Shown: piece after piece, positions 1 through 64,000 of the stretch
Numbering within the stretch: the first letter of the stretch is position 1
Layout of the letters: every line of letters begins with the position of its first letter
Source: an uncultured Verrucomicrobiae bacterium
Lineage (GTDB): Bacteria > Verrucomicrobiota > Verrucomicrobiia > Limisphaerales > Palsa-1400
DNA: 64,000 nucleotides
Reading direction: 5' to 3'
NCBI GenBank assembly: GCA_963707025.1
Contig: CAVPOM010000006.1
Span: 128,001 to 192,000 of the forward strand
Notes under the pieces: generated by a model
Told to the model about the DNA's origin: nothing
The model's database searches: none
Seen by the model: only the letters and a program-made list of their open reading frames with translations
Position numbers and translations under genes: made by a program

Positions 1-937
1 GAAGGCCGGCGGCGATGACCAGTTGCGCCCAGAGGCGGGCCGGCAACGGAGGCATCGGAGTATTGACAATCTTCCGGGCGCGCTGGGCCGCGGCCAGGGA
101 GCGCAATTCCACCGCGATTTGTTCCGAGTCAAGATGAGGCAGCCAGTTGAGGTGCAGGGGAAAGCGGTAGCCCAGCCCCTGCAGCGTCCGCGCCCCCCAG
201 GCGGACAGGCGGAGAATGACTGGCCCGCTCACCCCCCAGTGGGTCAGGAGGAGCGCGCCGCGCTCCCGCAGCCCCGTCTCCGGGATGGAGACGGCCACCG
301 CTTCGACGGAGATGCCGGACAGGTCCCGCACCCAGGGCGTTGCAACATGAAAAGTGAAAAGCGACGGCACGGGCGGCTCCAGGGTGTGGCCGAGGGAGAC
401 GGCCAGCGCCCCGCCCGCCGGCGCGCGGCATCCACCCGTGGCCAGCAGGAGGCGGTCGCAGGCCAGGGATTGGCCGTCCGCCAGGGCCAGATCAAAGCCG
501 CCGCCGGCATTTTTTGAGGCGCGCGCCACCCCGCTGTTGGTCCGCAGCGCCACCCCGGCGTCCGCGGCGGCGCGGAGGAAGCAGTCAATAATTGTTTGTG
601 AGGAATCGGTGGAGGGGAAGATGCGGCCGTCGCGTTCGGTTTTGAGTTTGACGCCGCGGGCCTCGAACCAGGCGGCGGTGTCGCGCGCCTGGAAAACCTG
701 GTAGAGACCGAGCAAGGCCCGCCCGCCGCGCGGATAGCTCGCGGCCAGCTCGCGCGGGTCGAAGCAGGCATGGGTGACATTGCAGCGGCCCCCGCCGGAA
801 ATGCGGACTTTGCCGAGGAACTGGGCCGAGCGTTCCAGCAGGGTGACGCGCGCGTCGGGTCGGGCTTCGGCGCAGGCGATGGCCGCGAAAAAACCGGCGG
901 CGCCGCCGCCCACCACCACAATATGCCGGGAACTCAT
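1..937 (-). CDS. NAD(P)/FAD-dependent oxidoreductase, HI0933/YhiN family (3' end outside window)
   Basis: Manual translation from ATG at 937: MSSRHIVVVGGGAAGFFAAIA...LGKVRISGGGRCNVTHA, a Rossmann GxGxxG plus the family motif GKVRISGGGRCNVT. Absent from the ORF track because the stop lies outside the window. Confidence 0.9.
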   Translation of the reverse strand, partial: MSSRHIVVVGGGAAGFFAAIACAEARPDARVTLLERSAQFLGKVRISGGGRCNVTHACFDPRELAASYPRGGRALLGLYQVFQARDTAAWFEARGVKLKTERDGRIFPSTDSSQTIIDCFLRAAADAGVALRTNSGVARASKNAGGGFDLALADGQSLACDRLLLATGGCRAPAGGALAVSLGHTLEPPVPSLFTFHVATPWVRDLSGISVEAVAVSIPETGLRERGALLLTHWGVSGPVILRLSAWGARTLQGLGYRFPLHLNWLPHLDSEQIAVELRSLAAAQRARKIVNTPMPPLPARLWAQLVIAAGL

Positions 938-1030
938 GGTTGGGATGCTATCAAAACCCGGGGGTTTTGACAGATTCATTCGGATTCAAATTTGGGCTGT
1001 CAAATTTGGGCTGGATTGCGCGAGGGGCGG

Positions 1031-2104
1031 ATGGCAGGCTGCGGGACGCTGACTGACCAAAACTTTTCCCCGCCGCCACCGCCGGCGCCACCGCATAAAA
1101 GGCGCGCGCGTTATGCCGGCAACCATCCGCGCCGTTTTGAGGAGAAATACAAGGAACACCAGCCCGCGCGCTACGCGGAAACAGTGGCCAAAGTGCTGGC
1201 CGCGGGCAAAACCCCGGCGGGAATGCATCGTCCGATCATGGTGGCGGAAATTCTGGCGGCGCTGGCGCCAAAACCTGGGGAGATCGCGGTGGATTGCACG
1301 CTGGGTTTCGGCGGACACGCCCAAGCCTTGCTGGCCCGTCTCCAGCCCGGCGGACGCCTGCTGGGACTGGACGTTGATCCGGTCGAGCTTCCCAAAGCGG
1401 AAGCCCGGTTGCGCGCCCTGGGGTTTGCGGAAGGTGTTTTCACGGCGCGGCGTCTTAATTTCGCCGGTCTGCCGCGGGCGCTGCTGGAGGCGGGCCTCAG
1501 CGGGGCGGACGTCATCCTGGCGGACCTGGGCGTCTCGTCCATGCAACTGGATGATCCGGGCCGCGGATTTTCAGTCAAAAATGAAGGGCCGCTCGACCTG
1601 CGGATGAATCCACAACACGGCCAGCCGGCGTCGGTTTTTTTGGAAGGCCTTGGTCCGGAAGCCCTGCAAAGGCTGCTGCGGGACAACGCGGACGAACCGC
1701 GCGCCGCCAACCTGGCCGCCGCCCTCGCCGGGAGAACTTTGGCCACCACCACCGCGCTGGCCAGGGCGGTGGCCGCCGCTCTGCCCCGCCTGCCCAGGGA
1801 GGATTGCGACCTGGCCATCCGCCGGGTCTTCCAGGCGTTGCGCATTGCGGTGAACGACGAATTTTCCGCGCTCGAAACCCTGTTGCGCCATCTCCCGGCC
1901 TGCCTGAAGGCGGGCGGGCGCGCCGCCGTGCTGGCCTTTCATTCCGGCGAAGACCGGCGTGTCAAGAAGGCCTTTGCGGCGGGCCGGCGGGACGGGGTTT
2001 ATGCGGAAATCTCCGGCGAAGTCGTGCGGCCGGGGCCGGAGGAGCGCCGGGCCAATCCCCGTTGCACTCCGGCCAAACTGCGCTGGGCGCGCAAGGCGGG
2101 TTAA
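1031..2104 (+). CDS. rsmH: 16S rRNA m4C1402 methyltransferase RsmH (MraW) with N-terminal extension; start uncertain
   Basis: Motifs HRPIM, VDCTLGFGGH, ADLGVSSMQLD, PLDLRM, FQALRIAVNDE, FHSGEDRRVK, NPR..AKLR. Confidence 0.92.
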   Translation: MAGCGTLTDQNFSPPPPPAPPHKRRARYAGNHPRRFEEKYKEHQPARYAETVAKVLAAGKTPAGMHRPIMVAEILAALAPKPGEIAVDCTLGFGGHAQALLARLQPGGRLLGLDVDPVELPKAEARLRALGFAEGVFTARRLNFAGLPRALLEAGLSGADVILADLGVSSMQLDDPGRGFSVKNEGPLDLRMNPQHGQPASVFLEGLGPEALQRLLRDNADEPRAANLAAALAGRTLATTTALARAVAAALPRLPREDCDLAIRRVFQALRIAVNDEFSALETLLRHLPACLKAGGRAAVLAFHSGEDRRVKKAFAAGRRDGVYAEISGEVVRPGPEERRANPRCTPAKLRWARKAG

Positions 2105-2677
<573 letters not shown>

Positions 2678-2769
2678 GAAGACTTGAGGATGGCGGATGG
2701 CGGATTAAGCCCCGAACAGGGCACGCCACCCTTTACATTTTACATTTAGCATTTTGCATTCCAGCCCGC

Positions 2770-3711
2770 TTGGCCTATAACCAGCGCGTGACCGGCGTTT
2801 CCTTGGAGTGCATCAATGCGAGCACGCGCTATTGCGCGGTGTTGGGGCATCCGGTCGGCCATTCCGCCTCGCCCGCCATGCAGAACGCGGGCCTGGGGGC
2901 GCTGGGTCTCAATTGGCGCTATCTGGCTTTCGAGGTCCACCCCCGGGATTTGCGCGCCGCCCTGGCGGGGGCCAAAGCGATGAAGTGGATCGGCCTCAAC
3001 CTCACCGTTCCCCACAAGACCGCCGCGCTGGAAATGGTGGATGTCGTCCATGAAAAAGCCCGGCTCCCCGGCGCTGTCAACACGATTGTCTTTGAGACGC
3101 CCGGCCCCAAGGGCGATTGGATTCCGCTGGGCCAGGCGGCGGAGGGCGGGAGCAGCGAGGTGCGCAGCCACGGCTACAACACCGACGGGGATGGTTTGGC
3201 GCGCTCCCTCAAGGAAGATTTCCAATGGCCGGATTTGCGCGGGGCGTCGGTGCTTCTTTTGGGCGCGGGCGGAGCGGCTCGGGCCGCGGCCCTGCAACTG
3301 GCGGACGAAGGCATTGCCAGCCTGTTTCTGGTAAACCGAACCGGGGCCAAGGCCGAACAACTGGCCTGCGAACTGGGAGCCCGCTTCCCGGGAATCCACA
3401 TCAGCACGCGGTTGCCTGACGATCCGGTTGATTTGGTCCTCAACGCAACCTCCGTCGGCTTGAATGCAAACGACGCGCCGCCCTTGGCGGAAGACTGGCT
3501 GAAAGCGCGGCGTCCTCCCCGGGTGTATGACATGATCTATCGCCCCGCGGAAACGGCCTTGCTGCGCGCGGCCGGCCAGGCGGGCTGTCGGACGGCCAAC
3601 GGCCTGGGCATGTTGCTTTACCAGGGCGCGGCGGCGTTGGAATTGTGGTCGGGCCGGCCGGCGCCCGTGGCCGCGATGCGCGCCGCTTTGCAGCAAAACA
3701 TTTATGGCTGA
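2770..3711 (+). CDS. aroE: Shikimate dehydrogenase (start uncertain)
   Basis: GHPVGHSASP, GLNLTVPHK, GAVNTI, GYNTDG, LGAGGAARA, NATSVG, DMIYRP, NGLGMLLYQG. Confidence 0.95.
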   Translation: MAYNQRVTGVSLECINASTRYCAVLGHPVGHSASPAMQNAGLGALGLNWRYLAFEVHPRDLRAALAGAKAMKWIGLNLTVPHKTAALEMVDVVHEKARLPGAVNTIVFETPGPKGDWIPLGQAAEGGSSEVRSHGYNTDGDGLARSLKEDFQWPDLRGASVLLLGAGGAARAAALQLADEGIASLFLVNRTGAKAEQLACELGARFPGIHISTRLPDDPVDLVLNATSVGLNANDAPPLAEDWLKARRPPRVYDMIYRPAETALLRAAGQAGCRTANGLGMLLYQGAAALELWSGRPAPVAAMRAALQQNIYG

Positions 3712-4816
3712 CCCCTCAATATGGAAGGCGTTGCCGTTTCATTTTTGGACGGTGACGGCGTTTGTCTTTGGCGCGGTGGTGGGAAGTTTCCTCAACGTCT
3801 GCATTCACCGGATGCCGCTGGGGGAAAGCATCATCAGCCCGCCGTCGCACTGTCCGCATTGCCGTTATTCCATCCCCTGGTATTTGAACATCCCTTTGTT
3901 CACCTGGTTGTGGCTGGGCGGACGATGCGCCCATTGCAAAGCGCCCATTTCCCCGCGTTATTTCGTGGTCGAACTGCTCACCGCCACGCTCTTCGCGGCT
4001 TGCTGGATAGAATTCGGCCGGATTTCCCCGCTGCTGCCGCTGGCTTATATGCTTCTCATCGCCGGCTTGATCGTTGGCTCTTTCATTGACCTGGCGCATC
4101 TGATCATTCCCGACCAAATCACTTACGGCGGCATGGTGGCCGGGCTGTTCTGTTCCTTTTTAGTGCCGCAGATGCACTTTGATTTTCCGGGGTTGACGCG
4201 TCTATCCGCTCCTGGAGCCGGCCTGGCGGACAGTTTCCTCGGCCTGGGCGTTGGGGCCGGCGTCATCTATGGCATCCTGCGCCTGGGAAAAATGTTTTTG
4301 GGCAGGCAAAAGGTGGATCTCCCGCCGGCCACCCGGATTCTCTTCACGGAAACGGGCGTGCAACTGCCCGGCGAGGAGATTGCCTACGAGGATTTGTTCT
4401 ATCGCAAGAGGGACGCGATCGAGTTGCAGGCCCGGCGCGTGGAACTGATTGACCGCTGCTATGCCAACAGCGCCGTGCAGTTGACCTCCGGCTGTTTGAA
4501 AATTGGCGGCGACACCTTCGATCCGGAGAAAGTCCTCTGCCTGGAAGTGGTGGCTGACCGCATCGTCCTGCCGCGCGAGGTGATGGGGCCGGCGGATGTG
4601 ACCTTTATGGCGGCCATCGGGGCGTTTTTGGGCTGGCCCGCGGTGTTTTTCTGCCTGGCCATCAGCTCGCTGCTCGGTTCCATTGTGGGCGGGACGGCGA
4701 TTGTTTTTAGAAAGCAGGACTGGTCCAGCCGGATTCCCTATGGTCCTTACATCGCGGTGGCGGCGGTGATCTGGATTTTTGGGGGATGCCAGTGGATGCG
4801 CGCGTTGTTGCCCTGA
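3704..4816 (+). CDS. pilD: Prepilin peptidase (peptidase A24) with internal soluble insertion
   Basis: GSFLNVCIHRMP, two CxxC motifs, catalytic Asp motifs FIDLAHLIIPD and MGPAD, C-terminal IPYGPYIA. Confidence 0.9.
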   Translation: MADPSIWKALPFHFWTVTAFVFGAVVGSFLNVCIHRMPLGESIISPPSHCPHCRYSIPWYLNIPLFTWLWLGGRCAHCKAPISPRYFVVELLTATLFAACWIEFGRISPLLPLAYMLLIAGLIVGSFIDLAHLIIPDQITYGGMVAGLFCSFLVPQMHFDFPGLTRLSAPGAGLADSFLGLGVGAGVIYGILRLGKMFLGRQKVDLPPATRILFTETGVQLPGEEIAYEDLFYRKRDAIELQARRVELIDRCYANSAVQLTSGCLKIGGDTFDPEKVLCLEVVADRIVLPREVMGPADVTFMAAIGAFLGWPAVFFCLAISSLLGSIVGGTAIVFRKQDWSSRIPYGPYIAVAAVIWIFGGCQWMRALLP

Positions 4817-4890
4817 AAGGAGATCAAGTTTTATCCAAAAAAACTGTTGAACATGCGGAAAATGGTGTTTAATAGATCACGGTGTTGATT

Positions 4891-5310
4891 ATGCCAAACA
4901 AAACCAGCAACCCGCGCCGCAAAGCCACGCTCCAGGAATTGCGCGACCTGGACTTGGAGATCCTATTCATGGAGGGCGTGGTCCAGCGCGACCCCCGGTA
5001 TATTGAGGCGCTGCAAATCCTGGGCGACGACTACACCAAGCGCGACCGGTTCCAAGACGGCCTGCGCATGGACCAACGCCTGGCCCGTCTGTGCCCGCGC
5101 GATGCCATCGTCCATTACAATCTGGCTTGCAGCTACTCGTTGACGCAACAGTGCGATCTGGCGGCCGAGGCGCTGACCACCGCCATCAACCTCGGTTACC
5201 ATGATTTTGACCGGATGGCCAGGGACCCGGACCTCAAACATCTCCGGGAACACGCCGGGTATAAAAAAATCCAGGCCAAAATCCGCCGCATTCCCGTCAA
5301 GGAAACCTGA
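4891..5310 (+). CDS. TPR-repeat protein
   Basis: TPR-like helices (EALQILGDDYTK; VHYNLACSYSL...ALTTAINLGY) and a DPDL end motif. Confidence 0.75.
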   Translation: MPNKTSNPRRKATLQELRDLDLEILFMEGVVQRDPRYIEALQILGDDYTKRDRFQDGLRMDQRLARLCPRDAIVHYNLACSYSLTQQCDLAAEALTTAINLGYHDFDRMARDPDLKHLREHAGYKKIQAKIRRIPVKET

Positions 5311-5400
5311 TGGCGGAGCGCGTGCGCCGGCTCCCCTTCTCCCCGGATGGACAGGCGGTCCGGCCTTCCTGCCGCGGCGGTGGATGGCAATTGAGTCAAC

Positions 5401-6516
5401 ATGAACATTTCGCTGCACGGCCGCCGGCGCCATTGCCGCACGGTCACCTTCGACGCCGGCCGGAACACGGTGAGGCTGATCGAGCAACGGCGGCTGCCGC
5501 ACCGCTGGCAGATGGTGGCCCTGCGCGATTACCGGGCCACGGCCCGGGCCATCGCGCAAATGATGGTGCGCGGGGCCGGGGCCATCGGAGCGACGGCGGC
5601 CTACGGCCTGGCCCAGGGAGCGCGCGCTTTTCGCGGAACTGATCCGGCCAGGTTTTCCGCCCGCCTCCGGTTGGTTTATCAAACCCTCCGGGCCGCCCGC
5701 CCCACCGCGGTTGACCCGGTTAACGCCATGAACGCGGTCCTGCGCGCCCTGCGGGCGGGAGCCACCGTGGCGGAACAACAGGCGCTGGCCCTGGCCGCGG
5801 CGGAGGAATTTGCCAGCCAGGATGTGCGCCACTGCGCCGCCATCGGGCGGCACGGGGAAAAATTGATCCGGCCCGGCGCGAACATTCTGACCCATTGCAA
5901 CGCCGGCTGGCTGGCCTTTGTGGATATCGGCAGCGCCACGGCCCCGCTCTACGCCGCGCAACAAGCGGGGAAAAAATTCCAGGTCTATTGCGACGAAACC
6001 CGGCCGCGCTGCCAGGGGGCGACGCTCACCGCCTGGGAGCTGGCCGGGCAGAAGGTTCGCCACAAAATTATATGTGACAACGCCGCCGGCCACCTCATGC
6101 AGCGCGGCGAAATTGACCTGGTCATCGTCGGAGCCGACCGCGTGCTCGGGCGCACCGGCGAAGTCGCCAACAAAATTGGCACCTACACCCTGGCGGTCCT
6201 GGCCAAGCGGCACCACATTCCTTTCTATGTTGCCATCCCGCTTTCGACCCTGGACTGGAACCTGCGCTCCGGCCGGGCCATTCCCATTGAAGAGCGCGAC
6301 GAGAGGGAAGTCCTCGGCGCCTGGGGCGCGGCGCGGGGGCGCAGCGGCCCGGTTTACGTGCGCATCGCCAATCCATCCAGCGGCGCGCGCAATCCGGGCT
6401 TTGACGTGACGCCGCCGGAATTGATCACCGGGATCATTACGCCGGAGGGCATTTTCCGGCCGGGGGCGCTGTGGAAAAACCGCCGCCGCCTGGGGCGGTG
6501 CGGCCCCTCTGGCTGA
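5401..6516 (+). CDS. mtnA: S-methyl-5-thioribose-1-phosphate isomerase
   Basis: MMVRGAGAIG, RPTAV, LTHCNAGWLA, DETRP, VGADR, NKIGTY, NPGFDVTPPELI. Confidence 0.93.
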   Translation: MNISLHGRRRHCRTVTFDAGRNTVRLIEQRRLPHRWQMVALRDYRATARAIAQMMVRGAGAIGATAAYGLAQGARAFRGTDPARFSARLRLVYQTLRAARPTAVDPVNAMNAVLRALRAGATVAEQQALALAAAEEFASQDVRHCAAIGRHGEKLIRPGANILTHCNAGWLAFVDIGSATAPLYAAQQAGKKFQVYCDETRPRCQGATLTAWELAGQKVRHKIICDNAAGHLMQRGEIDLVIVGADRVLGRTGEVANKIGTYTLAVLAKRHHIPFYVAIPLSTLDWNLRSGRAIPIEERDEREVLGAWGAARGRSGPVYVRIANPSSGARNPGFDVTPPELITGIITPEGIFRPGALWKNRRRLGRCGPSG

Positions 6517-6577
6517 CCCTGCCTGGAGGAAGCGGCAGGGGCGGGGAGGGGGAGGGCACTGATAATGGCCCTTATTT

Positions 6578-6593
6578 TGGCCCCGGATTTGCT
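6578..6593 (+). promoter_or_regulatory. Putative sigma54 promoter of the secretin operon
   Basis: TGGCCCCGGATTTGCT resembles the consensus TGGCACG-N4-TTGCW with exact GG-N10-GC spacing, in the intergenic region before 6765. Confidence 0.5.
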
Positions 6594-6764
6594 GAGGAAA
6601 GTTGATGCTTGCATTTCCTGGAACAAATCGCATATAACAGGACGTGCCACATTACGCATGGCTGAACGACTTATAGGAATGCCTGTTTTTGATGCACATT
6701 TGAGCGTCGCTGGCCCATTTAGGAACAAGGGGATGGGGAGCATTTTGCCGTGAACTAGAAAAAT

Positions 6765-7448
6765 ATGCCGATCCGAATCAACCTGATGGCCGAAGCGCAA
6801 GCCCTGGAAGAGGCGCGCCGGCGCAATCCCGTCAAATTGGGCGTCTGGATTGCCGGGTTCTGCGTGGCCGTGGTGGTGCTGTGGATCGCCAAGGTGCAAA
6901 TGGACATTTATTTCGCCAGGCTGGACTTGAGCAATCTCAATGCGCAGTGGAAGGCGGCGGAGGAAAAATACAACAACGTCACCAACGAAGAGGCCCGCAT
7001 CACTGCCATCAAGGGTAAAATCGCCGCCTTGGACCATCTCCAGACCAACCGGTTTCTGTGGGGCCCGGTCCTCAACGCGCTGCAGCAGACCGTGGTGGAC
7101 CAGATCCAGGTGACGCATATTTGGGCCCTGCAAACCTATGAGCGGGAGGGGCCCAAAACCTACGGCGCCGGCGCCACCATGAAGACGGTGCCGGGGTCGG
7201 CGAATTTTGAAAGAGTGAAGTTGTCCATCGCGGGGAAGGACTACAGCCCGACGGCGGAGGGCTACAAGAAGTACGAGGATACCCTGAACCATTTTGATTT
7301 CTTCGCCAAAAGGCTGGGCGGGCGCGACGGCTTCACCATTGACGGCGCGCCCGGCCCGAGATTCCCCGACGGGCCGGGTTCGTCCCGGGAATTCCGCACC
7401 TTCACCCTGACCAACCAGTTTCCGGACATCCGGCGCACCGACAAATGA
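6765..7448 (+). CDS. PilN/GspL-like bitopic alignment-complex protein
   Basis: N-terminal IRINL motif (PilN-type INLL), one TM helix, coiled coil, then W..VLNAL; first gene of a secretin operon. Confidence 0.75.
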   Translation: MPIRINLMAEAQALEEARRRNPVKLGVWIAGFCVAVVVLWIAKVQMDIYFARLDLSNLNAQWKAAEEKYNNVTNEEARITAIKGKIAALDHLQTNRFLWGPVLNALQQTVVDQIQVTHIWALQTYEREGPKTYGAGATMKTVPGSANFERVKLSIAGKDYSPTAEGYKKYEDTLNHFDFFAKRLGGRDGFTIDGAPGPRFPDGPGSSREFRTFTLTNQFPDIRRTDK

Positions 7449-8053
7449 CCAAGATCAACAAAACGCAACGAGACCAGTTGATCGCCGTGGCCCTGGGCAC
7501 GGCGGCGGTCATCGCCTGCTTGTGGTACCTGGTCGTCCTGGCGCAAAACAAACAACTGGCGGCGGCCGACGCCAGTTGCGCCAAGATGAAAGCCAAGCTC
7601 AAGGACGCCGCCGCCGAGGTGAGCAAGGCCGATAAGATCGGGCTGGATCTGACCAACAACCTGGAGGATCTCAGGCGGCGCGAAGTGGATTTCGCCCCCG
7701 AGCACGAGCCTTTCTCCTGGATGATGGAGAAAATGCGCAACTTCCAACTGCCGTCCAATGAACTGCACCGCTACAAGAGCGTTTCCATCGCCGACATCAA
7801 ACCGCCGGAAATCACCGACAAAGGAGGAGTGATCGCGGGCTTTCCCTACAAGTGGGCCAAGTTTCATATCACCGGCGAGGGCTACTACCACGATTTTGGG
7901 AAATTTATCGCGGACTTTGAGAATGCCTTTCCTTACTTTCGCATCCAGGACCTGGATATTTCCGTCCCCGGCATCCGCAAGGACCTGGATATGCTGTCTT
8001 ACAGCTTCAACATCGTCACGCCCCAGGTCCCGGGCGCGGCGGAAACAAAATGA
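7445..8053 (+). CDS. PilO/GspM-like protein
   Basis: N-terminal TM helix, coiled coil, PilO-like GYYHDFGKFIADFEN motif; ATGA overlap with the upstream gene. Confidence 0.75.
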   Translation: MTKINKTQRDQLIAVALGTAAVIACLWYLVVLAQNKQLAAADASCAKMKAKLKDAAAEVSKADKIGLDLTNNLEDLRRREVDFAPEHEPFSWMMEKMRNFQLPSNELHRYKSVSIADIKPPEITDKGGVIAGFPYKWAKFHITGEGYYHDFGKFIADFENAFPYFRIQDLDISVPGIRKDLDMLSYSFNIVTPQVPGAAETK

Positions 8054-8580
8054 AATTGCTGCGCACATGCCCCAAGAAAGCCGCGCTGGCCGCGGTGGCC
8101 GGAGTCTTGCTCGCCCTGGCCGTCCTGCCGGGATGCAACAAAGCGGCCAAGCCGGTCGCGGCTGCTCTCCCCAAGCCCGCCCCCGTCGCCAAAACCACGG
8201 GCGGGACGGGGACAAACCTCCCTGCGGAATTTGTCTCTGTATTTGACGACAGCCCGCCGCCAGGCAATACCGGCCGGGACCCGTTCAACCCCGACTCGAC
8301 CCTGCGGAATCCTGCCGCGGTGGGGCCGAAGATAACCGCCACCACGGTCGTGGCGGCTCCCCTGCTGAGGCTTTACAGCGTGACTGGATCACCGGGACGG
8401 TGGATGGTCGTCATCAACAACCAGATCATTGACTCTACAGAGATCAACAAGCCGATCCCTGTCCGTGTCCCGGGCGGCATCGTCACGGTAAGGGTCGTCG
8501 AAATCGGCGAGGATTATGCTAACGTCACGGTTGACGGCAGCCTCGCGACAAAGCGATTAACCATGGGCCAAAAAAAGTAA
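8050..8580 (+). CDS. PilP/GspC-like lipoprotein
   Basis: Lipobox LPGC, Pro/Ala linker, RDPF motif typical of PilP, short beta domain; lies between PilO-like gene and secretin. Confidence 0.65.
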   Translation: MKLLRTCPKKAALAAVAGVLLALAVLPGCNKAAKPVAAALPKPAPVAKTTGGTGTNLPAEFVSVFDDSPPPGNTGRDPFNPDSTLRNPAAVGPKITATTVVAAPLLRLYSVTGSPGRWMVVINNQIIDSTEINKPIPVRVPGGIVTVRVVEIGEDYANVTVDGSLATKRLTMGQKK

Positions 8581-8639
8581 CCACCCTGCACGCCATGAAA
8601 ATCTCCACCACTCACCCCTATCAAGACGGGCCAATCCTT

Positions 8640-10458
8640 ATGAAAATCAAACTTCTCATGTTTCTCATCATCCTGGTTGCGGCGCCCGCGCTGATAAGTC
8701 TGGCGCAGACCAACCAGCCAGGACCACAGCCGCAGTCCAACACCGTCGTGACGACCACGACCAGCAATGCACCCCCGATTGAGGCCCCTCTGCCAACGCT
8801 CCCGGTCCAGGGCTTCCCCACCCTGGGCGGCACCAACACAAATATGCCCGGGACCACCACCCCACCCGCCAGCAACACCACCCCGCCCGCCGCCATTGTT
8901 GTTGCCAGCGGCGACGAGCCCGAAGATATGACCTTTGACGATCTGCCGTTGCCCGACGCCGTGCGGCAGTTGGCCCTTCTGGCGGGGCTGAACATTCAGT
9001 TTGATCACCGGCTGGAAAATCCGGTGGACCCGGTGACCCACCTTCCCGTGGCGCTCCCGACGGTGAAGGAAAAATGGAAGAACCTGACCCCGATGCAAGC
9101 GTTGCGCGCCTTATTGGACAAGTATGACTGGCAGATGAAGACCAACCCCACCACTCCGGTCGTCATCATCAGCGCCAGAGAAGCCAACGCGGTCGAACCC
9201 CAGGTGACGGAACGTCATCCTCCTGGGCTACAGCGACCCGACCAACATCATGGCCGAAGTCAGCAAGGCGTTGCCGATGCTCGTCACCATCATTCCAAAC
9301 GTCCGCACTCACCAGGTCATCGTCCGGACAACGGAGCGAATGATGCCCGTCGTCAAGGAGCTCATCGCCCGGCTGGACAGCCAGACAGGGCAAATCTTGA
9401 TCGAAGCCAAGATCATCGAAACCCTCAAGGACATCAATACGGCCAAGGGGATTGATTGGACCGGCACACTCCAATCCCAGCATCTTAGTTTCGGCAATGG
9501 CCTGACCGGTGGAACCACCACCGCCACCACCCAATCCGGCAACAACCTGGCGGGCGCCTCCAGCACCACGACGGCGCCGGGGGGCCGCACTTCCACCACG
9601 GGAAGCCCCCTCACCAGCATCATCAACAACAGCAGCAGTTTCGTCACCACCACCGTGGGCAACGCCTCCCAGGCGGGAGGCATGACGGTCAACACCGCCA
9701 ATGGCTTCAACCCCAAGACCGCCTTCCTCAATGCGGATGGCGTCTCCGCCATCCTCGAGTTTCTCAATACCGATGCCGACACCAAGTCCATCGCCCTGCC
9801 GCGCACCGTCTCGCTCGACGGCCAGAAAACCACCTTGGCCGTCATTCAAAACATTCCTATTTTCCAACAACAGCAGAGCGCCCCGGCGGCCGGCGCCGTC
9901 GCGGGTCTGGCCACGGTGCTGCCCAATTATGAAGTCAAGGTCGGCGAGACGGTCCTCAACGAAGTCGGCTTCAAGCTCACCGTGACCCCCCGCATTGCCG
10001 GAGCGTCCAACGTGCTCATCACCGTCCAGCCGGAAATCTCCAGCGTGGACACCAAGATCGCGACCGACACGTTGAACGGCCAAGTGGAAACCTCCCCCAT
10101 CTTCGACCGGCGCCTGATTACCACCGTGGCGGCGGTGCCGAGCGGGTACACCCTGGTTCTGGGCGGCTTGGATAACGACGTGATGGCCAAGACCTATACC
10201 AAGGTGCCGGGGTTGGGCGACATACCGGGCATCGGCGCGTTGTTCCGCAGCAACACCAAGGACCATACGCGGGATACCATCCTGATTTTTGTCACCCCGA
10301 CCATCATTCGGGAGTCCGACTTCCAGCCCACCGTCACCGATTTCCTGCACAGCAAGAATGAGTCTATGCCGTCCCGCTACAACCCGGTCTGGGACCGCGG
10401 CGCGCCCTATGATTGGACCCAGCCAAAAGCGCCCGTTGAGCCGTACTATAAGCCCTGA
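8640..10458 (+). CDS. Secretin (GspD/PilQ family); +1 frameshift near 9210, probably a sequencing error
   Basis: ORF 8595..9455 gives the signal peptide and N domain; ORF 9250..10458 gives QILIEAKIIE, GFKLTVTPRI, GYTLVLGGL, KVPGLGDIPGIGALFR, LIFVTPTII. Removing one G at gtgacgg|aac joins them (EPQVT-NVILLGYSD). Confidence 0.9.
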
Positions 10459-10471
10459 ACACCCTCAAAAT

Positions 10472-13400
10472 ATGCAACTGGTTTTAAGAAACTGCGCGGG
10501 GGGAAAGGGGCGCCTGGCCGGGTGGGCTGCCCTTGTCGCCTGCCTGGCCGTGCTCGCCTGTGCTCCGGCACTCCGGGCGCAAATTGATTACGAGGAAACC
10601 AACGTCACCGTCACCACCATTGGCGGCGGACCGCCGCCGGGCAATCTTTGCGCCAGCCCGGCTGGGTTTGTGGATGGCAACACTCTGGAGGCATCCCAAT
10701 TTGACGGCCCCGTGGACGCGGCCCTGAATTCCCAGGGAACTCTCTTCATCGCCGACTACACCAATAACGCCATCCGCATCGTCACCTCCGTCGGGGACGC
10801 CGTCAACAGCATTACCGAAACGAAGTCCTTTTTCACCAACCTCCCCGGGGTGGTGGGCCTGGCCGTGGACGCGGCCGACAACCTGTATGTGCTGACGCAG
10901 GGCGACAAAATGCTGAGAAAATACAATTATTCGTACAATTTGCTTTTCAGCGAAGTCCTGCCGTTTACGCCTGCGGCGCTGGCGGTTTCCCTGGACTCGG
11001 CCACCAATATATTTGTCGCTTTCACTAATGGGGTGGTGCTGGAGCTGGCACAGAACGGGGTGAGTATTGTGAAAACAACCACCATCGTCGCCGGCGGCTC
11101 GAAACTGAAGCCCGGTGGCATCGCCTGGCGCAGCGATGGGGCTTTGGCCGTGAGCGACCTGGCCAATAACGCCATTTACCTCCTGGTCAACACCAGCAAC
11201 GCCATTCCCTTGCTCTACGCCGGCGGCGGCGCCAATGGTTCGACGGCGGGTTGGGTGGACGGCGTTTTCGGCTTTGCGGAGTTCAATGGACCGTGCGGCC
11301 TGGCCTGGTCGCCCGACGGCCAGTTGGTGGTGGCGGACCGTTTGAACAACGCGGTGCGGCGGATTAATGCCGCGGCCACCACCAGCACCATTTACGGGGT
11401 CAGTTCCAATCTTTGGACGGGGACCTTCTGTCATGCCACGCCCAATGCGATTTTCGCGGGCTGGGTGGATGGCGGTTTCGGCGAGGATCAAACCAACGCC
11501 ACCGGACGCGCCCCAGCCAGCGTGGTCATTGCCTCGTCCAGCACCATCTATGTCACCGAACTGTATTATGATCTGCTGCGCGAGGTGAAGGGAGTCACCT
11601 TCGGGAGCGGCACCAACGCCGTCAGCGCGACCAACGTGGTCATCCCGCCGCCGGTGTTCAGCCCCAATTCCGGATACTTCCCGGAATGCCAGACCATCTT
11701 GGTGACCAGTTTAGCCCCGTCGGTTTATTACACCACCGACGGAACGACCCCCACCACCAACAGCCCGACGGTGCAGATCACCAACATCAGCGTCGTCAAC
11801 GACCAGGTCATTTATGAAGGCTCCTTCCAGTGGTGCAATTCCCTCCTGGATTTGAGTTCCTTGCGCCTCATCACCGCCAGCGGCACCAACGTCAGCGTGG
11901 TCACCAACGGGGTCAGCAGCCTTGTCAATCAAATCGGCTTCCCGTTTTCCCGTGTCGCCGGCAGCGGTTCCACCGCGGTCATTCCCGTGGTGGTCAATTT
12001 GCAAAGCAACGCCACGCTGGCTTCGCTGCAATTCGACCTGGAAATCATTCCGACGACGGCCGCGACGCCGCCCATTGCGGCGGTGACCCTCCTGCCCATT
12101 TCCACCAACGATTTCCTCCAGTTGGTCAGGCAGGCCCCTGGCAATGCGCCGGTCAATTACCAAAGCTTCCCTTACTTTCCGGGGAGCAACGGGCTGGGTT
12201 TGGCCATCCTGGCGCCGGCGGTAAATTCCGGATTGAACGTGCATAATTTCGCGGTGTTGACGTTGTTGGAAGTTCCCATTCCCGCAACGGCGGTCGAAGG
12301 GCAAAGTTACACGCTCAATGTCCGTGACGCTTCCGGCACCTCCAATGCGGCCCAAGGCACCGTGCTGTTCGCCTCCCTGCCCATCCAGACCCTGACCATT
12401 TCCAACTACCAGTATTTTGCGGGGGATTCCTCGCCCTCCAGCGGATACGAGGCGGGCGAATTTGGCGACGGCGCCCTCAACAACAGCGATGTCAACAATG
12501 CGCTCCTCGCCTCCCTGGGCATCCATGTTCCCTTCACCTTCACCGATGCTTACAGCGCGATGGATGTGTATCCTGAAACGGCCACGGAAATAGGGGACGG
12601 CTTGATCACCTATCTGGATTGGCAGCATATTTTGCTGCGCTCACTCGGGGTCGAGACCAACAACTGGGTCCGCTTCTGGACCAACGGCGGCTTTCTCTCG
12701 CACAAGCGCATCGCCTGGTCGCCCGGCCAGACCGTCCCCGTCGGCGTTTCCCCAAATCTTGCGCTGGCCACCGCCGGGACCCGCGCCGTGGCCACTCCCC
12801 AGCCGGGGGTGGCTTGGTTGCGGCAGGCTACCATCCACGCCGGAACCATTGCCCAATTGACTCCTGGCAATACCTATTCCATCCCGGTCTATGTCAATGT
12901 CCTGCCGGGCTGCAGCTTGTCCGGCCTGCAATTCCGCGCCATGCTCGTGCCCAACGGCGCGGCCCCCGCGCCGGGCCAGATTCAATTTAACGCCGTGCCC
13001 GGCCTGCCCCCTCCTTACGCCTCCGCCGCTGGACTCTCGCCCAACGACATCATATACGCCGTGTCGCTCTCCCAGCCTTTCACGCCGGCGCTCCAGGGCA
13101 GCAACGCCCTCGGCTCCATTTCGTTCCAAGTCCCGCCTGGCGCGCAAGCCGGGCAATCCTACACCTTGCGTTTTTCGGGGGTGGACGGGTCGCCCGACTT
13201 CGATACGGCCTATCAATTGGAAAGCGTGCCCGGCTCGGCCTGGGTGAAATCCGCCGCGCTCAGCCCGCCGCAAACCACCTCCGACGAGTGGCGGATGTAC
13301 TTCTTCGGCAGCCTGACCAACGCCCTGGCGCAGGACAATGCGGACCCGGACGGGGACGGCATGGCCAACTGGCAGGAATATCTGGCCGGGACCAATCCCA

Positions 13401-13645
13401 CCAACGCCCTCTCCGCGCTGCAATTCGCCGGGGCCGGGTTGGTCCCCGGCGGCGCGCCCAACATCAATTTGAGCTGGCAGACGGCGCCGGGCAGGCTCTA
13501 CGTCCTGGAATCCAGCCCGGTGGCCGGGGGAAACAACTGGACGCCTGTCAACACCAATCTGGGTGATGGCAACGCCTTCCAGGTTGTCCTGACCAACCAC
13601 ACGGGGACCGCGCGCTTCTATCGCCTCCAACTACTCCAGCCATGA
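10472..13645 (+). CDS. Large secreted protein: NHL repeats, Fn3-associated/CHB_HEX_C-like domain, cohesin-like, dockerin-like, cohesin-like, DPDGDG Ca-binding repeat, C-terminal FYR domain
   Basis: Signal peptide ending ALRA|QI; NHL motifs (QFDGPVDAALNSQGTLFIADYTNNAIR); PPVFSPNSG...YYTTDGTTP; IPVVVNLQSNATLASLQFDL; paired GD...GDGALNNSDV and DV...GDGLITYLDW; DPDGDGMANWQEYLAGTNP; RFYRL. Domain names are from motif recognition. Confidence 0.8.
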   Translation: MQLVLRNCAGGKGRLAGWAALVACLAVLACAPALRAQIDYEETNVTVTTIGGGPPPGNLCASPAGFVDGNTLEASQFDGPVDAALNSQGTLFIADYTNNAIRIVTSVGDAVNSITETKSFFTNLPGVVGLAVDAADNLYVLTQGDKMLRKYNYSYNLLFSEVLPFTPAALAVSLDSATNIFVAFTNGVVLELAQNGVSIVKTTTIVAGGSKLKPGGIAWRSDGALAVSDLANNAIYLLVNTSNAIPLLYAGGGANGSTAGWVDGVFGFAEFNGPCGLAWSPDGQLVVADRLNNAVRRINAAATTSTIYGVSSNLWTGTFCHATPNAIFAGWVDGGFGEDQTNATGRAPASVVIASSSTIYVTELYYDLLREVKGVTFGSGTNAVSATNVVIPPPVFSPNSGYFPECQTILVTSLAPSVYYTTDGTTPTTNSPTVQITNISVVNDQVIYEGSFQWCNSLLDLSSLRLITASGTNVSVVTNGVSSLVNQIGFPFSRVAGSGSTAVIPVVVNLQSNATLASLQFDLEIIPTTAATPPIAAVTLLPISTNDFLQLVRQAPGNAPVNYQSFPYFPGSNGLGLAILAPAVNSGLNVHNFAVLTLLEVPIPATAVEGQSYTLNVRDASGTSNAAQGTVLFASLPIQTLTISNYQYFAGDSSPSSGYEAGEFGDGALNNSDVNNALLASLGIHVPFTFTDAYSAMDVYPETATEIGDGLITYLDWQHILLRSLGVETNNWVRFWTNGGFLSHKRIAWSPGQTVPVGVSPNLALATAGTRAVATPQPGVAWLRQATIHAGTIAQLTPGNTYSIPVYVNVLPGCSLSGLQFRAMLVPNGAAPAPGQIQFNAVPGLPPPYASAAGLSPNDIIYAVSLSQPFTPALQGSNALGSISFQVPPGAQAGQSYTLRFSGVDGSPDFDTAYQLESVPGSAWVKSAALSPPQTTSDEWRMYFFGSLTNALAQDNADPDGDGMANWQEYLAGTNPTNALSALQFAGAGLVPGGAPNINLSWQTAPGRLYVLESSPVAGGNNWTPVNTNLGDGNAFQVVLTNHTGTARFYRLQLLQP

Positions 13646-16600
13646 CCACGACACAAAAATCCAACCGGCCCTCCGGCGGCCTGAAGCGGGCCGGCGGAAT
13701 ATTGGCCGCGATGCTTTTCGCCGCCGCCCTGCACGGCCAGCAACAAATCGCCACCGCCATTGCCACGGGCCTGAATCAGCCGGGCTTCGTGACCAGCGAC
13801 CCGGACGACAACATTTACCTGACCAACACTGTCAACAATCGCATCGTCGAGTTCATTCCCCTGACCAATGGCGTGTTCACCCTGGCGGGGTCGGGCACGG
13901 CCCAGTCCGGATTGAGCAACAGCGTTTTCGGCGATCAGGCTCTTTTTTCCTATCCTTTGGGCATTGTCTATGATCCCTTCCGCGGCGGATTGGTGGTGGT
14001 GGATCAGGTCAATCAAGTGTTGCGGCTGGTCACTCTGGGCGGCGCGGTCTCCACCCTGGCCGGCATCCCCTCCACCCTGGCCAACCCGGACGGCGGCGCC
14101 AACGACGGCACGGCGGCCACGGCCCAGTTCAGCGACCCGGTCGGCATCGCGACCAACGGCGTCGGCAACCTGTATATCGCCGACACGGGCAACAACGCCA
14201 TCCGCCGCGTCAACAGCACCAACGGCGTGACCACCGTGCAGGTGATCAACTACACCTTCTACGGCCCGACGGCCGTGGCGTTGGACACCAATAACAACCT
14301 TTGGGTGGCCGACACCAGGAACGACACCATTTGCGTCATCAGCAATATCAGTGTCATCGGCAAGCAATCCGCCTACGTCATCGCCGGCACGCTCGGCCAC
14401 ACCGGCACCAACGATGCGGCCAACGCGTCCAGCGCCTTGTTCAACCAGCCGGGCGGGTTGCTCTGGGACCCGAATGGAGCCGGTTTGCTCATCAGCGACA
14501 CCGGCAACAACACCGTCCGGCGGCTCTATCCCAACCTGGCGCAGGGCGGCTGGTCCGTGCAAACCGTGGCCGGCCTTCCGGGCGTGGCGGGAAAGACGGA
14601 CGGCGTGATCTCCATCGCCGAATTGAGTTCTCCGCTTGGCCTGACGGTGGATGCCGTCAATAACGGCTATTACATCGTGGACATGAAGAACAATGAGTTG
14701 CGCCGTTATCAAACCGGCCCGCCCCAGCCGCCGGTGCAGAACCCGCAAATCGGGTTGGTCACCTTTCCCATCAATCCCGCGACCGGGCAACCGTCCTCCC
14801 TGTTCACCGCGCTGCCCGAGGGCGGCATTTTCAACACCAACAACATTATCGCCATTTTCAATACGGACTCCGACCCGAACGTGCAGACCTATTACCTGGT
14901 GACCAACACGCCGCCCAACCAGTTTGTCAACCCGCCGATTCCCGGCACCAATTCGCTCTTCGCCCCCAATTATCCGGGAAACGGCTCGCCGGAAACCGTG
15001 CAGGACACGACCACCTTGTTCCAACCGCGGCCTTACGAGGTGACGCTCTATGCGATCAGCCTGGCCCGGGGCCGCGCCCCCAGCCAGGTGGTCAGCGCCA
15101 ATTTTTCCTATATCACGGCCCCGCCGGTCATCGGCGGCAACAATGGCGCCACGGTGCAATTGACGGATCTGACCGTGCCTTCGACCATGTGGTACACTTT
15201 GAACAGCAACGCGCCGGTGGTCAACGGGGCCGGCAGCTTTGGGCCGCTCAGCTCTCCCGCCACGATTTCCTTCGTGGTCAACAGCAACGTCACTCTCACG
15301 GTGCAGGCCTATTCCCCCGGCTTTGCTCCCAGCGCCCTGGTCTCCCAAACATTTGCGGCCTCCAATTTCGTCACCGATCAAATGACCTTCGGCTTTGCCT
15401 CGGGTGAAGCTTCCAGCCAGTTCCTGGCAGCCGCCGGGCATCGTTTTTACGTGCCCGTGACCCTGAGCCTCCTGCCGGCCTCCACCATGTATTCCCTGCA
15501 GTTCAACGTCACCGTCACCAACCTGGCCGGCGCTCCGCCGGTCGGGACGACTTACACGTTCGACTCCATGCTCGTCCAGCCCGTCGAAATCAACGGGCAA
15601 TTATTCTATGAAACGATTCCCACAGAGATGTTCACCAACGGCGGGTTTCAAGACCTGCGCTTCACCAATTCCAGCCTCAACCTGCTGGGCGTCGGCTGGC
15701 TGGAAATTCCGCCGGAGACCAATTTATACAACACTGTGGGACAGACCTTGATCACCTATTCGCTGGCGCACGAAACCGTCTTCAATAGTTCGTCCGGCAG
15801 CGTGATCGTTGGCGCCTATTCCTTTGACATTCCCGGCGGCGCCGTCACCAACCAAGCCTATCAAATCCAAATCGGCCGCCCCTCCGCCGATGGAGACGGT
15901 TTCGCCCAGAACGTTCTCATCCAGGCTCCGACCAATGGCTCCCTTGGGGTGGGGGCCATCAATTCCATCAAGAATGTCACGGTGAGTGTCATCCCCTACT
16001 TGGTGGGCGATGTGGCCCCCTTCCGCTGGTTCAACGCCGGTGATTTTGGCGACGGCAATCTCCTCAACAATGACGTTTTGGAAGTATTCCGCGCCGCCGT
16101 TTACCAACTGGAGAGAACTTTGCCCGGCAGCGATTTCTTTGACGCCTTGGATTCTTCCGATGGTTCCTTCAACGATTATTACACCGAGACCGATGCGCAG
16201 ATTAACAACATTTTATTCGGCGACGGGAAATTGGACGTGACCGATGTCTATGTGACCTTCCGCCGCTCCTTGGATCCTTCTTTAAATTGGATCCAGCGAT
16301 ACTGGTCCAATAATGGCGCCGGTGGTTCAGCCTTGTTCGCGCAGACCGTCCCCAACGTGCTTAATCCAGCCAATCCATCCGTGGCCAAGTCGCCGGCGGT
16401 GCGCGTCCCTCAAGTGTCCACCCCGACGCCGCATTTCATCGCGGTCGGGGCGGATGTTGTCCAGGCGGGCGGCAACCAAACTGTGTCGGTGCCCGTCCGT
16501 GTTCTGGCGGCGGATCCCCTTCCCATCCGCGTGCTGATGCTGAACGTGGATGTCATCCCGCTCGACGGCTCTCCCGCCGTGACCAACGCCGTCGCTTTCT

Positions 16601-17238
16601 CCCCCGCCGCCGTTTTGGGGACGCCTGCCATGTCCATGTCGCAAGGCGCCAATAACTACGCCGCCGCCTGGCTTAATTCCTCCAACTCCGGCGTCAGCGG
16701 CACCAATGTCATCGGCACGGTCACCGTCACTTTGCCGCCCGGTGTCACCGCCAATTCGTCTTACCTGGTGCATTTCGAGCATTTCTCCGCCTCGCCCAAC
16801 GGCCTGGCTCTGTTCCAATCCACCATCACGGACGGCTTGATTACGGTGGGCAATCGCACTGGTTCGAGCTGGGGCGATGGCATCCCGGACACCTGGCGGC
16901 TGCTTTGTTTCGGCACCGTTTCCAACCTTCTCTCCGCCGCGAACCTCGATCCCGATGGCGACGGCGCATCCAACTGGCAGGAGTACGTGGCCGGCACCAA
17001 TCCGATGGATCCCGCCTCCGTGCTGCGGTTGACGCCGCTGGCGCCCGCTCCCAACTTCACCGTGCAATGGCCTTCCGTGCCGGGCAAAACTTATATGGTG
17101 CAGAGTTCGGTTTCCCTGTTCTCCACCAACTGGTCCGTCACTGCCAGCAACCTGCCTGGCACCGGCCAAATGATGCAGCTCTCCGACACCAACACCCCCG
17201 CCCCGCCGGCCAGATTCTACCGCGTCCAGGTGCAATAA
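13642..17238 (+). CDS. Large secreted paralog with the same NHL / cohesin-like / dockerin-like / cohesin-like / FYR architecture
   Basis: Signal peptide; NHL (QFSDPVGIATNGVGNLYIADTGNNAIR); VPVTLSLLPASTMYSLQFNV; YLVGDVAP...GDGNLLNNDV and GDGKLDVTDV; DPDGDGASNWQEYVAGTNP; RFYRV; ATGA overlap with the upstream paralog. Confidence 0.8.
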   Translation: MTTTQKSNRPSGGLKRAGGILAAMLFAAALHGQQQIATAIATGLNQPGFVTSDPDDNIYLTNTVNNRIVEFIPLTNGVFTLAGSGTAQSGLSNSVFGDQALFSYPLGIVYDPFRGGLVVVDQVNQVLRLVTLGGAVSTLAGIPSTLANPDGGANDGTAATAQFSDPVGIATNGVGNLYIADTGNNAIRRVNSTNGVTTVQVINYTFYGPTAVALDTNNNLWVADTRNDTICVISNISVIGKQSAYVIAGTLGHTGTNDAANASSALFNQPGGLLWDPNGAGLLISDTGNNTVRRLYPNLAQGGWSVQTVAGLPGVAGKTDGVISIAELSSPLGLTVDAVNNGYYIVDMKNNELRRYQTGPPQPPVQNPQIGLVTFPINPATGQPSSLFTALPEGGIFNTNNIIAIFNTDSDPNVQTYYLVTNTPPNQFVNPPIPGTNSLFAPNYPGNGSPETVQDTTTLFQPRPYEVTLYAISLARGRAPSQVVSANFSYITAPPVIGGNNGATVQLTDLTVPSTMWYTLNSNAPVVNGAGSFGPLSSPATISFVVNSNVTLTVQAYSPGFAPSALVSQTFAASNFVTDQMTFGFASGEASSQFLAAAGHRFYVPVTLSLLPASTMYSLQFNVTVTNLAGAPPVGTTYTFDSMLVQPVEINGQLFYETIPTEMFTNGGFQDLRFTNSSLNLLGVGWLEIPPETNLYNTVGQTLITYSLAHETVFNSSSGSVIVGAYSFDIPGGAVTNQAYQIQIGRPSADGDGFAQNVLIQAPTNGSLGVGAINSIKNVTVSVIPYLVGDVAPFRWFNAGDFGDGNLLNNDVLEVFRAAVYQLERTLPGSDFFDALDSSDGSFNDYYTETDAQINNILFGDGKLDVTDVYVTFRRSLDPSLNWIQRYWSNNGAGGSALFAQTVPNVLNPANPSVAKSPAVRVPQVSTPTPHFIAVGADVVQAGGNQTVSVPVRVLAADPLPIRVLMLNVDVIPLDGSPAVTNAVAFSPAAVLGTPAMSMSQGANNYAAAWLNSSNSGVSGTNVIGTVTVTLPPGVTANSSYLVHFEHFSASPNGLALFQSTITDGLITVGNRTGSSWGDGIPDTWRLLCFGTVSNLLSAANLDPDGDGASNWQEYVAGTNPMDPASVLRLTPLAPAPNFTVQWPSVPGKTYMVQSSVSLFSTNWSVTASNLPGTGQMMQLSDTNTPAPPARFYRVQVQ

Positions 17239-17300
17239 AACAGGAGTTGCCTGCGGAGCGGGCGAGGCCAAACCAAGCGGTTCATTCTGCAACCATCTAT

Positions 17301-18764
17301 CTACTGGATGGCCAGTTCCTGCTTGATTTTGAATTTTTCCACGCGCTTGCGCAAGGTGGCCCGCGTGATGCCCAGAAGTTTGGCGGCCTGGACCTGGTTG
17401 CCTTTGGTTTCCAACAGGGCTTGGATGATGAGTTCCCGTTCCACCGCGGGCAGAACTTTCAGTTGGCCCTCCTGGCGCGCCCATTCAAACAAGGTTCGCC
17501 CCACCGCCGCCCAGTCCAACAGGCCGCCTCCCCCCGCCGGAGCGGCCGCCTTCTCGGGCGGGGCCGGGCCGGGCTTGTCCAGTCCGGCCGCCGGGAGGCT
17601 GGAGATTTCCACCGGGAGGTCGCCCGGCAAAATAACATCGCCCTTGGCCATGACGGTGGCCCGCTGGACCACGTTCTCCAGTTCCCGCACGTTGCCCGGC
17701 CAGTGGAACCGCTCCAGCAGTTCGGCCGCCGCCGGCAGGATGGACTTGGGGGCGCGCCCCTGGGCCTGGGCGAACTTCTTTAAAAAATAGTTGACAAGCA
17801 GGGGAATGTCGTCCCGCCGCTCGCGCAGCGGGGGAATGGGCACGCGCACGACGTTGAGGCGGTAAAACAAGTCCTCGCGGAATTCGCGGGCGGCCACGGC
17901 CTGTTCCAGCGGCTTGTGCGTGGCGGCGATGACCCGCACGTCCACTTGGATGGATTGGTTGCCGCCGACCCGCTCAAAGGCGCCGGACTGGAGGACGCGC
18001 AGGATTTTGGCCTGGGTGGAGAGGGTCATGTCCCCGATCTCGTCCAGGAAAATGGTGCCGTGGTTGCACTGCTCGAATTTGCCGATGCGCTGGGCGGCGG
18101 CGCCGGTAAAAGCGCCTTTTTCGTGGCCGAACAATTCGCTTTCCAGCAAGTTTTCCGGGATGGCGGCGCAGTTGATGGCCAGGAAAGTCTGGGCGTTGCG
18201 CTGGCTGTGATGATAAATGGCGCGCGACACCAGTTCCTTGCCCGTGCCGCTTTCCCCGGTGATCAGCGCGGTGGCGTCGCTCCCGGCCAGTTGCCCGATG
18301 ATTTTGAAGACGTTCTGCATCCTTTCGCTGCGCCCGATGATCCCCAAATCGTAATCCTCCGATTCGAGCAACGGCTGGTAGGAAACGACCTGGCGCATGT
18401 CGCGGGCGGCCTTGAGGGCGTCCAGGACAACCTGCTTGAGCCGGGGCACATCGAAGGGTTTGAGCAGATAATCGTAAGCGCCCAACTTCATCGCCTCGAT
18501 GGCGGTCTGGGTGGTGCCGTAGGCCGTCATCATGATGACCATTTGTTTGGCGTCCATCTGGCGGAGGCGGCGGAGGGTTTCCAGGCCGCTCATCCCGCCC
18601 ATGCGCACGTCCATGATGACCAGGTCTGGTTTGAGGCGGGGGATGAGCTTCAACCCCTCCTCCCCGCTGTCCGCCGTGGTCAACTGGATTTCCGGCTGGT
18701 CAAAAATGCGGCGGAACGAGTATTGCACGTCCGCTTCGTCATCAATTAAAAGGAGCTTGTCCAT
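17301..18764 (-). CDS. Sigma54-dependent response regulator (NtrC family: REC-AAA+-Fis HTH)
   Basis: MDKLLLIDDE, GESGTGKE, GAFTGA, WPGNVRELEN, C-terminal AAKLLGITRATLRKR. Confidence 0.95.
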   Translation of the reverse strand: MDKLLLIDDEADVQYSFRRIFDQPEIQLTTADSGEEGLKLIPRLKPDLVIMDVRMGGMSGLETLRRLRQMDAKQMVIMMTAYGTTQTAIEAMKLGAYDYLLKPFDVPRLKQVVLDALKAARDMRQVVSYQPLLESEDYDLGIIGRSERMQNVFKIIGQLAGSDATALITGESGTGKELVSRAIYHHSQRNAQTFLAINCAAIPENLLESELFGHEKGAFTGAAAQRIGKFEQCNHGTIFLDEIGDMTLSTQAKILRVLQSGAFERVGGNQSIQVDVRVIAATHKPLEQAVAAREFREDLFYRLNVVRVPIPPLRERRDDIPLLVNYFLKKFAQAQGRAPKSILPAAAELLERFHWPGNVRELENVVQRATVMAKGDVILPGDLPVEISSLPAAGLDKPGPAPPEKAAAPAGGGGLLDWAAVGRTLFEWARQEGQLKVLPAVERELIIQALLETKGNQVQAAKLLGITRATLRKRVEKFKIKQELAIQ

Positions 18765-18787
18765 GTTCACGCGCCCGCAGCATAACC
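18628..18787. repeat. 160-bp direct repeat, copy 1 (5' end of the intact response regulator gene)
   Basis: Nearly identical to 20080..20239 (about 2 mismatches by eye). Confidence 0.95.
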
Positions 18788-18794
18788 CAAAGTA

Positions 18795-19290
18795 ATGCAA
18801 AATGAAGAATGAAAATTGCAGAAGGAAAAGGGCGCACGGAGTGCTGGGGTGGCGGAGCAAAGTCTAAAGGCTGAAGGCTGAAGGCTAAAAGTTGGGACAA
18901 GGATGTGTGGAGTGATGGAGTAATGGGCCCGAAACTTCAAAAAAACACCTTGATTCACCTTGATTGGGCTTGATTGAGCTTGCTTGGAAAAGCCTGATTT
19001 AGTGTGTAAATTGTTCATGGACAGGCATTTGGATTGAATTGCCGCCAAAATGCGCAAAAGCCGCAAAAGAAGGCATTGTTGCAGGCGGATGAGAACGGAA
19101 AATAACACGATTAGACACGAACGAGCACCATTGGGACGGGGATGAATTGCCGCGAGAGGGCGCAAAAGAACGCAAAAGGAACGACCCCCTCCTACGAGGC
19201 GAAGACCATAGGGCTCCTTTTTCTTCGCAGGCCGTTTTACTTGGATTGACTTGGATGGATTTGGATTGGGCCGGATTGGATTCACCTGAC
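18795..19290. repeat. Patchwork of short 7-10 bp tandem repeats
   Basis: AAGGCTG x3 near 18867; CTTGATT/CTTGCTT with 10-bp period at 18949-18985; TTGGAT with 10-bp period at 19241-19287; AAAATG(C/A) units near 18795. Confidence 0.7.
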
Positions 19291-19513
19291 CGGCACCGAT
19301 CTTGAACGTTACAGATGGATGCTCCTTTTGGTGGAGGCTGGGCGAACGATAAACCGTCGGAGTCCCGGATTGGTTCCGCGCGCCGCCTGACCTTTGTGGC
19401 CTTGCCCTCATTTCTGAGGAAAGATTAGTTGATAAGCCGGATTCTGTCAAAGGAAAAGCAAAAGTCCTGATTTACAAGTTGCCTGGCGGGCTGAGCCGCG
19501 CTAGATTTTTGCC

Positions 19514-19705
19514 ATGAGTGCCATCGAAGTCATTGCTGAAATCAAGGCTCTGCCGGACCACGAACGGGATCGTGTGCTGGGTTTTCTGATAGCCGACGCC
19601 GAATTGCGCGAAGACTTGCAGGACAGCATGGTGATAGAGTCCCGACGCCATGAGCCGAGCCGGCCGCTCGCGGACGTGTTGAACGACCTCGATATCAAGG
19701 TGTGA
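19514..19705 (+). CDS. Putative antitoxin of the RelE toxin
   Basis: 63-aa acidic ORF (LREDLQDSMVIESRRHEPSRPLADVL) overlapping the start of the RelE gene (GTGA). Confidence 0.7.
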   Translation: MSAIEVIAEIKALPDHERDRVLGFLIADAELREDLQDSMVIESRRHEPSRPLADVLNDLDIKV

Positions 19706-19954
19706 GCTTCCGCGTTGCAGTCCGCGGCTCCGCCGAGAAGGAGCTCGGCCGTCTTTCAACCCAGGCCCGCCGGCGCATTGCCAGGGCTTTGCTTGTTGGG
19801 AGAGCAGCCGCTCCCTCCTGGGGTGAGGAAATTGAAAGGCTCGGAGGGTTACCGCATTCGGGTGGGTGATTACCGCGTCCTCTACACGATTGACACACAA
19901 AATAGCGAGGTTTCCGTTTTTGCCATCGGTCACAGAAAAGACGTTTACCGTTGA
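19702..19954 (+). pseudogene. relE: RelE/ParE family toxin, frameshifted near 19794
   Basis: MSFRVAVRGSAEKELGRL...RIARALL, then a shift to LGEQPLPPGVRKLKGSEGYRIRVGDYRVLYTID...IGHRKDVYR. Confidence 0.85.
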
Positions 19955-20079
19955 ACGCGCAACACCGTTTGTGGTGGTGATTGCCGGAAACCGCCTAAAA
20001 ATGAACCAAACTATGCGTGAAATCTTTCCCCTTCCCTTTCCTCAATATGCGATTATGCGGGACCCCTCTGGCTTCTTGC

Positions 20080-20239
20080 GGTTTGAGGCGGGGGATGAGC
20101 TTCAACCCCTCCTCCCCGCTGTCCGCCGTGGTCAACTGGATTTCCGGCTGGTCAAAAATGCGGCGGAACGAGTATTGCACATCCGCTTCGTCATCAATTA
20201 AAAGGAGCTTTTCCATGTTCACGCGCCCGCAGCATAACC
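20080..20239 (-). pseudogene. Orphan 5' fragment of the response regulator (direct repeat copy 2)
   Basis: Encodes MEKLLLIDDEADVQYSFRRIFDQPEIQLTTADSGEEGLKLIPRLKP from ATG 20216, after which homology stops. Confidence 0.92.
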
Positions 20240-20283
20240 GGGTGCAAGGCAAAATGAAGAATGAAAAATAACACGGTTGGGCC

Positions 20284-21507
20284 TCAAGGCTCCGGCAGGA
20301 GGCGGCGGGCGTGGAGCAGGGATCTGAGGTGGGGGCGGTCGGCCAACGGGGAGGCAGGGTCCAGGCTGCTGATATGCACCGTCCCAAAGGACTGGATGAA
20401 GAGCTTGTCTTGCAGGTAAATTGCGGTGTGCGTGATCCGCTCGGGACCGGTCCCGCCGGCGGCACGGCCAAAGAAAAGCAGGTCGCCTTTTTTCAGGGAT
20501 TTCAAATCGCCATCCAGCAGCACTTCCACGCCCTGGCGGCATTGCTCGCCGGCGTCGCGATTCAAATCCATGCCGTTAATATAATACACCAGCCTGGTGA
20601 AGCCGGAGCAATCCAGGCCGCGCCAGGAAATGCCGCCCCAGAGGTAAGGCAGGCCCAAGTAAAGCCGGGCCGTGCGTTCGATGTTTTCCGCCGTGAGATG
20701 GCGTTGGGCCAGCCAGGCCGCGTAATCCACCGCCGCGGTTTTGGGCAGCCAGCCGGGCCGTCCGTCCGGCAACTCGACCTTGAACCAATCCCCCTCTGTG
20801 GCCACGCGCTTGACCAAATCGCACTGCACGACATCCGACACCGGCGGCGTGTTGGTGGAAGGTTCCTGCACAATCTGTGCCTCCAACACGGTGACGATCA
20901 ACAGGGGCGCGGCCTTCCAGGCCTCGGCTTGCTCTTTGGTGCAGGGGGTGAAGGAACCCCCGTCGGACCAACTGAGATAGTCGTCGGCGGTCTGGACAAG
21001 GTACCAGTTGGGTCGCCCGTTGGGTGGCGCGTTGGTTTGCATTTTCCACAGACGGAGAACGGTTCCCATAAATGCTTGTGTTGCCATGTCCCGTGAGTTT
21101 TCAGCAAAAGGCCGCACACGCAGGTTGACCAGGCTCCGGGTCGCAAGACCCCAGACGCGCCCGCCCAAAACCGCCTCCGGCAGCACCGTGATGCGGTCGG
21201 TGACATCGCACCCCGCCGCTTGCACCGCGGCCAACGCCGCTTCCTTGGCGGTCGGGCTGTCCACGTCGCCTTGCAAGATGACGGTGTTCCCGTCCTGCCG
21301 GGCATTGACCTGGAAAATGGCCATTTTGGTGTCCGGGGCGAACTTCTCCTGGACGCGCCGCAAAGCGTCCAGCGCGGCTTGGAAGCCAGTGGCATTGGCA
21401 AGGTCCCGGGCGTCCTGCGTTTTCTGGGCGGCGCAACGGGGGGCGAGCAGGTTCACCGAGGCGATGGCCAGCGCCAGGCACGCGGCGTTCCAGGCAACAG
21501 TTTTCAT
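20284..21507 (-). CDS. NlpC/P60 (C40) peptidase with BON-like and SH3-like domains
   Basis: Signal peptide; PYLWGG...GLDCSGF; LKKGDLLFFG; ITHTAIY. Confidence 0.9.
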   Translation of the reverse strand: MKTVAWNAACLALAIASVNLLAPRCAAQKTQDARDLANATGFQAALDALRRVQEKFAPDTKMAIFQVNARQDGNTVILQGDVDSPTAKEAALAAVQAAGCDVTDRITVLPEAVLGGRVWGLATRSLVNLRVRPFAENSRDMATQAFMGTVLRLWKMQTNAPPNGRPNWYLVQTADDYLSWSDGGSFTPCTKEQAEAWKAAPLLIVTVLEAQIVQEPSTNTPPVSDVVQCDLVKRVATEGDWFKVELPDGRPGWLPKTAAVDYAAWLAQRHLTAENIERTARLYLGLPYLWGGISWRGLDCSGFTRLVYYINGMDLNRDAGEQCRQGVEVLLDGDLKSLKKGDLLFFGRAAGGTGPERITHTAIYLQDKLFIQSFGTVHISSLDPASPLADRPHLRSLLHARRLLPEP

Positions 21508-21550
21508 ATTCACATCAAGAGCTTATCGGTAAATCATGTTGTCGCAGGCT

Positions 21551-21663
21551 CATCATTCTTCCGCCGTGACGGTCTGGGCGTGGGTGACTTTTCGAGGTGT
21601 TGTTTCTTCTTCAGGCCGAGATACACGATGCCGCCGGCCAGACTCCCAAAAAGGGTGCCGGCG
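21551..21663 (-). pseudogene. Orphan diverged 3' end of the LPG-synthase-TM gene (copy of 22486..22599)
   Basis: About 85% identity by manual alignment, including the GAA GAA TGA end; one 1-bp deletion; mostly synonymous differences. Confidence 0.9.
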
Positions 21664-21681
21664 ATTCCTCTGTATGCCGCG

Positions 21682-22143
21682 TCAGGATCTCGCGGACAGA
21701 AGCTGTCCCGCGTGCATCACCACGCGCTCGCAAATGCCGTCGAAGACGGGCTTTTGTTCGCGGCACCAGGCGAAAATCTCGGCTGCCCGCGCGCCGGCAT
21801 AGTCATGAGCTATCATGTTGCGCACGTCCTTCATTTCCCGCAATTCCTCTCCGCGAGCCACCACCCCGCGCTTTTCGGCGCGATGGATAACATCCAGGAG
21901 CGAGCCTTGGGGATGCAATTCCATCCGGTCCAAACCGCGGAGAACCTTGTTGACGAGCAAATCCACCGACCGGGCAAAACGGCCGGTGAACGCCTCGGCG
22001 CTTTCCAATTGCTGCTCGCTCGCGCCTTGCAAAGTAGCCGGCAATCCGGCGATCTGCCGGCAGGAAAAGTCCAGATGCCGGCGGGCGCTGGCCAATTCCG
22101 CCAGGGCCTGTTCGAGCAGGCTGCGTGCCTGATCTGGTTTCAT
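21682..22143 (-). CDS. HEPN-domain toxin (MNT-HEPN pair)
   Basis: RxxxxH motif RNMIAHDY; overlaps the upstream MNT gene. Confidence 0.85.
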   Translation of the reverse strand: MKPDQARSLLEQALAELASARRHLDFSCRQIAGLPATLQGASEQQLESAEAFTGRFARSVDLLVNKVLRGLDRMELHPQGSLLDVIHRAEKRGVVARGEELREMKDVRNMIAHDYAGARAAEIFAWCREQKPVFDGICERVVMHAGQLLSARS

Positions 22144-22427
22144 AATTTGACTCCCGTTTCCCGCGCCGTGGCCGCCAGCGGCTCGTTCATTTGATCGCGG
22201 CGCCGCACCACCAAGTCCAGTTGTTGCCAGCCGATGCGATCCAGAATCCGGGTGCGCAACCGCAGCACCTCGCGGAAACCCAATGTTTCCGAGATGACCA
22301 GCAGGTCAACATCACCACCGCGCGCCGTGTCATCCACACGCGAACCGTAAAGATAGACCTCGGCCTTGGGGTCCAGCCGCCCAATCTCCTCGCGAATCGC
22401 GGTAATCTCATTCGCCGTCAGTCTCAT
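22140..22427 (-). CDS. Minimal nucleotidyltransferase (MNT) antitoxin
   Basis: VYLYGSRVDDTARGGDVDLLV (GS-x10-DxD motif), 95 aa. Confidence 0.9.
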   Translation of the reverse strand: MRLTANEITAIREEIGRLDPKAEVYLYGSRVDDTARGGDVDLLVISETLGFREVLRLRTRILDRIGWQQLDLVVRRRDQMNEPLAATARETGVKL

Positions 22428-22487
22428 GCCGGCACTGTCTCAAAAAACCTCTGATCCGTCAAACCGGATGTAAATCTCATGCTTCCA

Positions 22488-23597
22488 TCATTCTTCCGCC
22501 GCAACGGTTTCAGCATGGGTCACTTCTTCCAGATGTTGTTTCTTTTTCAGGCCGAGATAAACCAGGCCGCCGGCCAGACTCCAAAAAAGGCTGCCCGCGT
22601 AGGCGAGCAGGGAAAGGGACAGGGCGGTGTTTTTGGGGACGCCGATTTCGGGCACGGCCAGCATCAGGACGAAGAGATTTTCGCGCACGCCCAGGCCGCT
22701 GGGGGTGATGGGCAGGGCGGAGATGCAAAAGATCATGGGCACGATGACCAGCCAGGCCGGGGAGGAAACCCGCGCGCCCAGCCCGGCGGACAACACCATC
22801 ATTTGCAGCACGCAGGCGGCGTTGACCAGCAGGGAAAGAGCCAGCGTTTTCCGCAAAAATCCCCGGCTCTGGCCAAAGTGACGGCAGGAATCGAGGGAGC
22901 GTTCCAGAAAATCGCCCTTGGGGAATTTCCGCAACCAATGGCGCGCGCGGGGAAAGCGTTTGGACAGGCCGCCCCAGAACGCCACGCCCAGCACCGCGCT
23001 GGCCCCGCCCAGCATCAGCAGGATGAGCAAGGCGGGCGCGCCCAGTTGCCGGTGTCGCCGGAGCAGGGCGGCGTTGGGAATCATCATCAGGGCGGCGAAA
23101 AGGAGCATGGCCCAGAGGCCGAGCAGCCGGTCCACAAACACGGTGACGACCGCCTCGGTTTTCTTGTGGTGCGTTTCGCGCGCGGCGTAAAGGGCCTTGA
23201 TAACGTCCCCGCCGGTGGAGCCGAGGAGGAAGGCATTGAAAAACTGGGCCACGAAAGTAATGCCGGTGGCGCGGCCCCACGGCAGAGGCAGGCCCTGCAC
23301 CCCCAACACCAGGCGCCAGCGGGCCACCCCCAGCAGGATTGTCAATAATACGCAGAGCAGGGAACCGGCCAGGGCCAGGGGCTGGACCGTGCTGAGGGTG
23401 TGCCAGAGCTCGCGCGGGCCGGTGGTCCAGGCCATGTGCCATTGCTGCAGACGGGTGAGATCGTTCCAAGCGCGGCCCTGGGCTTCCACCAACGCCCTGC
23501 CCTCGCTCAGGAAAATGGATTGAAAAATCCAGGCCAGCAGAAAGGCGCACAGCGCCACCCGCCAACCGACGCGCCAGGCAGATTTGAGTCCCCTCAT
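22488..23597 (-). CDS. Lysylphosphatidylglycerol synthase TM-domain (flippase-like) membrane protein
   Basis: Multi-TM; RW..L, FFNAFLLGSTGGDVIK, VFVDRLLG, ALPITPSGLGVRE. Confidence 0.88.
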   Translation of the reverse strand: MRGLKSAWRVGWRVALCAFLLAWIFQSIFLSEGRALVEAQGRAWNDLTRLQQWHMAWTTGPRELWHTLSTVQPLALAGSLLCVLLTILLGVARWRLVLGVQGLPLPWGRATGITFVAQFFNAFLLGSTGGDVIKALYAARETHHKKTEAVVTVFVDRLLGLWAMLLFAALMMIPNAALLRRHRQLGAPALLILLMLGGASAVLGVAFWGGLSKRFPRARHWLRKFPKGDFLERSLDSCRHFGQSRGFLRKTLALSLLVNAACVLQMMVLSAGLGARVSSPAWLVIVPMIFCISALPITPSGLGVRENLFVLMLAVPEIGVPKNTALSLSLLAYAGSLFWSLAGGLVYLGLKKKQHLEEVTHAETVAAEE

Positions 23598-24508
23598 TCC
23601 GCACCCCAAAGCTGCTTGATGTGGGCCACGCCCGCCCGGGCCTCTTCCTCGGTCAGGCTCGGGCTGAACTCGAAGACTTTGATGTGCTCCGGCTTGACCG
23701 ACCGTTTGAGCGCGGCAAAATCAATCATGCCCTGGCCCGGCGCGCGATGGTCGCGGGCTGGAAATTCGACATCATGGACATGGAAGCCGAGCAGGCGCCC
23801 GGCCAGCGATTCCAGGTGCATGACATGGGAAATGAAACCCAGGTTCTCCTTGATTTGGGCGTGGCCGGTGTCGTGCCAATAGCCCACGCCCGGCCGGTTG
23901 AATTCGCGCAGGAGAAACGCCAAATCGTCTTCCAGGGGGATTTCCTCCAGGGCGGCGCGGTTTTCGATGCCCAATTTGAGGCCGCGCCTCTCGGCTTCCG
24001 CGGCCAGACGCCCCAGCATTTCCTCGGCGAGGTCCACCGACTCGATTTTTTTCGCTTCGCGCTTTTCCATCAGCTCGGCGCAGAGCTTTTCGTATTTGGG
24101 CGTTCCCTTTTGCCCGTCCTGGGCCATGACCGCGAGTTTGTCGGTGTATTGCTTCATCTCGATTTCGCCCAGGTGCAGGACGACGACCCCGGCCTGGACG
24201 CGGGCGGCGGTTTCGATGGTTTTCAGGGTGTGCCGCCAGGCGTTTTCGCGCTCGCGGGGGTTGGCGGAGGAGAACTTGTAAAGATTGGGGGCGGCATGTT
24301 GGACGCCCATGGGGAGGGGACAAAAATTATGCAGCGAGGAGATTTTCATCTCGCCGGCGTCCACCGCCTCGAGGATGCCGGGGAGCAAACCGACGCGGAT
24401 GCCGTGGCTGAGTTCCGCGCGGTCAAAGCCCAGGGCATGAATTTCGCGCAGCAGGGCGCGTCCGTCGGTATGGCGGTGGGAATTCCAGCAAGTCGAAAAT
24501 GAATACAT
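23594..24508 (-). CDS. Sugar phosphate isomerase/epimerase (xylose isomerase-like TIM barrel)
   Basis: SSLHN, LGIENR, WHDTGHA, FHVHD, GQGMIDF metal-binding motifs. Confidence 0.85.
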   Translation of the reverse strand: MYSFSTCWNSHRHTDGRALLREIHALGFDRAELSHGIRVGLLPGILEAVDAGEMKISSLHNFCPLPMGVQHAAPNLYKFSSANPRERENAWRHTLKTIETAARVQAGVVVLHLGEIEMKQYTDKLAVMAQDGQKGTPKYEKLCAELMEKREAKKIESVDLAEEMLGRLAAEAERRGLKLGIENRAALEEIPLEDDLAFLLREFNRPGVGYWHDTGHAQIKENLGFISHVMHLESLAGRLLGFHVHDVEFPARDHRAPGQGMIDFAALKRSVKPEHIKVFEFSPSLTEEEARAGVAHIKQLWGAE

Positions 24509-24511
24509 GAC

Positions 24512-24549
24512 AGAAAGCCGGGCGCCGTCCGTGGGAGGTGGCGCCCGGC
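24512..24549 (-). terminator. Putative intrinsic terminator after rpsU
   Basis: 10-bp GC stem GCCGGGCGCC/GGCGCCCGGC followed by TTTCT on the minus strand. Confidence 0.45.
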
Positions 24550-24568
24550 GGTGAGAATGCCAAACAGG

Positions 24569-24766
24569 TCACATATCGGCGTAGCGGGCGGTCAGCATGG
24601 CGGAAAAACGGGCGGCCTTGGTTTTGCGCCGTTTGCGTTCGCTGGGCTTTTCAAAGTGCCGGTGGTTGCGCACTTCCTTGAGTGTGCCTTCCCGGTCTAT
24701 CTTTTTCTTCAGCCGGCGCAGCGCCTTGTCCACGGGTTCGCCCTTTTTAAGTCTTATTTCGGTCAA
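24569..24766 (-). CDS. rpsU: 30S ribosomal protein bS21
   Basis: EPVDKALRRLKK...RHFEKPSERKRRK. Confidence 0.95.
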   Translation of the reverse strand: MTEIRLKKGEPVDKALRRLKKKIDREGTLKEVRNHRHFEKPSERKRRKTKAARFSAMLTARYADM

Positions 24767-24992
24767 AAATTCTCACTTCCTCTCCGCCTTAGCGCCGGGC
24801 CTGCATGACCCGCGCTCTTAAATCATTGCCTACGATGCGCCCGGCGGCGGGCGGTGTCAACCGGCAAAACACGGGGCGCATCTTGCCGCCGCCACCGTGC
24901 TTGCTTCAACCGCTCCAGAGGACCCTCCTGGGGCCTGCTGCAGGACGGCGCGTTGGGTGAAAGGGTGCGGGCCAATTGTCTCAACCCGGACT

Positions 24993-25329
24993 GAGATCTC
25001 TGCAAAACGCGCCTCCACGGTTGTAGCGACGGTCCATGACCTTGTCATTACCCACATCTTTTTTATACTTGGATCAGTTTGCCTTCTGCGCGCCCGCATT
25101 CCCCAGCAGAATGGAAGAAAGCTGGTCTTCGGTCACTCCGTCCGGGGTGCCAGTTTTCTTTCTGCGGAAGGGCGTGGACTGCCAAGCGCATTGAAAGTGG
25201 TAGTGATTTGTTCGTAACATACTCATAGATAACACGTTGCATAATCAGCGTAACTTAACCAACCCCACCAGAGATGTGGGTAATGACAAGGTCATAGACC
25301 GCCGCTACAGGCGTTTTGCAGAGGTTCTC
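24993..25329. mobile_element. 337-bp MITE-like element with ~55-65 bp imperfect TIRs and 5-bp target duplication GGACT
   Basis: Left arm GAGATCTCTGCAAAACGC...GACCTTGTCATTACCCACATCT (24993-25059) is the inverse of 25272-25329; GGACT at 24988-24992 and 25330-25334. Confidence 0.8.
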
Positions 25330-25368
25330 GGACTGGTTTTTGGCTCGGAAGCCCTGGCCAGGCTCCAC

Positions 25369-26334
25369 CTAATCAAAGGCGTGGCCGGCGCAACAAAGAA
25401 CGTCCCGGACTTTGTGGCGGACCAATTCTTTGACGCGCGCCCGGGCGGGGCCGAGGTATTTGCGCGGGTCAAATTCTTTCGGGCTTTCAAAGAGGCATTT
25501 GCGGATGGCGGCGGTCATGGCCAGGCGCAAGTCGGTGTCAATGTTGACTTTAGTGCAGCCGACGCGCCGGGCGATTTCGATGTCGGCCTCGGGCACGCCG
25601 GCCGTGTCTTCGCCCAGTTTGCCGCCATATTTGTTGATTTCCTGCACCAAGTCCTTGGGCACGCTGGAAGCGCCGTGCAGGACCAGGGGATAATCGCCCA
25701 GGCCGGCGTCGAGCAGGGCTTTCTTGATGGCTTGGAGGCGATCCAAATCGAGGTGTTGGGCGCCTTTGAATTTATAAGCGCCGTGGGAGTTGCCGATGGC
25801 GACGGCCAGGGAATCCACCCCGGTCTGGCGCACGAAATCCACCGCTTCGTCCGGGTGGGTATAAGCGCCGCCTTTGGAATAGCCGCCCCCTTCCTCGCCC
25901 GCGTCGTGCTGCGCGCCCACCAGCATGCCCAACTCCCCTTCCACCACGCAATTGTGCGGGTGGGCGTATTCGACGACGCGCCGGCATAGTTCGACGTTTC
26001 TGGCCAGGGTTTCGTGGCTGCCGTCAATCATCACGCTGGTAAAGCCCTCATCAATGCATTCCTTGCAAAGCTCGAAGGTGTCGCCGTGATCCAGATGCAC
26101 GGCCAGGGGAATGTTGCTGGTGGAAATGGCCGCTTCGATCAACTTTTTCAGATAGACCGGGTTGGCATATTGCCGGGCGCCCTTGGAGATTTGCAGGATG
26201 AAGGGGGCCTTTTCCTCCTCGCAGGCTTCGACGATGGCCTGGAGCAGTTCCATATCATTGACATTGAAGGCCCCCAGCGCGTATTTTCCCTTGAGGGCTT
26301 TGGCGAACAGGTCTTTGGTGTGTGTCAGTGGCAT
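25369..26334 (-). CDS. fba: Class II fructose-bisphosphate aldolase
   Basis: AVHLDHG, SVMIDGSH, VEGELG, AIGNSHGAYK, LVLHGAS, KVNIDTD, FDPRKYL. Confidence 0.96.
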   Translation of the reverse strand: MPLTHTKDLFAKALKGKYALGAFNVNDMELLQAIVEACEEEKAPFILQISKGARQYANPVYLKKLIEAAISTSNIPLAVHLDHGDTFELCKECIDEGFTSVMIDGSHETLARNVELCRRVVEYAHPHNCVVEGELGMLVGAQHDAGEEGGGYSKGGAYTHPDEAVDFVRQTGVDSLAVAIGNSHGAYKFKGAQHLDLDRLQAIKKALLDAGLGDYPLVLHGASSVPKDLVQEINKYGGKLGEDTAGVPEADIEIARRVGCTKVNIDTDLRLAMTAAIRKCLFESPKEFDPRKYLGPARARVKELVRHKVRDVLCCAGHAFD

Positions 26335-26471
26335 AAATCAGTTGGCCAGCGCGCGGTTGTGCGCTCGTTGACAGGGAGTATAGAAAACGGCGGCGGCAAT
26401 GTAAAGCAAGGATGGAGGAGGAAGGATGGATCGGATTTGATTTTCCCGCCGATTACTGGTGGTATCTCTCC

Positions 26472-27662
26472 ATGCAAAAGGATTACGCCGTTTCAGGGCT
26501 TTGGCAGCGGGAATTCGATGACGCCGCGATGCGGGATTGGGCCATCGAGTTGCGCCAACAGTTGCGCGCGCCAAAAGTGTCGCTGGGGCTGGTGTTTATG
26601 ACGCCGCAGTTCTTCCCGGTGGCGGCCCAGATTCTGGAATTGATCCGCGTGCATGGCCAGGTGCCGCTGCTGGCGGGTTGTTCCAGCACCGGACTCATTG
26701 TTGGCGGACGGGAATGGGAGGAGAAACCCGGGGTGGCGTTGTCCCTTTTTTCCCTGCCGGGAGGGGAATGGCGCGCTTGGCGTTTCAACCAGCAGCAGGT
26801 GGGGGAGGCCGGCAGCCCCGCTTACTGGCGCTTAAAAACCGGTTTGGCCCCGGACCAAATCAACGGCTGGCTGGTATTCGCCGACCCATTTCACCTGGAT
26901 GCCGAGGCGTTTTTGCGCGGGTGGAATGGCGCGTTTCCGGGCCGGCCGGTGGTAGGCGGGCTGGCGGGCGGGGATTTCACGGAGCAGACCACGCAAGTTT
27001 ATTTCAATGGCGGCGTTTTTGAGGAAGGCGGCGTGGCGCTGGGGGTGGGCGGCGCGGTGGAGTTGTTGAGCCTGGTTTCACAGGGTTGCACGCCCATCGG
27101 CCAGTCGTGGATCATTACCAAGGCGGAGGGCAATTTCATTCACCAAATCGCCAACCGTCCGGCTTATGAAGTTCTGGTCGAGACCTTCGGCAATCTTTCC
27201 AGCCGCGAACAATTGCAGGCGCGCGGCAATTTGTTCATCGGCCTGGTGGTCAATGAATACCTGGAGGATTTCCACCGCGGCGATTTCCTGGTGCGCAACA
27301 TTTTGGGCGCCGACCCCAAATCCGGCAGCCTGGCGGTGGGCGCCTGGCCGCGCCAAGGCCAAACCCTGCAATTCCAGCGCCGCGACGCCGCCGCGGCGGA
27401 CGAGGACATGAAGTCGTTGCTCGGCCGCCTGGCCGGGCAGTTGGGCGGGCGGCGCCTTTTTGGCGGTTGCCTGTGCTGTTGCAACGGGCGCGGACACCGG
27501 CTTTTCGGCCAGATGGATCACGACGCCGGTTTGGTGCAGCAGAAGATCGGGCCGTTGGAATTGACCGGCTTTTTCTGCAACGGCGAATTGGGGCCGATCG
27601 GCGACAAAACTTTTCTGCACAGCTACACCGCCTCGCTCGGCCTGTTCGCGCAGAAGGGCTAG
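26472..27662 (+). CDS. FIST N/C-domain signal transduction protein
   Basis: GCSSTGLI, GGLAGG, VSQGCTPIG, CNGRG, GFFCNGELGP, LHSYTA. Confidence 0.9.
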   Translation: MQKDYAVSGLWQREFDDAAMRDWAIELRQQLRAPKVSLGLVFMTPQFFPVAAQILELIRVHGQVPLLAGCSSTGLIVGGREWEEKPGVALSLFSLPGGEWRAWRFNQQQVGEAGSPAYWRLKTGLAPDQINGWLVFADPFHLDAEAFLRGWNGAFPGRPVVGGLAGGDFTEQTTQVYFNGGVFEEGGVALGVGGAVELLSLVSQGCTPIGQSWIITKAEGNFIHQIANRPAYEVLVETFGNLSSREQLQARGNLFIGLVVNEYLEDFHRGDFLVRNILGADPKSGSLAVGAWPRQGQTLQFQRRDAAAADEDMKSLLGRLAGQLGGRRLFGGCLCCCNGRGHRLFGQMDHDAGLVQQKIGPLELTGFFCNGELGPIGDKTFLHSYTASLGLFAQKG

Positions 27663-27695
27663 GAGCGCCCGCGCGGCCGGCTCAAGCAGCGGGCC

Positions 27696-29153
27696 TCAGG
27701 CGGCCACTTCTTCATCGGCCAGCTTGCGGTAGAGGGTGGCCACGCTGACATTGAGGAGTTGGGCGGCTTTTTCCTTGTCGCCCCCCGCCAGGGCCAGGGC
27801 CCGGTTGACGTAGCTCAGTTCCTGCTCGCGCAGATAATCCTTCAGCGGACCCAGCGGCTGGGCCAGGGCATGACCGGCGCCAGCCTGGGCATTGACGGGT
27901 GAGGCCGGCAGGCCGGAGGATCCCTCTGCGGCTGTTTCGGCAATTTCGACCAGCTCCTCGCTGCCGCCGCTCGGAGTCTGGCGGCGCACGGCCGGGGGCA
28001 GATCGGTCACCCGGACGGTGTCCGCTTCGCACAAGACGCAGGCGCGTTCGATGGCGTTTTCCAATTCGCGCACGTTGCCCGGCCAGTCATGCGCCGAGAG
28101 CACATCCAGGGCCTGGCGCGTAATTTGAAAGAGCTTGCCGGTGCGCGGATTGACCTTGTTGCGCAGGAAGTGGACGGCCAGGACCGCCACGTCCTCGCGG
28201 CGCTCGCGCAGATTGGGCAAGGTGATGGGAATGACGTTGAGCCGATAGTAAAGGTCCTCGCGAAAAGTGCCGGCCTTGACCCTCTGCTCCAACGGTTCGT
28301 TGGTCGCGGAGAGCACCCGCACGTTGACGCTGGTGGCAATGTTGTCGCCCACGCGCCGGACTTCCCGTTCCTGCAAGACGCGCAGCAGGCGGCTCTGCAA
28401 AACCGGCGGCATGGAGCTGATTTCGTCCAGGAAGATGGTGCCGCCGTCGGCCTCCTGGAAAAGCCCCTTCTTATCGTTGATCGCCCCGGTGAAAGCGCCC
28501 TTGCAATGGCCGAAAAGCTCCGATTCCAGCAGGTTCTCCGGCAGGGCGCTGCAGTTGATCGGGATGAACGGGGCGAACTGGCGGCGGCTGTTGAAATGCA
28601 GGGCGCGGGCCACCAGTTCCTTGCCCGTCCCGCTTTCGCCCAGGATGAGGATGGTGCTGTCGGTGTCGGCCACCCGTTCGATCATCTTGAAGACCTCCTG
28701 CATCTTGGGTGAATTGCCAATGAGCTGGTTGAACTGGTATTTCTTCTTGAGCTGTTTCTTGAGGTAAATGTTCTCCGTGATGGCGTCGTTGTAGCTCAGG
28801 GCGCGGCGCACGCACAGGCGGAAATCATCCACCTTGAACGGCTTCTCCAAATAATCGAAAGCCCCTTTTTTCATGGCATCCACCGCCGTCTCGATGGTGG
28901 CGTAGGCGGTGATGAGGATGACGGTGGCGGGCGGATTGAGGGCGCGCGCCTTTTGCAGGATTTCCAGGCCGTGGGTGCGGGTTTTGTCCAGATACAGGTC
29001 AGTGATGACCAATTCGGGACACTGCGACTCCAAGGTTTCCACGGCCGCGTTGTAATTGCTGAAGGGAAAGACCTCGTGGCCTTCCCGGCGGAGAATTTCG
29101 GTGACCATCTGGACCATGGTCACTTCATCGTCAATCAGCAGCACTTTTGCCAT
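27696..29153 (-). CDS. Sigma54-dependent response regulator (PilR/ZraR/AtoC-like)
   Basis: REC domain, GESGTGKE, GAFTGA, WPGNVRELEN, Fis HTH; directly downstream of pilC. Confidence 0.93.
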   Translation of the reverse strand: MAKVLLIDDEVTMVQMVTEILRREGHEVFPFSNYNAAVETLESQCPELVITDLYLDKTRTHGLEILQKARALNPPATVILITAYATIETAVDAMKKGAFDYLEKPFKVDDFRLCVRRALSYNDAITENIYLKKQLKKKYQFNQLIGNSPKMQEVFKMIERVADTDSTILILGESGTGKELVARALHFNSRRQFAPFIPINCSALPENLLESELFGHCKGAFTGAINDKKGLFQEADGGTIFLDEISSMPPVLQSRLLRVLQEREVRRVGDNIATSVNVRVLSATNEPLEQRVKAGTFREDLYYRLNVIPITLPNLRERREDVAVLAVHFLRNKVNPRTGKLFQITRQALDVLSAHDWPGNVRELENAIERACVLCEADTVRVTDLPPAVRRQTPSGGSEELVEIAETAAEGSSGLPASPVNAQAGAGHALAQPLGPLKDYLREQELSYVNRALALAGGDKEKAAQLLNVSVATLYRKLADEEVAA

Positions 29154-29266
29154 GGCCCAACTGTAGGCAAGACCGGCCCCAGCCGCAAGCCGCATTGCAA
29201 GCTGGCAACTTCAGGCTGCCGCGGCCATGGCCACAACTCCCGGCCAGGCCTGCTGAGTTGGTTTTC

Positions 29267-30478
29267 TCAGTGCTTGCCGGAGACCAGGTCGCTCAACTTG
29301 AAAATGGGCAGGAACATGCAGATGACGATGCCGCCCACCACCACCCCCAAAAACACGATGAGCAACGGTTCGATCAAGGAGGTCAATCCGTCCAGCGTCG
29401 TTTTGATTTCGTCATCCAGAAAATCGGCCACCCGTTCCAGCATGTTGTCAATCTTGCCCGTTTGTTCTCCGGCCGTGAGCATGCGGATGATCATGACCGG
29501 GAAAACCGGATGCTTGGCCAGGGCGGTGGAAATGCCTTCGCCCCGTTCAATGTCCACCGCGGCCGTTTTCAGCGCGTTTTCCATCACGATGTTGCCGACG
29601 GTGTTTTGCACGATGGTCAGCACCTCCAGAATCGGCACGCCGCTGCGCACCAGCGAGGCCATGGTCCGGGCGAAACGCGCCAGGCAGATCTTATGGGCAA
29701 TGACGCCGAAAATGGGCAGCTTGATCCGTCTGGCGTCCCAAAAGGCGCGCCCCATCGGCGTGCTGATGTAATAGAACCAGCCGCCCACAATCCCGATCAT
29801 CCCCACAAAGAGCAAAATCAGGTGTTCCTTCATGAAGGTGCTGACCGTGATGAGGAACAGGGTCGGGCCCGGCAGCTTGCCGCCGAAGCCGGAAAAAACA
29901 TCCTTGAACACCGGCACCACCACCACCATGAGGAAAATAGTGATGCTAATGGCCACGATCGTCACCGCCACCGGATACATCAGGGAAGACTTCACCTTCT
30001 TGCGCAGGCGGGCGGTGTTTTCCAGGTAGGTGGCCAGGCGGCTGAGAATTTCCGCCAGCAAGCCGCCCTTTTCCCCCGCGCCCACCATGGAATAATAAAG
30101 CCGGTTGAACACCTTGGGATGCTTCTGCAATGCCTCCGAAAAACTGTCGCCCCCTTCCACCCGCGTCGTCACGTCCTTGATGACGTCCCGCATCACTTTA
30201 TGGTCCGTCTGGTCCGCCAGGGCCTGGAGGGACTGGACCATGGCCAGACCGGCGTCAATCATGGTGGACAATTGCCGGGTGAAAATGACCAGATCGGCCA
30301 AAGCCACCTTGCCGCCGCCGGTGCGGCCCTTTTTCCCCAGCTTTTCGCTGATGGAAACCACCAGCATATTGCGGTTTAAAAGCGCGGCCACCGCGTTGGC
30401 CTCGGTGGACGCGTCAATCGAAGCGCGGATTTCCCGGCCGCTGACTGAATCGCGGGCAACATAGCTAAAAGATGGCAT
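29267..30478 (-). CDS. pilC: Type II secretion system F family / type IV pilus platform protein
   Basis: FTRQLSTMIDAGL, VEGGDSFSEAL, GEKGGLL, YPVAV, GEQTGKID, LIEPLLIV, MFLPIF. Confidence 0.93.
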   Translation of the reverse strand: MPSFSYVARDSVSGREIRASIDASTEANAVAALLNRNMLVVSISEKLGKKGRTGGGKVALADLVIFTRQLSTMIDAGLAMVQSLQALADQTDHKVMRDVIKDVTTRVEGGDSFSEALQKHPKVFNRLYYSMVGAGEKGGLLAEILSRLATYLENTARLRKKVKSSLMYPVAVTIVAISITIFLMVVVVPVFKDVFSGFGGKLPGPTLFLITVSTFMKEHLILLFVGMIGIVGGWFYYISTPMGRAFWDARRIKLPIFGVIAHKICLARFARTMASLVRSGVPILEVLTIVQNTVGNIVMENALKTAAVDIERGEGISTALAKHPVFPVMIIRMLTAGEQTGKIDNMLERVADFLDDEIKTTLDGLTSLIEPLLIVFLGVVVGGIVICMFLPIFKLSDLVSGKH

Positions 30479-30616
30479 AAATCTTGTTTTACCACCGCTT
30501 GGAGTAGCAACTCCGGGGCCAAAACGCAAGCCTGATTGCGCCGGCCCGCCGCCGCCGTCCGGCGCGCCGCCGAAAAACTCAGGTTGGGCCTTGAACTTGC
30601 GCCGGGCTGCTCTAAA

Positions 30617-32098
30617 TTGGCCTTTCTGAATTCGCAAAGCGACCATCCAAAACATTACTGCGGCGTGTTCGGCATTTACGGCCATCCCAACGCGGCCGAA
30701 TTGACCTACTACGGCCTCTACGCCCTGCAACACCGCGGCCAGGAAAGCGCCGGCATCGTCTCCAGCGATGGCGGCCGCTTCCACGAACACAAACGCATGG
30801 GCCTGGTCTCCCAGATTTTTAACGCCGAGGTGCTCTCCGGCCTGACCGGCTCCCTGGCCATCGGACACACCCGCTATTCCACCACCGGCTCTTCCCACCT
30901 GCGCAATGCCCAGCCCCTCACCGGTGACAGCAAACGCGGCCAGATCGCCATCGCCCACAACGGCAACCTGACCAACGCCGCCCCGTTGCGCGAGGAACTG
31001 GAGGAGAGCCACGGCGCGGTTTTCACCACCAGCGTGGACAGCGAAATCATCCTCCACCTCCTCGCCCAGCCCACCATTGGGGGCAACGAGAACAATCTGG
31101 TGCAGACCGTGCGCCGCCTGCAAGGCGCTTACTCCCTGGTCATCATGACGGAATCCGAATTGATCGGCGTGCGCGATCCCTTCGGCTTCCGCCCCCTCTG
31201 CCTGGGCCGGGCGGGGGACGCCTGGGTGCTAGCCAGCGAAACGTGCGCGCTGGATTTGATCTCCGCCAAACACGAGCGCGACGTCGAGCCGGGGGAAATC
31301 GTTATTATTGACAAAAACGGCCCGCGCAGCATCCAGGCCTTCCCCGAACAAACCGAGCGCGCCTTTTGCATTTTCGAGTATGTCTATTTTGCCCGGCCCG
31401 ACAGCAACATCGCCCGGCGCAACGTCTATAAGGTGCGCGTGGAAATGGGGCGCGAGCTGGCCCGGGAACATCCCCTCGCCGCCGACGCGGTGGTGCCCGT
31501 GCCCGACAGCGGCAACTGCGCCGCCCTGGGTTACTCGCTGGCCTCCGGCATTCCCTACGAGATGGCCTTCGTGCGCAACCACTACGTGGGCCGCAGTTTC
31601 CTCCAGCCTTCCCAGCTCATCCGCGACTTCGACGTGCGGGTCAAGCTCAACCTCATCACCGAACTGGTGCGGGGCAAGCGCATCATCGTGGTGGACGACT
31701 CCATTGTGCGCGGCACCACCTGCAAAGCCCGTGTCAACAATCTCAAAGAGGCGGGCGCCAAGGAAGTCCATGTCCTGGTCAGTTGTCCGCCCCACATGAA
31801 CCCCTGCGTCTATGGCATTGATTTTCCCGACCGGAGCAAATTGATGGCGGCCAGCCATTCGCTGGACGCCATCCGCCGCTATATCAATGCCGATTCGCTC
31901 GGTTATTTGTCCGCCGAAGGCATGGTGCGCGCCACCGCTTTGCCCCGGGAATCCTTTTGCATGGCCTGTTACGACGGCCGCTACCCGGTGCCTTATGATC
32001 CGCTGGTAGACAAAAACATCATGGAACGCCGCCGCCAGCGCATCGAAGGCCTGGTGCCCGCCCTGGACAAGGAGCAAAAGCAAATCAAGCTGCTCTAA
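30617..32098 (+). CDS. purF: Amidophosphoribosyltransferase (start uncertain)
   Basis: CGVFG, LQHRGQESAG, GHTRYST, CIFEYVYFARPDS, VDDSIVRGTT, YGIDF. Confidence 0.96.
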   Translation: MAFLNSQSDHPKHYCGVFGIYGHPNAAELTYYGLYALQHRGQESAGIVSSDGGRFHEHKRMGLVSQIFNAEVLSGLTGSLAIGHTRYSTTGSSHLRNAQPLTGDSKRGQIAIAHNGNLTNAAPLREELEESHGAVFTTSVDSEIILHLLAQPTIGGNENNLVQTVRRLQGAYSLVIMTESELIGVRDPFGFRPLCLGRAGDAWVLASETCALDLISAKHERDVEPGEIVIIDKNGPRSIQAFPEQTERAFCIFEYVYFARPDSNIARRNVYKVRVEMGRELAREHPLAADAVVPVPDSGNCAALGYSLASGIPYEMAFVRNHYVGRSFLQPSQLIRDFDVRVKLNLITELVRGKRIIVVDDSIVRGTTCKARVNNLKEAGAKEVHVLVSCPPHMNPCVYGIDFPDRSKLMAASHSLDAIRRYINADSLGYLSAEGMVRATALPRESFCMACYDGRYPVPYDPLVDKNIMERRRQRIEGLVPALDKEQKQIKLL

Positions 32099-32162
32099 AA
32101 ACGAGGCTCCCAATCCCCGCCTGGAGCGGATTAAAAAATGACGCAGCCAAAACGAGGCTCCT

Positions 32163-32205
32163 CCCTCTCCTCCTCAGGAGGAGAGGGGCCGGGGAGAGGA
32201 GGCCG
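32163..32205. repeat. REP-like palindrome (CCCTCTCC...GGAGAGGG family)
   Basis: CCCTCTCCTCCTCAGGAGGAGAGGGGCCGGGGAGAGG between convergent purF and katG; same family as 54033-54261. Confidence 0.65.
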
Positions 32206-32253
32206 TTCCGTCAGGTTCCGTGCGGCTACGGTTTTCCTGAAATTGCTCTAAAA

Positions 32254-34458
<2,205 letters not shown>

Positions 34459-34632
34459 TCATTTTGTGTTTTGGGCGCGGCCAATTCGCGAGGCAGCCTT
34501 GCGGTTGCCGCCGGGCTTCGCCAACTTCTGCCGGCACGCGGCGCAGCGTCCGTGGAAATGGATGTGGTAATCTCTGACCGCAAAGTCGAACGGGCGCACA
34601 TCGGGCCAGGCGGCTTTATTGAGCCGCTCCAC
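34459..34632 (-). pseudogene. C-terminal remnant of a Fur/PerR-family regulator
   Basis: Manual translation VERLNKAAWPDVRPFDFAVRDYHIHFHGRCAACRQK...* matches the Fur C-terminal F.V....I.F.G.CxxC pattern; an in-frame TAG precedes it; directly upstream of katG. Confidence 0.65.
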
Positions 34633-34790
34633 CTAAAAATCAAGGAAGAAAATGCCGGTGAATTCTGTCGATATTGTTTCACAAGGTTTAAAATTGGATT
34701 CTGCCCGCAATATTACCAGGAATTAAATCGGGCTTGGCGCCGGGTTTTGACTTCCCGCCGATGATTGCCTGCCGTAACTTCGCCAACATA

Positions 34791-35840
34791 ATGCAAGCAA
34801 AAGTCTTCGCAAGTCTGCTCGCGTTGGTTTTCGCCCCCGGATGTTCGTCCATCCGGGTGCAGCCCGCAGCCTCCGCCCGCCACCTCAAGGCTTCCCCGCA
34901 AACCATCGTCTGGGGCCGCTACGACGCCAAGGCCCCGCCCGTCTTGCGCGTCAAATCCGGCGACACCGTGGAAGTGGAGACGCTCATCACCTCCAGCCCC
35001 GCCAGCCTGGAGCGCGCCGGCGTTCCGGCCGATGAAGTCGAGCAATCCCTGCGCGACATCACCGCCACCGTCACCAATAAAGGGCCGGGCGGCCACATTC
35101 TCACCGGCCCCATTTATATCGAGGACGCGCAGCCGGGCGACGCGCTCGAGGTGCGCATCCTTTCCATCAAGCTGGCCATCCCCTATGCCTACAATGCCTT
35201 CGGTCCCACCGGCGGCTTTTTGCCCGAGGATTTTCGCCGGTCCAAAATGAAAATCATTCCTCTGGACCGCGAGAAGATGGTGGCCCATTTCACCAACGGA
35301 ATTGATATTCCGCTCAAGCCGTTCTTCGGCAGCATGGGGGTGGCTCCGGAAGAATCCGTCGGCCGCCTCAGCAGCGTCCAGCCCACCACCAATGCCGGCA
35401 ACCTCGACAACAAGGAACTGGTCGCCGGCGCCTCGCTCTTCATTCCCGTTTTCTCCCCCGGCGCGCTTTTTGAAGTGGGCGACGGCCACGCCGGCCAGGG
35501 CAACGGCGAAGTGGACATCACCGCCCTGGAAACGTCGCTCGTCGGCACCTTGCAATTTGTCTTGCACAAAGGCATGCGCCTGGCCTGGCCGCGCGCCGAA
35601 ACTCCCACCCACTACATCAGCATGGGCACCGACAAGGACCTGACCGCCGCCACCAAAATCGCCGTCCGCGAAATGATCGCCTTTCTCGTCGCCGAGAAGC
35701 ACATGGCGCGCGAAGACGCCTACATGCTTTGCAGCGTGGCCGGCGACGTGGATATTACGCAATTGGTGGACGGCAACAAAGGCGTCCACATGATGCTGCC
35801 CAAGGCGATTTTTCCACCGGAAAAAAAGCCCGGACAATAA
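34791..35840 (+). CDS. Acetamidase/formamidase family protein with signal peptide
   Basis: HILTGPIYIEDAQPGD, PFFGSMGVAP, GNLDNK, GDGHAGQGNGEV. Confidence 0.9.
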   Translation: MQAKVFASLLALVFAPGCSSIRVQPAASARHLKASPQTIVWGRYDAKAPPVLRVKSGDTVEVETLITSSPASLERAGVPADEVEQSLRDITATVTNKGPGGHILTGPIYIEDAQPGDALEVRILSIKLAIPYAYNAFGPTGGFLPEDFRRSKMKIIPLDREKMVAHFTNGIDIPLKPFFGSMGVAPEESVGRLSSVQPTTNAGNLDNKELVAGASLFIPVFSPGALFEVGDGHAGQGNGEVDITALETSLVGTLQFVLHKGMRLAWPRAETPTHYISMGTDKDLTAATKIAVREMIAFLVAEKHMAREDAYMLCSVAGDVDITQLVDGNKGVHMMLPKAIFPPEKKPGQ

Positions 35841-35974
35841 CGGACCGGCACAATAACTCCGGACAGATCGAAGTTTTCCGGGTGGCGAATTGAGGAACGC
35901 GGCTGCAAAGGCGGGCCATTGTTTCAATGGAGTTCGCCGTTGCTCATGCTCTAATTCCGGGTTAGGTTTCTTGC

Positions 35975-36208
35975 ATGAAAACGGTTACGAAACAGGAAGC
36001 GGCTCAAGGGTTCGACATGATTGGCGGTCTGGCGCATGCTGGCGAAACGGTCGTCGTCACCTACGGTGGCAAACCGTGGATCAAACTTGTACCGGCTCTC
36101 ACGGCTAAGAAGGGCAAGTCCGCCGCTGCCTTTAAGGCCCGCCTCAACCGCATCTCCGCCAAGCCAATCCCCGGGGCTTCCGAAGTGCTCTCGCGGCTTC
36201 GTGGGTGA
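35975..36208 (+). CDS. Phd/YefM-family antitoxin
   Basis: MKTVTKQEA...GETVVVTYGGKPWIKLVP; overlaps a PIN toxin gene. Confidence 0.85.
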   Translation: MKTVTKQEAAQGFDMIGGLAHAGETVVVTYGGKPWIKLVPALTAKKGKSAAAFKARLNRISAKPIPGASEVLSRLRG

Positions 36209-36648
36209 AAACCTACTTTGATACTTCCTGTCTGGTGCCCCTTTACGTGCCCAACGACCACACCAGCGCCGCTCTGCGCCTCCGGGCGCGGACGGGCCGG
36301 CAGCCCATCATTTTCACACTCCTGCACCGGATTGAGTTGCGGACGACGGTGCGCCAATGCGCCTTCGGCGGCTTGATCAACCAAGCCGAGGCTCGTCAAA
36401 TCCTGCGGCACATCGAGGAAGATTTGCACGATGGAACATTAATTCATGAGCCGCTGGACTGGACCGAAACATTGCGTCGGGCCGAAACGGTGGCGGACCG
36501 GTCGGCTTGGACGAAGCGATGCCGCTCACTTGACCTGTGGCATGTGGCGGTCGCCTTGGAATTTCATGCCGAGGTTTTCGTGACTTTCGACAAGGACCAA
36601 TTCGCCTTGGCCGAGGCGGAGGGGTTGCAGGTCATAATGCCATCCTGA
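36205..36648 (+). CDS. vapC: VapC-family PIN toxin
   Basis: YFDTSCLV, E, RSLDLWHVAVA, FVTFDKDQ acidic PIN tetrad. Confidence 0.9.
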   Translation: MKTYFDTSCLVPLYVPNDHTSAALRLRARTGRQPIIFTLLHRIELRTTVRQCAFGGLINQAEARQILRHIEEDLHDGTLIHEPLDWTETLRRAETVADRSAWTKRCRSLDLWHVAVALEFHAEVFVTFDKDQFALAEAEGLQVIMPS

Positions 36649-36672
36649 AATCGCCCGACCATGCTGGCGCAA

Positions 36673-36761
36673 GGCAACGAAGGCGTCCCCATGATGCTGC
36701 CCAAGGCAATATTCCCGCTCGAAAACAAGGCCGGCCTAATGAAGGGCCGTCATAATAACTC
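36673..36761 (+). pseudogene. Orphan diverged 3' end of the acetamidase gene (copy of 35772..35859)
   Basis: GNEGVPMMLPKAIFPLENKAG versus GNKGVHMMLPKAIFPPEKKPG; shared downstream AATAACTC. Confidence 0.85.
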
Positions 36762-36834
36762 GGTAGGGCGAGACTCCAGCCGTGACTCAATCCCATGAAA
36801 TCGAGTCAGGGGCTCGACAGAGTCTCGCCCTGCC
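36762..36834. repeat. GTAG-type REP-like hairpin
   Basis: GGTAGGGCGAGACTC ... GAGTCTCGCCCTGCC inverted repeat. Confidence 0.7.
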
Positions 36835-36851
36835 TCGGTTGAAAGCTTCGA

Positions 36852-37547
36852 TTAAGAGGCAACGGGCTTGTCGGGCGGAATCTCATTCCAGGCTGCGACG
36901 GATTCACCCTTCCACTCTTCGCCCGCTTTTCCCAGTTTGTTGCCAAGCCGAAAGTAATACAGGATGTTTCCAATCGCGTTTAGAAAAACCAGAAGGAAAA
37001 ACAGGCCGGGCCAGCCGCGCAGCGGGAGGGGAGGGAACATGCCAGCCAAAACCAATCCTAAAATAATCCACCCCCCCATCTCCATCTGAACGACTCTGCG
37101 CGGTGTCTTGTGTCTCGTCAGAACAAAAGCGACAGTCTCATAAACGATGAACAGCGAGACCACGCCAATCACCGAGAAGACAGAGAACCGGAGTCTGCCC
37201 AGCCCCAAAGCAAGCCACCAGCAACCGAGGAAACCGCAAACGTGTACCCACAAACTCGGCTGGTAGGAACTTAACAACCCGTGGACCTTCCGGAATTCCG
37301 ACAGGGTCAAATGCGTCCGGCGAAAACGCCGCCCGGCCGCTTTTGCATCCCCCAATTCGGCCAGCGACGCCTCTTGCGCGAGCGCGAGGGGCAACCCGTT
37401 TTGCAAATGCCCCTCCACCGCCTCTTCGTAGTGGGATGTCACCTCCGCCCAGATGCGCTGTCGGGCCGCAAACACGAGTTTCTTGGTGGCCATTTCCAGC
37501 CACTCGTCAAGATTCTGCGGATTTGGATTTTGAAACATGCTCATCAT
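36852..37547 (-). CDS. Membrane protein with N-terminal HAAS/permease-prefix-like domain (PadR partner)
   Basis: EVTSHYEEAVE...SLAELGD pattern followed by about 4 TM helices; coupled to padR. Confidence 0.7.
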   Translation of the reverse strand: MMSMFQNPNPQNLDEWLEMATKKLVFAARQRIWAEVTSHYEEAVEGHLQNGLPLALAQEASLAELGDAKAAGRRFRRTHLTLSEFRKVHGLLSSYQPSLWVHVCGFLGCWWLALGLGRLRFSVFSVIGVVSLFIVYETVAFVLTRHKTPRRVVQMEMGGWIILGLVLAGMFPPLPLRGWPGLFFLLVFLNAIGNILYYFRLGNKLGKAGEEWKGESVAAWNEIPPDKPVAS

Positions 37548-37855
37548 GCCTCCTGCAGGATCAGGCTGACCGCCCCGGAAAACTGGAGCAAATCCTCGCG
37601 TTCCCGCACCAGGGCCTTTTTGCCTTTCTCCGTCAGCTTGTAGTAGCGGCGCGTGCGCCCGTTTTCTTCGCGCGTGGCCGAACCGATCAGTCCCTTCCCC
37701 TCCAGCCCGTGCAAAGCCGGATACAGCGTGCCCTCCTTGAAATCCAGCACGCCCCTGGATTGGCTCTTGATCTCCTGGGCGATGCGATAGCCGTGGTTCG
37801 GTCCGCGGCTGAGATTTTGCAAAATCAATGTCGCCAAACTGCCCTTAAAATTCAT
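37544..37855 (-). CDS. PadR-family transcriptional regulator
   Basis: HGYRIAQEI, EGTLYPALHGLE, RRYYKLTEKG. Confidence 0.93.
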   Translation of the reverse strand: MNFKGSLATLILQNLSRGPNHGYRIAQEIKSQSRGVLDFKEGTLYPALHGLEGKGLIGSATREENGRTRRYYKLTEKGKKALVREREDLLQFSGAVSLILQEA

Positions 37856-37949
37856 ATAACCACACAATACATCGAATCCCGATGCATTGGCAAGCAAAAT
37901 CTTCTCCTTTTAATTTCAAAGACTCCTGGACTTGGGCGAAGTCGGGGGT

Positions 37950-38288
37950 TTATGTCGAACCGATTTCGACCAGGTCTTCGCCGGATTCAAGCAAATGCAG
38001 GGCTTCCCGGAATTTTGCCGTCAAAATCTCACGCAGGGCCGCATCCGAAGTGTAGCCACAAGTAAGCCAGATGATTTTTTGGGGGCTGCCGTGGCGTTCC
38101 AGCAGGCAGACGAAGTCAGTGTCCTTGGTGATAACCACATCTGCCTTCTGACGGGCCTCAAAGAATATTTGATCGTCTTCAGCACCGCGCAATCCAAGTT
38201 CCCGCACGGGCAGCGCGGTGACATCAAATGTTTCGCTCAGCCAGCGGGCAACCCCAGGAGACAAATGAGCATCCAGCCATACCGTCAT
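37950..38288 (-). CDS. DUF5615 PIN-like toxin
   Basis: WLDAHLSP, GLRGAEDDQI, VITKDTDF, IIWLTCG. Confidence 0.85.
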   Translation of the reverse strand: MTVWLDAHLSPGVARWLSETFDVTALPVRELGLRGAEDDQIFFEARQKADVVITKDTDFVCLLERHGSPQKIIWLTCGYTSDAALREILTAKFREALHLLESGEDLVEIGST

Positions 38289-38509
38289 ACGGCCAGGACT
38301 GGATGATCAATGCGGCGGCGGGCGAACATGATGCAAGCCTTGAGGTCGTCAGCTTCCAAGTCGGGCATCTCCGCCAAAATCTGCGACGCATCAAGCCCGG
38401 AAGCGAACAGATCCAGAATGTCGCTGACACGAATCCGCATCCCCCGCACGCAAGGCCGCCCGCCGCATTGCCGGGGATTCACAGTGATTCGTTCCATCAA
38501 ATTTTGCAT
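38285..38509 (-). CDS. DUF433 antitoxin
   Basis: RITVNPRQCGGRPCVRGMRIRVSDIL...PDLEADDLKAC. Confidence 0.9.
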   Translation of the reverse strand: MQNLMERITVNPRQCGGRPCVRGMRIRVSDILDLFASGLDASQILAEMPDLEADDLKACIMFARRRIDHPVLAV

Positions 38510-38626
38510 ATCTAAGAACAACAATGCACCGGAAGAGCCGCGAAGTCAAAGCCCAATGGCCCTGTTCTCATTCTCCCTGGTCTGCCCTGGCTTTAGCGCC
38601 GGCGGAATTTTCGTTTTTCTGAACCG

Positions 38627-41600
38627 CTACTGCGGCCCGCCATTCGGCTCCCCGCGCTTTTCCCAGCGCCTGGCGGCGCGCTCGGGCAACGCGCCATCCA
38701 CCTTGGCGTAATAGGTCTCTTCGCCAAACTTTTCATCCACCGCTTCTTGCAAACTCAGCGACGGGCTGACCGCATACCGGTCGTTGGTCTCGATGAAAAC
38801 GACCTCGCCCCCGGTCCGCATCAGGCACAGAAACACCGGGCATTTGCCCGGATGGGCGGCGAGCAGATCGCGCGCCGCCTCCAAATCGCCCGGCGTCACC
38901 TTGGCGCTGTGCAAGCGCAGGTGGACCTGTTTGGTGTAGGCGCGCGGCGCGTCCTCCAGCGCGATGATTTCCTGCGGGAAAATCTTCGGCTTGTCCTCGG
39001 AAAGATTGACCTCCCCGGTGACGAGGAGCGGCTTGTTCGGCGCCAGCAGCTCCTTGAACTTCTCGTAATTCTCGTTCAGGCAAAGCACCTGCACCGAGCC
39101 GGACATGTCCTCCAGCGTGGCCAGGGCGTAGGGCTTGTTGCTCTTCTTGGAAATGCCCTTTTGCACCGCGCCCACCAGGCCGCCGATGCGCGTCATCTCC
39201 CGGTTCTTCAATTCCCCCAACTGGCCGGACTGGTGCAGCGCATACTTCCTTAAAATGGACTCAAACGGCGTGAGCGGATGGCCGGTCACGTAAAAACCGA
39301 GCAATTCCTTCTCGTGCGCCAGCAATTCATGCTGCGGCCATTCCGCCAGTTGTTTTTCCGGCTCCGGCTTCCCCCCCGCCTCCTCGCGCAGCATCCCAAA
39401 AAGCGTGTCCTGCCCGCGGTTGCGGTCCTGGATGACCCCGGCCGCCCGGGTCAGGGCCCGGTCCATCCTGGAGAACAGGGTGGCGCGCGTTTCGCCGAAG
39501 CCATCGCACGCGCCGGACTTGATCAGCGCCTCCAAACCTTTCCTGTTGACAGTCCGTCCGTCCACCCGTTCGCAAAGATCGGCCAGGGAGGTGAACTTCC
39601 CGGCCTTGGCCCGCGCCTCCAGGATGCCCTCCACCGCCGCTTCGCCGATGCCCTTGACCGCGGCCAGGCCGAAACGAATCGCCGTCGCCGCTCCCCCCGC
39701 CGGCCCCGCCGCGCTGGGCGTAAAATAAACCCCGCTCTCATTGATGTCCGGCTGGAGCACTTCGATGTGGAAATGGCGCGCTTCCCCGATGAGGATGCCC
39801 AGTTTGGCCGTGTCGCCCAGGTCGTTGGTCATCATCGCGCTGAGAAATTCCACCGGATAATTGGCCTTCAGCCAGGCGGTCTGGTAGGCCACCATGGCGT
39901 AGGCGGCGGCGTGGGACTTGTTGAAGCCGTAGCCGGCGAATTTTTCCAGCAAATCAAAAATCTGGTTGGCCTTGGCCGCCGGAATATGGTTGACCTTGGC
40001 GCAGCCTTTGACAAAGACCTCGCGCTGCTTGGCCATTTCCTCCGGCTTCTTTTTGCCCATGGCCCGCCGCAGCAGGTCCGCTCCCCCCAGCGTGTAACCC
40101 GCCAGCACCTGGGCCGCCTGCATGACCTGCTCCTGGTAAATCAGCACCCCGTAAGTCTCCCGGGTGATCGGCTCCAGCAGCGGATGCTCGTACTCGATTT
40201 TGATTTCCCCGTGCCGCCGCTTGATGAAATCGGGAATCAGGTCCATCGGCCCGGGCCGGTACAAGGCCACCAGCGCGGTGATGTGCTCCAGCGAACTGAT
40301 TTGAAAGCGCCGGCACAAATCGCGCATCCCGCCCGATTCCAGTTGGAAGATGCCGATGGTGTTGGCCTTGTTGAGCAGGTCGTAGGTCTTGGGGTCGTCG
40401 AGCGGCAAATGGTCAATCGGAATCTCCACTCCCTTGAACTGCCGCACCAGGTCGCAGGTGTTGCGGATGACCGTCAGCGTTTTCAACCCCAGGAAATCCA
40501 TCTTCAGCAGGCCTAGGTCCCCCACCGGCCCCATGGCGTATTGCGTGACGATGGCCCCGTCCTCGTCCTTCTTCAGCGGCAGCAGGTTGGCCAGCGGCTG
40601 GTCGCCGATGACCACCCCGGCGGCGTGGACCGAGGCGTTGCGCGTCAAGTCCTCCAGCACAAAGGCCGTGTCCACCAATTCGCGCGTCTGGCCCTCCTTC
40701 TCATAGGCCTGCTTGAACTCGGGTGAGGTTTCCAGCGCCTTTTTCAGCGTCATCTTCAACTCGTTGGGAATCATTTTGGCCAGCCGGTCGCATTCCCCAT
40801 AGCTCAAGCCCATCACCCGCCCCACGTCGCGGATGACCGACTTGGCCCCCATCGTGCCGAAGGTGATGATCTGCGCCACCGAGTCCCGCCCGTATTTTTG
40901 CCGCACATATTCAATCACATCGCCGCGGCGGTCGTCGGCAAAATCAATGTCAATATCCGGCGGGTTGACCCGTTCGGGATTGAGAAAACGTTCAAAGAGC
41001 AATCCGTAACGGATCGGATCCACATTGGATATTTCCAACAAATAAGTCACGATGGCGCCGGCCGCCGAGCCGCGCGCCACGCAGGTCACCCCTTTGCTCC
41101 GGCCATAACGGACGAAATCCCCCGTGATCAGGAAGTAGCTGATGAAATCGGTTTTTTCGATGACTTTGAGTTCCGCTTGCAGACGGTCCATGACCGCTTT
41201 GACGGCCGCCGCCACTTCGGGATTGCGGATGGTGGATTGGGGATGGCCGATTGACGGATTTGTGGTTTCCACCTTGGAAACGGTTTGGGAGCCGTCGCGG
41301 ATTTCCGGCGGCGCGGCGGGCGGGTGATAAGTGGGCAGCTTGGTTGGGTCTTCGATGCCGTCCACCAGGAATTGATCCCCCTCGGCGCGGGCGTGGATGG
41401 TGTAGCGCGCGCGCAAGCCTTCGGCCAGCCATTGGCGCAGGTAAGCCTCGCGGCTGGTATTTCCCGGCGGATGAAACAGTGGATAATGCAGCTTGTTGAA
41501 CTCGATCTCCACATTGCACTTTTCCGCCACCTCCAGGGTGTTGCGCGCCGCCTCCGGCACCTCGGCGAAGCGCGCCTTCATTTCCTCCGCCGAACGCAAA

Positions 41601-42346
41601 TAAAACTGCTCCCGCTCAAAGCGCATCCGCTTGCTGTCGCTCAAGAGCGATTGCGTGCCGATGCAGATCAGGCAGTCGTGCGCGTGCCAGTCCTCCTTGG
41701 CGATGTAATGCACGTCGTTGGTCGCCACCAGCTTCAAGCCGAATTCCCCGGCCCACGCCATCAATTGCCGGTTGACCTTGACCTGGTCGTTGATGCCGTG
41801 ATTTTGCAATTCCAAGTAAAAATTCTCCGCCCCCACGGTCTGCTTGAACCAATCAATCGTGTCCCGGGCCTTGGCAAGCTGGTCTTGGACGATCAATTCG
41901 GGGATTTCGCTGGCCAGGCAGCCGGAAAGGAAAATCAGCCCCTCCTTGTGCGCCGCCAGGATTTCCTTGTCCACGCGCGGCTTGTAATAGTACCCCTCCA
42001 AATGCGCCTTGGTCACCAGTTTGACCAGATTGCGGTAGCCGGTTTCATCCCTGGCCAGCGCGCCCAGATGATGATAAACATCGCGGCCGCCGCCGCCGCC
42101 CGATTTTTTTTCCAGGCGGCTGCCCGGCGCCACATACAGTTCGCAGCCGATGATCGGCTTGATACCGTTTTCCCGCGCCGCCTGGTAAAAATCAATGGCC
42201 CCGTAGAGCACGCCGTGATCGGTGATGGCCAGCGACTGGAATTTGAGTTCGCGCGCCTTGTCCATCAACCGGTCCAGGCGGCAGGCTCCGTCGAGCAGGG
42301 AATACTCGGTGTGCAAATGCAGATGAACAAAATCGGCGTGCGCCAT
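38627..42346 (-). CDS. dnaE: DNA polymerase III subunit alpha, with a lineage-specific insertion
   Basis: FVHLHLHTEYSLLDG, RGSAAG, PDIDIDF, LLKMDFLGLKTLT, YGFNKSHAAAY, OB fold. Confidence 0.97.
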   Translation of the reverse strand: MAHADFVHLHLHTEYSLLDGACRLDRLMDKARELKFQSLAITDHGVLYGAIDFYQAARENGIKPIIGCELYVAPGSRLEKKSGGGGGRDVYHHLGALARDETGYRNLVKLVTKAHLEGYYYKPRVDKEILAAHKEGLIFLSGCLASEIPELIVQDQLAKARDTIDWFKQTVGAENFYLELQNHGINDQVKVNRQLMAWAGEFGLKLVATNDVHYIAKEDWHAHDCLICIGTQSLLSDSKRMRFEREQFYLRSAEEMKARFAEVPEAARNTLEVAEKCNVEIEFNKLHYPLFHPPGNTSREAYLRQWLAEGLRARYTIHARAEGDQFLVDGIEDPTKLPTYHPPAAPPEIRDGSQTVSKVETTNPSIGHPQSTIRNPEVAAAVKAVMDRLQAELKVIEKTDFISYFLITGDFVRYGRSKGVTCVARGSAAGAIVTYLLEISNVDPIRYGLLFERFLNPERVNPPDIDIDFADDRRGDVIEYVRQKYGRDSVAQIITFGTMGAKSVIRDVGRVMGLSYGECDRLAKMIPNELKMTLKKALETSPEFKQAYEKEGQTRELVDTAFVLEDLTRNASVHAAGVVIGDQPLANLLPLKKDEDGAIVTQYAMGPVGDLGLLKMDFLGLKTLTVIRNTCDLVRQFKGVEIPIDHLPLDDPKTYDLLNKANTIGIFQLESGGMRDLCRRFQISSLEHITALVALYRPGPMDLIPDFIKRRHGEIKIEYEHPLLEPITRETYGVLIYQEQVMQAAQVLAGYTLGGADLLRRAMGKKKPEEMAKQREVFVKGCAKVNHIPAAKANQIFDLLEKFAGYGFNKSHAAAYAMVAYQTAWLKANYPVEFLSAMMTNDLGDTAKLGILIGEARHFHIEVLQPDINESGVYFTPSAAGPAGGAATAIRFGLAAVKGIGEAAVEGILEARAKAGKFTSLADLCERVDGRTVNRKGLEALIKSGACDGFGETRATLFSRMDRALTRAAGVIQDRNRGQDTLFGMLREEAGGKPEPEKQLAEWPQHELLAHEKELLGFYVTGHPLTPFESILRKYALHQSGQLGELKNREMTRIGGLVGAVQKGISKKSNKPYALATLEDMSGSVQVLCLNENYEKFKELLAPNKPLLVTGEVNLSEDKPKIFPQEIIALEDAPRAYTKQVHLRLHSAKVTPGDLEAARDLLAAHPGKCPVFLCLMRTGGEVVFIETNDRYAVSPSLSLQEAVDEKFGEETYYAKVDGALPERAARRWEKRGEPNGGPQ

Positions 42347-42473
42347 GCCCATAACTTAACGCCCGGCCGCGAGCTTCGGCAAGCCCAACGGCGGCCGGCC
42401 GGCGCGGGCGCCATTGAGGGCTTGCCAGCGCGGGGCGGCGGGAGTATGACCTGTGCAAGACAACAAGGAAGCC

Positions 42474-42764
42474 ATGAGCACGATTAAACGCATTTCAGCC
42501 CCCAGGCCCGCCCGGCGCCCCCTCGGGCCGCGCACCCTTTTCGCCCTGCTCCTGACCGCCGCCGCGCTCTGCGCTTGCGCCCGTTACGACATGACCCTGA
42601 CCAATGGAGGAAGCGTGACCAATGTCCCCAAGCCAACGCGGAGCAAGGATGGCAGTTATTGGTCTTTTGTCACCGCCGGCGGAAAAACCAACGTCATCCC
42701 CGCCAGCCGTGTCCTCAATGTTTATCGGCACGGGGACACCAACTGGATGTTCGGCAAGCAGTAG
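42474..42764 (+). CDS. Small lipoprotein (YgdI/YgdR-like)
   Basis: Basic N-terminus, hydrophobic stretch, lipobox LCAC, then YDMTLTNG...KP. Confidence 0.6.
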   Translation: MSTIKRISAPRPARRPLGPRTLFALLLTAAALCACARYDMTLTNGGSVTNVPKPTRSKDGSYWSFVTAGGKTNVIPASRVLNVYRHGDTNWMFGKQ

Positions 42765-43356
42765 CGACAAAGCGCTCCACATATTTGCCCAGCAGATCGG
42801 CCTCCAAATTGACCTCGTCGCCGGTCCGCCGCTCGCGCAACGCCGTCACCGCCAGGGTGTGCGGGATAATCCAGATTCGAAAACTTTTCGCCCGCACCCC
42901 CGCGACCGTCAGGCTGATGCCGTCCACCGCCACGGAGCCTTTGAGGATGATGTAACGCATGATCTCCGGCGGCGCGCTGATGTCCAGCACATGGTCCCGG
43001 CCAGACCGTTCCCAGCGGATGATTTTTCCCACCCCGTCAATGTGGCCGGTGACAAAATGGCCGTCCATCCGTCCGCCGGCGCGAACCGCGCGCTCCAGAT
43101 TGACGGCCGCTCCGGGGTGAAGGGCGTGAAAGTTGGTGCATTGCCAGGTCTGGGCCAGCAGGTCAAATTGCAGCAGCCGGTCGCGTCCGCGCCCGCTCGT
43201 TTTCGCCACCGTCAGGCAGCAGCCATTGACGGCCAGGCTCCCGCCCGCCTTCATCCCGCGCCCGCATGCCCGCGAGCGCACGACCAGGTGGATCGCACTC
43301 TCGTCCGGCGCGATGGATTGCACGCGGCCGCTTTCTTCGACAATTCCAGTGAACAT
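42715..43356 (-). CDS. ribE: Riboflavin synthase (alpha chain)
   Basis: MFTGIVEE, SLAVNGCCLTV, GHFVTGHIDG, KGSVAVDGISLTV, VNLEAD. Confidence 0.96.
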   Translation of the reverse strand: MFTGIVEESGRVQSIAPDESAIHLVVRSRACGRGMKAGGSLAVNGCCLTVAKTSGRGRDRLLQFDLLAQTWQCTNFHALHPGAAVNLERAVRAGGRMDGHFVTGHIDGVGKIIRWERSGRDHVLDISAPPEIMRYIILKGSVAVDGISLTVAGVRAKSFRIWIIPHTLAVTALRERRTGDEVNLEADLLGKYVERFVATACRTSSWCPRADKH

Positions 43357-43371
43357 GGGTTGCTCCGGTGA

Positions 43372-44478
43372 TTATTCTGGCTCCTGCACGCGGGCGATCA
43401 ACATCAAATCGCCGCCGGCCCGCCGCCATTGCGCCTGGCGCAGGGTGATTTTGCCGCCGGGAGTCAGAGCGGCGTCCCCCGCCACCGCCGTGGGCGCGCG
43501 GCGGCCGCCCAGGATGAGGGGCGCGTAGAAGAACACCACCCGCTGGCACAGCGGCGCCCACAGGGCGTTGGTCTCGCCGCCCCCTTCCACCAGGAGGCTG
43601 GTGACGTTTTCCCGGCCCAGGGTTTTGAGCAGCCAGGGCAGATCAATCCGGCCGCGCCGGGCGGGCGCCACCAGCACGCGCACCCGCCGGCGCAAGGCGG
43701 CCACCCGTTTGGGCGGGGCCGATTTGATGACGACTATCGTAGTCAAAGGCGCGGAGGCGCCGCTTAAAATCCCGGCCGTCAGGGGAGTCCGCCCGCGCGG
43801 ATCCAGCACCAGCCGGCGCAGCGCCCGGCCGGCCAAACCGGGGGGGCGGGCGGTCAGGGCGGGATCGTCCACTAATATAGTATTGACTCCGACCAGGACC
43901 GCGTCCGCGCCGGCGCGCAGCTTCATGGCCAGGGCGCGGGCCGGCGCGCTGGTGATCCATTTGGATTCCCCGGTGACGGTGGCGATTTTTCCGTCCAGGG
44001 ACATGGCGGCCTTGACCGTGACAAACGGGGTGCGGCGCACGATCCAATGGTTGAAGGCTTCATTGAGCCGGGCGCATTCGCCGGCCAGGAGGCCGCGCGC
44101 CAGGGAAAGGCCGGCGCGCCGGAGAATGCGGAAGCCCCGTCCGGCGTGGCGGGGATTGGGATCGGTCGCGCCGGCCACCACCCGCCGGATGCCGGCGGCG
44201 ATGATCGCGGCCGTGCAGGGCGGGGTGCGGCCCTGCGTGCAACAAGGTTCCAGCGTGACGTAAAGGGTGGCGCCTTTGGCGTTGTGTCCGGCGCTTTGCG
44301 CGTCGCGGATGGCTTCGATTTCCGCGTGCGGCTGGCCCGCGCCCCGATGCCAGCCCCGGCCGATGATCTTGCCGCCCTTGACCAGCACCGCGCCGACCAT
44401 GGGATTGGGCGAAGTCCGTCCATAAGCCCGGCGCGCCAGCCGCAGGGCCAGACGCATCAATTTAGGATTCGTGAACAC
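43372..44478 (-). CDS. ribD: Bifunctional riboflavin biosynthesis deaminase/reductase
   Basis: PNPMVGAV, HAE, VTLEPC...TPPC, SLDGKIA, SKWIT, VEGGG. Confidence 0.96.
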   Translation of the reverse strand: MFTNPKLMRLALRLARRAYGRTSPNPMVGAVLVKGGKIIGRGWHRGAGQPHAEIEAIRDAQSAGHNAKGATLYVTLEPCCTQGRTPPCTAAIIAAGIRRVVAGATDPNPRHAGRGFRILRRAGLSLARGLLAGECARLNEAFNHWIVRRTPFVTVKAAMSLDGKIATVTGESKWITSAPARALAMKLRAGADAVLVGVNTILVDDPALTARPPGLAGRALRRLVLDPRGRTPLTAGILSGASAPLTTIVVIKSAPPKRVAALRRRVRVLVAPARRGRIDLPWLLKTLGRENVTSLLVEGGGETNALWAPLCQRVVFFYAPLILGGRRAPTAVAGDAALTPGGKITLRQAQWRRAGGDLMLIARVQEPE

Positions 44479-44516
44479 CCGCTGGCGAACTTCATTGCCA
44501 TGAAGCCCGGATCAAA

Positions 44517-44810
44517 TCAAGCCGAGGCCGGTTCCCTTTTGCGTTTCCAGGCCTTTTCGGTGTATCTCCGGGCTTCGTGCGCCCCGCGCAACAGACAGGC
44601 AGAACTGATATCGCAGTCCAGTTTTGGCCAATGAACCGAGGAGTGGCAAATCTCATAGGCCGCGCGTTCCTTGGGCGTCGCCAGCAGGAGCGTTGGATAA
44701 AATGCCAGTGGCACGCTTACAGAACGTCCGTCCTCCAGCTCGAAGGTCAGCCGTTGGTTGGTGATGCGAACCGCCGTGACATCCGGCGGCGGAGTGTTAT
44801 TCAGTTTCAT
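44517..44810 (-). CDS. DUF2442-domain protein (putative TA partner)
   Basis: LEDGRSVSVPLAFYPTLLLAT...HWPKLDCDIS. Confidence 0.85.
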   Translation of the reverse strand: MKLNNTPPPDVTAVRITNQRLTFELEDGRSVSVPLAFYPTLLLATPKERAAYEICHSSVHWPKLDCDISSACLLRGAHEARRYTEKAWKRKREPASA

Positions 44811-45027
44811 CCCAAGCTCTCAATAATCTGGTTTCATGCCGTCGTAATATCCGCGCGATTTCCCGAAGTTCCGCTTCGCGAAACCCCTTGTTCCAACTTA
44901 ACTGCACCGGCGCGAGCCAGAATTTTGCCTCGCCGCCGCTTTTGTGAACGTGAACGTGGGCCGGTTCATCAGGTTCCGAACTGTAAAACCCAATGCGATA
45001 CCCTTTCTCTCGCAAAATCGTCGGCAC
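44797..45027 (-). CDS. DUF4160-domain protein (putative TA partner)
   Basis: MPTILREKGYRIGFYSSE..EPAHVHV...AKFWL. Confidence 0.88.
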   Translation of the reverse strand: MPTILREKGYRIGFYSSEPDEPAHVHVHKSGGEAKFWLAPVQLSWNKGFREAELREIARILRRHETRLLRAWDETE

Positions 45028-45060
45028 TTTGGAAGGTTAAACCATAATTCTTCCCCTGAC

Positions 45061-45119
45061 AAGACCCGTCGCGCCCCCCACCGCGCCAACCAGGGGCAGA
45101 GGCAGGCCAATTTGGAGGA
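45061..45119 (-). pseudogene. Degenerate orphan copy of the ribD 5' end (44412..44467)
   Basis: AAGACCCGTC..CGCGCCAACC--AGGGGCAGAGGCA..CAATTTGGAGGA versus AAGT-CCGTC..CGCGCCAGCCGCAGGGCCAGACGCA.CAATTT--AGGA. Confidence 0.5.
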
Positions 45120-45165
45120 ATATTAGAAGTTGAAATTTAACGAATCAAAAATTCAACGAATTAAC

Positions 45166-45194
45166 TTGACGGGGAAAAAGGCCTCTGCTATATA
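45166..45194 (+). promoter_or_regulatory. Putative sigma70 promoter of the 1009-aa secreted protein gene
   Basis: TTGACG-N17-TATATA with an extended -10 TG and an AT-rich UP-like region upstream. Confidence 0.6.
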
Positions 45195-45405
45195 TGAAAT
45201 CAATCATTTGGCTACAGTTGTCGGCCAAATAGTCCGTCACGCTCGGAAAGGTTGCCGGGAACTTTATGGGCAGGAACGGTTTCTTTCGGCATGGGAATTT
45301 GTCCGCGCGGGACGGCGAAAATCATGAATGAACCCAAGACCCCGCTGTAGTTAACCCGGGGAGAAGCCAGAAGAACCAAACCAACATGCAGCCGAAAGGA
45401 GAATT

Positions 45406-48400
45406 ATGAAAAAGACTCTCTTTTGCCCCAGGACTTCACTCCGTGCCACCGCGATCGCCACCTGCGCAATCAGTTTGTTGCTGGCCTTGGCGGCCAGGCC
45501 CGTCCGGGCGGATTGGCCCAACACCAACGCCACCAAGTATGTGCAGTTGCCCGATACGTCCGCTCTGGGCTACAATGTGCTGGCCGCCCGGCCTGTGGCG
45601 GGCAGCGCTCCGGGCAAGGCCATCATCCTGGCCGATGATTTTCCCTGCATCCGAACCGGACCCATTACCGACATCCACATCTGGGCCTCCTGGCTGGGAG
45701 ATGCCGGCACCGCCAATGTCCCCGACATCCCGATCACCCTGGCCATTTGGTCCGATGTGGCGGCCACCACCAATGCCGACGGCCAAGCGGTGCCCAGCCA
45801 TCCCGGCCAACGCCTTTGGAGCCAAAACTTCCTTCCCGGCGGGCCGCTCCCCGGTCACTACGAAATTCAGCCCTGGCCCCCGATGCCCCTGACCACCCAG
45901 CCATTCTGGAGTCCCGACCCGCCACCCGCCGGCGCCATCCTGGGCACCGATCACATCGTCTGGCAGTATAATTTCTATCCCGACGCCGCCAATATTTTTG
46001 TCCAGCAAGGCACGCCCAGCAATCCGGTCATGTACTGGCTGTCGGTGACCGCGGGCAATATCATCGAGTCCTTTGGCTGGATGACCGCCGCCACCAATGC
46101 CTACGACAACGCCGTTTTTGGACATCTGGATAGCACGGGAACTCCACTCAACGATTGGAACGAATTGATTTCTCCGCCGACTCCCGGGCAAGTGAGCCGA
46201 AGTCTCGATCTGGCGTTTGCCCTGACCACGACCAACCAGCCCACGCCGCCACCACCGCCGCCCACCGCCAGCAAATGGGTCCAGGACCCCGATTTGGCCA
46301 ATGGTTACGACATCAATGCCAGTTCCGTGGATCAGACCCTGACTTTGGCCGACGATTTCCCGTGCCTGGTCGCCGCGCCCATCACCAATATCCAGCTTTG
46401 GGGTTCCTGGCAGAACGACGTCACCCCCGCCGGCAGCACCTTTGAAGTCAGCATCTGGAGCGATTTTCCCCGGACCTCCGCCGCTGCCTTCAGCCAGCCC
46501 TTCCAGCGCTTGTGGCATCAGACTTACAGTCCCGGCGATTATACCTTCACGCACTATGCCGACGGCACCGAGCACTTTTTTGATGAAGACACCGGATTGC
46601 TCTCGCCCGAAACCAATGTCTGGCTTTACAGCTTCGATGTTCCCTCCTCCAATCCGTTCTGCCAGCAAGGCCCCGGCCACATCTATTGGGTGTCCGTCGC
46701 CGTCCTGCCGCCCCCGGCCGCGTTTCTGAAGTGGGGTTGGAAAACCTCCACCAACCATTGGGGTGACACCGCCGTCTATGGAAAAGTGGATCCGGTCTCC
46801 GGCCTTCCGCTGTCTGTCTGGCAGCCGTTATACGCTCCCATCGCACCAGCCCCCGAGCCGCTCGATTTCGCCTTCCGCATCAACGGCGGCGCGCCCAGTC
46901 CGGATTGCGATCCCAACATGAGCGGCGGCGATATCCAACGGCCCGACACTTCCGCCAATGGCTTGGACGTTTATGCGGTGGCCCCGACGCAGGTGGGGGA
47001 TGATTTCCTTTGCCAAAGCACCGGCCCGATCAGCGGCTTCACCGTTTGGGGGTCGTGGCTCAATGACTTGGTGGACACCAACGCCTGGTTCCTGGTCAAT
47101 CTCTGGAGCGATGTGCCGGCCGCGGCCGTAGCGGGCGCCCCTGGCTTCAGCCACCCGGGTTCCCTCCTGTGCAGCACCGTGTTCTATCCGCCCCGGACCG
47201 TCGGCACCTCGGTGCAGCGTTACCAGTCCAGCCTCTACGCCTCCAACCTGCAGGAGACTTTCTTCAATCCCAATCCTCCCATCATGCTGGGCGCCGACAC
47301 CCAAATCTGGCGCTATGACTTCTTCCCGTTTGTGCCTTCGTGTTTCTTCCAGCGAGGGTCCCCCTTCAACGGCGGGCTTACGTATTGGGTCACCGTCAGT
47401 TATATGCCCAGCCCCAACACCCCCAGCCCCAACCCCTATCAATTTGGCTGGAAGACCTCCACCAACCATTGGGGCGACGCCGCCGTCTTCGGTCACGGCG
47501 CGGGTGATTGGCAGCCGCTGATGGATCCACGCAGCGGCGGCAACCTGGATTTGTCCCGCGTGATTTGGAAGTTCCCGGTCGTCGGCATCAACAAGGACAT
47601 GGTCAACCTGACGGGAGCCGCCGCCGATGGGATTCAACTGGTTCTAAGCGGCCCGCATCTCATCACCTGGCACTACGACGGTGTGCCGCCATGGAGCTCA
47701 TTCCTGGCTTCCAACGACACCTCCGGCAACACCGTTCTCACCTGGTCGGGCGGCCCGCCCGTGGCGCCCGGCGCGACCAACCACATCGGATTTGAAACCC
47801 CCGGCACAGTCCTGCCGGCGATTCTCTCCATCAACTGGCTCTCTGGAACCAATATCATCGGCCCTGCTCTCCAGGCCAATTTCCACTTCCTGGGCGGTCC
47901 GACTTACGTCCACAACAACATTTATCCCACACCCATCGTGCTTGCCAACGCCAGCCTTGAATTCTACTCCACTCCGCCGCCGCTCGATCAGTTGAATCCC
48001 AATGGCCAGCGCAGTCCCATCTCTGTTGTTCCTCTCACCGCGCCTCCGAATCCCCTCTTGCCCGGAGATTGGGCTTCCATGGCCGGCCCGGCGGCCATGC
48101 CCTCCGCCGCGCAATATGTCCTCATCATCGTCGTCTGTAGAAATGCCGACGGCCAGCTTGGGGCGACTGACTTCGTCCTGCTGCCGCTGGATGCGGCCTT
48201 GGCGCCGAGCCTCACCTCCGTCGCCGGTCCGAGCGCCATCGCCGGCGGCAACGTCACGATTCACGTTGCCTCGCTGGTCGGGCGCACCTACCAACTGCAA
48301 TTCAGCGGCACGCTCAACGGCGCCACCTCCTGGGTCAATGTGGGCAGTCCCGTCATGGCCAATGGCGCGGATACGATGTTCTCCGTGCCCGCAACTGGCG

Positions 48401-48435
48401 CGCAGAACTTTTACCGCGTGGTGCTCCTGCCGTAG
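45406..48435 (+). CDS. Large secreted protein with three internal repeats of about 240 aa and a C-terminal FYR domain
   Basis: Signal peptide ending VRA|DW; repeats Q.PD...[AG]DDF.C...PI......W.SW...YW..V...GW.T...D.AV.G; ends NFYRVVLLP; RBS AAGGAG. Confidence 0.85.
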   Translation: MKKTLFCPRTSLRATAIATCAISLLLALAARPVRADWPNTNATKYVQLPDTSALGYNVLAARPVAGSAPGKAIILADDFPCIRTGPITDIHIWASWLGDAGTANVPDIPITLAIWSDVAATTNADGQAVPSHPGQRLWSQNFLPGGPLPGHYEIQPWPPMPLTTQPFWSPDPPPAGAILGTDHIVWQYNFYPDAANIFVQQGTPSNPVMYWLSVTAGNIIESFGWMTAATNAYDNAVFGHLDSTGTPLNDWNELISPPTPGQVSRSLDLAFALTTTNQPTPPPPPPTASKWVQDPDLANGYDINASSVDQTLTLADDFPCLVAAPITNIQLWGSWQNDVTPAGSTFEVSIWSDFPRTSAAAFSQPFQRLWHQTYSPGDYTFTHYADGTEHFFDEDTGLLSPETNVWLYSFDVPSSNPFCQQGPGHIYWVSVAVLPPPAAFLKWGWKTSTNHWGDTAVYGKVDPVSGLPLSVWQPLYAPIAPAPEPLDFAFRINGGAPSPDCDPNMSGGDIQRPDTSANGLDVYAVAPTQVGDDFLCQSTGPISGFTVWGSWLNDLVDTNAWFLVNLWSDVPAAAVAGAPGFSHPGSLLCSTVFYPPRTVGTSVQRYQSSLYASNLQETFFNPNPPIMLGADTQIWRYDFFPFVPSCFFQRGSPFNGGLTYWVTVSYMPSPNTPSPNPYQFGWKTSTNHWGDAAVFGHGAGDWQPLMDPRSGGNLDLSRVIWKFPVVGINKDMVNLTGAAADGIQLVLSGPHLITWHYDGVPPWSSFLASNDTSGNTVLTWSGGPPVAPGATNHIGFETPGTVLPAILSINWLSGTNIIGPALQANFHFLGGPTYVHNNIYPTPIVLANASLEFYSTPPPLDQLNPNGQRSPISVVPLTAPPNPLLPGDWASMAGPAAMPSAAQYVLIIVVCRNADGQLGATDFVLLPLDAALAPSLTSVAGPSAIAGGNVTIHVASLVGRTYQLQFSGTLNGATSWVNVGSPVMANGADTMFSVPATGAQNFYRVVLLP

Positions 48436-48535
48436 GCCGGATATTTCATATCCGCTCTCGCATCCGCTGGGTGGCCCAAGGCGGCCCGTCTGTGGCGGCC
48501 GGCGACCCGCCGGCCGCAACGGCGTATGCTGCCGG

Positions 48536-48647
48536 CGGAGTGCGGCCGTCCCCGGCCGCAGCAAGCCAGGGATTGTTTGGGCGCCCAGGAAAATCACCGC
48601 TGCGCCGTGTTTCCCACGCGGCGGCGCCCGAGGACGGGCGCACTCCG
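48536..48647. repeat. REP-like inverted doublet
   Basis: CGGAGTGCGGCCGTCCCCGGCCGC versus the reverse complement of GCGCCCGAGGACGGGCGCACTCCG. Confidence 0.65.
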
Positions 48648-48822
48648 AGACATTCTTGAGCCTGACGCCGGTAACAGCGTCAAGAAACGCCATTCCTGCC
48701 CCCGCCACAAAGGGCTTGCTCAGTTTTTGGGAACCGTGTTACTTTCCCGGCCTTGATTTTGCACGGGCAGGGTGGTCCGTAATGCGGCCGCCGCACACGC
48801 GTCCGGCAAAGGCAAATTACAA

Positions 48823-49563
48823 ATGAAAACAAACATACTGGCAAAATTGGCTCTCTGTTATCTGGCCTTCCAGGCCGGAGGGGCTGGACAAAAGGCGTTG
48901 GCGCAGGCCGCCGCGCTTAAGACCGATCAGGAGAAGTTGAGTTATTCCCTGGGCGTCTATTACGGCAACAATATCAAGGGCATCGGGGAGGCGTTGGATA
49001 CCGACGCCCTGACCAGGGGAATGAAAGATGCCGTGGCCGGCAACCCCACCTTGCTCACCGAAAGCGAGATGGGCAAGATTTTGCAGGCGCTCTCGGCCAA
49101 AGTCCAGGAGAAGCAGGCGGCCAAGCGCAAGGAACATGAGGACCTGTTCAAGGAGGAGAGCGCCAAAGACAACTTGAAGGAAGGGACGGAATTCCTGGCC
49201 AAAAACAAAAGCGCGCCGGGCGTCACCACGCTGACCAATGGGCTGCAATACAAGATCCTCACCGCCGGCACGGGTCCCATCCCCAAGCCGAGCGACACCG
49301 TCCAGGTGAATTATCGCGGCACGTTCCTGGACGGCAAGGAGTTTGACGCCACGCCGCCCGACAAGCATTTTCCGTGCAGTCTGGCCGGAGGCGTCATTGA
49401 CGGCTGGCTCGACATCTTAAGAATCATGCCGACCGGTTCCAAATGGAAAGTCTTCATCCCCCCCGACCTGGCCTACCACGCGCAGGGGCATCCGGGGGCG
49501 ATCCCTCCCAATGCCACCTTGATCTTTGAGATGGAGTTGGTCTCGATTAATCCGGCCAAATAA
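48823..49563 (+). CDS. FKBP-type peptidyl-prolyl isomerase (Mip/FkpA-like)
   Basis: Signal peptide, FKBP_N (KLSYSLG), GLQYKIL, VNYRGTFLDGKEFD, IPPDLAY, IPPNATLIFEMEL. Confidence 0.93.
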   Translation: MKTNILAKLALCYLAFQAGGAGQKALAQAAALKTDQEKLSYSLGVYYGNNIKGIGEALDTDALTRGMKDAVAGNPTLLTESEMGKILQALSAKVQEKQAAKRKEHEDLFKEESAKDNLKEGTEFLAKNKSAPGVTTLTNGLQYKILTAGTGPIPKPSDTVQVNYRGTFLDGKEFDATPPDKHFPCSLAGGVIDGWLDILRIMPTGSKWKVFIPPDLAYHAQGHPGAIPPNATLIFEMELVSINPAK

Positions 49564-49775
49564 ACCCGGCCCCGCCCGCCGCCCTGGCGGCTGCTGCTTC
49601 TTTTGAGGGATGCCAGAGTCCTTGCTGGCAGGGCGGGTCCCGAATTATCGGGACCCGAGCACGACGGTAGTGCGAAGTTTGTTCCTGGCAATGCCCGACG
49701 GGGGCAGTCCCGGCAGGCCGGGACCCTCCCCTTCCCGGCCCACCCATAATTGACGCATTACTGTTTTGCCTTGCC

Positions 49776-51041
49776 TCACCGCCGCAACAGGACATCGCGT
49801 TCGTATTGCTTGACCTCACCCAGCCAGGCGCCTTCCGCCGGGACGCCCGATTGCTCGCAATAATAATCCCACACCGCCCCATGCGGCAAAGTTTTGGCCG
49901 CCTCCAACAGCGCCAGGCGCGAGGTGTAATCGTGCGCGCCCTCCGCCCGGCGCAGGGTGGCGATGGGTTCGAGCAGGGCGATGAGCAGCGCCTTGAGCAC
50001 GCTCCGCGCGCCGATGACGTAGGCCGCCACCCGGTTGATGCTGGCGTCGAAAAAGTCCAGCCCGAGGTGGATGCGGTCCAGATAATCCCCGCGCACCATT
50101 TCCTGGGCCATCATCTGCAGGTCATCGGACAGAATCACCACATGGTCGCTGTCCCACCGCACCCCGCGGCTGACGTGGAAAAGAATTTCATCCAGCGATT
50201 CCAGCACGGAGGAGATCTTGTCCGCGATGCTCTCGGTGGGATGAAAATGGCCCGTATCCAGGCAGAGCAGCTTTTTGTGGCGGATGGCGTACCCATAATA
50301 AAACTCCGCCGAGCCTACCACGTAGCTTTCCGACCCCAGGCCAAACAATTTTGGTTCCACCGAATCCAGATTGTGTTTCGGGCTGATGGGCGGCGCAAAA
50401 ACCGCGTCCAGCGCTTCGGCCAGGCGCTGGCGCGGGCCTTTGCGGTCCACCGGCGTGTCCTTGTATCCGTCGGGGATCCACAAGTTGGTCACGCAAGGGT
50501 TTCCCTGCGCCTTGCCCAGGGCCGCGCCGATTTTGCGCGAGGCGATGCAGTGCTCGATCCAAAATTGCCGGATGCCCTTGTCCGGGTGGGAAAGGGTGAA
50601 GCCGTCCGCCGCCTTGGGATGGGAAAAGCAAGTCGGGTTGAAATCCAGCCCCAGCCGGCTGGCTTTGGCCCAATCCATCCAGTTCTGAAAATGGGCCGGG
50701 GTGATTTCGTTGCGCGAGACGCGCCGGCCGCCCGTTTCCGCGTAGATGGCGTGCAGCGCCAGCCGATGGCGGCCGGGAATGAGCGAGTAAGTCTTGTCCA
50801 GGTCCGCCCGCAATTCCTCCGGCGTGCGCGCCTTGCCCGGATAATTGCCCGTCACCGCCAGTCCGCCGCCCAGCTCGCCGCCGGGGTTTTCATAACCGCC
50901 CACGTCATCCCCCTGCCAGCAGTGCAGGGAGATGGAGACTTGGCGCAAGCGCCGCAGGGCCGCTTCGGCGTCAACGCCCAATTCAGCATAAATCTCGCGG
51001 GCGGGTTTGTAAGCATTGTGGATGGATTTGGTCGTGGTCAT
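49776..51041 (-). CDS. rhaA: L-rhamnose isomerase
   Basis: [59 protein letters not shown]. Confidence 0.96.
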
Positions 51042-51065
51042 ATCTGGTTTGTGTGGTGATGAGGA

Positions 51066-53945
51066 TTAAGATCGGGACGGCCGCCCGGGGCTGGCGGCGG
51101 CTTTGGGCGACGGTGCGGCCGCTGCCATCTTTGGGGGCGGAACGAAATGGGTGTAAATCAAGAAAGCCCCCAGCAGGAGGCCCACGGCCAGGGCGGCCAG
51201 GGTGACGTAAAGGGGGCCTTGCGAAGGTTGGAAGCGGAAGTCAATCGTGTGCTCCCCAGGGCTCAGGTAAACGCCGCGCATGATATAATTGCACTGCAAT
51301 GCGGCCACCGGCTTTTGGTCAACCCAGGCATGCCAGTCCGGGTCGGTCCGGTCATTGAGCAGCAGGACGGCGGCGGATTTGACGGTGGCCTGGAGGCGGA
51401 CTTCCTTGGGTTTGTAATCCACAATATGCACCGTGCCAGGGTCCGCCTCCGGAGCCGCGGCGGGTGGAACCGGGGTGTTGCTGGAGACTAAAACGGTTTT
51501 CATGGGGTCAAAGGTATCCGAATCCAGCAGTTGCAGCGCGGAGGCGTCGTCGGCCGGGATCTGCCAGTTGCAATAAAGTTTGGCGCGGGGCAGGGCGTTG
51601 GTGATTTCGATTAGCGCGAACGGGCCGTTGTTGGTGAGGAGGGCCGTCAGATCGCCGGAGTCCTCCGCTTTGTTGGTAACCCACGGTTTGTAAACCAAGT
51701 CGAAGCGGGCGCGAATCTGAAAGCCGTGCTGCATCGGGTCGGTGTGGTCGTTGAGGTAGGGCACCACGTCGGCGGGGGCCAGCAGGTAGCGGGCGTTGCA
51801 GAGTTTCCAAAGCCGGACGGGCGGCGCGAAATCCATCCCCTCAACCGTCCGCGCGTATTTTGGGGCAAAGGTGTCCAGCATCTTAATTTCCTGGATGGGC
51901 GGGCGCGCCAGTTGGTCAAAGTCCATCGCCTGGATGTCGTGGTAGGGGAAATCGTTTTCCAGCCACCAATGGCAGACGGACCCCAAAATCCCATATTCCC
52001 CATGACACAAAGCATAGCCGCTTTCATTGGGGGCCAGCTTGGCCGCCACCCGGTGCTCATAAGGTTCCTGCCGCAGAATCTTCATGAGGTCGTTGTCGGC
52101 GTACTTTTCCTGGTAATTGTAATAGCGCACCCACGGCCGGTCCGCGCGGCTTAAATCGCAAATCATCACCGCGCTCAGCGCCACCCACGCCCACACCGCC
52201 CGGCGCCCGCGCAACACTCCCGTCAGGATGCAGACCACTGCCCCGGCGGACAAGCCCAGGTAAAGGGCAAACCGGCCCGCTTCGCCGATGGCGAAAGCGG
52301 CGATGCGCGACCCCCAGTCCTCGCCAAACCCCTGGTGCCCGATGTACTGGCTCAGGCGCTCGAGCAGATGCCGGGAAGGGCCGCCGCTGCCCGCCCCATA
52401 AATCCAGAAGGCCAGCCCGGCCGCGCCCGCCGCCAGCAGCAACCCGCCCATCCACCATTTCTCAAAGGCACTAAATCGTCTTGACTCAGCTTGGGCCGGG
52501 GCCTCCGGGGCGGCGGCGGCGGCGGGGCTTCGCAGATAACCCCGGTAGAGCGCCTCCAGCCCGAACCCCGCCAGGATGATCCACGCCAGATGAAACGGAT
52601 GCATGAACTTCATCGGGTTGCGGATGGTGGAGAAATACGGCAGGTGGTAAAGCCAGGCATAGAGAAAGGAGTAGCGGCCCCACGCCGCCACCAGCGAGAA
52701 CAAGGCCGCCAAACCCCAAAACCAGACCAGGCGCCGCTCGTTTTTGGAAAAGGGCGGCCCGGCGCGCCGCCCGGTGCTGGCCAGCGCGAAAAGGGCGAGC
52801 AAGCTAACCAGCACGCCCGCGAATTCGCCCGAGCCGGTATGGCGCCGCTGCCATCCGGTGCGCTGCACCAAGTTGTCAACAATGACTTCCCGGGCCACCG
52901 CATCGTCTTCCTCCAGGATTTTCACTTCCTCCGGCGGCAAACCCAGGGCCACGGCCAGGTTAGTGCGCGCCTGGCGGTCGCTGCTGTCCAGCGTGGTGAT
53001 GAACGGGTACTCCGCCACCTTGCCCCAATAAACCCCGGCCTTGTCCGCCGTGGTGTCGTAATTGAGCAGGCGATAGCCGAAGAGTCCCGGAATGAGGATG
53101 CGCCAGGTTTCCAGCTTGGGCAGGCTCCACATCGTCGCTTCGGTCCAGCGCCTTTGTTTCTCTTCGGCCGTTTGTCCCATCCCGGAGATCCCTTTGATGG
53201 AAGTGCCGACCAGGGTATAGAGCGTGCTGAAGGCGATCAACACAGCAAAGAGCACCACCACCACACCCATGCCCGCCCCCCGGCCGATCCGCCGCGCCAG
53301 GCTGGACTCGGTGATCCAGGACAGAAACACCACGAAAACTCCGGCATACACGCTCAGAATCGCCCCGCTGTCAAAACCTTCCATCACCGACATGCCGACC
53401 GCCAGCCCGGCCAGCGCCGCCTTGATCCAGCTTTGCCGGATCCAGTCCGTCACCAGGGCCGCCACTGCCAGGAAGATCATGGCCATGGCAATGTTCCAGG
53501 TTCCCACACCCCAGGTGGCGTTGGACCAGCAGTGCATGTTCAACCCCGCCGCCAGCCCGCCCACCACGCAGACCATGGGGGCGAACTTCAGTTGCCGGAA
53601 CATCACCCAGGCGCTGAATCCCAGCAACAACATGGTCAACGGCGCAAAGATCTTCAGGAACATCTCCGGCGAGATGAAGGTCGCCAAAATGGTCGCCAGG
53701 GTCGGCGACGAACTCGGCTCCTTGATCCCGATCCAGTTCCCCTCAATCCAAGCCCCGGTGTAAGTGTCCGGCAGCCGGGCCGACGCGGTCTTCAGCGCCC
53801 CCAGCGCGCTGTCGTTGGCCCACATGACATGATACGGCTTGAAGCCGTCATGGCACAACACCGCCAGCGCTCCTCCCAGCAAGGCCAGGAGGAGCAACCA
53901 GTGGGCATGGCGTTTCAGGCCGGTCCCGATTGCGTTGGCAGGCAT
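51066..53945 (-). CDS. YfhO-like polytopic membrane protein (probable GT-C fold glycosyltransferase)
   Basis: Many TM helices; LPYFSTIRNPMKF; C-terminal W.A.VD...NYIMRGVYLSPGEHTIDFRFQP typical of YfhO. Confidence 0.75.
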   Translation of the reverse strand: MPANAIGTGLKRHAHWLLLLALLGGALAVLCHDGFKPYHVMWANDSALGALKTASARLPDTYTGAWIEGNWIGIKEPSSSPTLATILATFISPEMFLKIFAPLTMLLLGFSAWVMFRQLKFAPMVCVVGGLAAGLNMHCWSNATWGVGTWNIAMAMIFLAVAALVTDWIRQSWIKAALAGLAVGMSVMEGFDSGAILSVYAGVFVVFLSWITESSLARRIGRGAGMGVVVVLFAVLIAFSTLYTLVGTSIKGISGMGQTAEEKQRRWTEATMWSLPKLETWRILIPGLFGYRLLNYDTTADKAGVYWGKVAEYPFITTLDSSDRQARTNLAVALGLPPEEVKILEEDDAVAREVIVDNLVQRTGWQRRHTGSGEFAGVLVSLLALFALASTGRRAGPPFSKNERRLVWFWGLAALFSLVAAWGRYSFLYAWLYHLPYFSTIRNPMKFMHPFHLAWIILAGFGLEALYRGYLRSPAAAAAPEAPAQAESRRFSAFEKWWMGGLLLAAGAAGLAFWIYGAGSGGPSRHLLERLSQYIGHQGFGEDWGSRIAAFAIGEAGRFALYLGLSAGAVVCILTGVLRGRRAVWAWVALSAVMICDLSRADRPWVRYYNYQEKYADNDLMKILRQEPYEHRVAAKLAPNESGYALCHGEYGILGSVCHWWLENDFPYHDIQAMDFDQLARPPIQEIKMLDTFAPKYARTVEGMDFAPPVRLWKLCNARYLLAPADVVPYLNDHTDPMQHGFQIRARFDLVYKPWVTNKAEDSGDLTALLTNNGPFALIEITNALPRAKLYCNWQIPADDASALQLLDSDTFDPMKTVLVSSNTPVPPAAAPEADPGTVHIVDYKPKEVRLQATVKSAAVLLLNDRTDPDWHAWVDQKPVAALQCNYIMRGVYLSPGEHTIDFRFQPSQGPLYVTLAALAVGLLLGAFLIYTHFVPPPKMAAAAPSPKAAASPGRPSRS

Positions 53946-54032
53946 GGCGGGAGGTTACCGGTAAAATGAAGAATGCAAAATGCAAAATGCAGTCGCAGAA
54001 CTTCGCGGGTGCAGGACTTAATGCTTCGCGGC

Positions 54033-54261
54033 TCGCCCTCATCCTAACCTTCTCCCCCGGGAGAAGGAACAGACATCGCCCCCCGGCCTGGGCGCACGCG
54101 CCTCCGGCAAATTCCGGCGCCGGCCTTTCGCGAGGGCGGCGGATGTTCCACCCTCTCCTGGAGGAGAGGGGCGGGGTGAGGTCGAGCTTTTCGACTGACT
54201 TGGCTTTTTGGTTCGCCCTCATCCTAACCTTCTCCCCCGGGAGAAGGAACAGACATCGCCC
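54033..54261. repeat. REP-like cluster: 49-bp direct repeat x2 with an inverted family member between
   Basis: TCGCCCTCATCCTAACCTTCTCCCCCGGGAGAAGGAACAGACATCGCCC at 54033 and 54213; CCCTCTCCTGGAGGAGAGGGGCGGGGTGAGG near 54151. Confidence 0.85.
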
Positions 54262-54466
54262 GCGCCGCAAGGAAAGGGCGGGACCAAGCTGCCGGGTATG
54301 CCAAACCTATATACGCCATGTAGTTATTCTGCCTGCACGACGGCTTTCGAGGAAGAACTATGTCCTGCACCCAACCTCGCAAAACGCGCCCGGCCCGGGG
54401 GCTTCCTTGCGGTTTGATGCATTTATCATTTTGCATTTTGCCTTTGTTTTAATACCGTTGTCCGAA

Positions 54467-55249
54467 ATGAAAGTTGTCATTTTGTGCGGCGGCAAGGGTA
54501 CTCGATTGCGCGAGGAAACCGAGTATCGCCCCAAACCGATGGTGCCCATCGGCGACCGGCCCATCCTCTGGCATATCATGAAGATTTATGCCACCCACGG
54601 CTACAACGAATTCATCCTTTGCCTGGGTTACAAGGGCGACATGATCAAGGACTTCTTCCGCAATTACCACTGGATGACCAGCGATGTCACCCTTTCCCTG
54701 GGGCAGCCGGCTTCGGCCAAATTTCACCAGCACCACTCCGAGGAGGATTGGCGCGTCACCCTCGCCGATACCGGCCAGGAAACCATGACCGGCGGCCGCA
54801 TCAACCGCATCCGCCATTACCTGGGCCAGGACACCGAGTTCTTTCTCACCTACGGCGATTGCGTGGGCAACATTGACATCAAGGCCGCCCTCCAATTCCA
54901 CCGCGAACACGGCAAAAAACTCACCCTCACCGCGGTGCGCCCGCCCGGCCGCTTTGGCGAACTGGCCGTGGATGGCCAGAGCCGCGTCACCCAATTCAAC
55001 GAGAAGCCCCAAGCCGCCGAAGGCCGCATCAACGGCGGCTTCTTCGTCGCCTCCACCCGGATTTTCGATCTCCTGCGCGACGGCGACGGCATGATGTTCG
55101 AGCAGGAACCGATGCTGGCCCTGGCCCGGGAAGGCCAGCTCATGGCCTGGCAGCACAACGCTTTCTGGCAGCCCATGGATACCTTCCAGGAGTTCACCCT
55201 CCTCAACAAAATGTGGGCCGAGGGCAAAGCCCCCTGGAAAATCTGGTAA
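54467..55249 (+). CDS. rfbF: Glucose-1-phosphate cytidylyltransferase
   Basis: MKVVILCGGKGTRLREET..RPKPM, DTGQETMTGGRI, TYGD, INGGFF, FWQPMDT, APWKIW. Confidence 0.93.
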   Translation: MKVVILCGGKGTRLREETEYRPKPMVPIGDRPILWHIMKIYATHGYNEFILCLGYKGDMIKDFFRNYHWMTSDVTLSLGQPASAKFHQHHSEEDWRVTLADTGQETMTGGRINRIRHYLGQDTEFFLTYGDCVGNIDIKAALQFHREHGKKLTLTAVRPPGRFGELAVDGQSRVTQFNEKPQAAEGRINGGFFVASTRIFDLLRDGDGMMFEQEPMLALAREGQLMAWQHNAFWQPMDTFQEFTLLNKMWAEGKAPWKIW

Positions 55250-55254
55250 CCGGC

Positions 55255-56326
55255 ATGCAACCGAATTTAACCGACGATGCCCGGCGCGTCATCGCTGAGT
55301 TAGGCCCGCTCAACCAGCGCTTTGCCGGGAAAACCATTCTTCTCACCGGCGCCGCCGGTTTTTTGGGCTGCCACTTCATCCATTATTTCCTGGCCCTGAA
55401 CGATTCCTGCCTGGCCGACAAACCGTGCCGCCTGCTGGCCTGGGACAATTTCGCCCGCGGCACCCCCCTCTGGCTGGAGTCCATCCTGCCGCGCCCCGAC
55501 TTGCTCTGCCAGGCGCGCGACATCGTGCAAAAGCAGGCCCTCGACCCGGTGGATTTCATCATCCACGCCGCCTCCATCGCCTCGCCCTTTTTTTATCGCC
55601 AACATCCCATCCAAACCATGGACGCCAACGTCATCGGCCTGCGCCATTTGCTCGACGCGGCAGTGGCCCGCCCGGTGGAGAGCTTCCTGTTCTTTTCCAC
55701 CAGCGAGATTTACGGCGACCCCGACCCGGCCAACATCCCCACCAAAGAGACTTATCGCGGCAACGTCAGTTGCACCGGCCCGCGCAGTTGCTACGACGAA
55801 TCCAAGCGCTACGGCGAAACCTTGTGCGTCAATTTCTGGCAAGTCCATAAAGTCCCCGTCAAAATCGTCCGGCCCTTCAACAACTATGGGCCCGGCCTGA
55901 AGATTTCCGACCGCCGCGTTCTGCCCGATTTCTTCCGCGACGTTCCTGGCCGGCCGCAACATCGTCCTCCTCTCCGACGGCCGCGCCACCCGCACCTTCT
56001 GTTACATCTCCGACGCCCTCAGCGGCTATCTGCGCGCCCTGCTCAGTCCCCATCACGGCGAGTCCTTCAACATCGGCGCCGACGCCCCCGAAATCTCCAT
56101 GCGCGAGCTGGCCGGCCTAGTCATCAAAGTATCCGGCCGGCCCTTGCGCGTCGAGCACCGTCAAAGCGACGACCCGGAATACCTGGCCGACAACCCCCGG
56201 CGCCGCTGTCCCTGCCTTGAAAAAACCCGCCGCTTGCTCGCCTACGAACCCCGCGTCCCCTTGTCCACCGGTCTGGAGCGCATGTATCAGTACTACCTGG
56301 CCAACCCCGTCGCCGAGGACAAGTGA
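55255..56326 (+). CDS. NAD-dependent epimerase/dehydratase (UDP-glucuronate decarboxylase-like); frameshift near 55944
   Basis: TGAAGFLG, HAASIASP, STSEIYGDP, GPRSCYDESKR, RPFNNYGPG; continues in another frame as LAGRNIVLLSDGRATRTFCY...DNPRRRCP. Confidence 0.88.
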
Positions 56327-56517
56327 CCCCGCCCGCAATTCATCCCACCGGGATAAAATCATGCAGCCCAACTGACCCCGTCCGCAATTCATTCCAACGG
56401 GATAAAACCATTCAGCCCAACTGACCCCGTCCGCAATTCATTCCAACGGGTTAAAATCGTTCAGCCCACCTGACCGCGCCCGCAATTTATCCCACCGGGA
56501 TAAAATCATTCAGCCCA
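56324..56517 (+). repeat. Tandem repeat, 4 x 49 bp, derived from a REP-like unit
   Basis: TGACCCCG(C/T)CCGCAATTCAT(C/T)CCA(C/A)CGGGATAAAATCAT(G/T)CAGCCCA at 56324, 56373, 56422 and 56471, with no unique spacers. Confidence 0.9.
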
Positions 56518-56774
56518 GGGTTGTGAGGCACGAACTACCCTGGGGGACCGCACAACAAGTCCATCAAACCTGAAAGGTTTGAATCAAACCCCTCCGAAAC
56601 CGATGTGAAGGGGTGTGAATGCGTCAAGCCCGGAATTCTGAAATATAACCATAATCAAGTCGCGGCGGTGTTACGTTCGCCACCATGTGCAACCCATATT
56701 CAGCTTTCCGGGCTTGACCCCGTTATGGTCCTTTTTCGCTTGCCAAAGGTGGCTGAAAGAAAGAAATTCTTACC

Positions 56775-57008
56775 ATGACAAGCACAGTGACCAGCAAAGG
56801 CCAGACGGTGGTGCCGAAGGCGTTGCGGGAGCGATTCAATATAAAGTCCGGCGCGACGTTAGACTGGCAGGCAGACGGACCATCTTTGCGCGTGATCAAG
56901 CTGGAACCCCGCCGGGCAGCAAGCTTTCTGGAAGGGTTGCGCCGCTTGGGCCGTGTGCCGGCAGGGCCGCGCGACAAACGCCAGGTCCAACCACTTAAGG
57001 AAGCATGA
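56775..57008 (+). CDS. AbrB/MazE/SpoVT-family antitoxin
   Basis: STVTSKGQTVVPKALRERFNIKSG. Confidence 0.9.
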   Translation: MTSTVTSKGQTVVPKALRERFNIKSGATLDWQADGPSLRVIKLEPRRAASFLEGLRRLGRVPAGPRDKRQVQPLKEA

Positions 57009-57412
57009 GATACCTCTTGGACACAAATGTTGTCAGCGAGGTGTCGAAAAAGCGCCCCTCTGGAAAAGTTCTCAATTTCCTTCAAGCCAACGAGGCCCAA
57101 TGCGTGGTCGCAGCCATCGTGGTGGCGGAACGGTATCACGGCGCCAACACCGCGCCGCCAGACCAGAGGGCCGCCCTGTTGAAGGTGGTGCATGAATTCC
57201 GGGATGAGTTTGCCGATCGGATTCTGCCATTCGATGCGGCGGCGGCGGAAACTTGGGGAGCCTATGTCAGCCGTTCCACGCTCAGAAACCGGCCGCGTTC
57301 CTACCCGGATACGCAGATCGCCGCGATTGCGCTCACTCATAACCTCACCGTGGTGACGCGCAACACCGAAGACTTCCCCGAAGTGGATACGCTCAATCCC
57401 TTCGACCATTGA
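57005..57412 (+). CDS. vapC: VapC-family PIN toxin
   Basis: YLLDTNVVSE, ILPFD, DTQIAAIAL, VVTRNTEDF, NPF. Confidence 0.92.
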   Translation: MRYLLDTNVVSEVSKKRPSGKVLNFLQANEAQCVVAAIVVAERYHGANTAPPDQRAALLKVVHEFRDEFADRILPFDAAAAETWGAYVSRSTLRNRPRSYPDTQIAAIALTHNLTVVTRNTEDFPEVDTLNPFDH

Positions 57413-57534
57413 GTTTTGACCCCATCAAATCAAAGCTGAAGGAAGTCCACAGGCTCTAAATGTCACTTTTCCAGGACTGACCCCTCGGCCCTCACGCTCG
57501 GCAAAGGGGGCAGAGGTGCGCTGGATCCGTTACA

Positions 57535-57885
57535 GGTTCTTCGCTGTTTTCAGTGGAATACCGGACGGACCTGAAGAAGGTCTCATTCGGTTTTGCCAAT
57601 CCCAACGGGATTGAATCTATCAGCCCAGCGTTGCGAGCAACGAGCTACGCTGGGTGAAAAGACCGATAAACCACTACCCTGAATGGGTTGAATCTGTTTC
57701 GTAAACCTTTGTGCTGCAACCCCCTTCAGGGTATTGGAACTTGCCTGCAATAACCCAGGGTAGTCCCTCTCGGAATCGGGCCAACCCTGGGCTATATGAT
57801 TCAATCCCTTCGGGATTGAAGACAGGGCCATTTGCAGCGAGCGCAAAGACGGCATGTTTTATTCCACTGAAAACAGCGAAGAACC
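57535..57885. mobile_element. 351-bp MITE with perfect 26-bp TIRs and 8-bp target duplication CCGTTACA
   Basis: GGTTCTTCGCTGTTTTCAGTGGAATA (57535-57560) and its exact inverse (57860-57885); CCGTTACA at 57527-57534 and 57886-57893. Confidence 0.88.
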
Positions 57886-58107
57886 CCGTTACACCGATAT
57901 ACTTGTTGATAATCATGGACTTACGTTGATGGGACCCGTTACATACCCGTTACAACCCGTTACATTTTGTTTCAAATTTTGGCGCCGGGCGTGTTCTTGG
58001 GTGAGTGGTAGTGTTTTGCCGGTTACAACCGTTACACCGTTACACATGTTGATTATCAAGGGTTTATATTTTGCCCACCCGTTACATTGCCGTTACAACC
58101 CGTTACA
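57886..58107 (+). repeat. Iteron-like CCGTTACA repeat cluster
   Basis: Nine CCGTTACA copies plus one variant, mostly in triplets spaced 8-11 bp apart, with two TGTTGAT(A/T)ATCA boxes. Confidence 0.8.
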
Positions 58108-58319
58108 TCTTGTTGCATTCCGGCCTGCTTGTTCCCTGGCTCCTCTTGCTTTTTCTCCGGCTCACCTTCCCTGATTGAGTGGGTGAGGCGTTTCCTCCAC
58201 CCAATGGTGGTAGTATCAAAGCGCGCGCCCTTCCACCAAACGAAGATTCAGGGACTTGCATACACACGAATTATCTGTATGATGTGTATATGACGAAAAG
58301 AACCAACATTGTTTTGGAT

Positions 58320-59769
58320 CACACCCGTCTCATAAGGGGAAAAGTCTGGTGCTGACCTGTTCATTTGCAAGGGTTTAATTGGTCTTCGGGGTAAAATGAG
58401 ATTTTGATTTTTCCGAGTTTGGCTTTTGGGTTTGGTATGCGCCTGTTTGGGCGCGTGTGCTGTCCCATAGCTTTATTGGAAGCCGGGGAAATACGCCTGC
58501 TCGGGCCGCGCCAAGTGGCGAAAGCTGCCGCCTGCTGTCCCATAGCACGCCAGCAAATTGAGCAGATCATATTTCTCCCAGAGCGCCGCCCGCAAAATCG
58601 TGAACAGCCGGGTGAAGCTGTGCGCCCAGTTGGAGAGGTGACTGAGGTAGCGCAACAGCACGTAGGTCAACAGCGCCGTCCACACCTGCCAGCGCACGGC
58701 GTTGGCGTTGTGGCCCAGAAAATCCGCCAACTGCAAGGTCTGCTTGATTTGTTTGAAGAAGACTTCGATCTGCCAGCGGCAGCGGTAAAGGTCGGCCACG
58801 CTGCGCGGACTCCACTCCAGGTTGTTGGTCAGGAAGGTCATTTCCCGTTCCTCTCCATCAATCTCGACCAGCGCCACCACCCGGCGCATCAACTCCGGCG
58901 CGGGTTTGTTCTCGTTGCTCAGGACGATCACTTCGTCGCGCAAAATCTTCGGGTCTCTGGAGGCGGGCATTTTCCGCACCACCTCATAGCCCATGTTCTC
59001 CTTGGCCCGCGTCACCCAAAAGACCCCGCGCCCGTCCAAATCCCGCAAGTGGCCGAAGTCCACATAACCCTTGTCGAACAAGGCGATTTCGCCGCTCTTC
59101 AAGTCGGCGCACAGTTCCCGCGCCCGTCGGTTGTCGTGCTCGGCGGCAGTGTCCACAATGACAAAACCGGGCAAAAGATTCTGCAGATTCAACCGCATAT
59201 GGGTTTTGGCGGCGGCCTTGCGCCGGCGGTGCTTGGCCCAGTCCAGGCAGTTGGCCACCAGTTCCATGGTCGTGCTATCAATCACATGGATGGGCATCTT
59301 GAAACGGAAGGCGGGGCCACGGCGCTGGCCCGCGGCAAAGCCGGGCGTCTGTGCTTTCAAATGCTCCAGGACCCGCCAGAAGAGTTGTTCGGCCATCTGG
59401 GCCGGACGCTCCCGGTTGGCGTGGGAGAGGCCGTTGCGGCTGGGGGCGCTGGCGCCGCGCAAAGTGGACAGCGGCCCGGAATGCAATTGCAGCGAGTCGC
59501 ACAGATCGTTGAGTCCGATGCAATGGGTGAGTTGCGCGTCCAGCAAACTGACCGTGTGACTCCACGGACTGAAGGTGCGCGACTTATCCAGAGCCCGGTC
59601 TCCCGCGCTATTTTGGAGACTTCATGCGCAGGAATGAGATTGCAAATCTGGCGCAAAACGTTAAACCGGGACCGTGTCGGTTTGATTTTTTTGTTTTTCA
59701 TGCCTGCCTTGTGGCAGGTTCAAATGGTCAAGCCAACACTTTTTTCCAATTTCCTGTGGGATGGCTGTG
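58320..59769 (-). mobile_element. IS4-family insertion sequence, complete copy (1450 bp)
   Basis: Imperfect TIRs CACACCCGTCTCATAAGG / CACAGCCATCCCACAGGA; 9-bp TSD GTTTTGGAT at 58311-58319 and 59770-59778. Confidence 0.93.
58473..59701 (-). CDS. IS4-family DDE transposase; frameshift near 59590
   Basis: IDSTT, FDKGY, YRCRWQIEVFFKQIKQ (Y-2-R-3-E-6-K signature); N-terminus MKNKKIK... lies in another frame. Confidence 0.9.
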
Positions 59770-60145
59770 GTTTTGGATGAATCGTTGGTCCGCCGCGGAT
59801 TGAAGGCCACGGGCCTCAAAACCCGGCGCGCCCTGGTGCATCGGGCCTTGCAGGAATTGGTGCGGCGTGAGAAGCAGACCGGCCTGCTCTCGCTTCGCGG
59901 CGGCGTCCGCTGGACGGGCAATCTGGCGGCGATGCGCCGAGGCAAGATTGTGCTTCAAAAGTCCGTGGAAGCCTTCCCTCGCGGCAGTCTCGTCAAGTAC
60001 CTCACGGCAGAACGGGACAAAGGGCAAATCGCGATACTCTCCGGCTGTGTCCAGGGACCTATCGAATCCAAGTGAAAGACCAGTTTGATGTCTGGCGGTA
60101 TAAATTCCAGGACAAGGGAGGCGAGCATCCGGAAAGGGGTCGAAA

Positions 60146-60250
60146 GGGGTCAGTTAATATTTTAATATAACCGTTGATGCCGAATGCCCGCTTTGGAATT
60201 CAGTGGGCAGTGCGAATTCTCAAAATATGACAATACCATTAACTGACCCC
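60146..60250. repeat. GGGGTCAGTTAAT...ATTAACTGACCCC inverted repeat (REP-like)
   Basis: 13-bp inverted arms about 80 bp apart; a related pair at 56623-56721; extra TGACCCC motifs nearby. Confidence 0.65.
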
Positions 60251-60546
60251 TTTTCTGAAAACAGCGAAGAACCTAACTAAGCGCCATTCGGAACTGACCC
60301 CTTTTTCTTTACTTTAAGCTAAGTCACAGGAAGCGCAAAGCGGTCTAATTGACGACACAGGTTTGGAACTACGTGTCTTCTGTTCCGAAAACACCCTGCG
60401 ATCTGCTTAAGCCTAGGACGACCATGTTTTGGTTCGTCTTCCTTTGGCGTTGCCAATTCAAATTCTGCTGAGCTGGACCCCTATTTTTAGACCACAGGTA
60501 AGTTTCGATTTTTGCCGGTTTGCTGTAGATAAGAAAGAGCAGACTT

Positions 60547-60837
60547 ATGAAAGCAAAACGGAAAAGACACAGTGCGGCCTTCAAGGCCAAAGTGGGATTC
60601 GAAGCCCTGGTGGGGCTGAAGACGGTCGCGCAATTGGCGCGAGAGTATGCGGTGCATCCGGCGCAGGTCACGCAGTGGCGGGCGACGATTCGGGATCACA
60701 TGCCCGAATTGTTTGAGCCCGGGCAACCCCGCACGGAGGATCAGGAACAGTTGATTGCCCAACTGCATGAGAAGATTGGCCAACTGACGGTGGACTTGGA
60801 CTGGCTTAAAAAAAAGTCCAGGCAACTGGGGCTTTAA
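60547..60837 (+). CDS. IS3 transposase OrfA (HTH)
   Basis: RKRHSAAFKAKV...IGQLTVDLDWLKKK; A-rich slippery site AAAAAAAAG near 60808. Confidence 0.92.
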   Translation: MKAKRKRHSAAFKAKVGFEALVGLKTVAQLAREYAVHPAQVTQWRATIRDHMPELFEPGQPRTEDQEQLIAQLHEKIGQLTVDLDWLKKKSRQLGL

Positions 60838-60869
60838 CATGTTTAATCGCTCCCGATCCGCAGCTCAGC

Positions 60870-61724
60870 GTGCGGCGCCAGTGCGAGCTGCTGGCGGTGT
60901 GCCGTGGCAGTTATTATTACCAGTGCTGTCCGGAGACAGAGGAGAACCTGGCGCTGATGCGGCGGTTGGACCAGATGCATTTGGACCACCCGGTTTATGG
61001 CAGCCGCAAACTGACCGTGCTGTTGCGCCGGGAGGGTTTGACCATCAATCGCAAACGGGTGGTGCGGCTGCTGCGGTTGATGGGGATCGAGGCGATTTAC
61101 GCCAAGCCCAAGACGAGTCTGCGGGAGATGGGGCACCAGATTTATCCGTATCTGTTACGCAATTTGGCAGTGACGGGACCGGATCAGGTTTGGTGTTCGG
61201 ACATTACGTATGTGCCTATGGCAACTGGGTTTATGTATTTGGTGGCGGTGATGGATTGGTGGAGTCGTTACGTGCTGGGATGGCGCTTGAGCAACACGTT
61301 GGAGGCGGACTTTTGTGTGGACGCTTGGGAGGCGGCGTTGCGGGCGGGGCGTCAGGCGCCGTTGATTTCCAATACCGACCAGGGATCGCAGTTCACCTCC
61401 CCGATGTTTATCGATGCGGTGGAATCGGCGGGGGTGGACGTGAGCATGGACGGACGGGGTCGCTGGATGGACAACCGGTTTATCGAGCGGCTGTGGCGGA
61501 GCGCCAAGTATGAGGACATTTATTTGCAAGACTATGGCGACGGGTTGGCGGCAGGGCGCGGACTGGGCCGGTGGTTTGACGGCTACAACCGGGAACGACC
61601 GCACCAGGCGTTGGGCTATGCGACGCCGGCGGACGCGTATTTTGATCCCGGCACGCATGGAGCCCAACCGGCCAAATGGGAAGCGATGCAACCTGCCAGA
61701 GGCAGGAGCGATCGCAGCACTTGA
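60870..61724 (+). CDS. IS3 transposase OrfB (rve DDE)
   Basis: YGSRK, WCSDITY, NTDQGSQFTS, DNRFIERLWRSAKYE, YNRERPHQALG. Confidence 0.93.
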   Translation: MRRQCELLAVCRGSYYYQCCPETEENLALMRRLDQMHLDHPVYGSRKLTVLLRREGLTINRKRVVRLLRLMGIEAIYAKPKTSLREMGHQIYPYLLRNLAVTGPDQVWCSDITYVPMATGFMYLVAVMDWWSRYVLGWRLSNTLEADFCVDAWEAALRAGRQAPLISNTDQGSQFTSPMFIDAVESAGVDVSMDGRGRWMDNRFIERLWRSAKYEDIYLQDYGDGLAAGRGLGRWFDGYNRERPHQALGYATPADAYFDPGTHGAQPAKWEAMQPARGRSDRST

Positions 61725-62611
61725 CAGAGAGGCAGGCGGCAGGAAAAGGCTTGAAATCAGACCGCCTGCGGCGGTAGAGTTGAGAACCCTAAGAAAACGG
61801 AGAGGGAGGACGGGCAGTGCTCCGCATCGCTCGTTCTCTCTTTTCGAAAGGGTTTTGAAACACGGAATGAACAGTAGTCAACTACAATTAGTAATGACAG
61901 CAATCGGCAAAAGTCGCGCTTATTTCATGCGCTCCGTGGTCTAAAGGATGGGGTCCACCTCAGACCTCAGACATGATACAGCATTCCAAAATATCTTTCG
62001 CGTAATCGGGAGCAAAACTGTCTCCTCTAAAAGACATCACATCGAGATTTGTCAGCTCGTAAAAGCTCTTCGCAGAAATGTCGCCTTTACGCATTGAATT
62101 ATACAGTGAGGGTTGCTTTACCTTCAAAACTGAAAGCAGTGCAATTAGGACTTCTGTGTTGTTTTCATTCTCCCCGCCTCCCACTACCGAGGCGTAAAAG
62201 ACAGTCAAAATTCCGAAAACACGTTCGATCTCTCTGAGCGTCAGATTGAAATGGCGAGCAAAATTGACCAAACAAGTGGTCAGGTAGCGACAATTTGGTG
62301 TTCGACTGCTTAATCCATAGTAATTAGCGAGTAGCTGACAATAGTGGTCATTTCCTTTCACGTAAACAAAGCTCCGCTCGATCTGTTCGTTTGGAAGATC
62401 GACAAAAATACTTCCAAATTTGAGCAAGTACGCTTCAGCGTCGAAGGTCCCGTAAACTGTTTTGATGTAGCTTTCGATTTGATCTCGATTGACAAGCAAA
62501 ACGAATACGAGATTGTCAACGTCAAAGAGATGCTTTATGCGTTCGAGCAACTCCAAGGCAAAGCTCGGACGGCAGCGATCGAGTTCGTCCACTATTATTG
62601 TCAAAGGAAAG

Positions 62612-63862
62612 CACACCCGTCTCATAAGGGGAAAAGTCTGGTGCTGACCTGTTCATTTGCAAGGGTTTAATTGGTCTTCGGGGTAAAATGAGATTTTGAT
62701 TTTTCCGAGTTTGGCTTTTGGGTTTGGTATGCGCCTGTTTGGGCGCGTGTGCTGTCCCATAGCTTTATTGGAAGCCGGGGAAATACGCCTGCTCGGGCCG
62801 CGCCAAGTGGCGAAAGCTGCCGCCTGCTGTCCCATAGCACGCCAGCAAATTGAGCAGATCATATTTCTCCCAGAGCGCCGCCCGCAAAATCGTGAACAGC
62901 CGGGTGAAGCTGTGCGCCCAGTTGGAGAGGTGACTGAGGTAGCGCAACAGCACGTAGGTCAACAGCGCCGTCCACACCTGCCAGCGCACGGCGTTGGCGT
63001 TGTGGCCCAGAAAATCCGCCAACTGCAAGGTCTGCTTGATTTGTTTGAAGAAGACTTCGATCTGCCAGCGGCAGCGGTAAAGGTCGGCCACGCTGCGCGG
63101 ACTCCACTCCAGGTTGTTGGTCAGGAAGGTCATTTCCCGTTCCTCTCCATCAATCTCGACCAGCGCCACCACCCGGCGCATCAACTCCGGCGCGGGTTTG
63201 TTCTCGTTGCTCAGGACGATCACTTCGTCGCGCAAAATCTTTCGGGTCTCTGGAGGCGGGCATTTTCCGCACCACCTCATAGCCCATGTTCTCCTTGGCC
63301 CGCGTCACCCAAAAGACCCCGCGCCCGTCCAAATCCCGCAAGTGGCCGAAGTCCACATAACCCTTGTCGAACAAGGCGATTTCGCCGCTCTTCAAGTCGG
63401 CGCACAGTTCCCGCGCCCGTCGGTTGTCGTGCTCGGCGGCAGTGTCCACAATGACAAAACCGGGCAAAAGATTCTGCAGATTCAACCGCATATGGGTTTT
63501 GGCGGCGGCCTTGCGCCGGCGGTGCTTGGCCCAGTCCAGGCAGTTGGCCACCAGTTCCATGGTCGTGCTATCAATCACATGGATGGGCATCTTGAAACGG
63601 AAGGCGGGGCCACGGCGCTGGCCCGCGGCAAAGCCGGGCGTCTGTGCTTTCAAATGCTCCAGGACCCGCCAGAAGAGTTGTTCGGCCATCTGGGCCGGAC
63701 GCTCCCGGTTGGCGTGGGAGAGGCCGTTGCGGCTGGGGGCGCTGGCGCCGCGCAAAGTGGACAGCGGCCCGGAATGCAATTGCAGCGAGTCGCACAGATC
63801 GTTGAGTCCGATGCAATGGGTGAGTTGCGCGTCCAGCAAACTGACCGTGTGACTCCACGGAC
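62612..63862 (-). mobile_element. Second IS4-family copy, interrupted by IS3; extra T near 63240
   Basis: Essentially identical to 58320-59570. Confidence 0.93.
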
Positions 63863-64000
63863 TGAGCTGGACCCCTATTTTTAGACCACAGGTAAGTTTC
63901 GATTTTTGCCGGTTTGCTGTAGATAAGAAAGAGCAGACTTATGAAAGCAAAACGGAAAAGACACAGTGCGGCCTTCAAGGCCAAAGTGGGATTCGAAGCC
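63863..64000 (+). mobile_element. Second IS3-family copy (left end only), nested in the IS4 copy
   Basis: Identical to 60469-60606. Confidence 0.95.

Follow-up and report, generated by a model that had tools for sequence, protein, structure and literature searches.

We lean towards the view that the pilN-O-P-Q genes of this locus encode the alignment part and outer-membrane channel of a type IVa-like pilus whose genes are scattered and which is likely retractile, and that the two giant proteins encoded behind the secretin are an optional accessory of it, likely a surface adhesin. The window, which is the whole stretch of 64,000 nucleotides analysed, comes from a member of the Limisphaerales, an order common in soils and sediments. 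Most Limisphaerales are uncultured, and little has been described of their surface machinery; here a full pilus system with scattered loci is assigned gene by gene. An order-restricted adhesin family would join type IV pili with cohesin-dockerin coupling, a combination that was not found in the literature searched.

The operon and its secretin

The following features were used in the analysis.

3704..4816, plus strand: pilD prepilin peptidase (PF06750/PF01478), ~2 kb upstream of the operon
6577..6593, plus strand: sigma-54-type -24/-12 motif (GG-N10-GC; GG at 6579-6580, GC at 6591-6592)
6609..6638, plus strand: sigma-70-like promoter (TTGCAT, 18 nt, TATAAC), aligned in 14 of 19 same-family loci
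6765..7448, plus strand: pilN-like, 227 aa, N-terminal INL motif; weak match to the PilN part of the Amuc_1101 family
7445..8053, plus strand: pilO-like, 202 aa; weak T2SSM/GspM-like matches
8050..8580, plus strand: pilP-like predicted lipoprotein, 176 aa, named by position and a lipobox-like LPGC
8640..10458, plus strand: PilQ-like secretin (PF00263, E 3e-34), frameshifted near 9209-9211 in this assembly
10472..13645, plus strand: giant 1, 1057 aa; NHL propeller, Ig-like, cohesin-like (11918-12406), dockerin-fold (12404-12685), cohesin-like (12797-13252), TSP3, C-terminal domain
13642..17238, plus strand: giant 2, 1198 aa; NHL propeller (residues about 32-361), two Ig-like, cohesin-like (15364-15990), dockerin-like (15988-16317), cohesin-like (16423-16857), TSP3, C-terminal domain (about 17017-17235)
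17301..18764, minus strand: NtrC-family sigma-54 response regulator, convergent to the operon
29267..30478, minus strand: pilC platform protein, ~19 kb downstream of the secretin; co-occurs with the secretin

The operon is as the sequence-only reading had described it: genes for PilN-, PilO- and PilP-like proteins and a secretin are followed, after a gap of 13 bp, by two proteins of >1000 aa with signal-peptide-like N-termini, all on the plus strand. The positions that it gave for pilD, pilC and the NtrC-family gene were also confirmed, as was its statement that the operon of this genome contains no pilM, ATPase or pilin gene. PilN, PilO and PilP were identified here solely by position and weak matches; the 176-aa PilP-like product found no match in family profile searches, and the pilO ortholog of a relative (G028) scored above the PF04612 cut-off. 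Gene-neighbourhood comparison showed that in families other than this genome's own pilN is the gene after pilM, and that pilM heads the same operon there, sometimes after minor pilins, giving a full pilMNOPQ. The pilM ortholog of this genome (348 aa, best match TIGR01175) was located at contig C3:329679-330725. The pilN-O-P-Q genes are the rear of a pilMNOPQ operon whose pilM lies on another contig. Among 36 loci compared, pilD adjoined the locus only in G003, so that its linkage is limited to close relatives; it is probably common to all type IV filament systems of the genome.

The GG-N10-GC motif reported at 6579-6592 is present, and 19 of 56 related loci have a sigma-54 motif ahead of pilM/pilN (~1 expected from shuffles). 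The convergent NtrC-family gene was suggested from the sequence as a candidate activator. The motif was no commoner beside an NtrC-family gene (6 of 18 loci with such a gene, 13 of 38 without), and the NtrC-family gene often adjoins pilus loci of relatives, including loci without giants. A sigma-70 consensus scan of the locus returned no promoter, missing the site at 6609..6638, and a terminator scan gave only chance-level candidates.

The secretin gene was found in two frames (8640-9455 and 9250-10458); three congeners lack one base that is present here near 9209-9211. In most relatives the secretin frame is uninterrupted and about 520-710 aa long, and the frameshift is probably an assembly error; it had been missed in the earlier reading of the locus. 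The contigs of three sequencing runs do not span the site. Intact orthologs show a signal peptide, STN/N0, one N3 and the secretin domain, with a single Secretin_N match in each of three intact orthologs and no AMIN match in their profile scan. The STN plus single N3 is PilQ-like, yet the C-terminal piece scored 158 bits with the GspD model (cut-off 351) and 122 bits with the PilQ model, both far below cut-off, and a comparison with the PDB gave 183 bits for GspD and 143 bits for PilQ. On a tree that holds no reference PilQ or GspD, the secretin forms its own clade among the secretins of the order. The locus is not the only secretin system of the genome, which agrees with the sequence-only reading: two GspE-to-GspD-type loci lie elsewhere, and a separate Amuc-like locus lies on contig C14. 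The Akkermansia Amuc_1098-1102 pilus-like cluster resembles the present locus as a Verrucomicrobiota PilM/N/O/P/Q-type module without its own ATPase, but the Amuc-like locus of this genome is the separate one, its secretin falls in another clade and PilM and PilN are fused there.

Pilus components encoded in trans

Of 201 genomes from the order, 141 carried the secretin, and its co-occurrence with candidate partners was counted among these related genomes, so that the independence of the counts is overstated. With the PilB at contig C5:298503-300245, which carries an MshEN motif and scored 652 bits against the TIGR02538 cut-off of 676, the counts were 133 genomes with both, 8 with the secretin only, 16 with PilB only and 44 with neither. 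A control PilB on contig C4 gave 128, 13, 41 and 19, respectively. For a family of 125-aa N-methyl-type pilins, with eight matches in this genome, they were 126, 15, 20 and 40; this pilin would be the major subunit. A PilC ortholog (66-75% identity) was found in 20 of 20 module-bearing genomes and in 0 of 20 lacking the module, where only two PilC paralog matches of 49-50% identity appeared. The PilT partner (contig C5:192237-193301) was identified by Pfam scan alone (PF00437), and in a small sample its ortholog was 78-84% identical in five of five module-bearing genomes and at most 50% in five of five lacking the module. These results bear out the proposal that ATPase, platform and pilins are supplied in trans. 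Together with the secretin, the MshEN-type PilB, PilC, PilT and the 125-aa pilin probably make a complete, type IVa-like and retractile pilus.

The system resembles the type IVa pilus of Pseudomonas, Myxococcus and Neisseria in its gene order, its lipoprotein PilP, its STN-N3-secretin layout, its separate PilM, PilN, PilO and PilP, its prepilin peptidase and the scattering of pilB, pilC, pilT/U, pilins and minor pilins. It differs in that pilM has moved away in this family, the secretin lacks an AMIN match, scores below the PilQ cut-off and forms a clade apart from the order's other secretins, giants lie behind pilQ, and PilY1 (PF05567) was not found in this genome, which is 88% complete.

The sequence-only reading had proposed a module specialised in exporting its own cargo: a T2SS-like secretin module with a pseudopilus built in trans and the co-transcribed giants as dedicated substrates. 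We consider this unlikely. The strict linkage of giants to pilQ, the secretin's closeness to GspD over PilQ models, the short 125-aa pilins and the missing AMIN and PilY1 matches would all fit it, but PilM (348 aa) and PilN (227 aa) are separate and not a GspL-type fusion, PilT co-occurs, and the secretin has one Secretin_N, not N0-N1-N2-N3 at the GspD cut-off. The genome has GspE-to-GspD-type loci elsewhere, the secretins of giant-bearing genomes do not form a clade, and an order-wide pilMNOPQ without any giant occurs in 70 of the 141 secretin-bearing genomes, and in most of the 20 loci inspected no large gene was seen to take the giants' place behind pilQ. Short secreted genes were seen behind pilQ in G028, G038 and G098, and the products in G028 and G038 have no match to the giants' domains. 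The C-terminal domain of the giants, common to about 105 proteins and present where the secretin was not found, also speaks against own-cargo export.

Domains and distribution of the giants

The AlphaFold2 model of giant 2 had a mean pLDDT of 87, and its propeller aligned with the SOQ1 NHL domain over 305 residues (Z 40.8, rmsd 2.0). Whole-protein fold searches with the giants matched propellers only. The description of the giants as cohesin/dockerin-like was supported, though not by Pfam: Pfam cohesin and dockerin families (PF00404 for dockerin) found no match in this genome, and the two assignments come from profile comparison for cohesin and fold comparison for dockerin. The cohesin-like domains had cohesins as top PDB profile matches (E 4e-4 to 0.04), PF00963 was matched weakly by 6 of 58 family members, and the regions are all-beta in the giant 2 model; a cohesin-type beta-sandwich is predicted. 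For the dockerin-fold domain, the best of five models reached a pLDDT of 85 (the other four, 43-60), and each of the best 24 Foldseek rows listed was a chain from a dockerin or cohesin-dockerin entry, with E above 0.3, a probability of at most 0.89 and a TM to target of 0.6-0.7. The giants' dockerin profile had no match among PDB sequences. A dockerin fold with two calcium-binding loop-helix repeats is predicted from the model. A complex prediction of the second cohesin of giant 2 with the dockerin of giant 1, a partner of uncertain fold, scored 0.02 and was given no weight in either direction.

Each giant has two cohesin-like domains and one dockerin-fold domain, as might be expected of a cellulosome- or planctosome-like scaffold on which dockerin-bearing enzymes assemble. 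The available text of PMC6461901 proposes such a 'planctosome', with non-cellulosomal cohesin/dockerin proteins, for freshwater Planctomycetes, and its proteins, like the giants, come from the PVC superphylum and combine a signal peptide, TSP3 repeats and both cohesin and dockerin within a single chain; the giants differ in their NHL propeller, the lack of dockerin-bearing enzymes and the strict link to a pilus secretin, which is absent from that text. The surface scaffold of the sequence-only reading lacks its clients: searched against 41,598 ORFs of the 88% complete genome, the giants' own dockerin profile matched nothing but the two giants, and no catalytic domain was recognised. We regard a scaffold as the least probable reading.

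Giants were found in 74 of the order's 201 genomes, and a search of 230 genomes from other orders found none. By gene-neighbourhood analysis, the linkage that had been anticipated from the sequence alone, between secretins of this clade and NHL-cohesin-dockerin genes, proved conserved: giants lie directly behind pilQ, within 6 kb, in 69 of the 74. Arrays of 1-5 were seen, and 136 of 146 listed copies lay at most 25 kb from pilQ; for the other 10, either a contig break intervened or no secretin was listed. On the secretin tree, giants were gained or lost at least 6-7 times, and they were patchy even within genera (2 of 4 in g26, 2 of 4 in g33). Because half of the module-bearing genomes (70 of 141) have no giant, giants are not an essential priming factor.

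It is rather unlikely, in our view, that the giants are only co-transcribed and co-regulated surface adhesins of a sigma-54 plus c-di-GMP attachment programme, physically untied to the pilus. Their frequent coming and going and a C-terminal domain shared with about 105 unrelated proteins are consistent with that idea, but proteins with this domain are scattered whereas the giants are not, and their fixed place counts against mere co-regulation because co-regulation is expected to permit relocation. A periplasmic or outer-membrane structural collar of the secretin, replacing the missing AMIN anchor, is very unlikely. Giants do always stand beside pilQ, and a ring could be built from cohesin-dockerin pairs, but they are dispensable in half of the genomes. 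Their stalk is variable (1-10 Ig/Fn3 repeats; total length ~920 to at least 2857 aa, with the C-terminal module kept), and the propeller (48% mean identity) diverges faster than dockerin (63%) and TSP3 (77%), which better fits an outward-facing adhesin. The giants are an order-restricted, unnamed protein family that likely serves the pilus as an optional accessory and surface adhesin.

In the adhesin model, Sec would carry each giant across the inner membrane, and the giant would reach the surface, most likely via a general route that reads the shared C-terminal domain. There it would show its N-terminal NHL propeller atop the Ig/Fn3 stalk, whose folds are predicted. Because both dockerin and cohesin folds are present and no other dockerin was found in the genome, giants would chain to their paralogs, in a calcium-dependent manner, either at the tip of the pilus or around the secretin, and they may fill the role held elsewhere by PilY1. 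A PilY1 or dockerin may have been missed, since the genome is 88% complete. In the available text of PMC13190605, the defining feature of PilY1 is a seven-bladed PF05567 propeller at the C-terminus, and the PilY1 gene lies with the minor pilins. As described there, PilY1/PilC tip adhesins share with the giants a size of ~1000+ aa, a beta-propeller, calcium-binding motifs, paralogs with variable parts and a type IV pilus locus. The giants differ in their cohesin-dockerin-cohesin order, their genome-wide C-terminal domain, their place behind pilQ and their optional presence. Against the adhesin model stand the N-terminal NHL propeller, unlike the C-terminal one of PilY1, the secretin's higher score with GspD than PilQ models, and the modest E values for cohesin (best 4e-4) and dockerin (above 0.3).

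The shared C-terminal domain

The giants end in a domain of ~70 aa that stands at the C-terminus of about 105 proteins in this genome and was represented by 88,526 clusters in a representative library. No Pfam or NCBIfam family was matched by it, and it is predicted to be a soluble beta domain without a transmembrane helix. Among the matches listed, 44 of 60 secretin-lacking genomes had at least 20 to this domain, and five secretin-lacking genomes that carry it had only distant secretins and no PilM ortholog. The idea of this secretin as a general exporter for all proteins with the domain was rejected, as the domain is plentiful in genomes that lack the secretin. Since the domain persists where the secretin was not found, a different, general export route probably uses it as its signal. 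The T9SS CTD is a C-terminal export and sorting domain; like it and PEP-CTERM, the present domain is short and ends many unrelated signal-peptide proteins, but it differs in being a soluble beta domain without a transmembrane helix or a family match.

It is possible, if doubtful, that this pilus lineage swapped PilY1 for self-chaining cohesin-dockerin adhesins on the pilus, tagged by the ~70-aa export signal of a separate secretion route that, throughout Verrucomicrobiota, serves surface proteins numbering tens to hundreds in each genome. The domain is a candidate secretion signal for the phylum and is directly testable.

The domain had been missed in the earlier reading of the locus. A weak match to a glucanase CBM stretch (E 3e-5, 46 of 75 positions) was not accepted as membership of that family. 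The surface proteins that carry the domain are scattered over the genome.

Gene layout and the secretin module

The small genes, the secretin, the two giants (signal-peptide proteins of >1000 aa), the 13-bp gap and the convergent NtrC-family gene all lie where the sequence-only reading had placed them. Homolog names indicate Verrucomicrobiota and, within it, Limisphaerales, the order to which the counts below refer.

6609-6638, sigma-70-like TTGCAT-18-TATAAC, aligned in 14 of 19 loci of the window's family
6765-7448, +, pilN-like ORF
7445-8053, +, pilO-like ORF
8050-8580, +, pilP-like ORF
end at 10458, +, secretin ORF, in two frames in this assembly
10472-13645, +, giant 1, 1057 aa, 13 bp after the secretin end
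13642-17238, +, giant 2 ORF, 1198 aa
17301-18764, -, NtrC-family gene, convergent to the operon

Near 9210, the secretin reading frame breaks in two. Since three congeners have one base fewer at this site, the secretin is a single open frame in most relatives, and similar breaks occur in 9 of the 92 checkable conserved loci of this assembly, the break is likely an assembly error, and caution is needed with any broken gene of this assembly. The T2SS ATPases on contigs C16 and C6 of the same genome also appear frameshifted. A 73-aa fragment (19995-20216, -) that nearly repeats the N-terminal part of the convergent NtrC-family protein is either a partial duplication or an assembly relic, and an insertion-sequence-like ORF cluster (58473-63884) is also found elsewhere in the genome.

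We found that a PilM ortholog lies immediately 5' of pilN in loci of families other than the window's own, indicating from gene order that the module is a pilMNOPQ operon whose first gene was relocated in the window's family. Minor-pilin-like genes precede pilM in some pilMNOPQ loci, and the stand-alone PilM of the window's genome (348 aa, C3:329679-330725) is likewise encoded behind such genes. The full cluster (L046:7680-12644, C3:329679-334643) places pilM behind four of them (127, 210, 140 and 569 aa) together with a gene for a 189-aa secreted protein, and homologs of this cluster continue directly into pilMNOPQ in G058, G035, G137 and G098.

Intact secretins of the module contain STN, one N3 and the secretin domain, with no match to AMIN, and they score higher with GspD models than with PilQ models, both far under the cut-off. 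A tree of 109 secretin rows, drawn from the order's secretins only and without named PilQ or GspD, united the 65 of the module in one clade (support 99) apart from the 44 others. The best matches reached E values of 1e-62 to 1e-73 in 229 genomes outside the order versus 1e-90 or better inside it. The window's genome gave five clear secretin matches and one weak one; its other loci comprise two of GspE-to-GspD type, one further secretin-ATPase locus and one Amuc_1098-1101-like cluster, so the window does not carry the only secretin locus. Two genomes contain a second copy of the module's secretin clade (L043 on G010 C237; G132 C22/C43), that of G010 having its own giant-like gene behind it and grouping with distant families. 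A 281-aa signal-peptide protein (L056:6847-7692, C4:872846-873691) has two stretches 45-54% identical to the secretin N0/STN region, and the secretin domain is absent from it.

The GG-N10-GC motif that the sequence-only reading saw ahead of the operon is enriched: among 56 related loci, 19 show a sigma-54 pattern no more than 330 bases ahead of their first gene, where about 1 would be expected. Of the 56 loci, 18 have an NtrC-family gene as neighbour, and in several giant-less genomes this gene directly abuts pilQ; motif frequency is independent of this adjacency (6/18 with, 13/38 without). A second sigma-54 response regulator (27696-29195, -), directly behind pilC, may alternatively be a PilR-like activator of the operon.

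Probable pilus partners in trans

Co-occurrence was tallied in 201 genomes of the order, each at least 85% complete; these include one unpublished genome (G215), on which alone no claim depends. E-value cut-offs were set by the analyst to part orthologs from paralogs. The candidate partners lie away from the operon.

C5:298503-300245, PilB with MshE-type c-di-GMP motif
C5:192237-193301, PilT-like ATPase
window 29267-30478, -, pilC
C2:34343, C5:526175, C6:97880, C6:724422, C9:360966, C18:595261 and C18:700362, 125-aa pilin paralogs

The secretin was present in 141 genomes and the MshE-type PilB in 149 (both 133, secretin only 8, PilB only 16, neither 44), these and the following counts being among non-independent kin and draft genomes that lose genes. 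The 125-aa pilin family gave 126/15/20/40 in the same order, and a control PilB on contig C4, which occurs in the module-less families f8, f22, f32, f43 and f71, gave 128/13/41/19. Orthologs of pilC (66-75%) were found in 20/20 chosen module-bearing genomes and in 0/20 module-lacking ones, where two paralogs matched at 49-50%. The PilT-like ATPase had 78-84% orthologs in 5/5 module-bearing genomes, and best matches of at most 50% in 5/5 module-lacking ones. This pattern of secretin, PilB, PilC, PilT and pilin very probably reflects one scattered type IVa-like pilus, and the claim that ATPase, platform and pilins are supplied in trans is supported. The model of PMC6668835 treats pilT as mandatory and pilM, pilP and pilY as accessory; PilY1 (PF05567) was not found in the window's genome.

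The pilin has at least seven dispersed paralogs there, 59-89% identical to the C18:700362 copy, and its genes form tandem arrays in relatives. Directly 5' of the partner PilB, a TPR + MshEN protein (L052:7647-8498, C5:297646-298497) suggests c-di-GMP control of the pilus. Six giant-less loci (L061, L064, L065, L067, L076, L077) carry, within about 6 kb of pilQ, a short PilC-like gene orthologous to C15:130438-131457.

Linkage and predicted structure of the giants

A cohesin-dockerin profile matched 74 of the 201 genomes, in arrays of 1-5, and 0/230 genomes of other orders. The large genes proved syntenic with the secretin in relatives: this gene-neighbourhood check found a giant within 6 kb downstream on the same strand in 69 of the 74, and 136 of 146 copies lay within 25 kb, counts that exclude four weak, duplicated rows and two rows for secretins that had no coordinates given. 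The five exceptions are one contig break (G209), one genome in which secretin and giant each sit at a contig end, and three drafts of 250-460 contigs in which no secretin was listed. Giants are absent from 70 of the 141 secretin genomes, the secretin tree shows 7 switches in their presence, of which at least 6 are forced, and both states occur inside two genera. The specialised exporter with its own co-encoded cargo, as first proposed, is therefore improbable, given these giant-less genomes and the module's fit to a type IVa-like pilus. That the giants are co-regulated passengers is somewhat less doubtful, though still unlikely.

The AlphaFold2 model of giant 2 (mean pLDDT 87) predicts an N-terminal NHL propeller (Z 40.8, rmsd 2.0, 305 aligned). 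For two flanking beta domains, cohesins topped PDB profile searches (E 4e-4 to 0.04). The 94-aa domain between them has a predicted dockerin-like fold: the first 24 rows shown were dockerin or cohesin-dockerin chains, with probability up to 0.89 and E >0.3. A TSP3-like repeat and a terminal domain of about 70 aa follow. Across giants, total length ranges from about 920 to at least 2857 aa, and the stalk varies, with up to ten CHB_HEX_C/Fn3-associated repeats, Fn3, Ig or a second propeller.

Apart from the giants, the window's genome yielded no dockerin-like protein, which argues against an enzyme scaffold, now very unlikely; the only partners in sight for a giant are the other giants. A secretin collar formed by the giants is scarcely more probable. 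On balance, we lean toward a type IVa-like pilus with an optional, order-restricted adhesin, which would likely be attached to the pilus machine, present its propeller on a stalk and chain to other giants via cohesin-dockerin contacts. Full-text literature searches, largely of non-subscription journals, brought up no title or abstract opening about this locus, the family of giants or their terminal domain.

The terminal domain

With an iterated profile, 105 proteins of the window's genome proved to end in the terminal domain (122 domain matches; 0 in reversed ORFs). It occurs in 199 of the 201 genomes of the order, in 62 of 150 from other orders and in 88,526 clusters of a representative library, the last match being C-terminal in 136 of the best 150; Pfam, NCBIfam and Atlas hold no named family for it. 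This phylum-wide beta domain (W, ...FYR...) closes about 105 unrelated, mostly membrane-helix-free proteins, and its position alone suggests that it may be a signal for export or anchoring by a separate route, by analogy to the T9SS C-terminal domain. Because the domain is abundant in genomes without the module's secretin and its PilM, the module was ruled out as a general exporter of these proteins.

Families f36 and f9 have almost no terminal-domain proteins (0-2 matches) and also lack C4-type PilB at the chosen cut-off. Families f2 and f10, likewise without that PilB, retain 15-28 matches, and the link between PilB and the domain is therefore not clean. The C4 pilB-pilT-pilB-pilC cluster with its Amuc-like secretin is a lead for the domain's exporter. 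In the window, the domain lies at 13406-13642, 17017-17235 and 48205-48432, and a secreted protein of about 1000 aa (45406-48435, +) combines it with three DUF7901 repeats.

Follow-up and report, generated by a model that had tools for sequence, protein, structure and literature searches.

The window, a 64,000-nucleotide stretch of the genome of an uncultured Verrucomicrobiae bacterium (G000; an 88%-complete assembly with apparent frameshifts in katG and the RelE gene), contains several toxin–antitoxin (TA) pairs, their TA status being predicted from family assignment. Three of the pairs lie between the intact end of a host gene and an orphan direct copy of the same end.

17301..18764, minus strand: NtrC-like sigma-54 response regulator gene, intact, host of case 1 (Pfam)
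18628..18815, minus strand: working NtrC 5' end with 51 bp upstream (self-BLASTn)
18908..19085, no strand: multicopy non-coding element inside insert 1 (17 genomic places)
19514..19705, plus strand: 63-aa ORF overlapping the RelE start, likely antitoxin, without Pfam match
19702..19954, plus strand: RelE/ParE toxin gene split by a frameshift (PF05016 on the 3' part)
20045..20067, plus strand: 23-bp motif 12 bp from the case 1 orphan joint, common to a G003 joint
20080..20267, minus strand: orphan NtrC 5' end, two coding differences from the working copy (self-BLASTn)
20284..21513, minus strand: NlpC/P60 gene, middle of the block between two orphans
21551..21663, minus strand: orphan LPG-synthase 3' end, case 2 (self-BLASTn)
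21682..22143, minus strand: HEPN (HepT-like) toxin (Pfam)
22140..22427, minus strand: MNT antitoxin (Pfam)
22486..22599, minus strand: working LPG-synthase 3' end (self-BLASTn)
22488..23558, minus strand: LPG-synthase/flippase-like gene, intact, host of case 2
34857..35840, plus strand: acetamidase/formamidase gene, intact, host of case 3
35764..35859, plus strand: working acetamidase 3' end (self-BLASTn)
35975..36208, plus strand: Phd/YefM-like antitoxin (weak Pfam match, E 0.008)
36205..36648, plus strand: VapC (PIN) toxin (Pfam)
36665..36761, plus strand: orphan acetamidase 3' end (self-BLASTn)
36762..36835, no strand: multicopy palindromic element abutting the acetamidase orphan (30 genomic places)

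Self-BLASTn of the window gives a repeat of 188 bp for case 1 (18628–18815/20080–20267; 95.7% identical, E 1e-82), 114 bp for case 2 (21551–21663/22486–22599; 85.1%, E 6e-29) and 97 bp for case 3 (35764–35859/36665–36761; 79.4%, E 6e-16), each with a genome copy number of 2. These direct repeats of 97–188 bp flank inserts of 0.8–1.3 kb, within the limits that define insertion with long target duplication (repeat >30 bp, insert <20 kb). The case 1 repeat had been placed at 18628–18787/20080–20239 in the preliminary description; it exists, and extends to 18815/20267. In case 2, 11 of the 16 substitutions between orphan and working end are synonymous, and there is one 1-bp gap.

The inserts were originally said to lack integrases, transposases and terminal inverted repeats. 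No integrase or transposase ORF is present in the four proposed inserts and no integrase lies beside those of the window, nor does the window self-BLASTn give any inverted match bracketing them, as a transposon or MITE would; insert 1, however, holds the multicopy element and a Y1-like relic. The stretch of insert 1 with this element is also found upstream of NtrC in G003-type strains. The frameshift in the RelE gene may reflect either a pseudogene or an assembly indel. Searches of the window against Rfam and for BrnT gave no matches.

Cases 1 and 2, counted before as separate, are not independent of each other. A single 1.58-kb block, in the order LPG end, NlpC/P60, NtrC start, has the two orphans as its tips, and its NlpC/P60 gene has no DNA match among the matches listed for five congeners. 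A fourth case had been proposed at ribD.

43372..44457, minus strand: ribD, intact
44517..45027, minus strand: DUF4160–DUF2442 pair (Pfam; same site in G001 and G003)
45061..45119, minus strand: claimed ribD orphan, unsupported

The ribD repeat (44412–44467/45061–45119) is unreported by self-BLASTn and its local score is near chance, being equalled by 1.2% of 2000 random 400-nt segments and 1.9% of 1500 random 200-nt segments. The same region in G003 and G001, to which the TA pair is common, does not match the ribD of either genome (p 0.43 and 0.56). The description of four TA pairs between a gene end and its orphan thus stands for cases 1–3 and falls for ribD. Other TA loci of the window (DUF433–DUF5615 and MazE–VapC) have no orphan of a host gene end, and none was found behind dnaE for DUF433–DUF5615. 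Four-helix-bundle genes, considered as carriers, are bracketed by repeats in 0 of 7 instances.

Empty sites and alleles in relatives

Comparison with empty alleles, proposed at the outset, revealed such sites in relatives. The LPG-synthase gene is followed directly by NtrC in G005 and at many loci. Elsewhere in the genome the ancestral neighbour lies beyond the orphan, with the empty allele of argG in G003 and those of the ETF-QO 3' end and the carbonic anhydrase 5' end in G002. For case 3 no empty allele was found in relatives; G003 has the orphan and the TA pair, but the acetamidase gene is absent from that site. No conspecific strain of G000 was found, and therefore there is no donor allele for the window's own cases. 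The genome's own reads were not found either (the best run had 0.20 of its words), and contigs from reads were mostly those of relatives, with no usable joint for cases 1 and 2.

An independent event is seen at the same LPG-synthase gene in G003, where the repeat is 259 bp, compared with 114 bp in the window, and the cargo is MazF-like. Two near-identical strains, L091 and L092, have the G003 working end (0 differences) and the cargo (about 99%) with no orphan; L092 is a mosaic. The G003 orphan is a 9%-diverged allele with 22 coding differences, 17 of them synonymous, and retains ancestral bases at positions that have changed in the working end. It is also the nearest sequence to the LPG-synthase orphan of the window. 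The two G003 copies are alleles of different lineages and not a decayed fresh duplicate. In G003 the TA pair and working end seem to be the residents and the orphan the newcomer, contrary to the single polarity of insertion assumed previously. G003 is the sole case with both parents, and its joint has a 3-bp overlap (microhomology). The original proposal of homology at the gene end combined with a non-homologous joint is supported. A further strain, L093, is a hybrid of both copies and does not prove that the orphan is the recipient's old end. A single-sequence fold of the G003 toxin is of low confidence (pLDDT 52). For ETF-QO in G000, the orphan has ancestral residues and the working end is divergent.

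Genome-wide geometry, cargo and divergence

Across the genome, 41 of 51 gene-end repeats are placed so that the gene stays whole, and 10 lie on the other side (p 1.5e-5). Their lengths run continuously from 38 to 347 bp. The duplicated ends belong to dozens of unrelated genes with no common sequence. A recombinase is found within 5 kb at 1 of 39 cases, where it is itself the duplicated gene, in keeping with the earlier statement that no dedicated recombinase is nearby.

TA loci are enriched relative to controls, as the comparison suggested in the preliminary description would require of a TA-associated process: 7 of 64 TA loci are bracketed, against 5 of 349 atypical control loci. The enrichment weakens to 4 of 61 against 5 of 349 if the three window cases are left out (p 0.03). 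The process is not specific to TA pairs, which form the cargo in only 9 of 36 annotated cases, most having other cargo or none; one (L038) carries a DNA methylase. Restriction-modification (RM) genes are absent from the window inserts, the cargo of which is TA. Nor is a TA module tied to a fixed host end, as MNT–HEPN and MazF cassettes occur at other congener genes without that end; the MNT and HepT pair is located at other loci in G002, G003 and G004.

The decay of the repeats had been read as an age series. A VapBC insertion common to G000 and G003 has repeats that are 86% identical in one of these genomes and 100% identical in the other, and repeat identity is no age clock. Over 16 pairs, 90 of 156 differences between the copies are synonymous, where a fresh duplicate would be expected to give no more than 46% (p 0.0014); this supersedes a first test (157 of 326 against 88 ± 7.5), the null of which was too lenient. 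Differences unique to the orphan are close to chance (32 of 88 synonymous against 26 ± 4, p 0.09), so a large part of the divergence is simple decay of the kind expected after a fresh duplication. Some pairs are near-identical, including comM (222 bp, 98.6%) and ETF-QO of G003 (56 bp, 100%). With two coding differences in case 1 and none in the ETF-QO pair of G003, a foreign allele is not demonstrated for these two. The origin of both copies from the recipient's target is contradicted at the G003 LPG-synthase gene and is compatible with case 1, comM and the G003 ETF-QO pair. Trees of orphan and functional ends (120 nt) were poorly resolved.

Possible origins of the duplicated ends

The repeats are probably explained by a recombinase-free, homology-anchored import from a related lineage with one illegitimate joint. 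The starting point, as observed, would be TA cassettes in variable slots between conserved genes, moving with no particular host end attached. DNA that covers a gene end together with the adjoining slot would then enter the cell, probably by transformation. In line with the competence route put forward earlier, DNA-uptake genes are present, with ComEC, DprA and comM all in the genome; 10 of 14 control genomes likewise have ComEC and DprA, which therefore do not demonstrate competence. One joint would be homologous and the other illegitimate, as at the single joint seen in G003, formed either directly or after circularization of a trimmed fragment and a single crossover. The outcome would be a gene end, the cargo and a second gene end, either of which may be the incoming copy. 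The gene would stay whole only if the duplication spans its start or stop codon, which would account for the observed geometry.

TA pairs may be over-represented in such products as they are short and self-contained and are lethal to cells from which they are lost, whether the loss comes from a deletion between the repeats or from clean replacement of the allele. Their retention by addiction is likely, although the frameshift in RelE means that addiction may not act at case 1. Orphans would subsequently decay, become re-homogenised or stack into arrays, all of which are seen. A more speculative extension, for which there is a modest chance, is that addiction also shapes the scar. Cells that cleanly replace a TA slot with a relative's allele would die, and survivors would keep the TA pair, flanked by their own gene end and the stranded tip of the incoming DNA. 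Repeated rounds would build integron-like stacks free of integrase (comM, DUF58), each cassette headed by a copied host promoter and gene start; if so, a recombinase-free cassette array is what such addiction-shaped rounds would be expected to produce.

The synonymous excess bears directly on a true target duplication, in which a staggered break or template switching would create identical copies, the orphan would decay and the working end would later be replaced by homologous recombination. This is the model behind the name used in PMC2853133, and it accommodates the near-identical pairs (comM, the G003 ETF-QO and case 1), the near-neutral changes unique to orphans and the import of divergent alleles by populations, as in the L092 mosaic. 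It is nonetheless unlikely, given that excess, the G003 working end and cargo that stand without an orphan in two near-identical strains, and the ancestral bases of the G003 orphan.

A lower probability still attaches to a site-specific recombinase or HUH (Y1/RAYT) transposase that is encoded elsewhere and mobilizes the cassettes in trans, if only at certain sites (the comM start, for example). The 23-bp motif of insert 1 is likely, by sequence resemblance, the relic end of a Y1/RAYT-like transposase gene. Y1-type end motifs mark the case 1 joint and the two joints of the G003 block, and there are ten Y1 transposase matches in the genome. About 11 of 19 comM orphans end near codon 34–36 (judged by eye), a hint of a preferred site, and a joint motif is shared by two species. 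The ends of other comM orphans fall at codons 9, 22, 46 and 55, however, and no recombinase match was obtained in 80 comM loci with the three queries used. The targets share no sequence, and the motif, near 1 of 39 joints, was rejected as a general driver; the joints lie 6 and 13 bp from it, with no fixed position. A dif/XerCD reading of it was also discarded (7-bp spacer, one arm only, about 15 dispersed copies, resemblance to a Y1 gene end), as was a Tn3-type inverted repeat, there being no inverted pairs; viral contigs gave no exact match.

The same RelBE unit and comM breakpoint in G000 and G001 would suit self-perpetuating TA circles, the circle version of the original proposal, that excise between the repeats with one host gene end and re-integrate at that gene in other cells, and L093 resembles the expected excision product or recipient. 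As the general source of the repeats these are very improbable, since they cannot generate the initial duplication, the same cassettes are found at other genes where the window host ends have left no trace, and L093 as a recipient needs a circle with all 5 changes in the first 45 of 259 bp (p 1.3e-4); they may well be a secondary route. An assembly or strain-chimera artefact, suggested by the incomplete and apparently frameshifted G000 assembly, its missing reads and a possible collapse of L093 across a 68-bp identical block, is scarcely credible when the copies are 79–96% identical and joined by few bases only, G003 and contigs from two independent runs show the VapBC–orphan joint of case 3 again, and the ETF-QO and comM structures are seen again in congeners.

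Comparison with known systems

Some integrative elements restore the gene end they enter, for example e14 in icd. They similarly leave a working and a displaced gene end around their cargo, but encode an integrase and have a fixed crossover, whereas the targets here are many and the inner ends vary, comM being a partial exception.

The architecture itself is not new. Insertion with long target duplication, in which the repeats may span start or stop codons, is known for RM genes (Furuta, Abe, Kobayashi 2010, PMC2853133), with an earlier description by Nobusato et al. 2000 as cited in that paper; its mechanism has been unexplained since 2000. The RM insertions likewise enclose a selfish addiction module in direct repeats that are long, variable and unique to the locus, lack a mobility gene, have a one-copy empty allele, often span a start or stop codon, and are enriched over average genes, mostly in competent species. 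They differ in that type II/VII TA and other small genes make up most of the cargo described here, the copies are often 79–91% identical with synonymous differences (demonstrably two alleles in one case), and there is no restriction cut to explain the break. One homologous and one illegitimate joint are also found where trimmed linear DNA is recircularized and integrates by a single crossover, giving duplications of 109–950 bp, the direct illegitimate route having 3–10 bp of microhomology at the joint (Amarir-Bouhram et al. 2011, PMC3240628). That system used engineered plasmids and E. coli conjugation (about 4e-9), not Verrucomicrobiota. Classical homology-facilitated illegitimate recombination yields deletions, and the events here are duplications.

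The role proposed for addiction resembles the resistance of chromosomal RM systems to allelic replacement by post-segregational killing (Handa et al. 2001, as summarised in PMC3874152). Killing would disfavour clean module replacement, as proposed for the polarity in G003; the effect was shown for laboratory RM systems and is extended to TA pairs by analogy. How lone TA modules enter chromosomes with no linked mobile element is an open question. Excerpts of a study of Photorhabdus TA systems (PMC13617665) describe them as lacking a conserved chromosomal neighbourhood, which counts against the homology-anchored import favoured here, and suggest double-crossover spread via flanking genes for lone modules. 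A search of open-access article text brought up no publication on TA modules flanked by duplicated gene ends. Orphan-free, duplicated and deleted alleles together form a natural series that suggests an exchange of alleles between lineages and opens the question to testing. A stranded gene end is also a mark by which recently gained cassettes can be searched for, unannotated TA and defence genes among them.

Orphan arrays have been described at T6SS effector–immunity and rhs loci, where serial displacement by anchor recombination was proposed (Kirchberger et al. 2017, PMC5361080). The stacked orphans are similarly proposed to come from different lineages, but those arrays are confined to polymorphic toxin loci, whereas the anchors here are housekeeping ends (argG, comM, parA-like, UvrD, E2). 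What is new relative to these systems is the TA enrichment, the three-allele snapshot and the stacked arrays at the comM start.

Gene-end repeats in the window

The source genome assembly (G000; 6.96 Mb in 18 contigs, 88% complete), in which the window occupies positions 128001–192000 of contig C6, was compared with five congeners, G001–G005; genes were called with our own hexamer model, by which some atypical short genes are missed. The preliminary description placed four toxin–antitoxin (TA) pairs between the working end of an intact host gene and an orphan copy of that end. The pattern is real in three of the four cases, with self-BLASTn recovering repeat pairs at the 5' end of NtrC (188 bp, 95.7% identity), the 3' end of the LPG synthase (114 bp, 85.1%) and the 3' end of the acetamidase (97 bp, 79.4%). 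The fourth is not supported: the supposed ribD orphan gives p values of 0.012 and 0.019 against random segments of the genome, and the match is absent in G003 and G001, both of which have the same DUF4160–DUF2442 pair.

The cargo families in the window are those originally named, and the RelE gene at NtrC is broken by a frameshift. A catalase-peroxidase gene (32254–34443) is broken across three frames; these two splits and that of YhcG may be assembly indels. The order of the first slot is LPG synthase, MNT/HEPN pair, a segment holding an LPG end, an NlpC/P60 gene and an NtrC start, then the RelE pair and NtrC. The LPG and NtrC orphans are the two tips of this single block, so that one event or two may be involved.

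Multicopy non-coding elements adjoin TA loci at window positions 36762–36835 (30 genomic places), 18908–19085 (17) and 56489–56547 (16). A dispersed relic of ~110 bp (20045–20067; about 15 places in the genome) is similar to the 3' terminus of Y1/RAYT-like transposase genes, and several copies sit directly behind TA-like genes. Behind MazE–VapC, 36 bp (57422–57457) match the 3' end of the G003 MazF-like toxin gene at 97%; this toxin end is an orphan, without a partner in the vicinity. Two DDE transposase elements, 99.9% identical (58320–59572 and 62612–63865), and an IS3-type element (60468–61724) surround a broken KAP NTPase gene.

Frequency and cargo across the genome

An HMM search for TA families gave 64 hits (30 PIN, 3 DUF2442, 11 DUF433, 15 ParE and 5 MNT). 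Direct repeats of at least 50 bits within 1.5 kb bracket 14 of these, compared with 7/300 small random genes, 6/300 larger random genes and 20/349 compositionally atypical genes. On manual sorting, a host gene end makes up the repeat for 7/64 TA hits (6 distinct pairs), 5/349 atypical genes (p = 7e-4 against TA) and 3/600 random genes (p = 5e-6). When the three window cases are left out the TA count is 4/61 (p = 0.03 and 0.002, respectively). The proposed link to TA loci therefore holds as an enrichment but not as a specificity, since a Pfam TA family is present in only 9 of 36 gene-end candidates picked by hand (the three window cases and 33 inserts at 32 loci). The remaining cargo comprises a DNA methylase, YhcG nuclease, ORF6N, an IS630 transposase, unrelated genes or no ORF. 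The process is general in this genus, and TA-enriched rather than TA-specific. Host genes include argG, a ParA-like ATPase, UvrD, E2 acyltransferase, carbonic anhydrase and comM. The architecture and geometry are directly observed: of 51 low-copy repeats that cover a gene end, 41 are placed so that the gene stays whole, whatever the cargo, a count that leaves out 15 internal matches and retains some tandem paralogs on both sides.

At locus L038 (G000:C7:287955-290532) 100-bp repeats over two convergent gene ends enclose genes for a DNA methylase, an HTH protein and a probable nuclease, which is a classical restriction–modification case of the pattern. Unique intergenic repeats bracket DinD, HicA plus methylase, DUF4926–DUF6883 and VapBC cassettes at loci L063–L070.

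The comM gene carries five orphan 5' ends in the source genome (87–222 bp, 80–99% identity):

G000:C4:793269-808061 (loci L049 and L195); loci L232 and L235: comM 5'-orphan stack with TA and other cargo

One orphan lies behind RelBE and four form an inverted cluster 10 kb off, beside an IS3 element, with DUF433–DUF5615 and a VapBC-like pair between orphans. The closest relatives of this comM are labelled Verrucomicrobiota, several of them Limisphaerales. Related comM loci with enough flank show 5' orphans in 5 of 62 cases, up to five consecutively and in some stacks with MazF or VapBC; 3' orphans occur at 2 of 67. About 11 of 19 orphan ends, judged by eye, fall near codon 34–36 and the others at codons 9 to 57, a clustering that leaves room for a site preference at the comM start. 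Two species have common sequence after the orphan joint. At the start of the DUF58 gene two orphans accompany ParE pairs in the source genome, and a longer stack is found in G002.

Alleles in relatives and the origin of the orphan

LPG synthase is followed directly by NtrC in G005 and at many of 80 metagenome loci. Empty alleles, sought in relatives as had been proposed, are seen for argG, the 3' end of ETF-QO and the 5' end of carbonic anhydrase, with the ancestral neighbour right beyond the orphan; at the ParA-like gene synteny is kept beyond the orphan. The LPG orphan is present at 2 of 30 genome loci (G000 and G003), and among 58 metagenome LPG loci followed by 1 kb or more of sequence, the one flagged has a 29-bp match at chance level.

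Cassettes are directly seen to move between slots. The MNT–HEPN pair recurs in G002, G003 and G004 at other genes with nearly unchanged limits, and so does the MazF pair in G005; none of these sites has the window's host ends, and self-comparison beside the pairs gives at most a weak 40-bp repeat. Contrary to what was first supposed, the modules therefore do not carry a fixed gene end. In G003 (L074, G003:C164:120-1900) Phd–VapC and the acetamidase orphan are kept, and an aquaporin-like sequence, named by reading the sequence, stands where the acetamidase gene is found in G000.

The G003 LPG end has its own insertion, with 259-bp repeats at 91% identity and a two-gene cargo, the second gene of which is MazF-like (ESM Atlas, 0.96) with no match in Pfam. 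Metagenome contigs L091 and L092 have a working end identical to that of G003. Their cargo is also that of G003, apart from 8 sites over about 666 bp and a 4-bp gap, and there is no orphan; other DNA follows the cargo, then NtrC. L091 is 99.4% identical to G003 towards the LPG gene and 98.1% towards NtrC. Between the G003 orphan and its working counterpart there are 22 coding differences, 17 of them synonymous (p = 0.003 against the fresh-duplicate expectation), a distance as large as that of G000 from G003, and the orphan retains bases common to other species at positions that are derived in the working end. An origin from two alleles is thus directly evident in this case. The simplest reading of these sequences is that the orphan arrived with foreign downstream DNA at a site where the TA pair and the working end already stood, which would reverse the polarity of the preliminary description, where the cassette was incoming. 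The orphan joint has a 3-bp overlap, and the putatively incoming block a 93-bp duplication at its opposite tip. Contig L093, identical to G003 upstream, crosses to the orphan within a 68-bp identical block and has no cargo; it either arose by deletion or reflects a collapsed assembly. In the conspecific-like contig L092 (1–1070) identity to G003 jumps from about 88% to near 100% at the LPG gene start, a sign of large divergent imports.

ETF-QO shows the opposite of the G003 LPG case: in G000 it is the working end that diverges, and the orphan that has kept the ancestral residues. Its VapBC insertion is common to G000 and G003, with repeats that are 86% identical in the former and 100% in the latter, so repeat identity cannot serve as the age series once read from it. 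The ETF-QO orphan (L040, G000:C7:389028-389070, and L208) forms an ORF of 17 codons, with a stop that overlaps the following gene's start, and may preserve translational coupling.

Across 16 repeat pairs with congener outgroups, 90/156 differences are synonymous. A fresh duplication followed by purely silent drift in the working copy would give 46% at most, a ceiling that is exceeded here (p = 0.0014, on 155 differences after one unassignable site was dropped). Weighing the other way, changes unique to the orphan are near expectation (32/88 synonymous against 26 ± 4, p = 0.09), so decay of the orphans is real. Silent differences could also be added if the working end is replaced at a later time.

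Insertion mode and known systems

Homology-anchored import with one illegitimate joint is, on balance, the explanation we lean towards. DNA would enter by transformation and be joined by a circle route or a direct route, and the TA cassette would be retained through addiction. ComEC, DprA and comM are present in the source genome, genes that are also common in non-competent genomes.

Experiments in E. coli show linear DNA that, once trimmed and recircularised, enters by a single crossover and leaves duplications of 109–950 bp, ten times commoner than classical homology-facilitated illegitimate recombination (PMC3240628), the process to which orphan arrays have been ascribed (Kirchberger et al., 2017; PMC5361080). 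Chromosomal restriction–modification systems are resistant to allelic replacement according to a review (PMC3874152). TA islets without mobile elements have been described, and TA gave neighbours no long-term stabilisation (Belot et al., 2026; PMC13617665). No description of TA pairs between duplicated gene ends was found in the open-access literature. The same architecture is reported around restriction–modification genes: repeats can run across a start or stop codon, competent species are favoured, and the authors leave the insertion mechanism open (Furuta et al., 2010; PMC2853133). The present pattern is a variant of this known but unexplained insertion mode, and the mechanistic value lies in the three-allele G003 series and in the stacks at comM.
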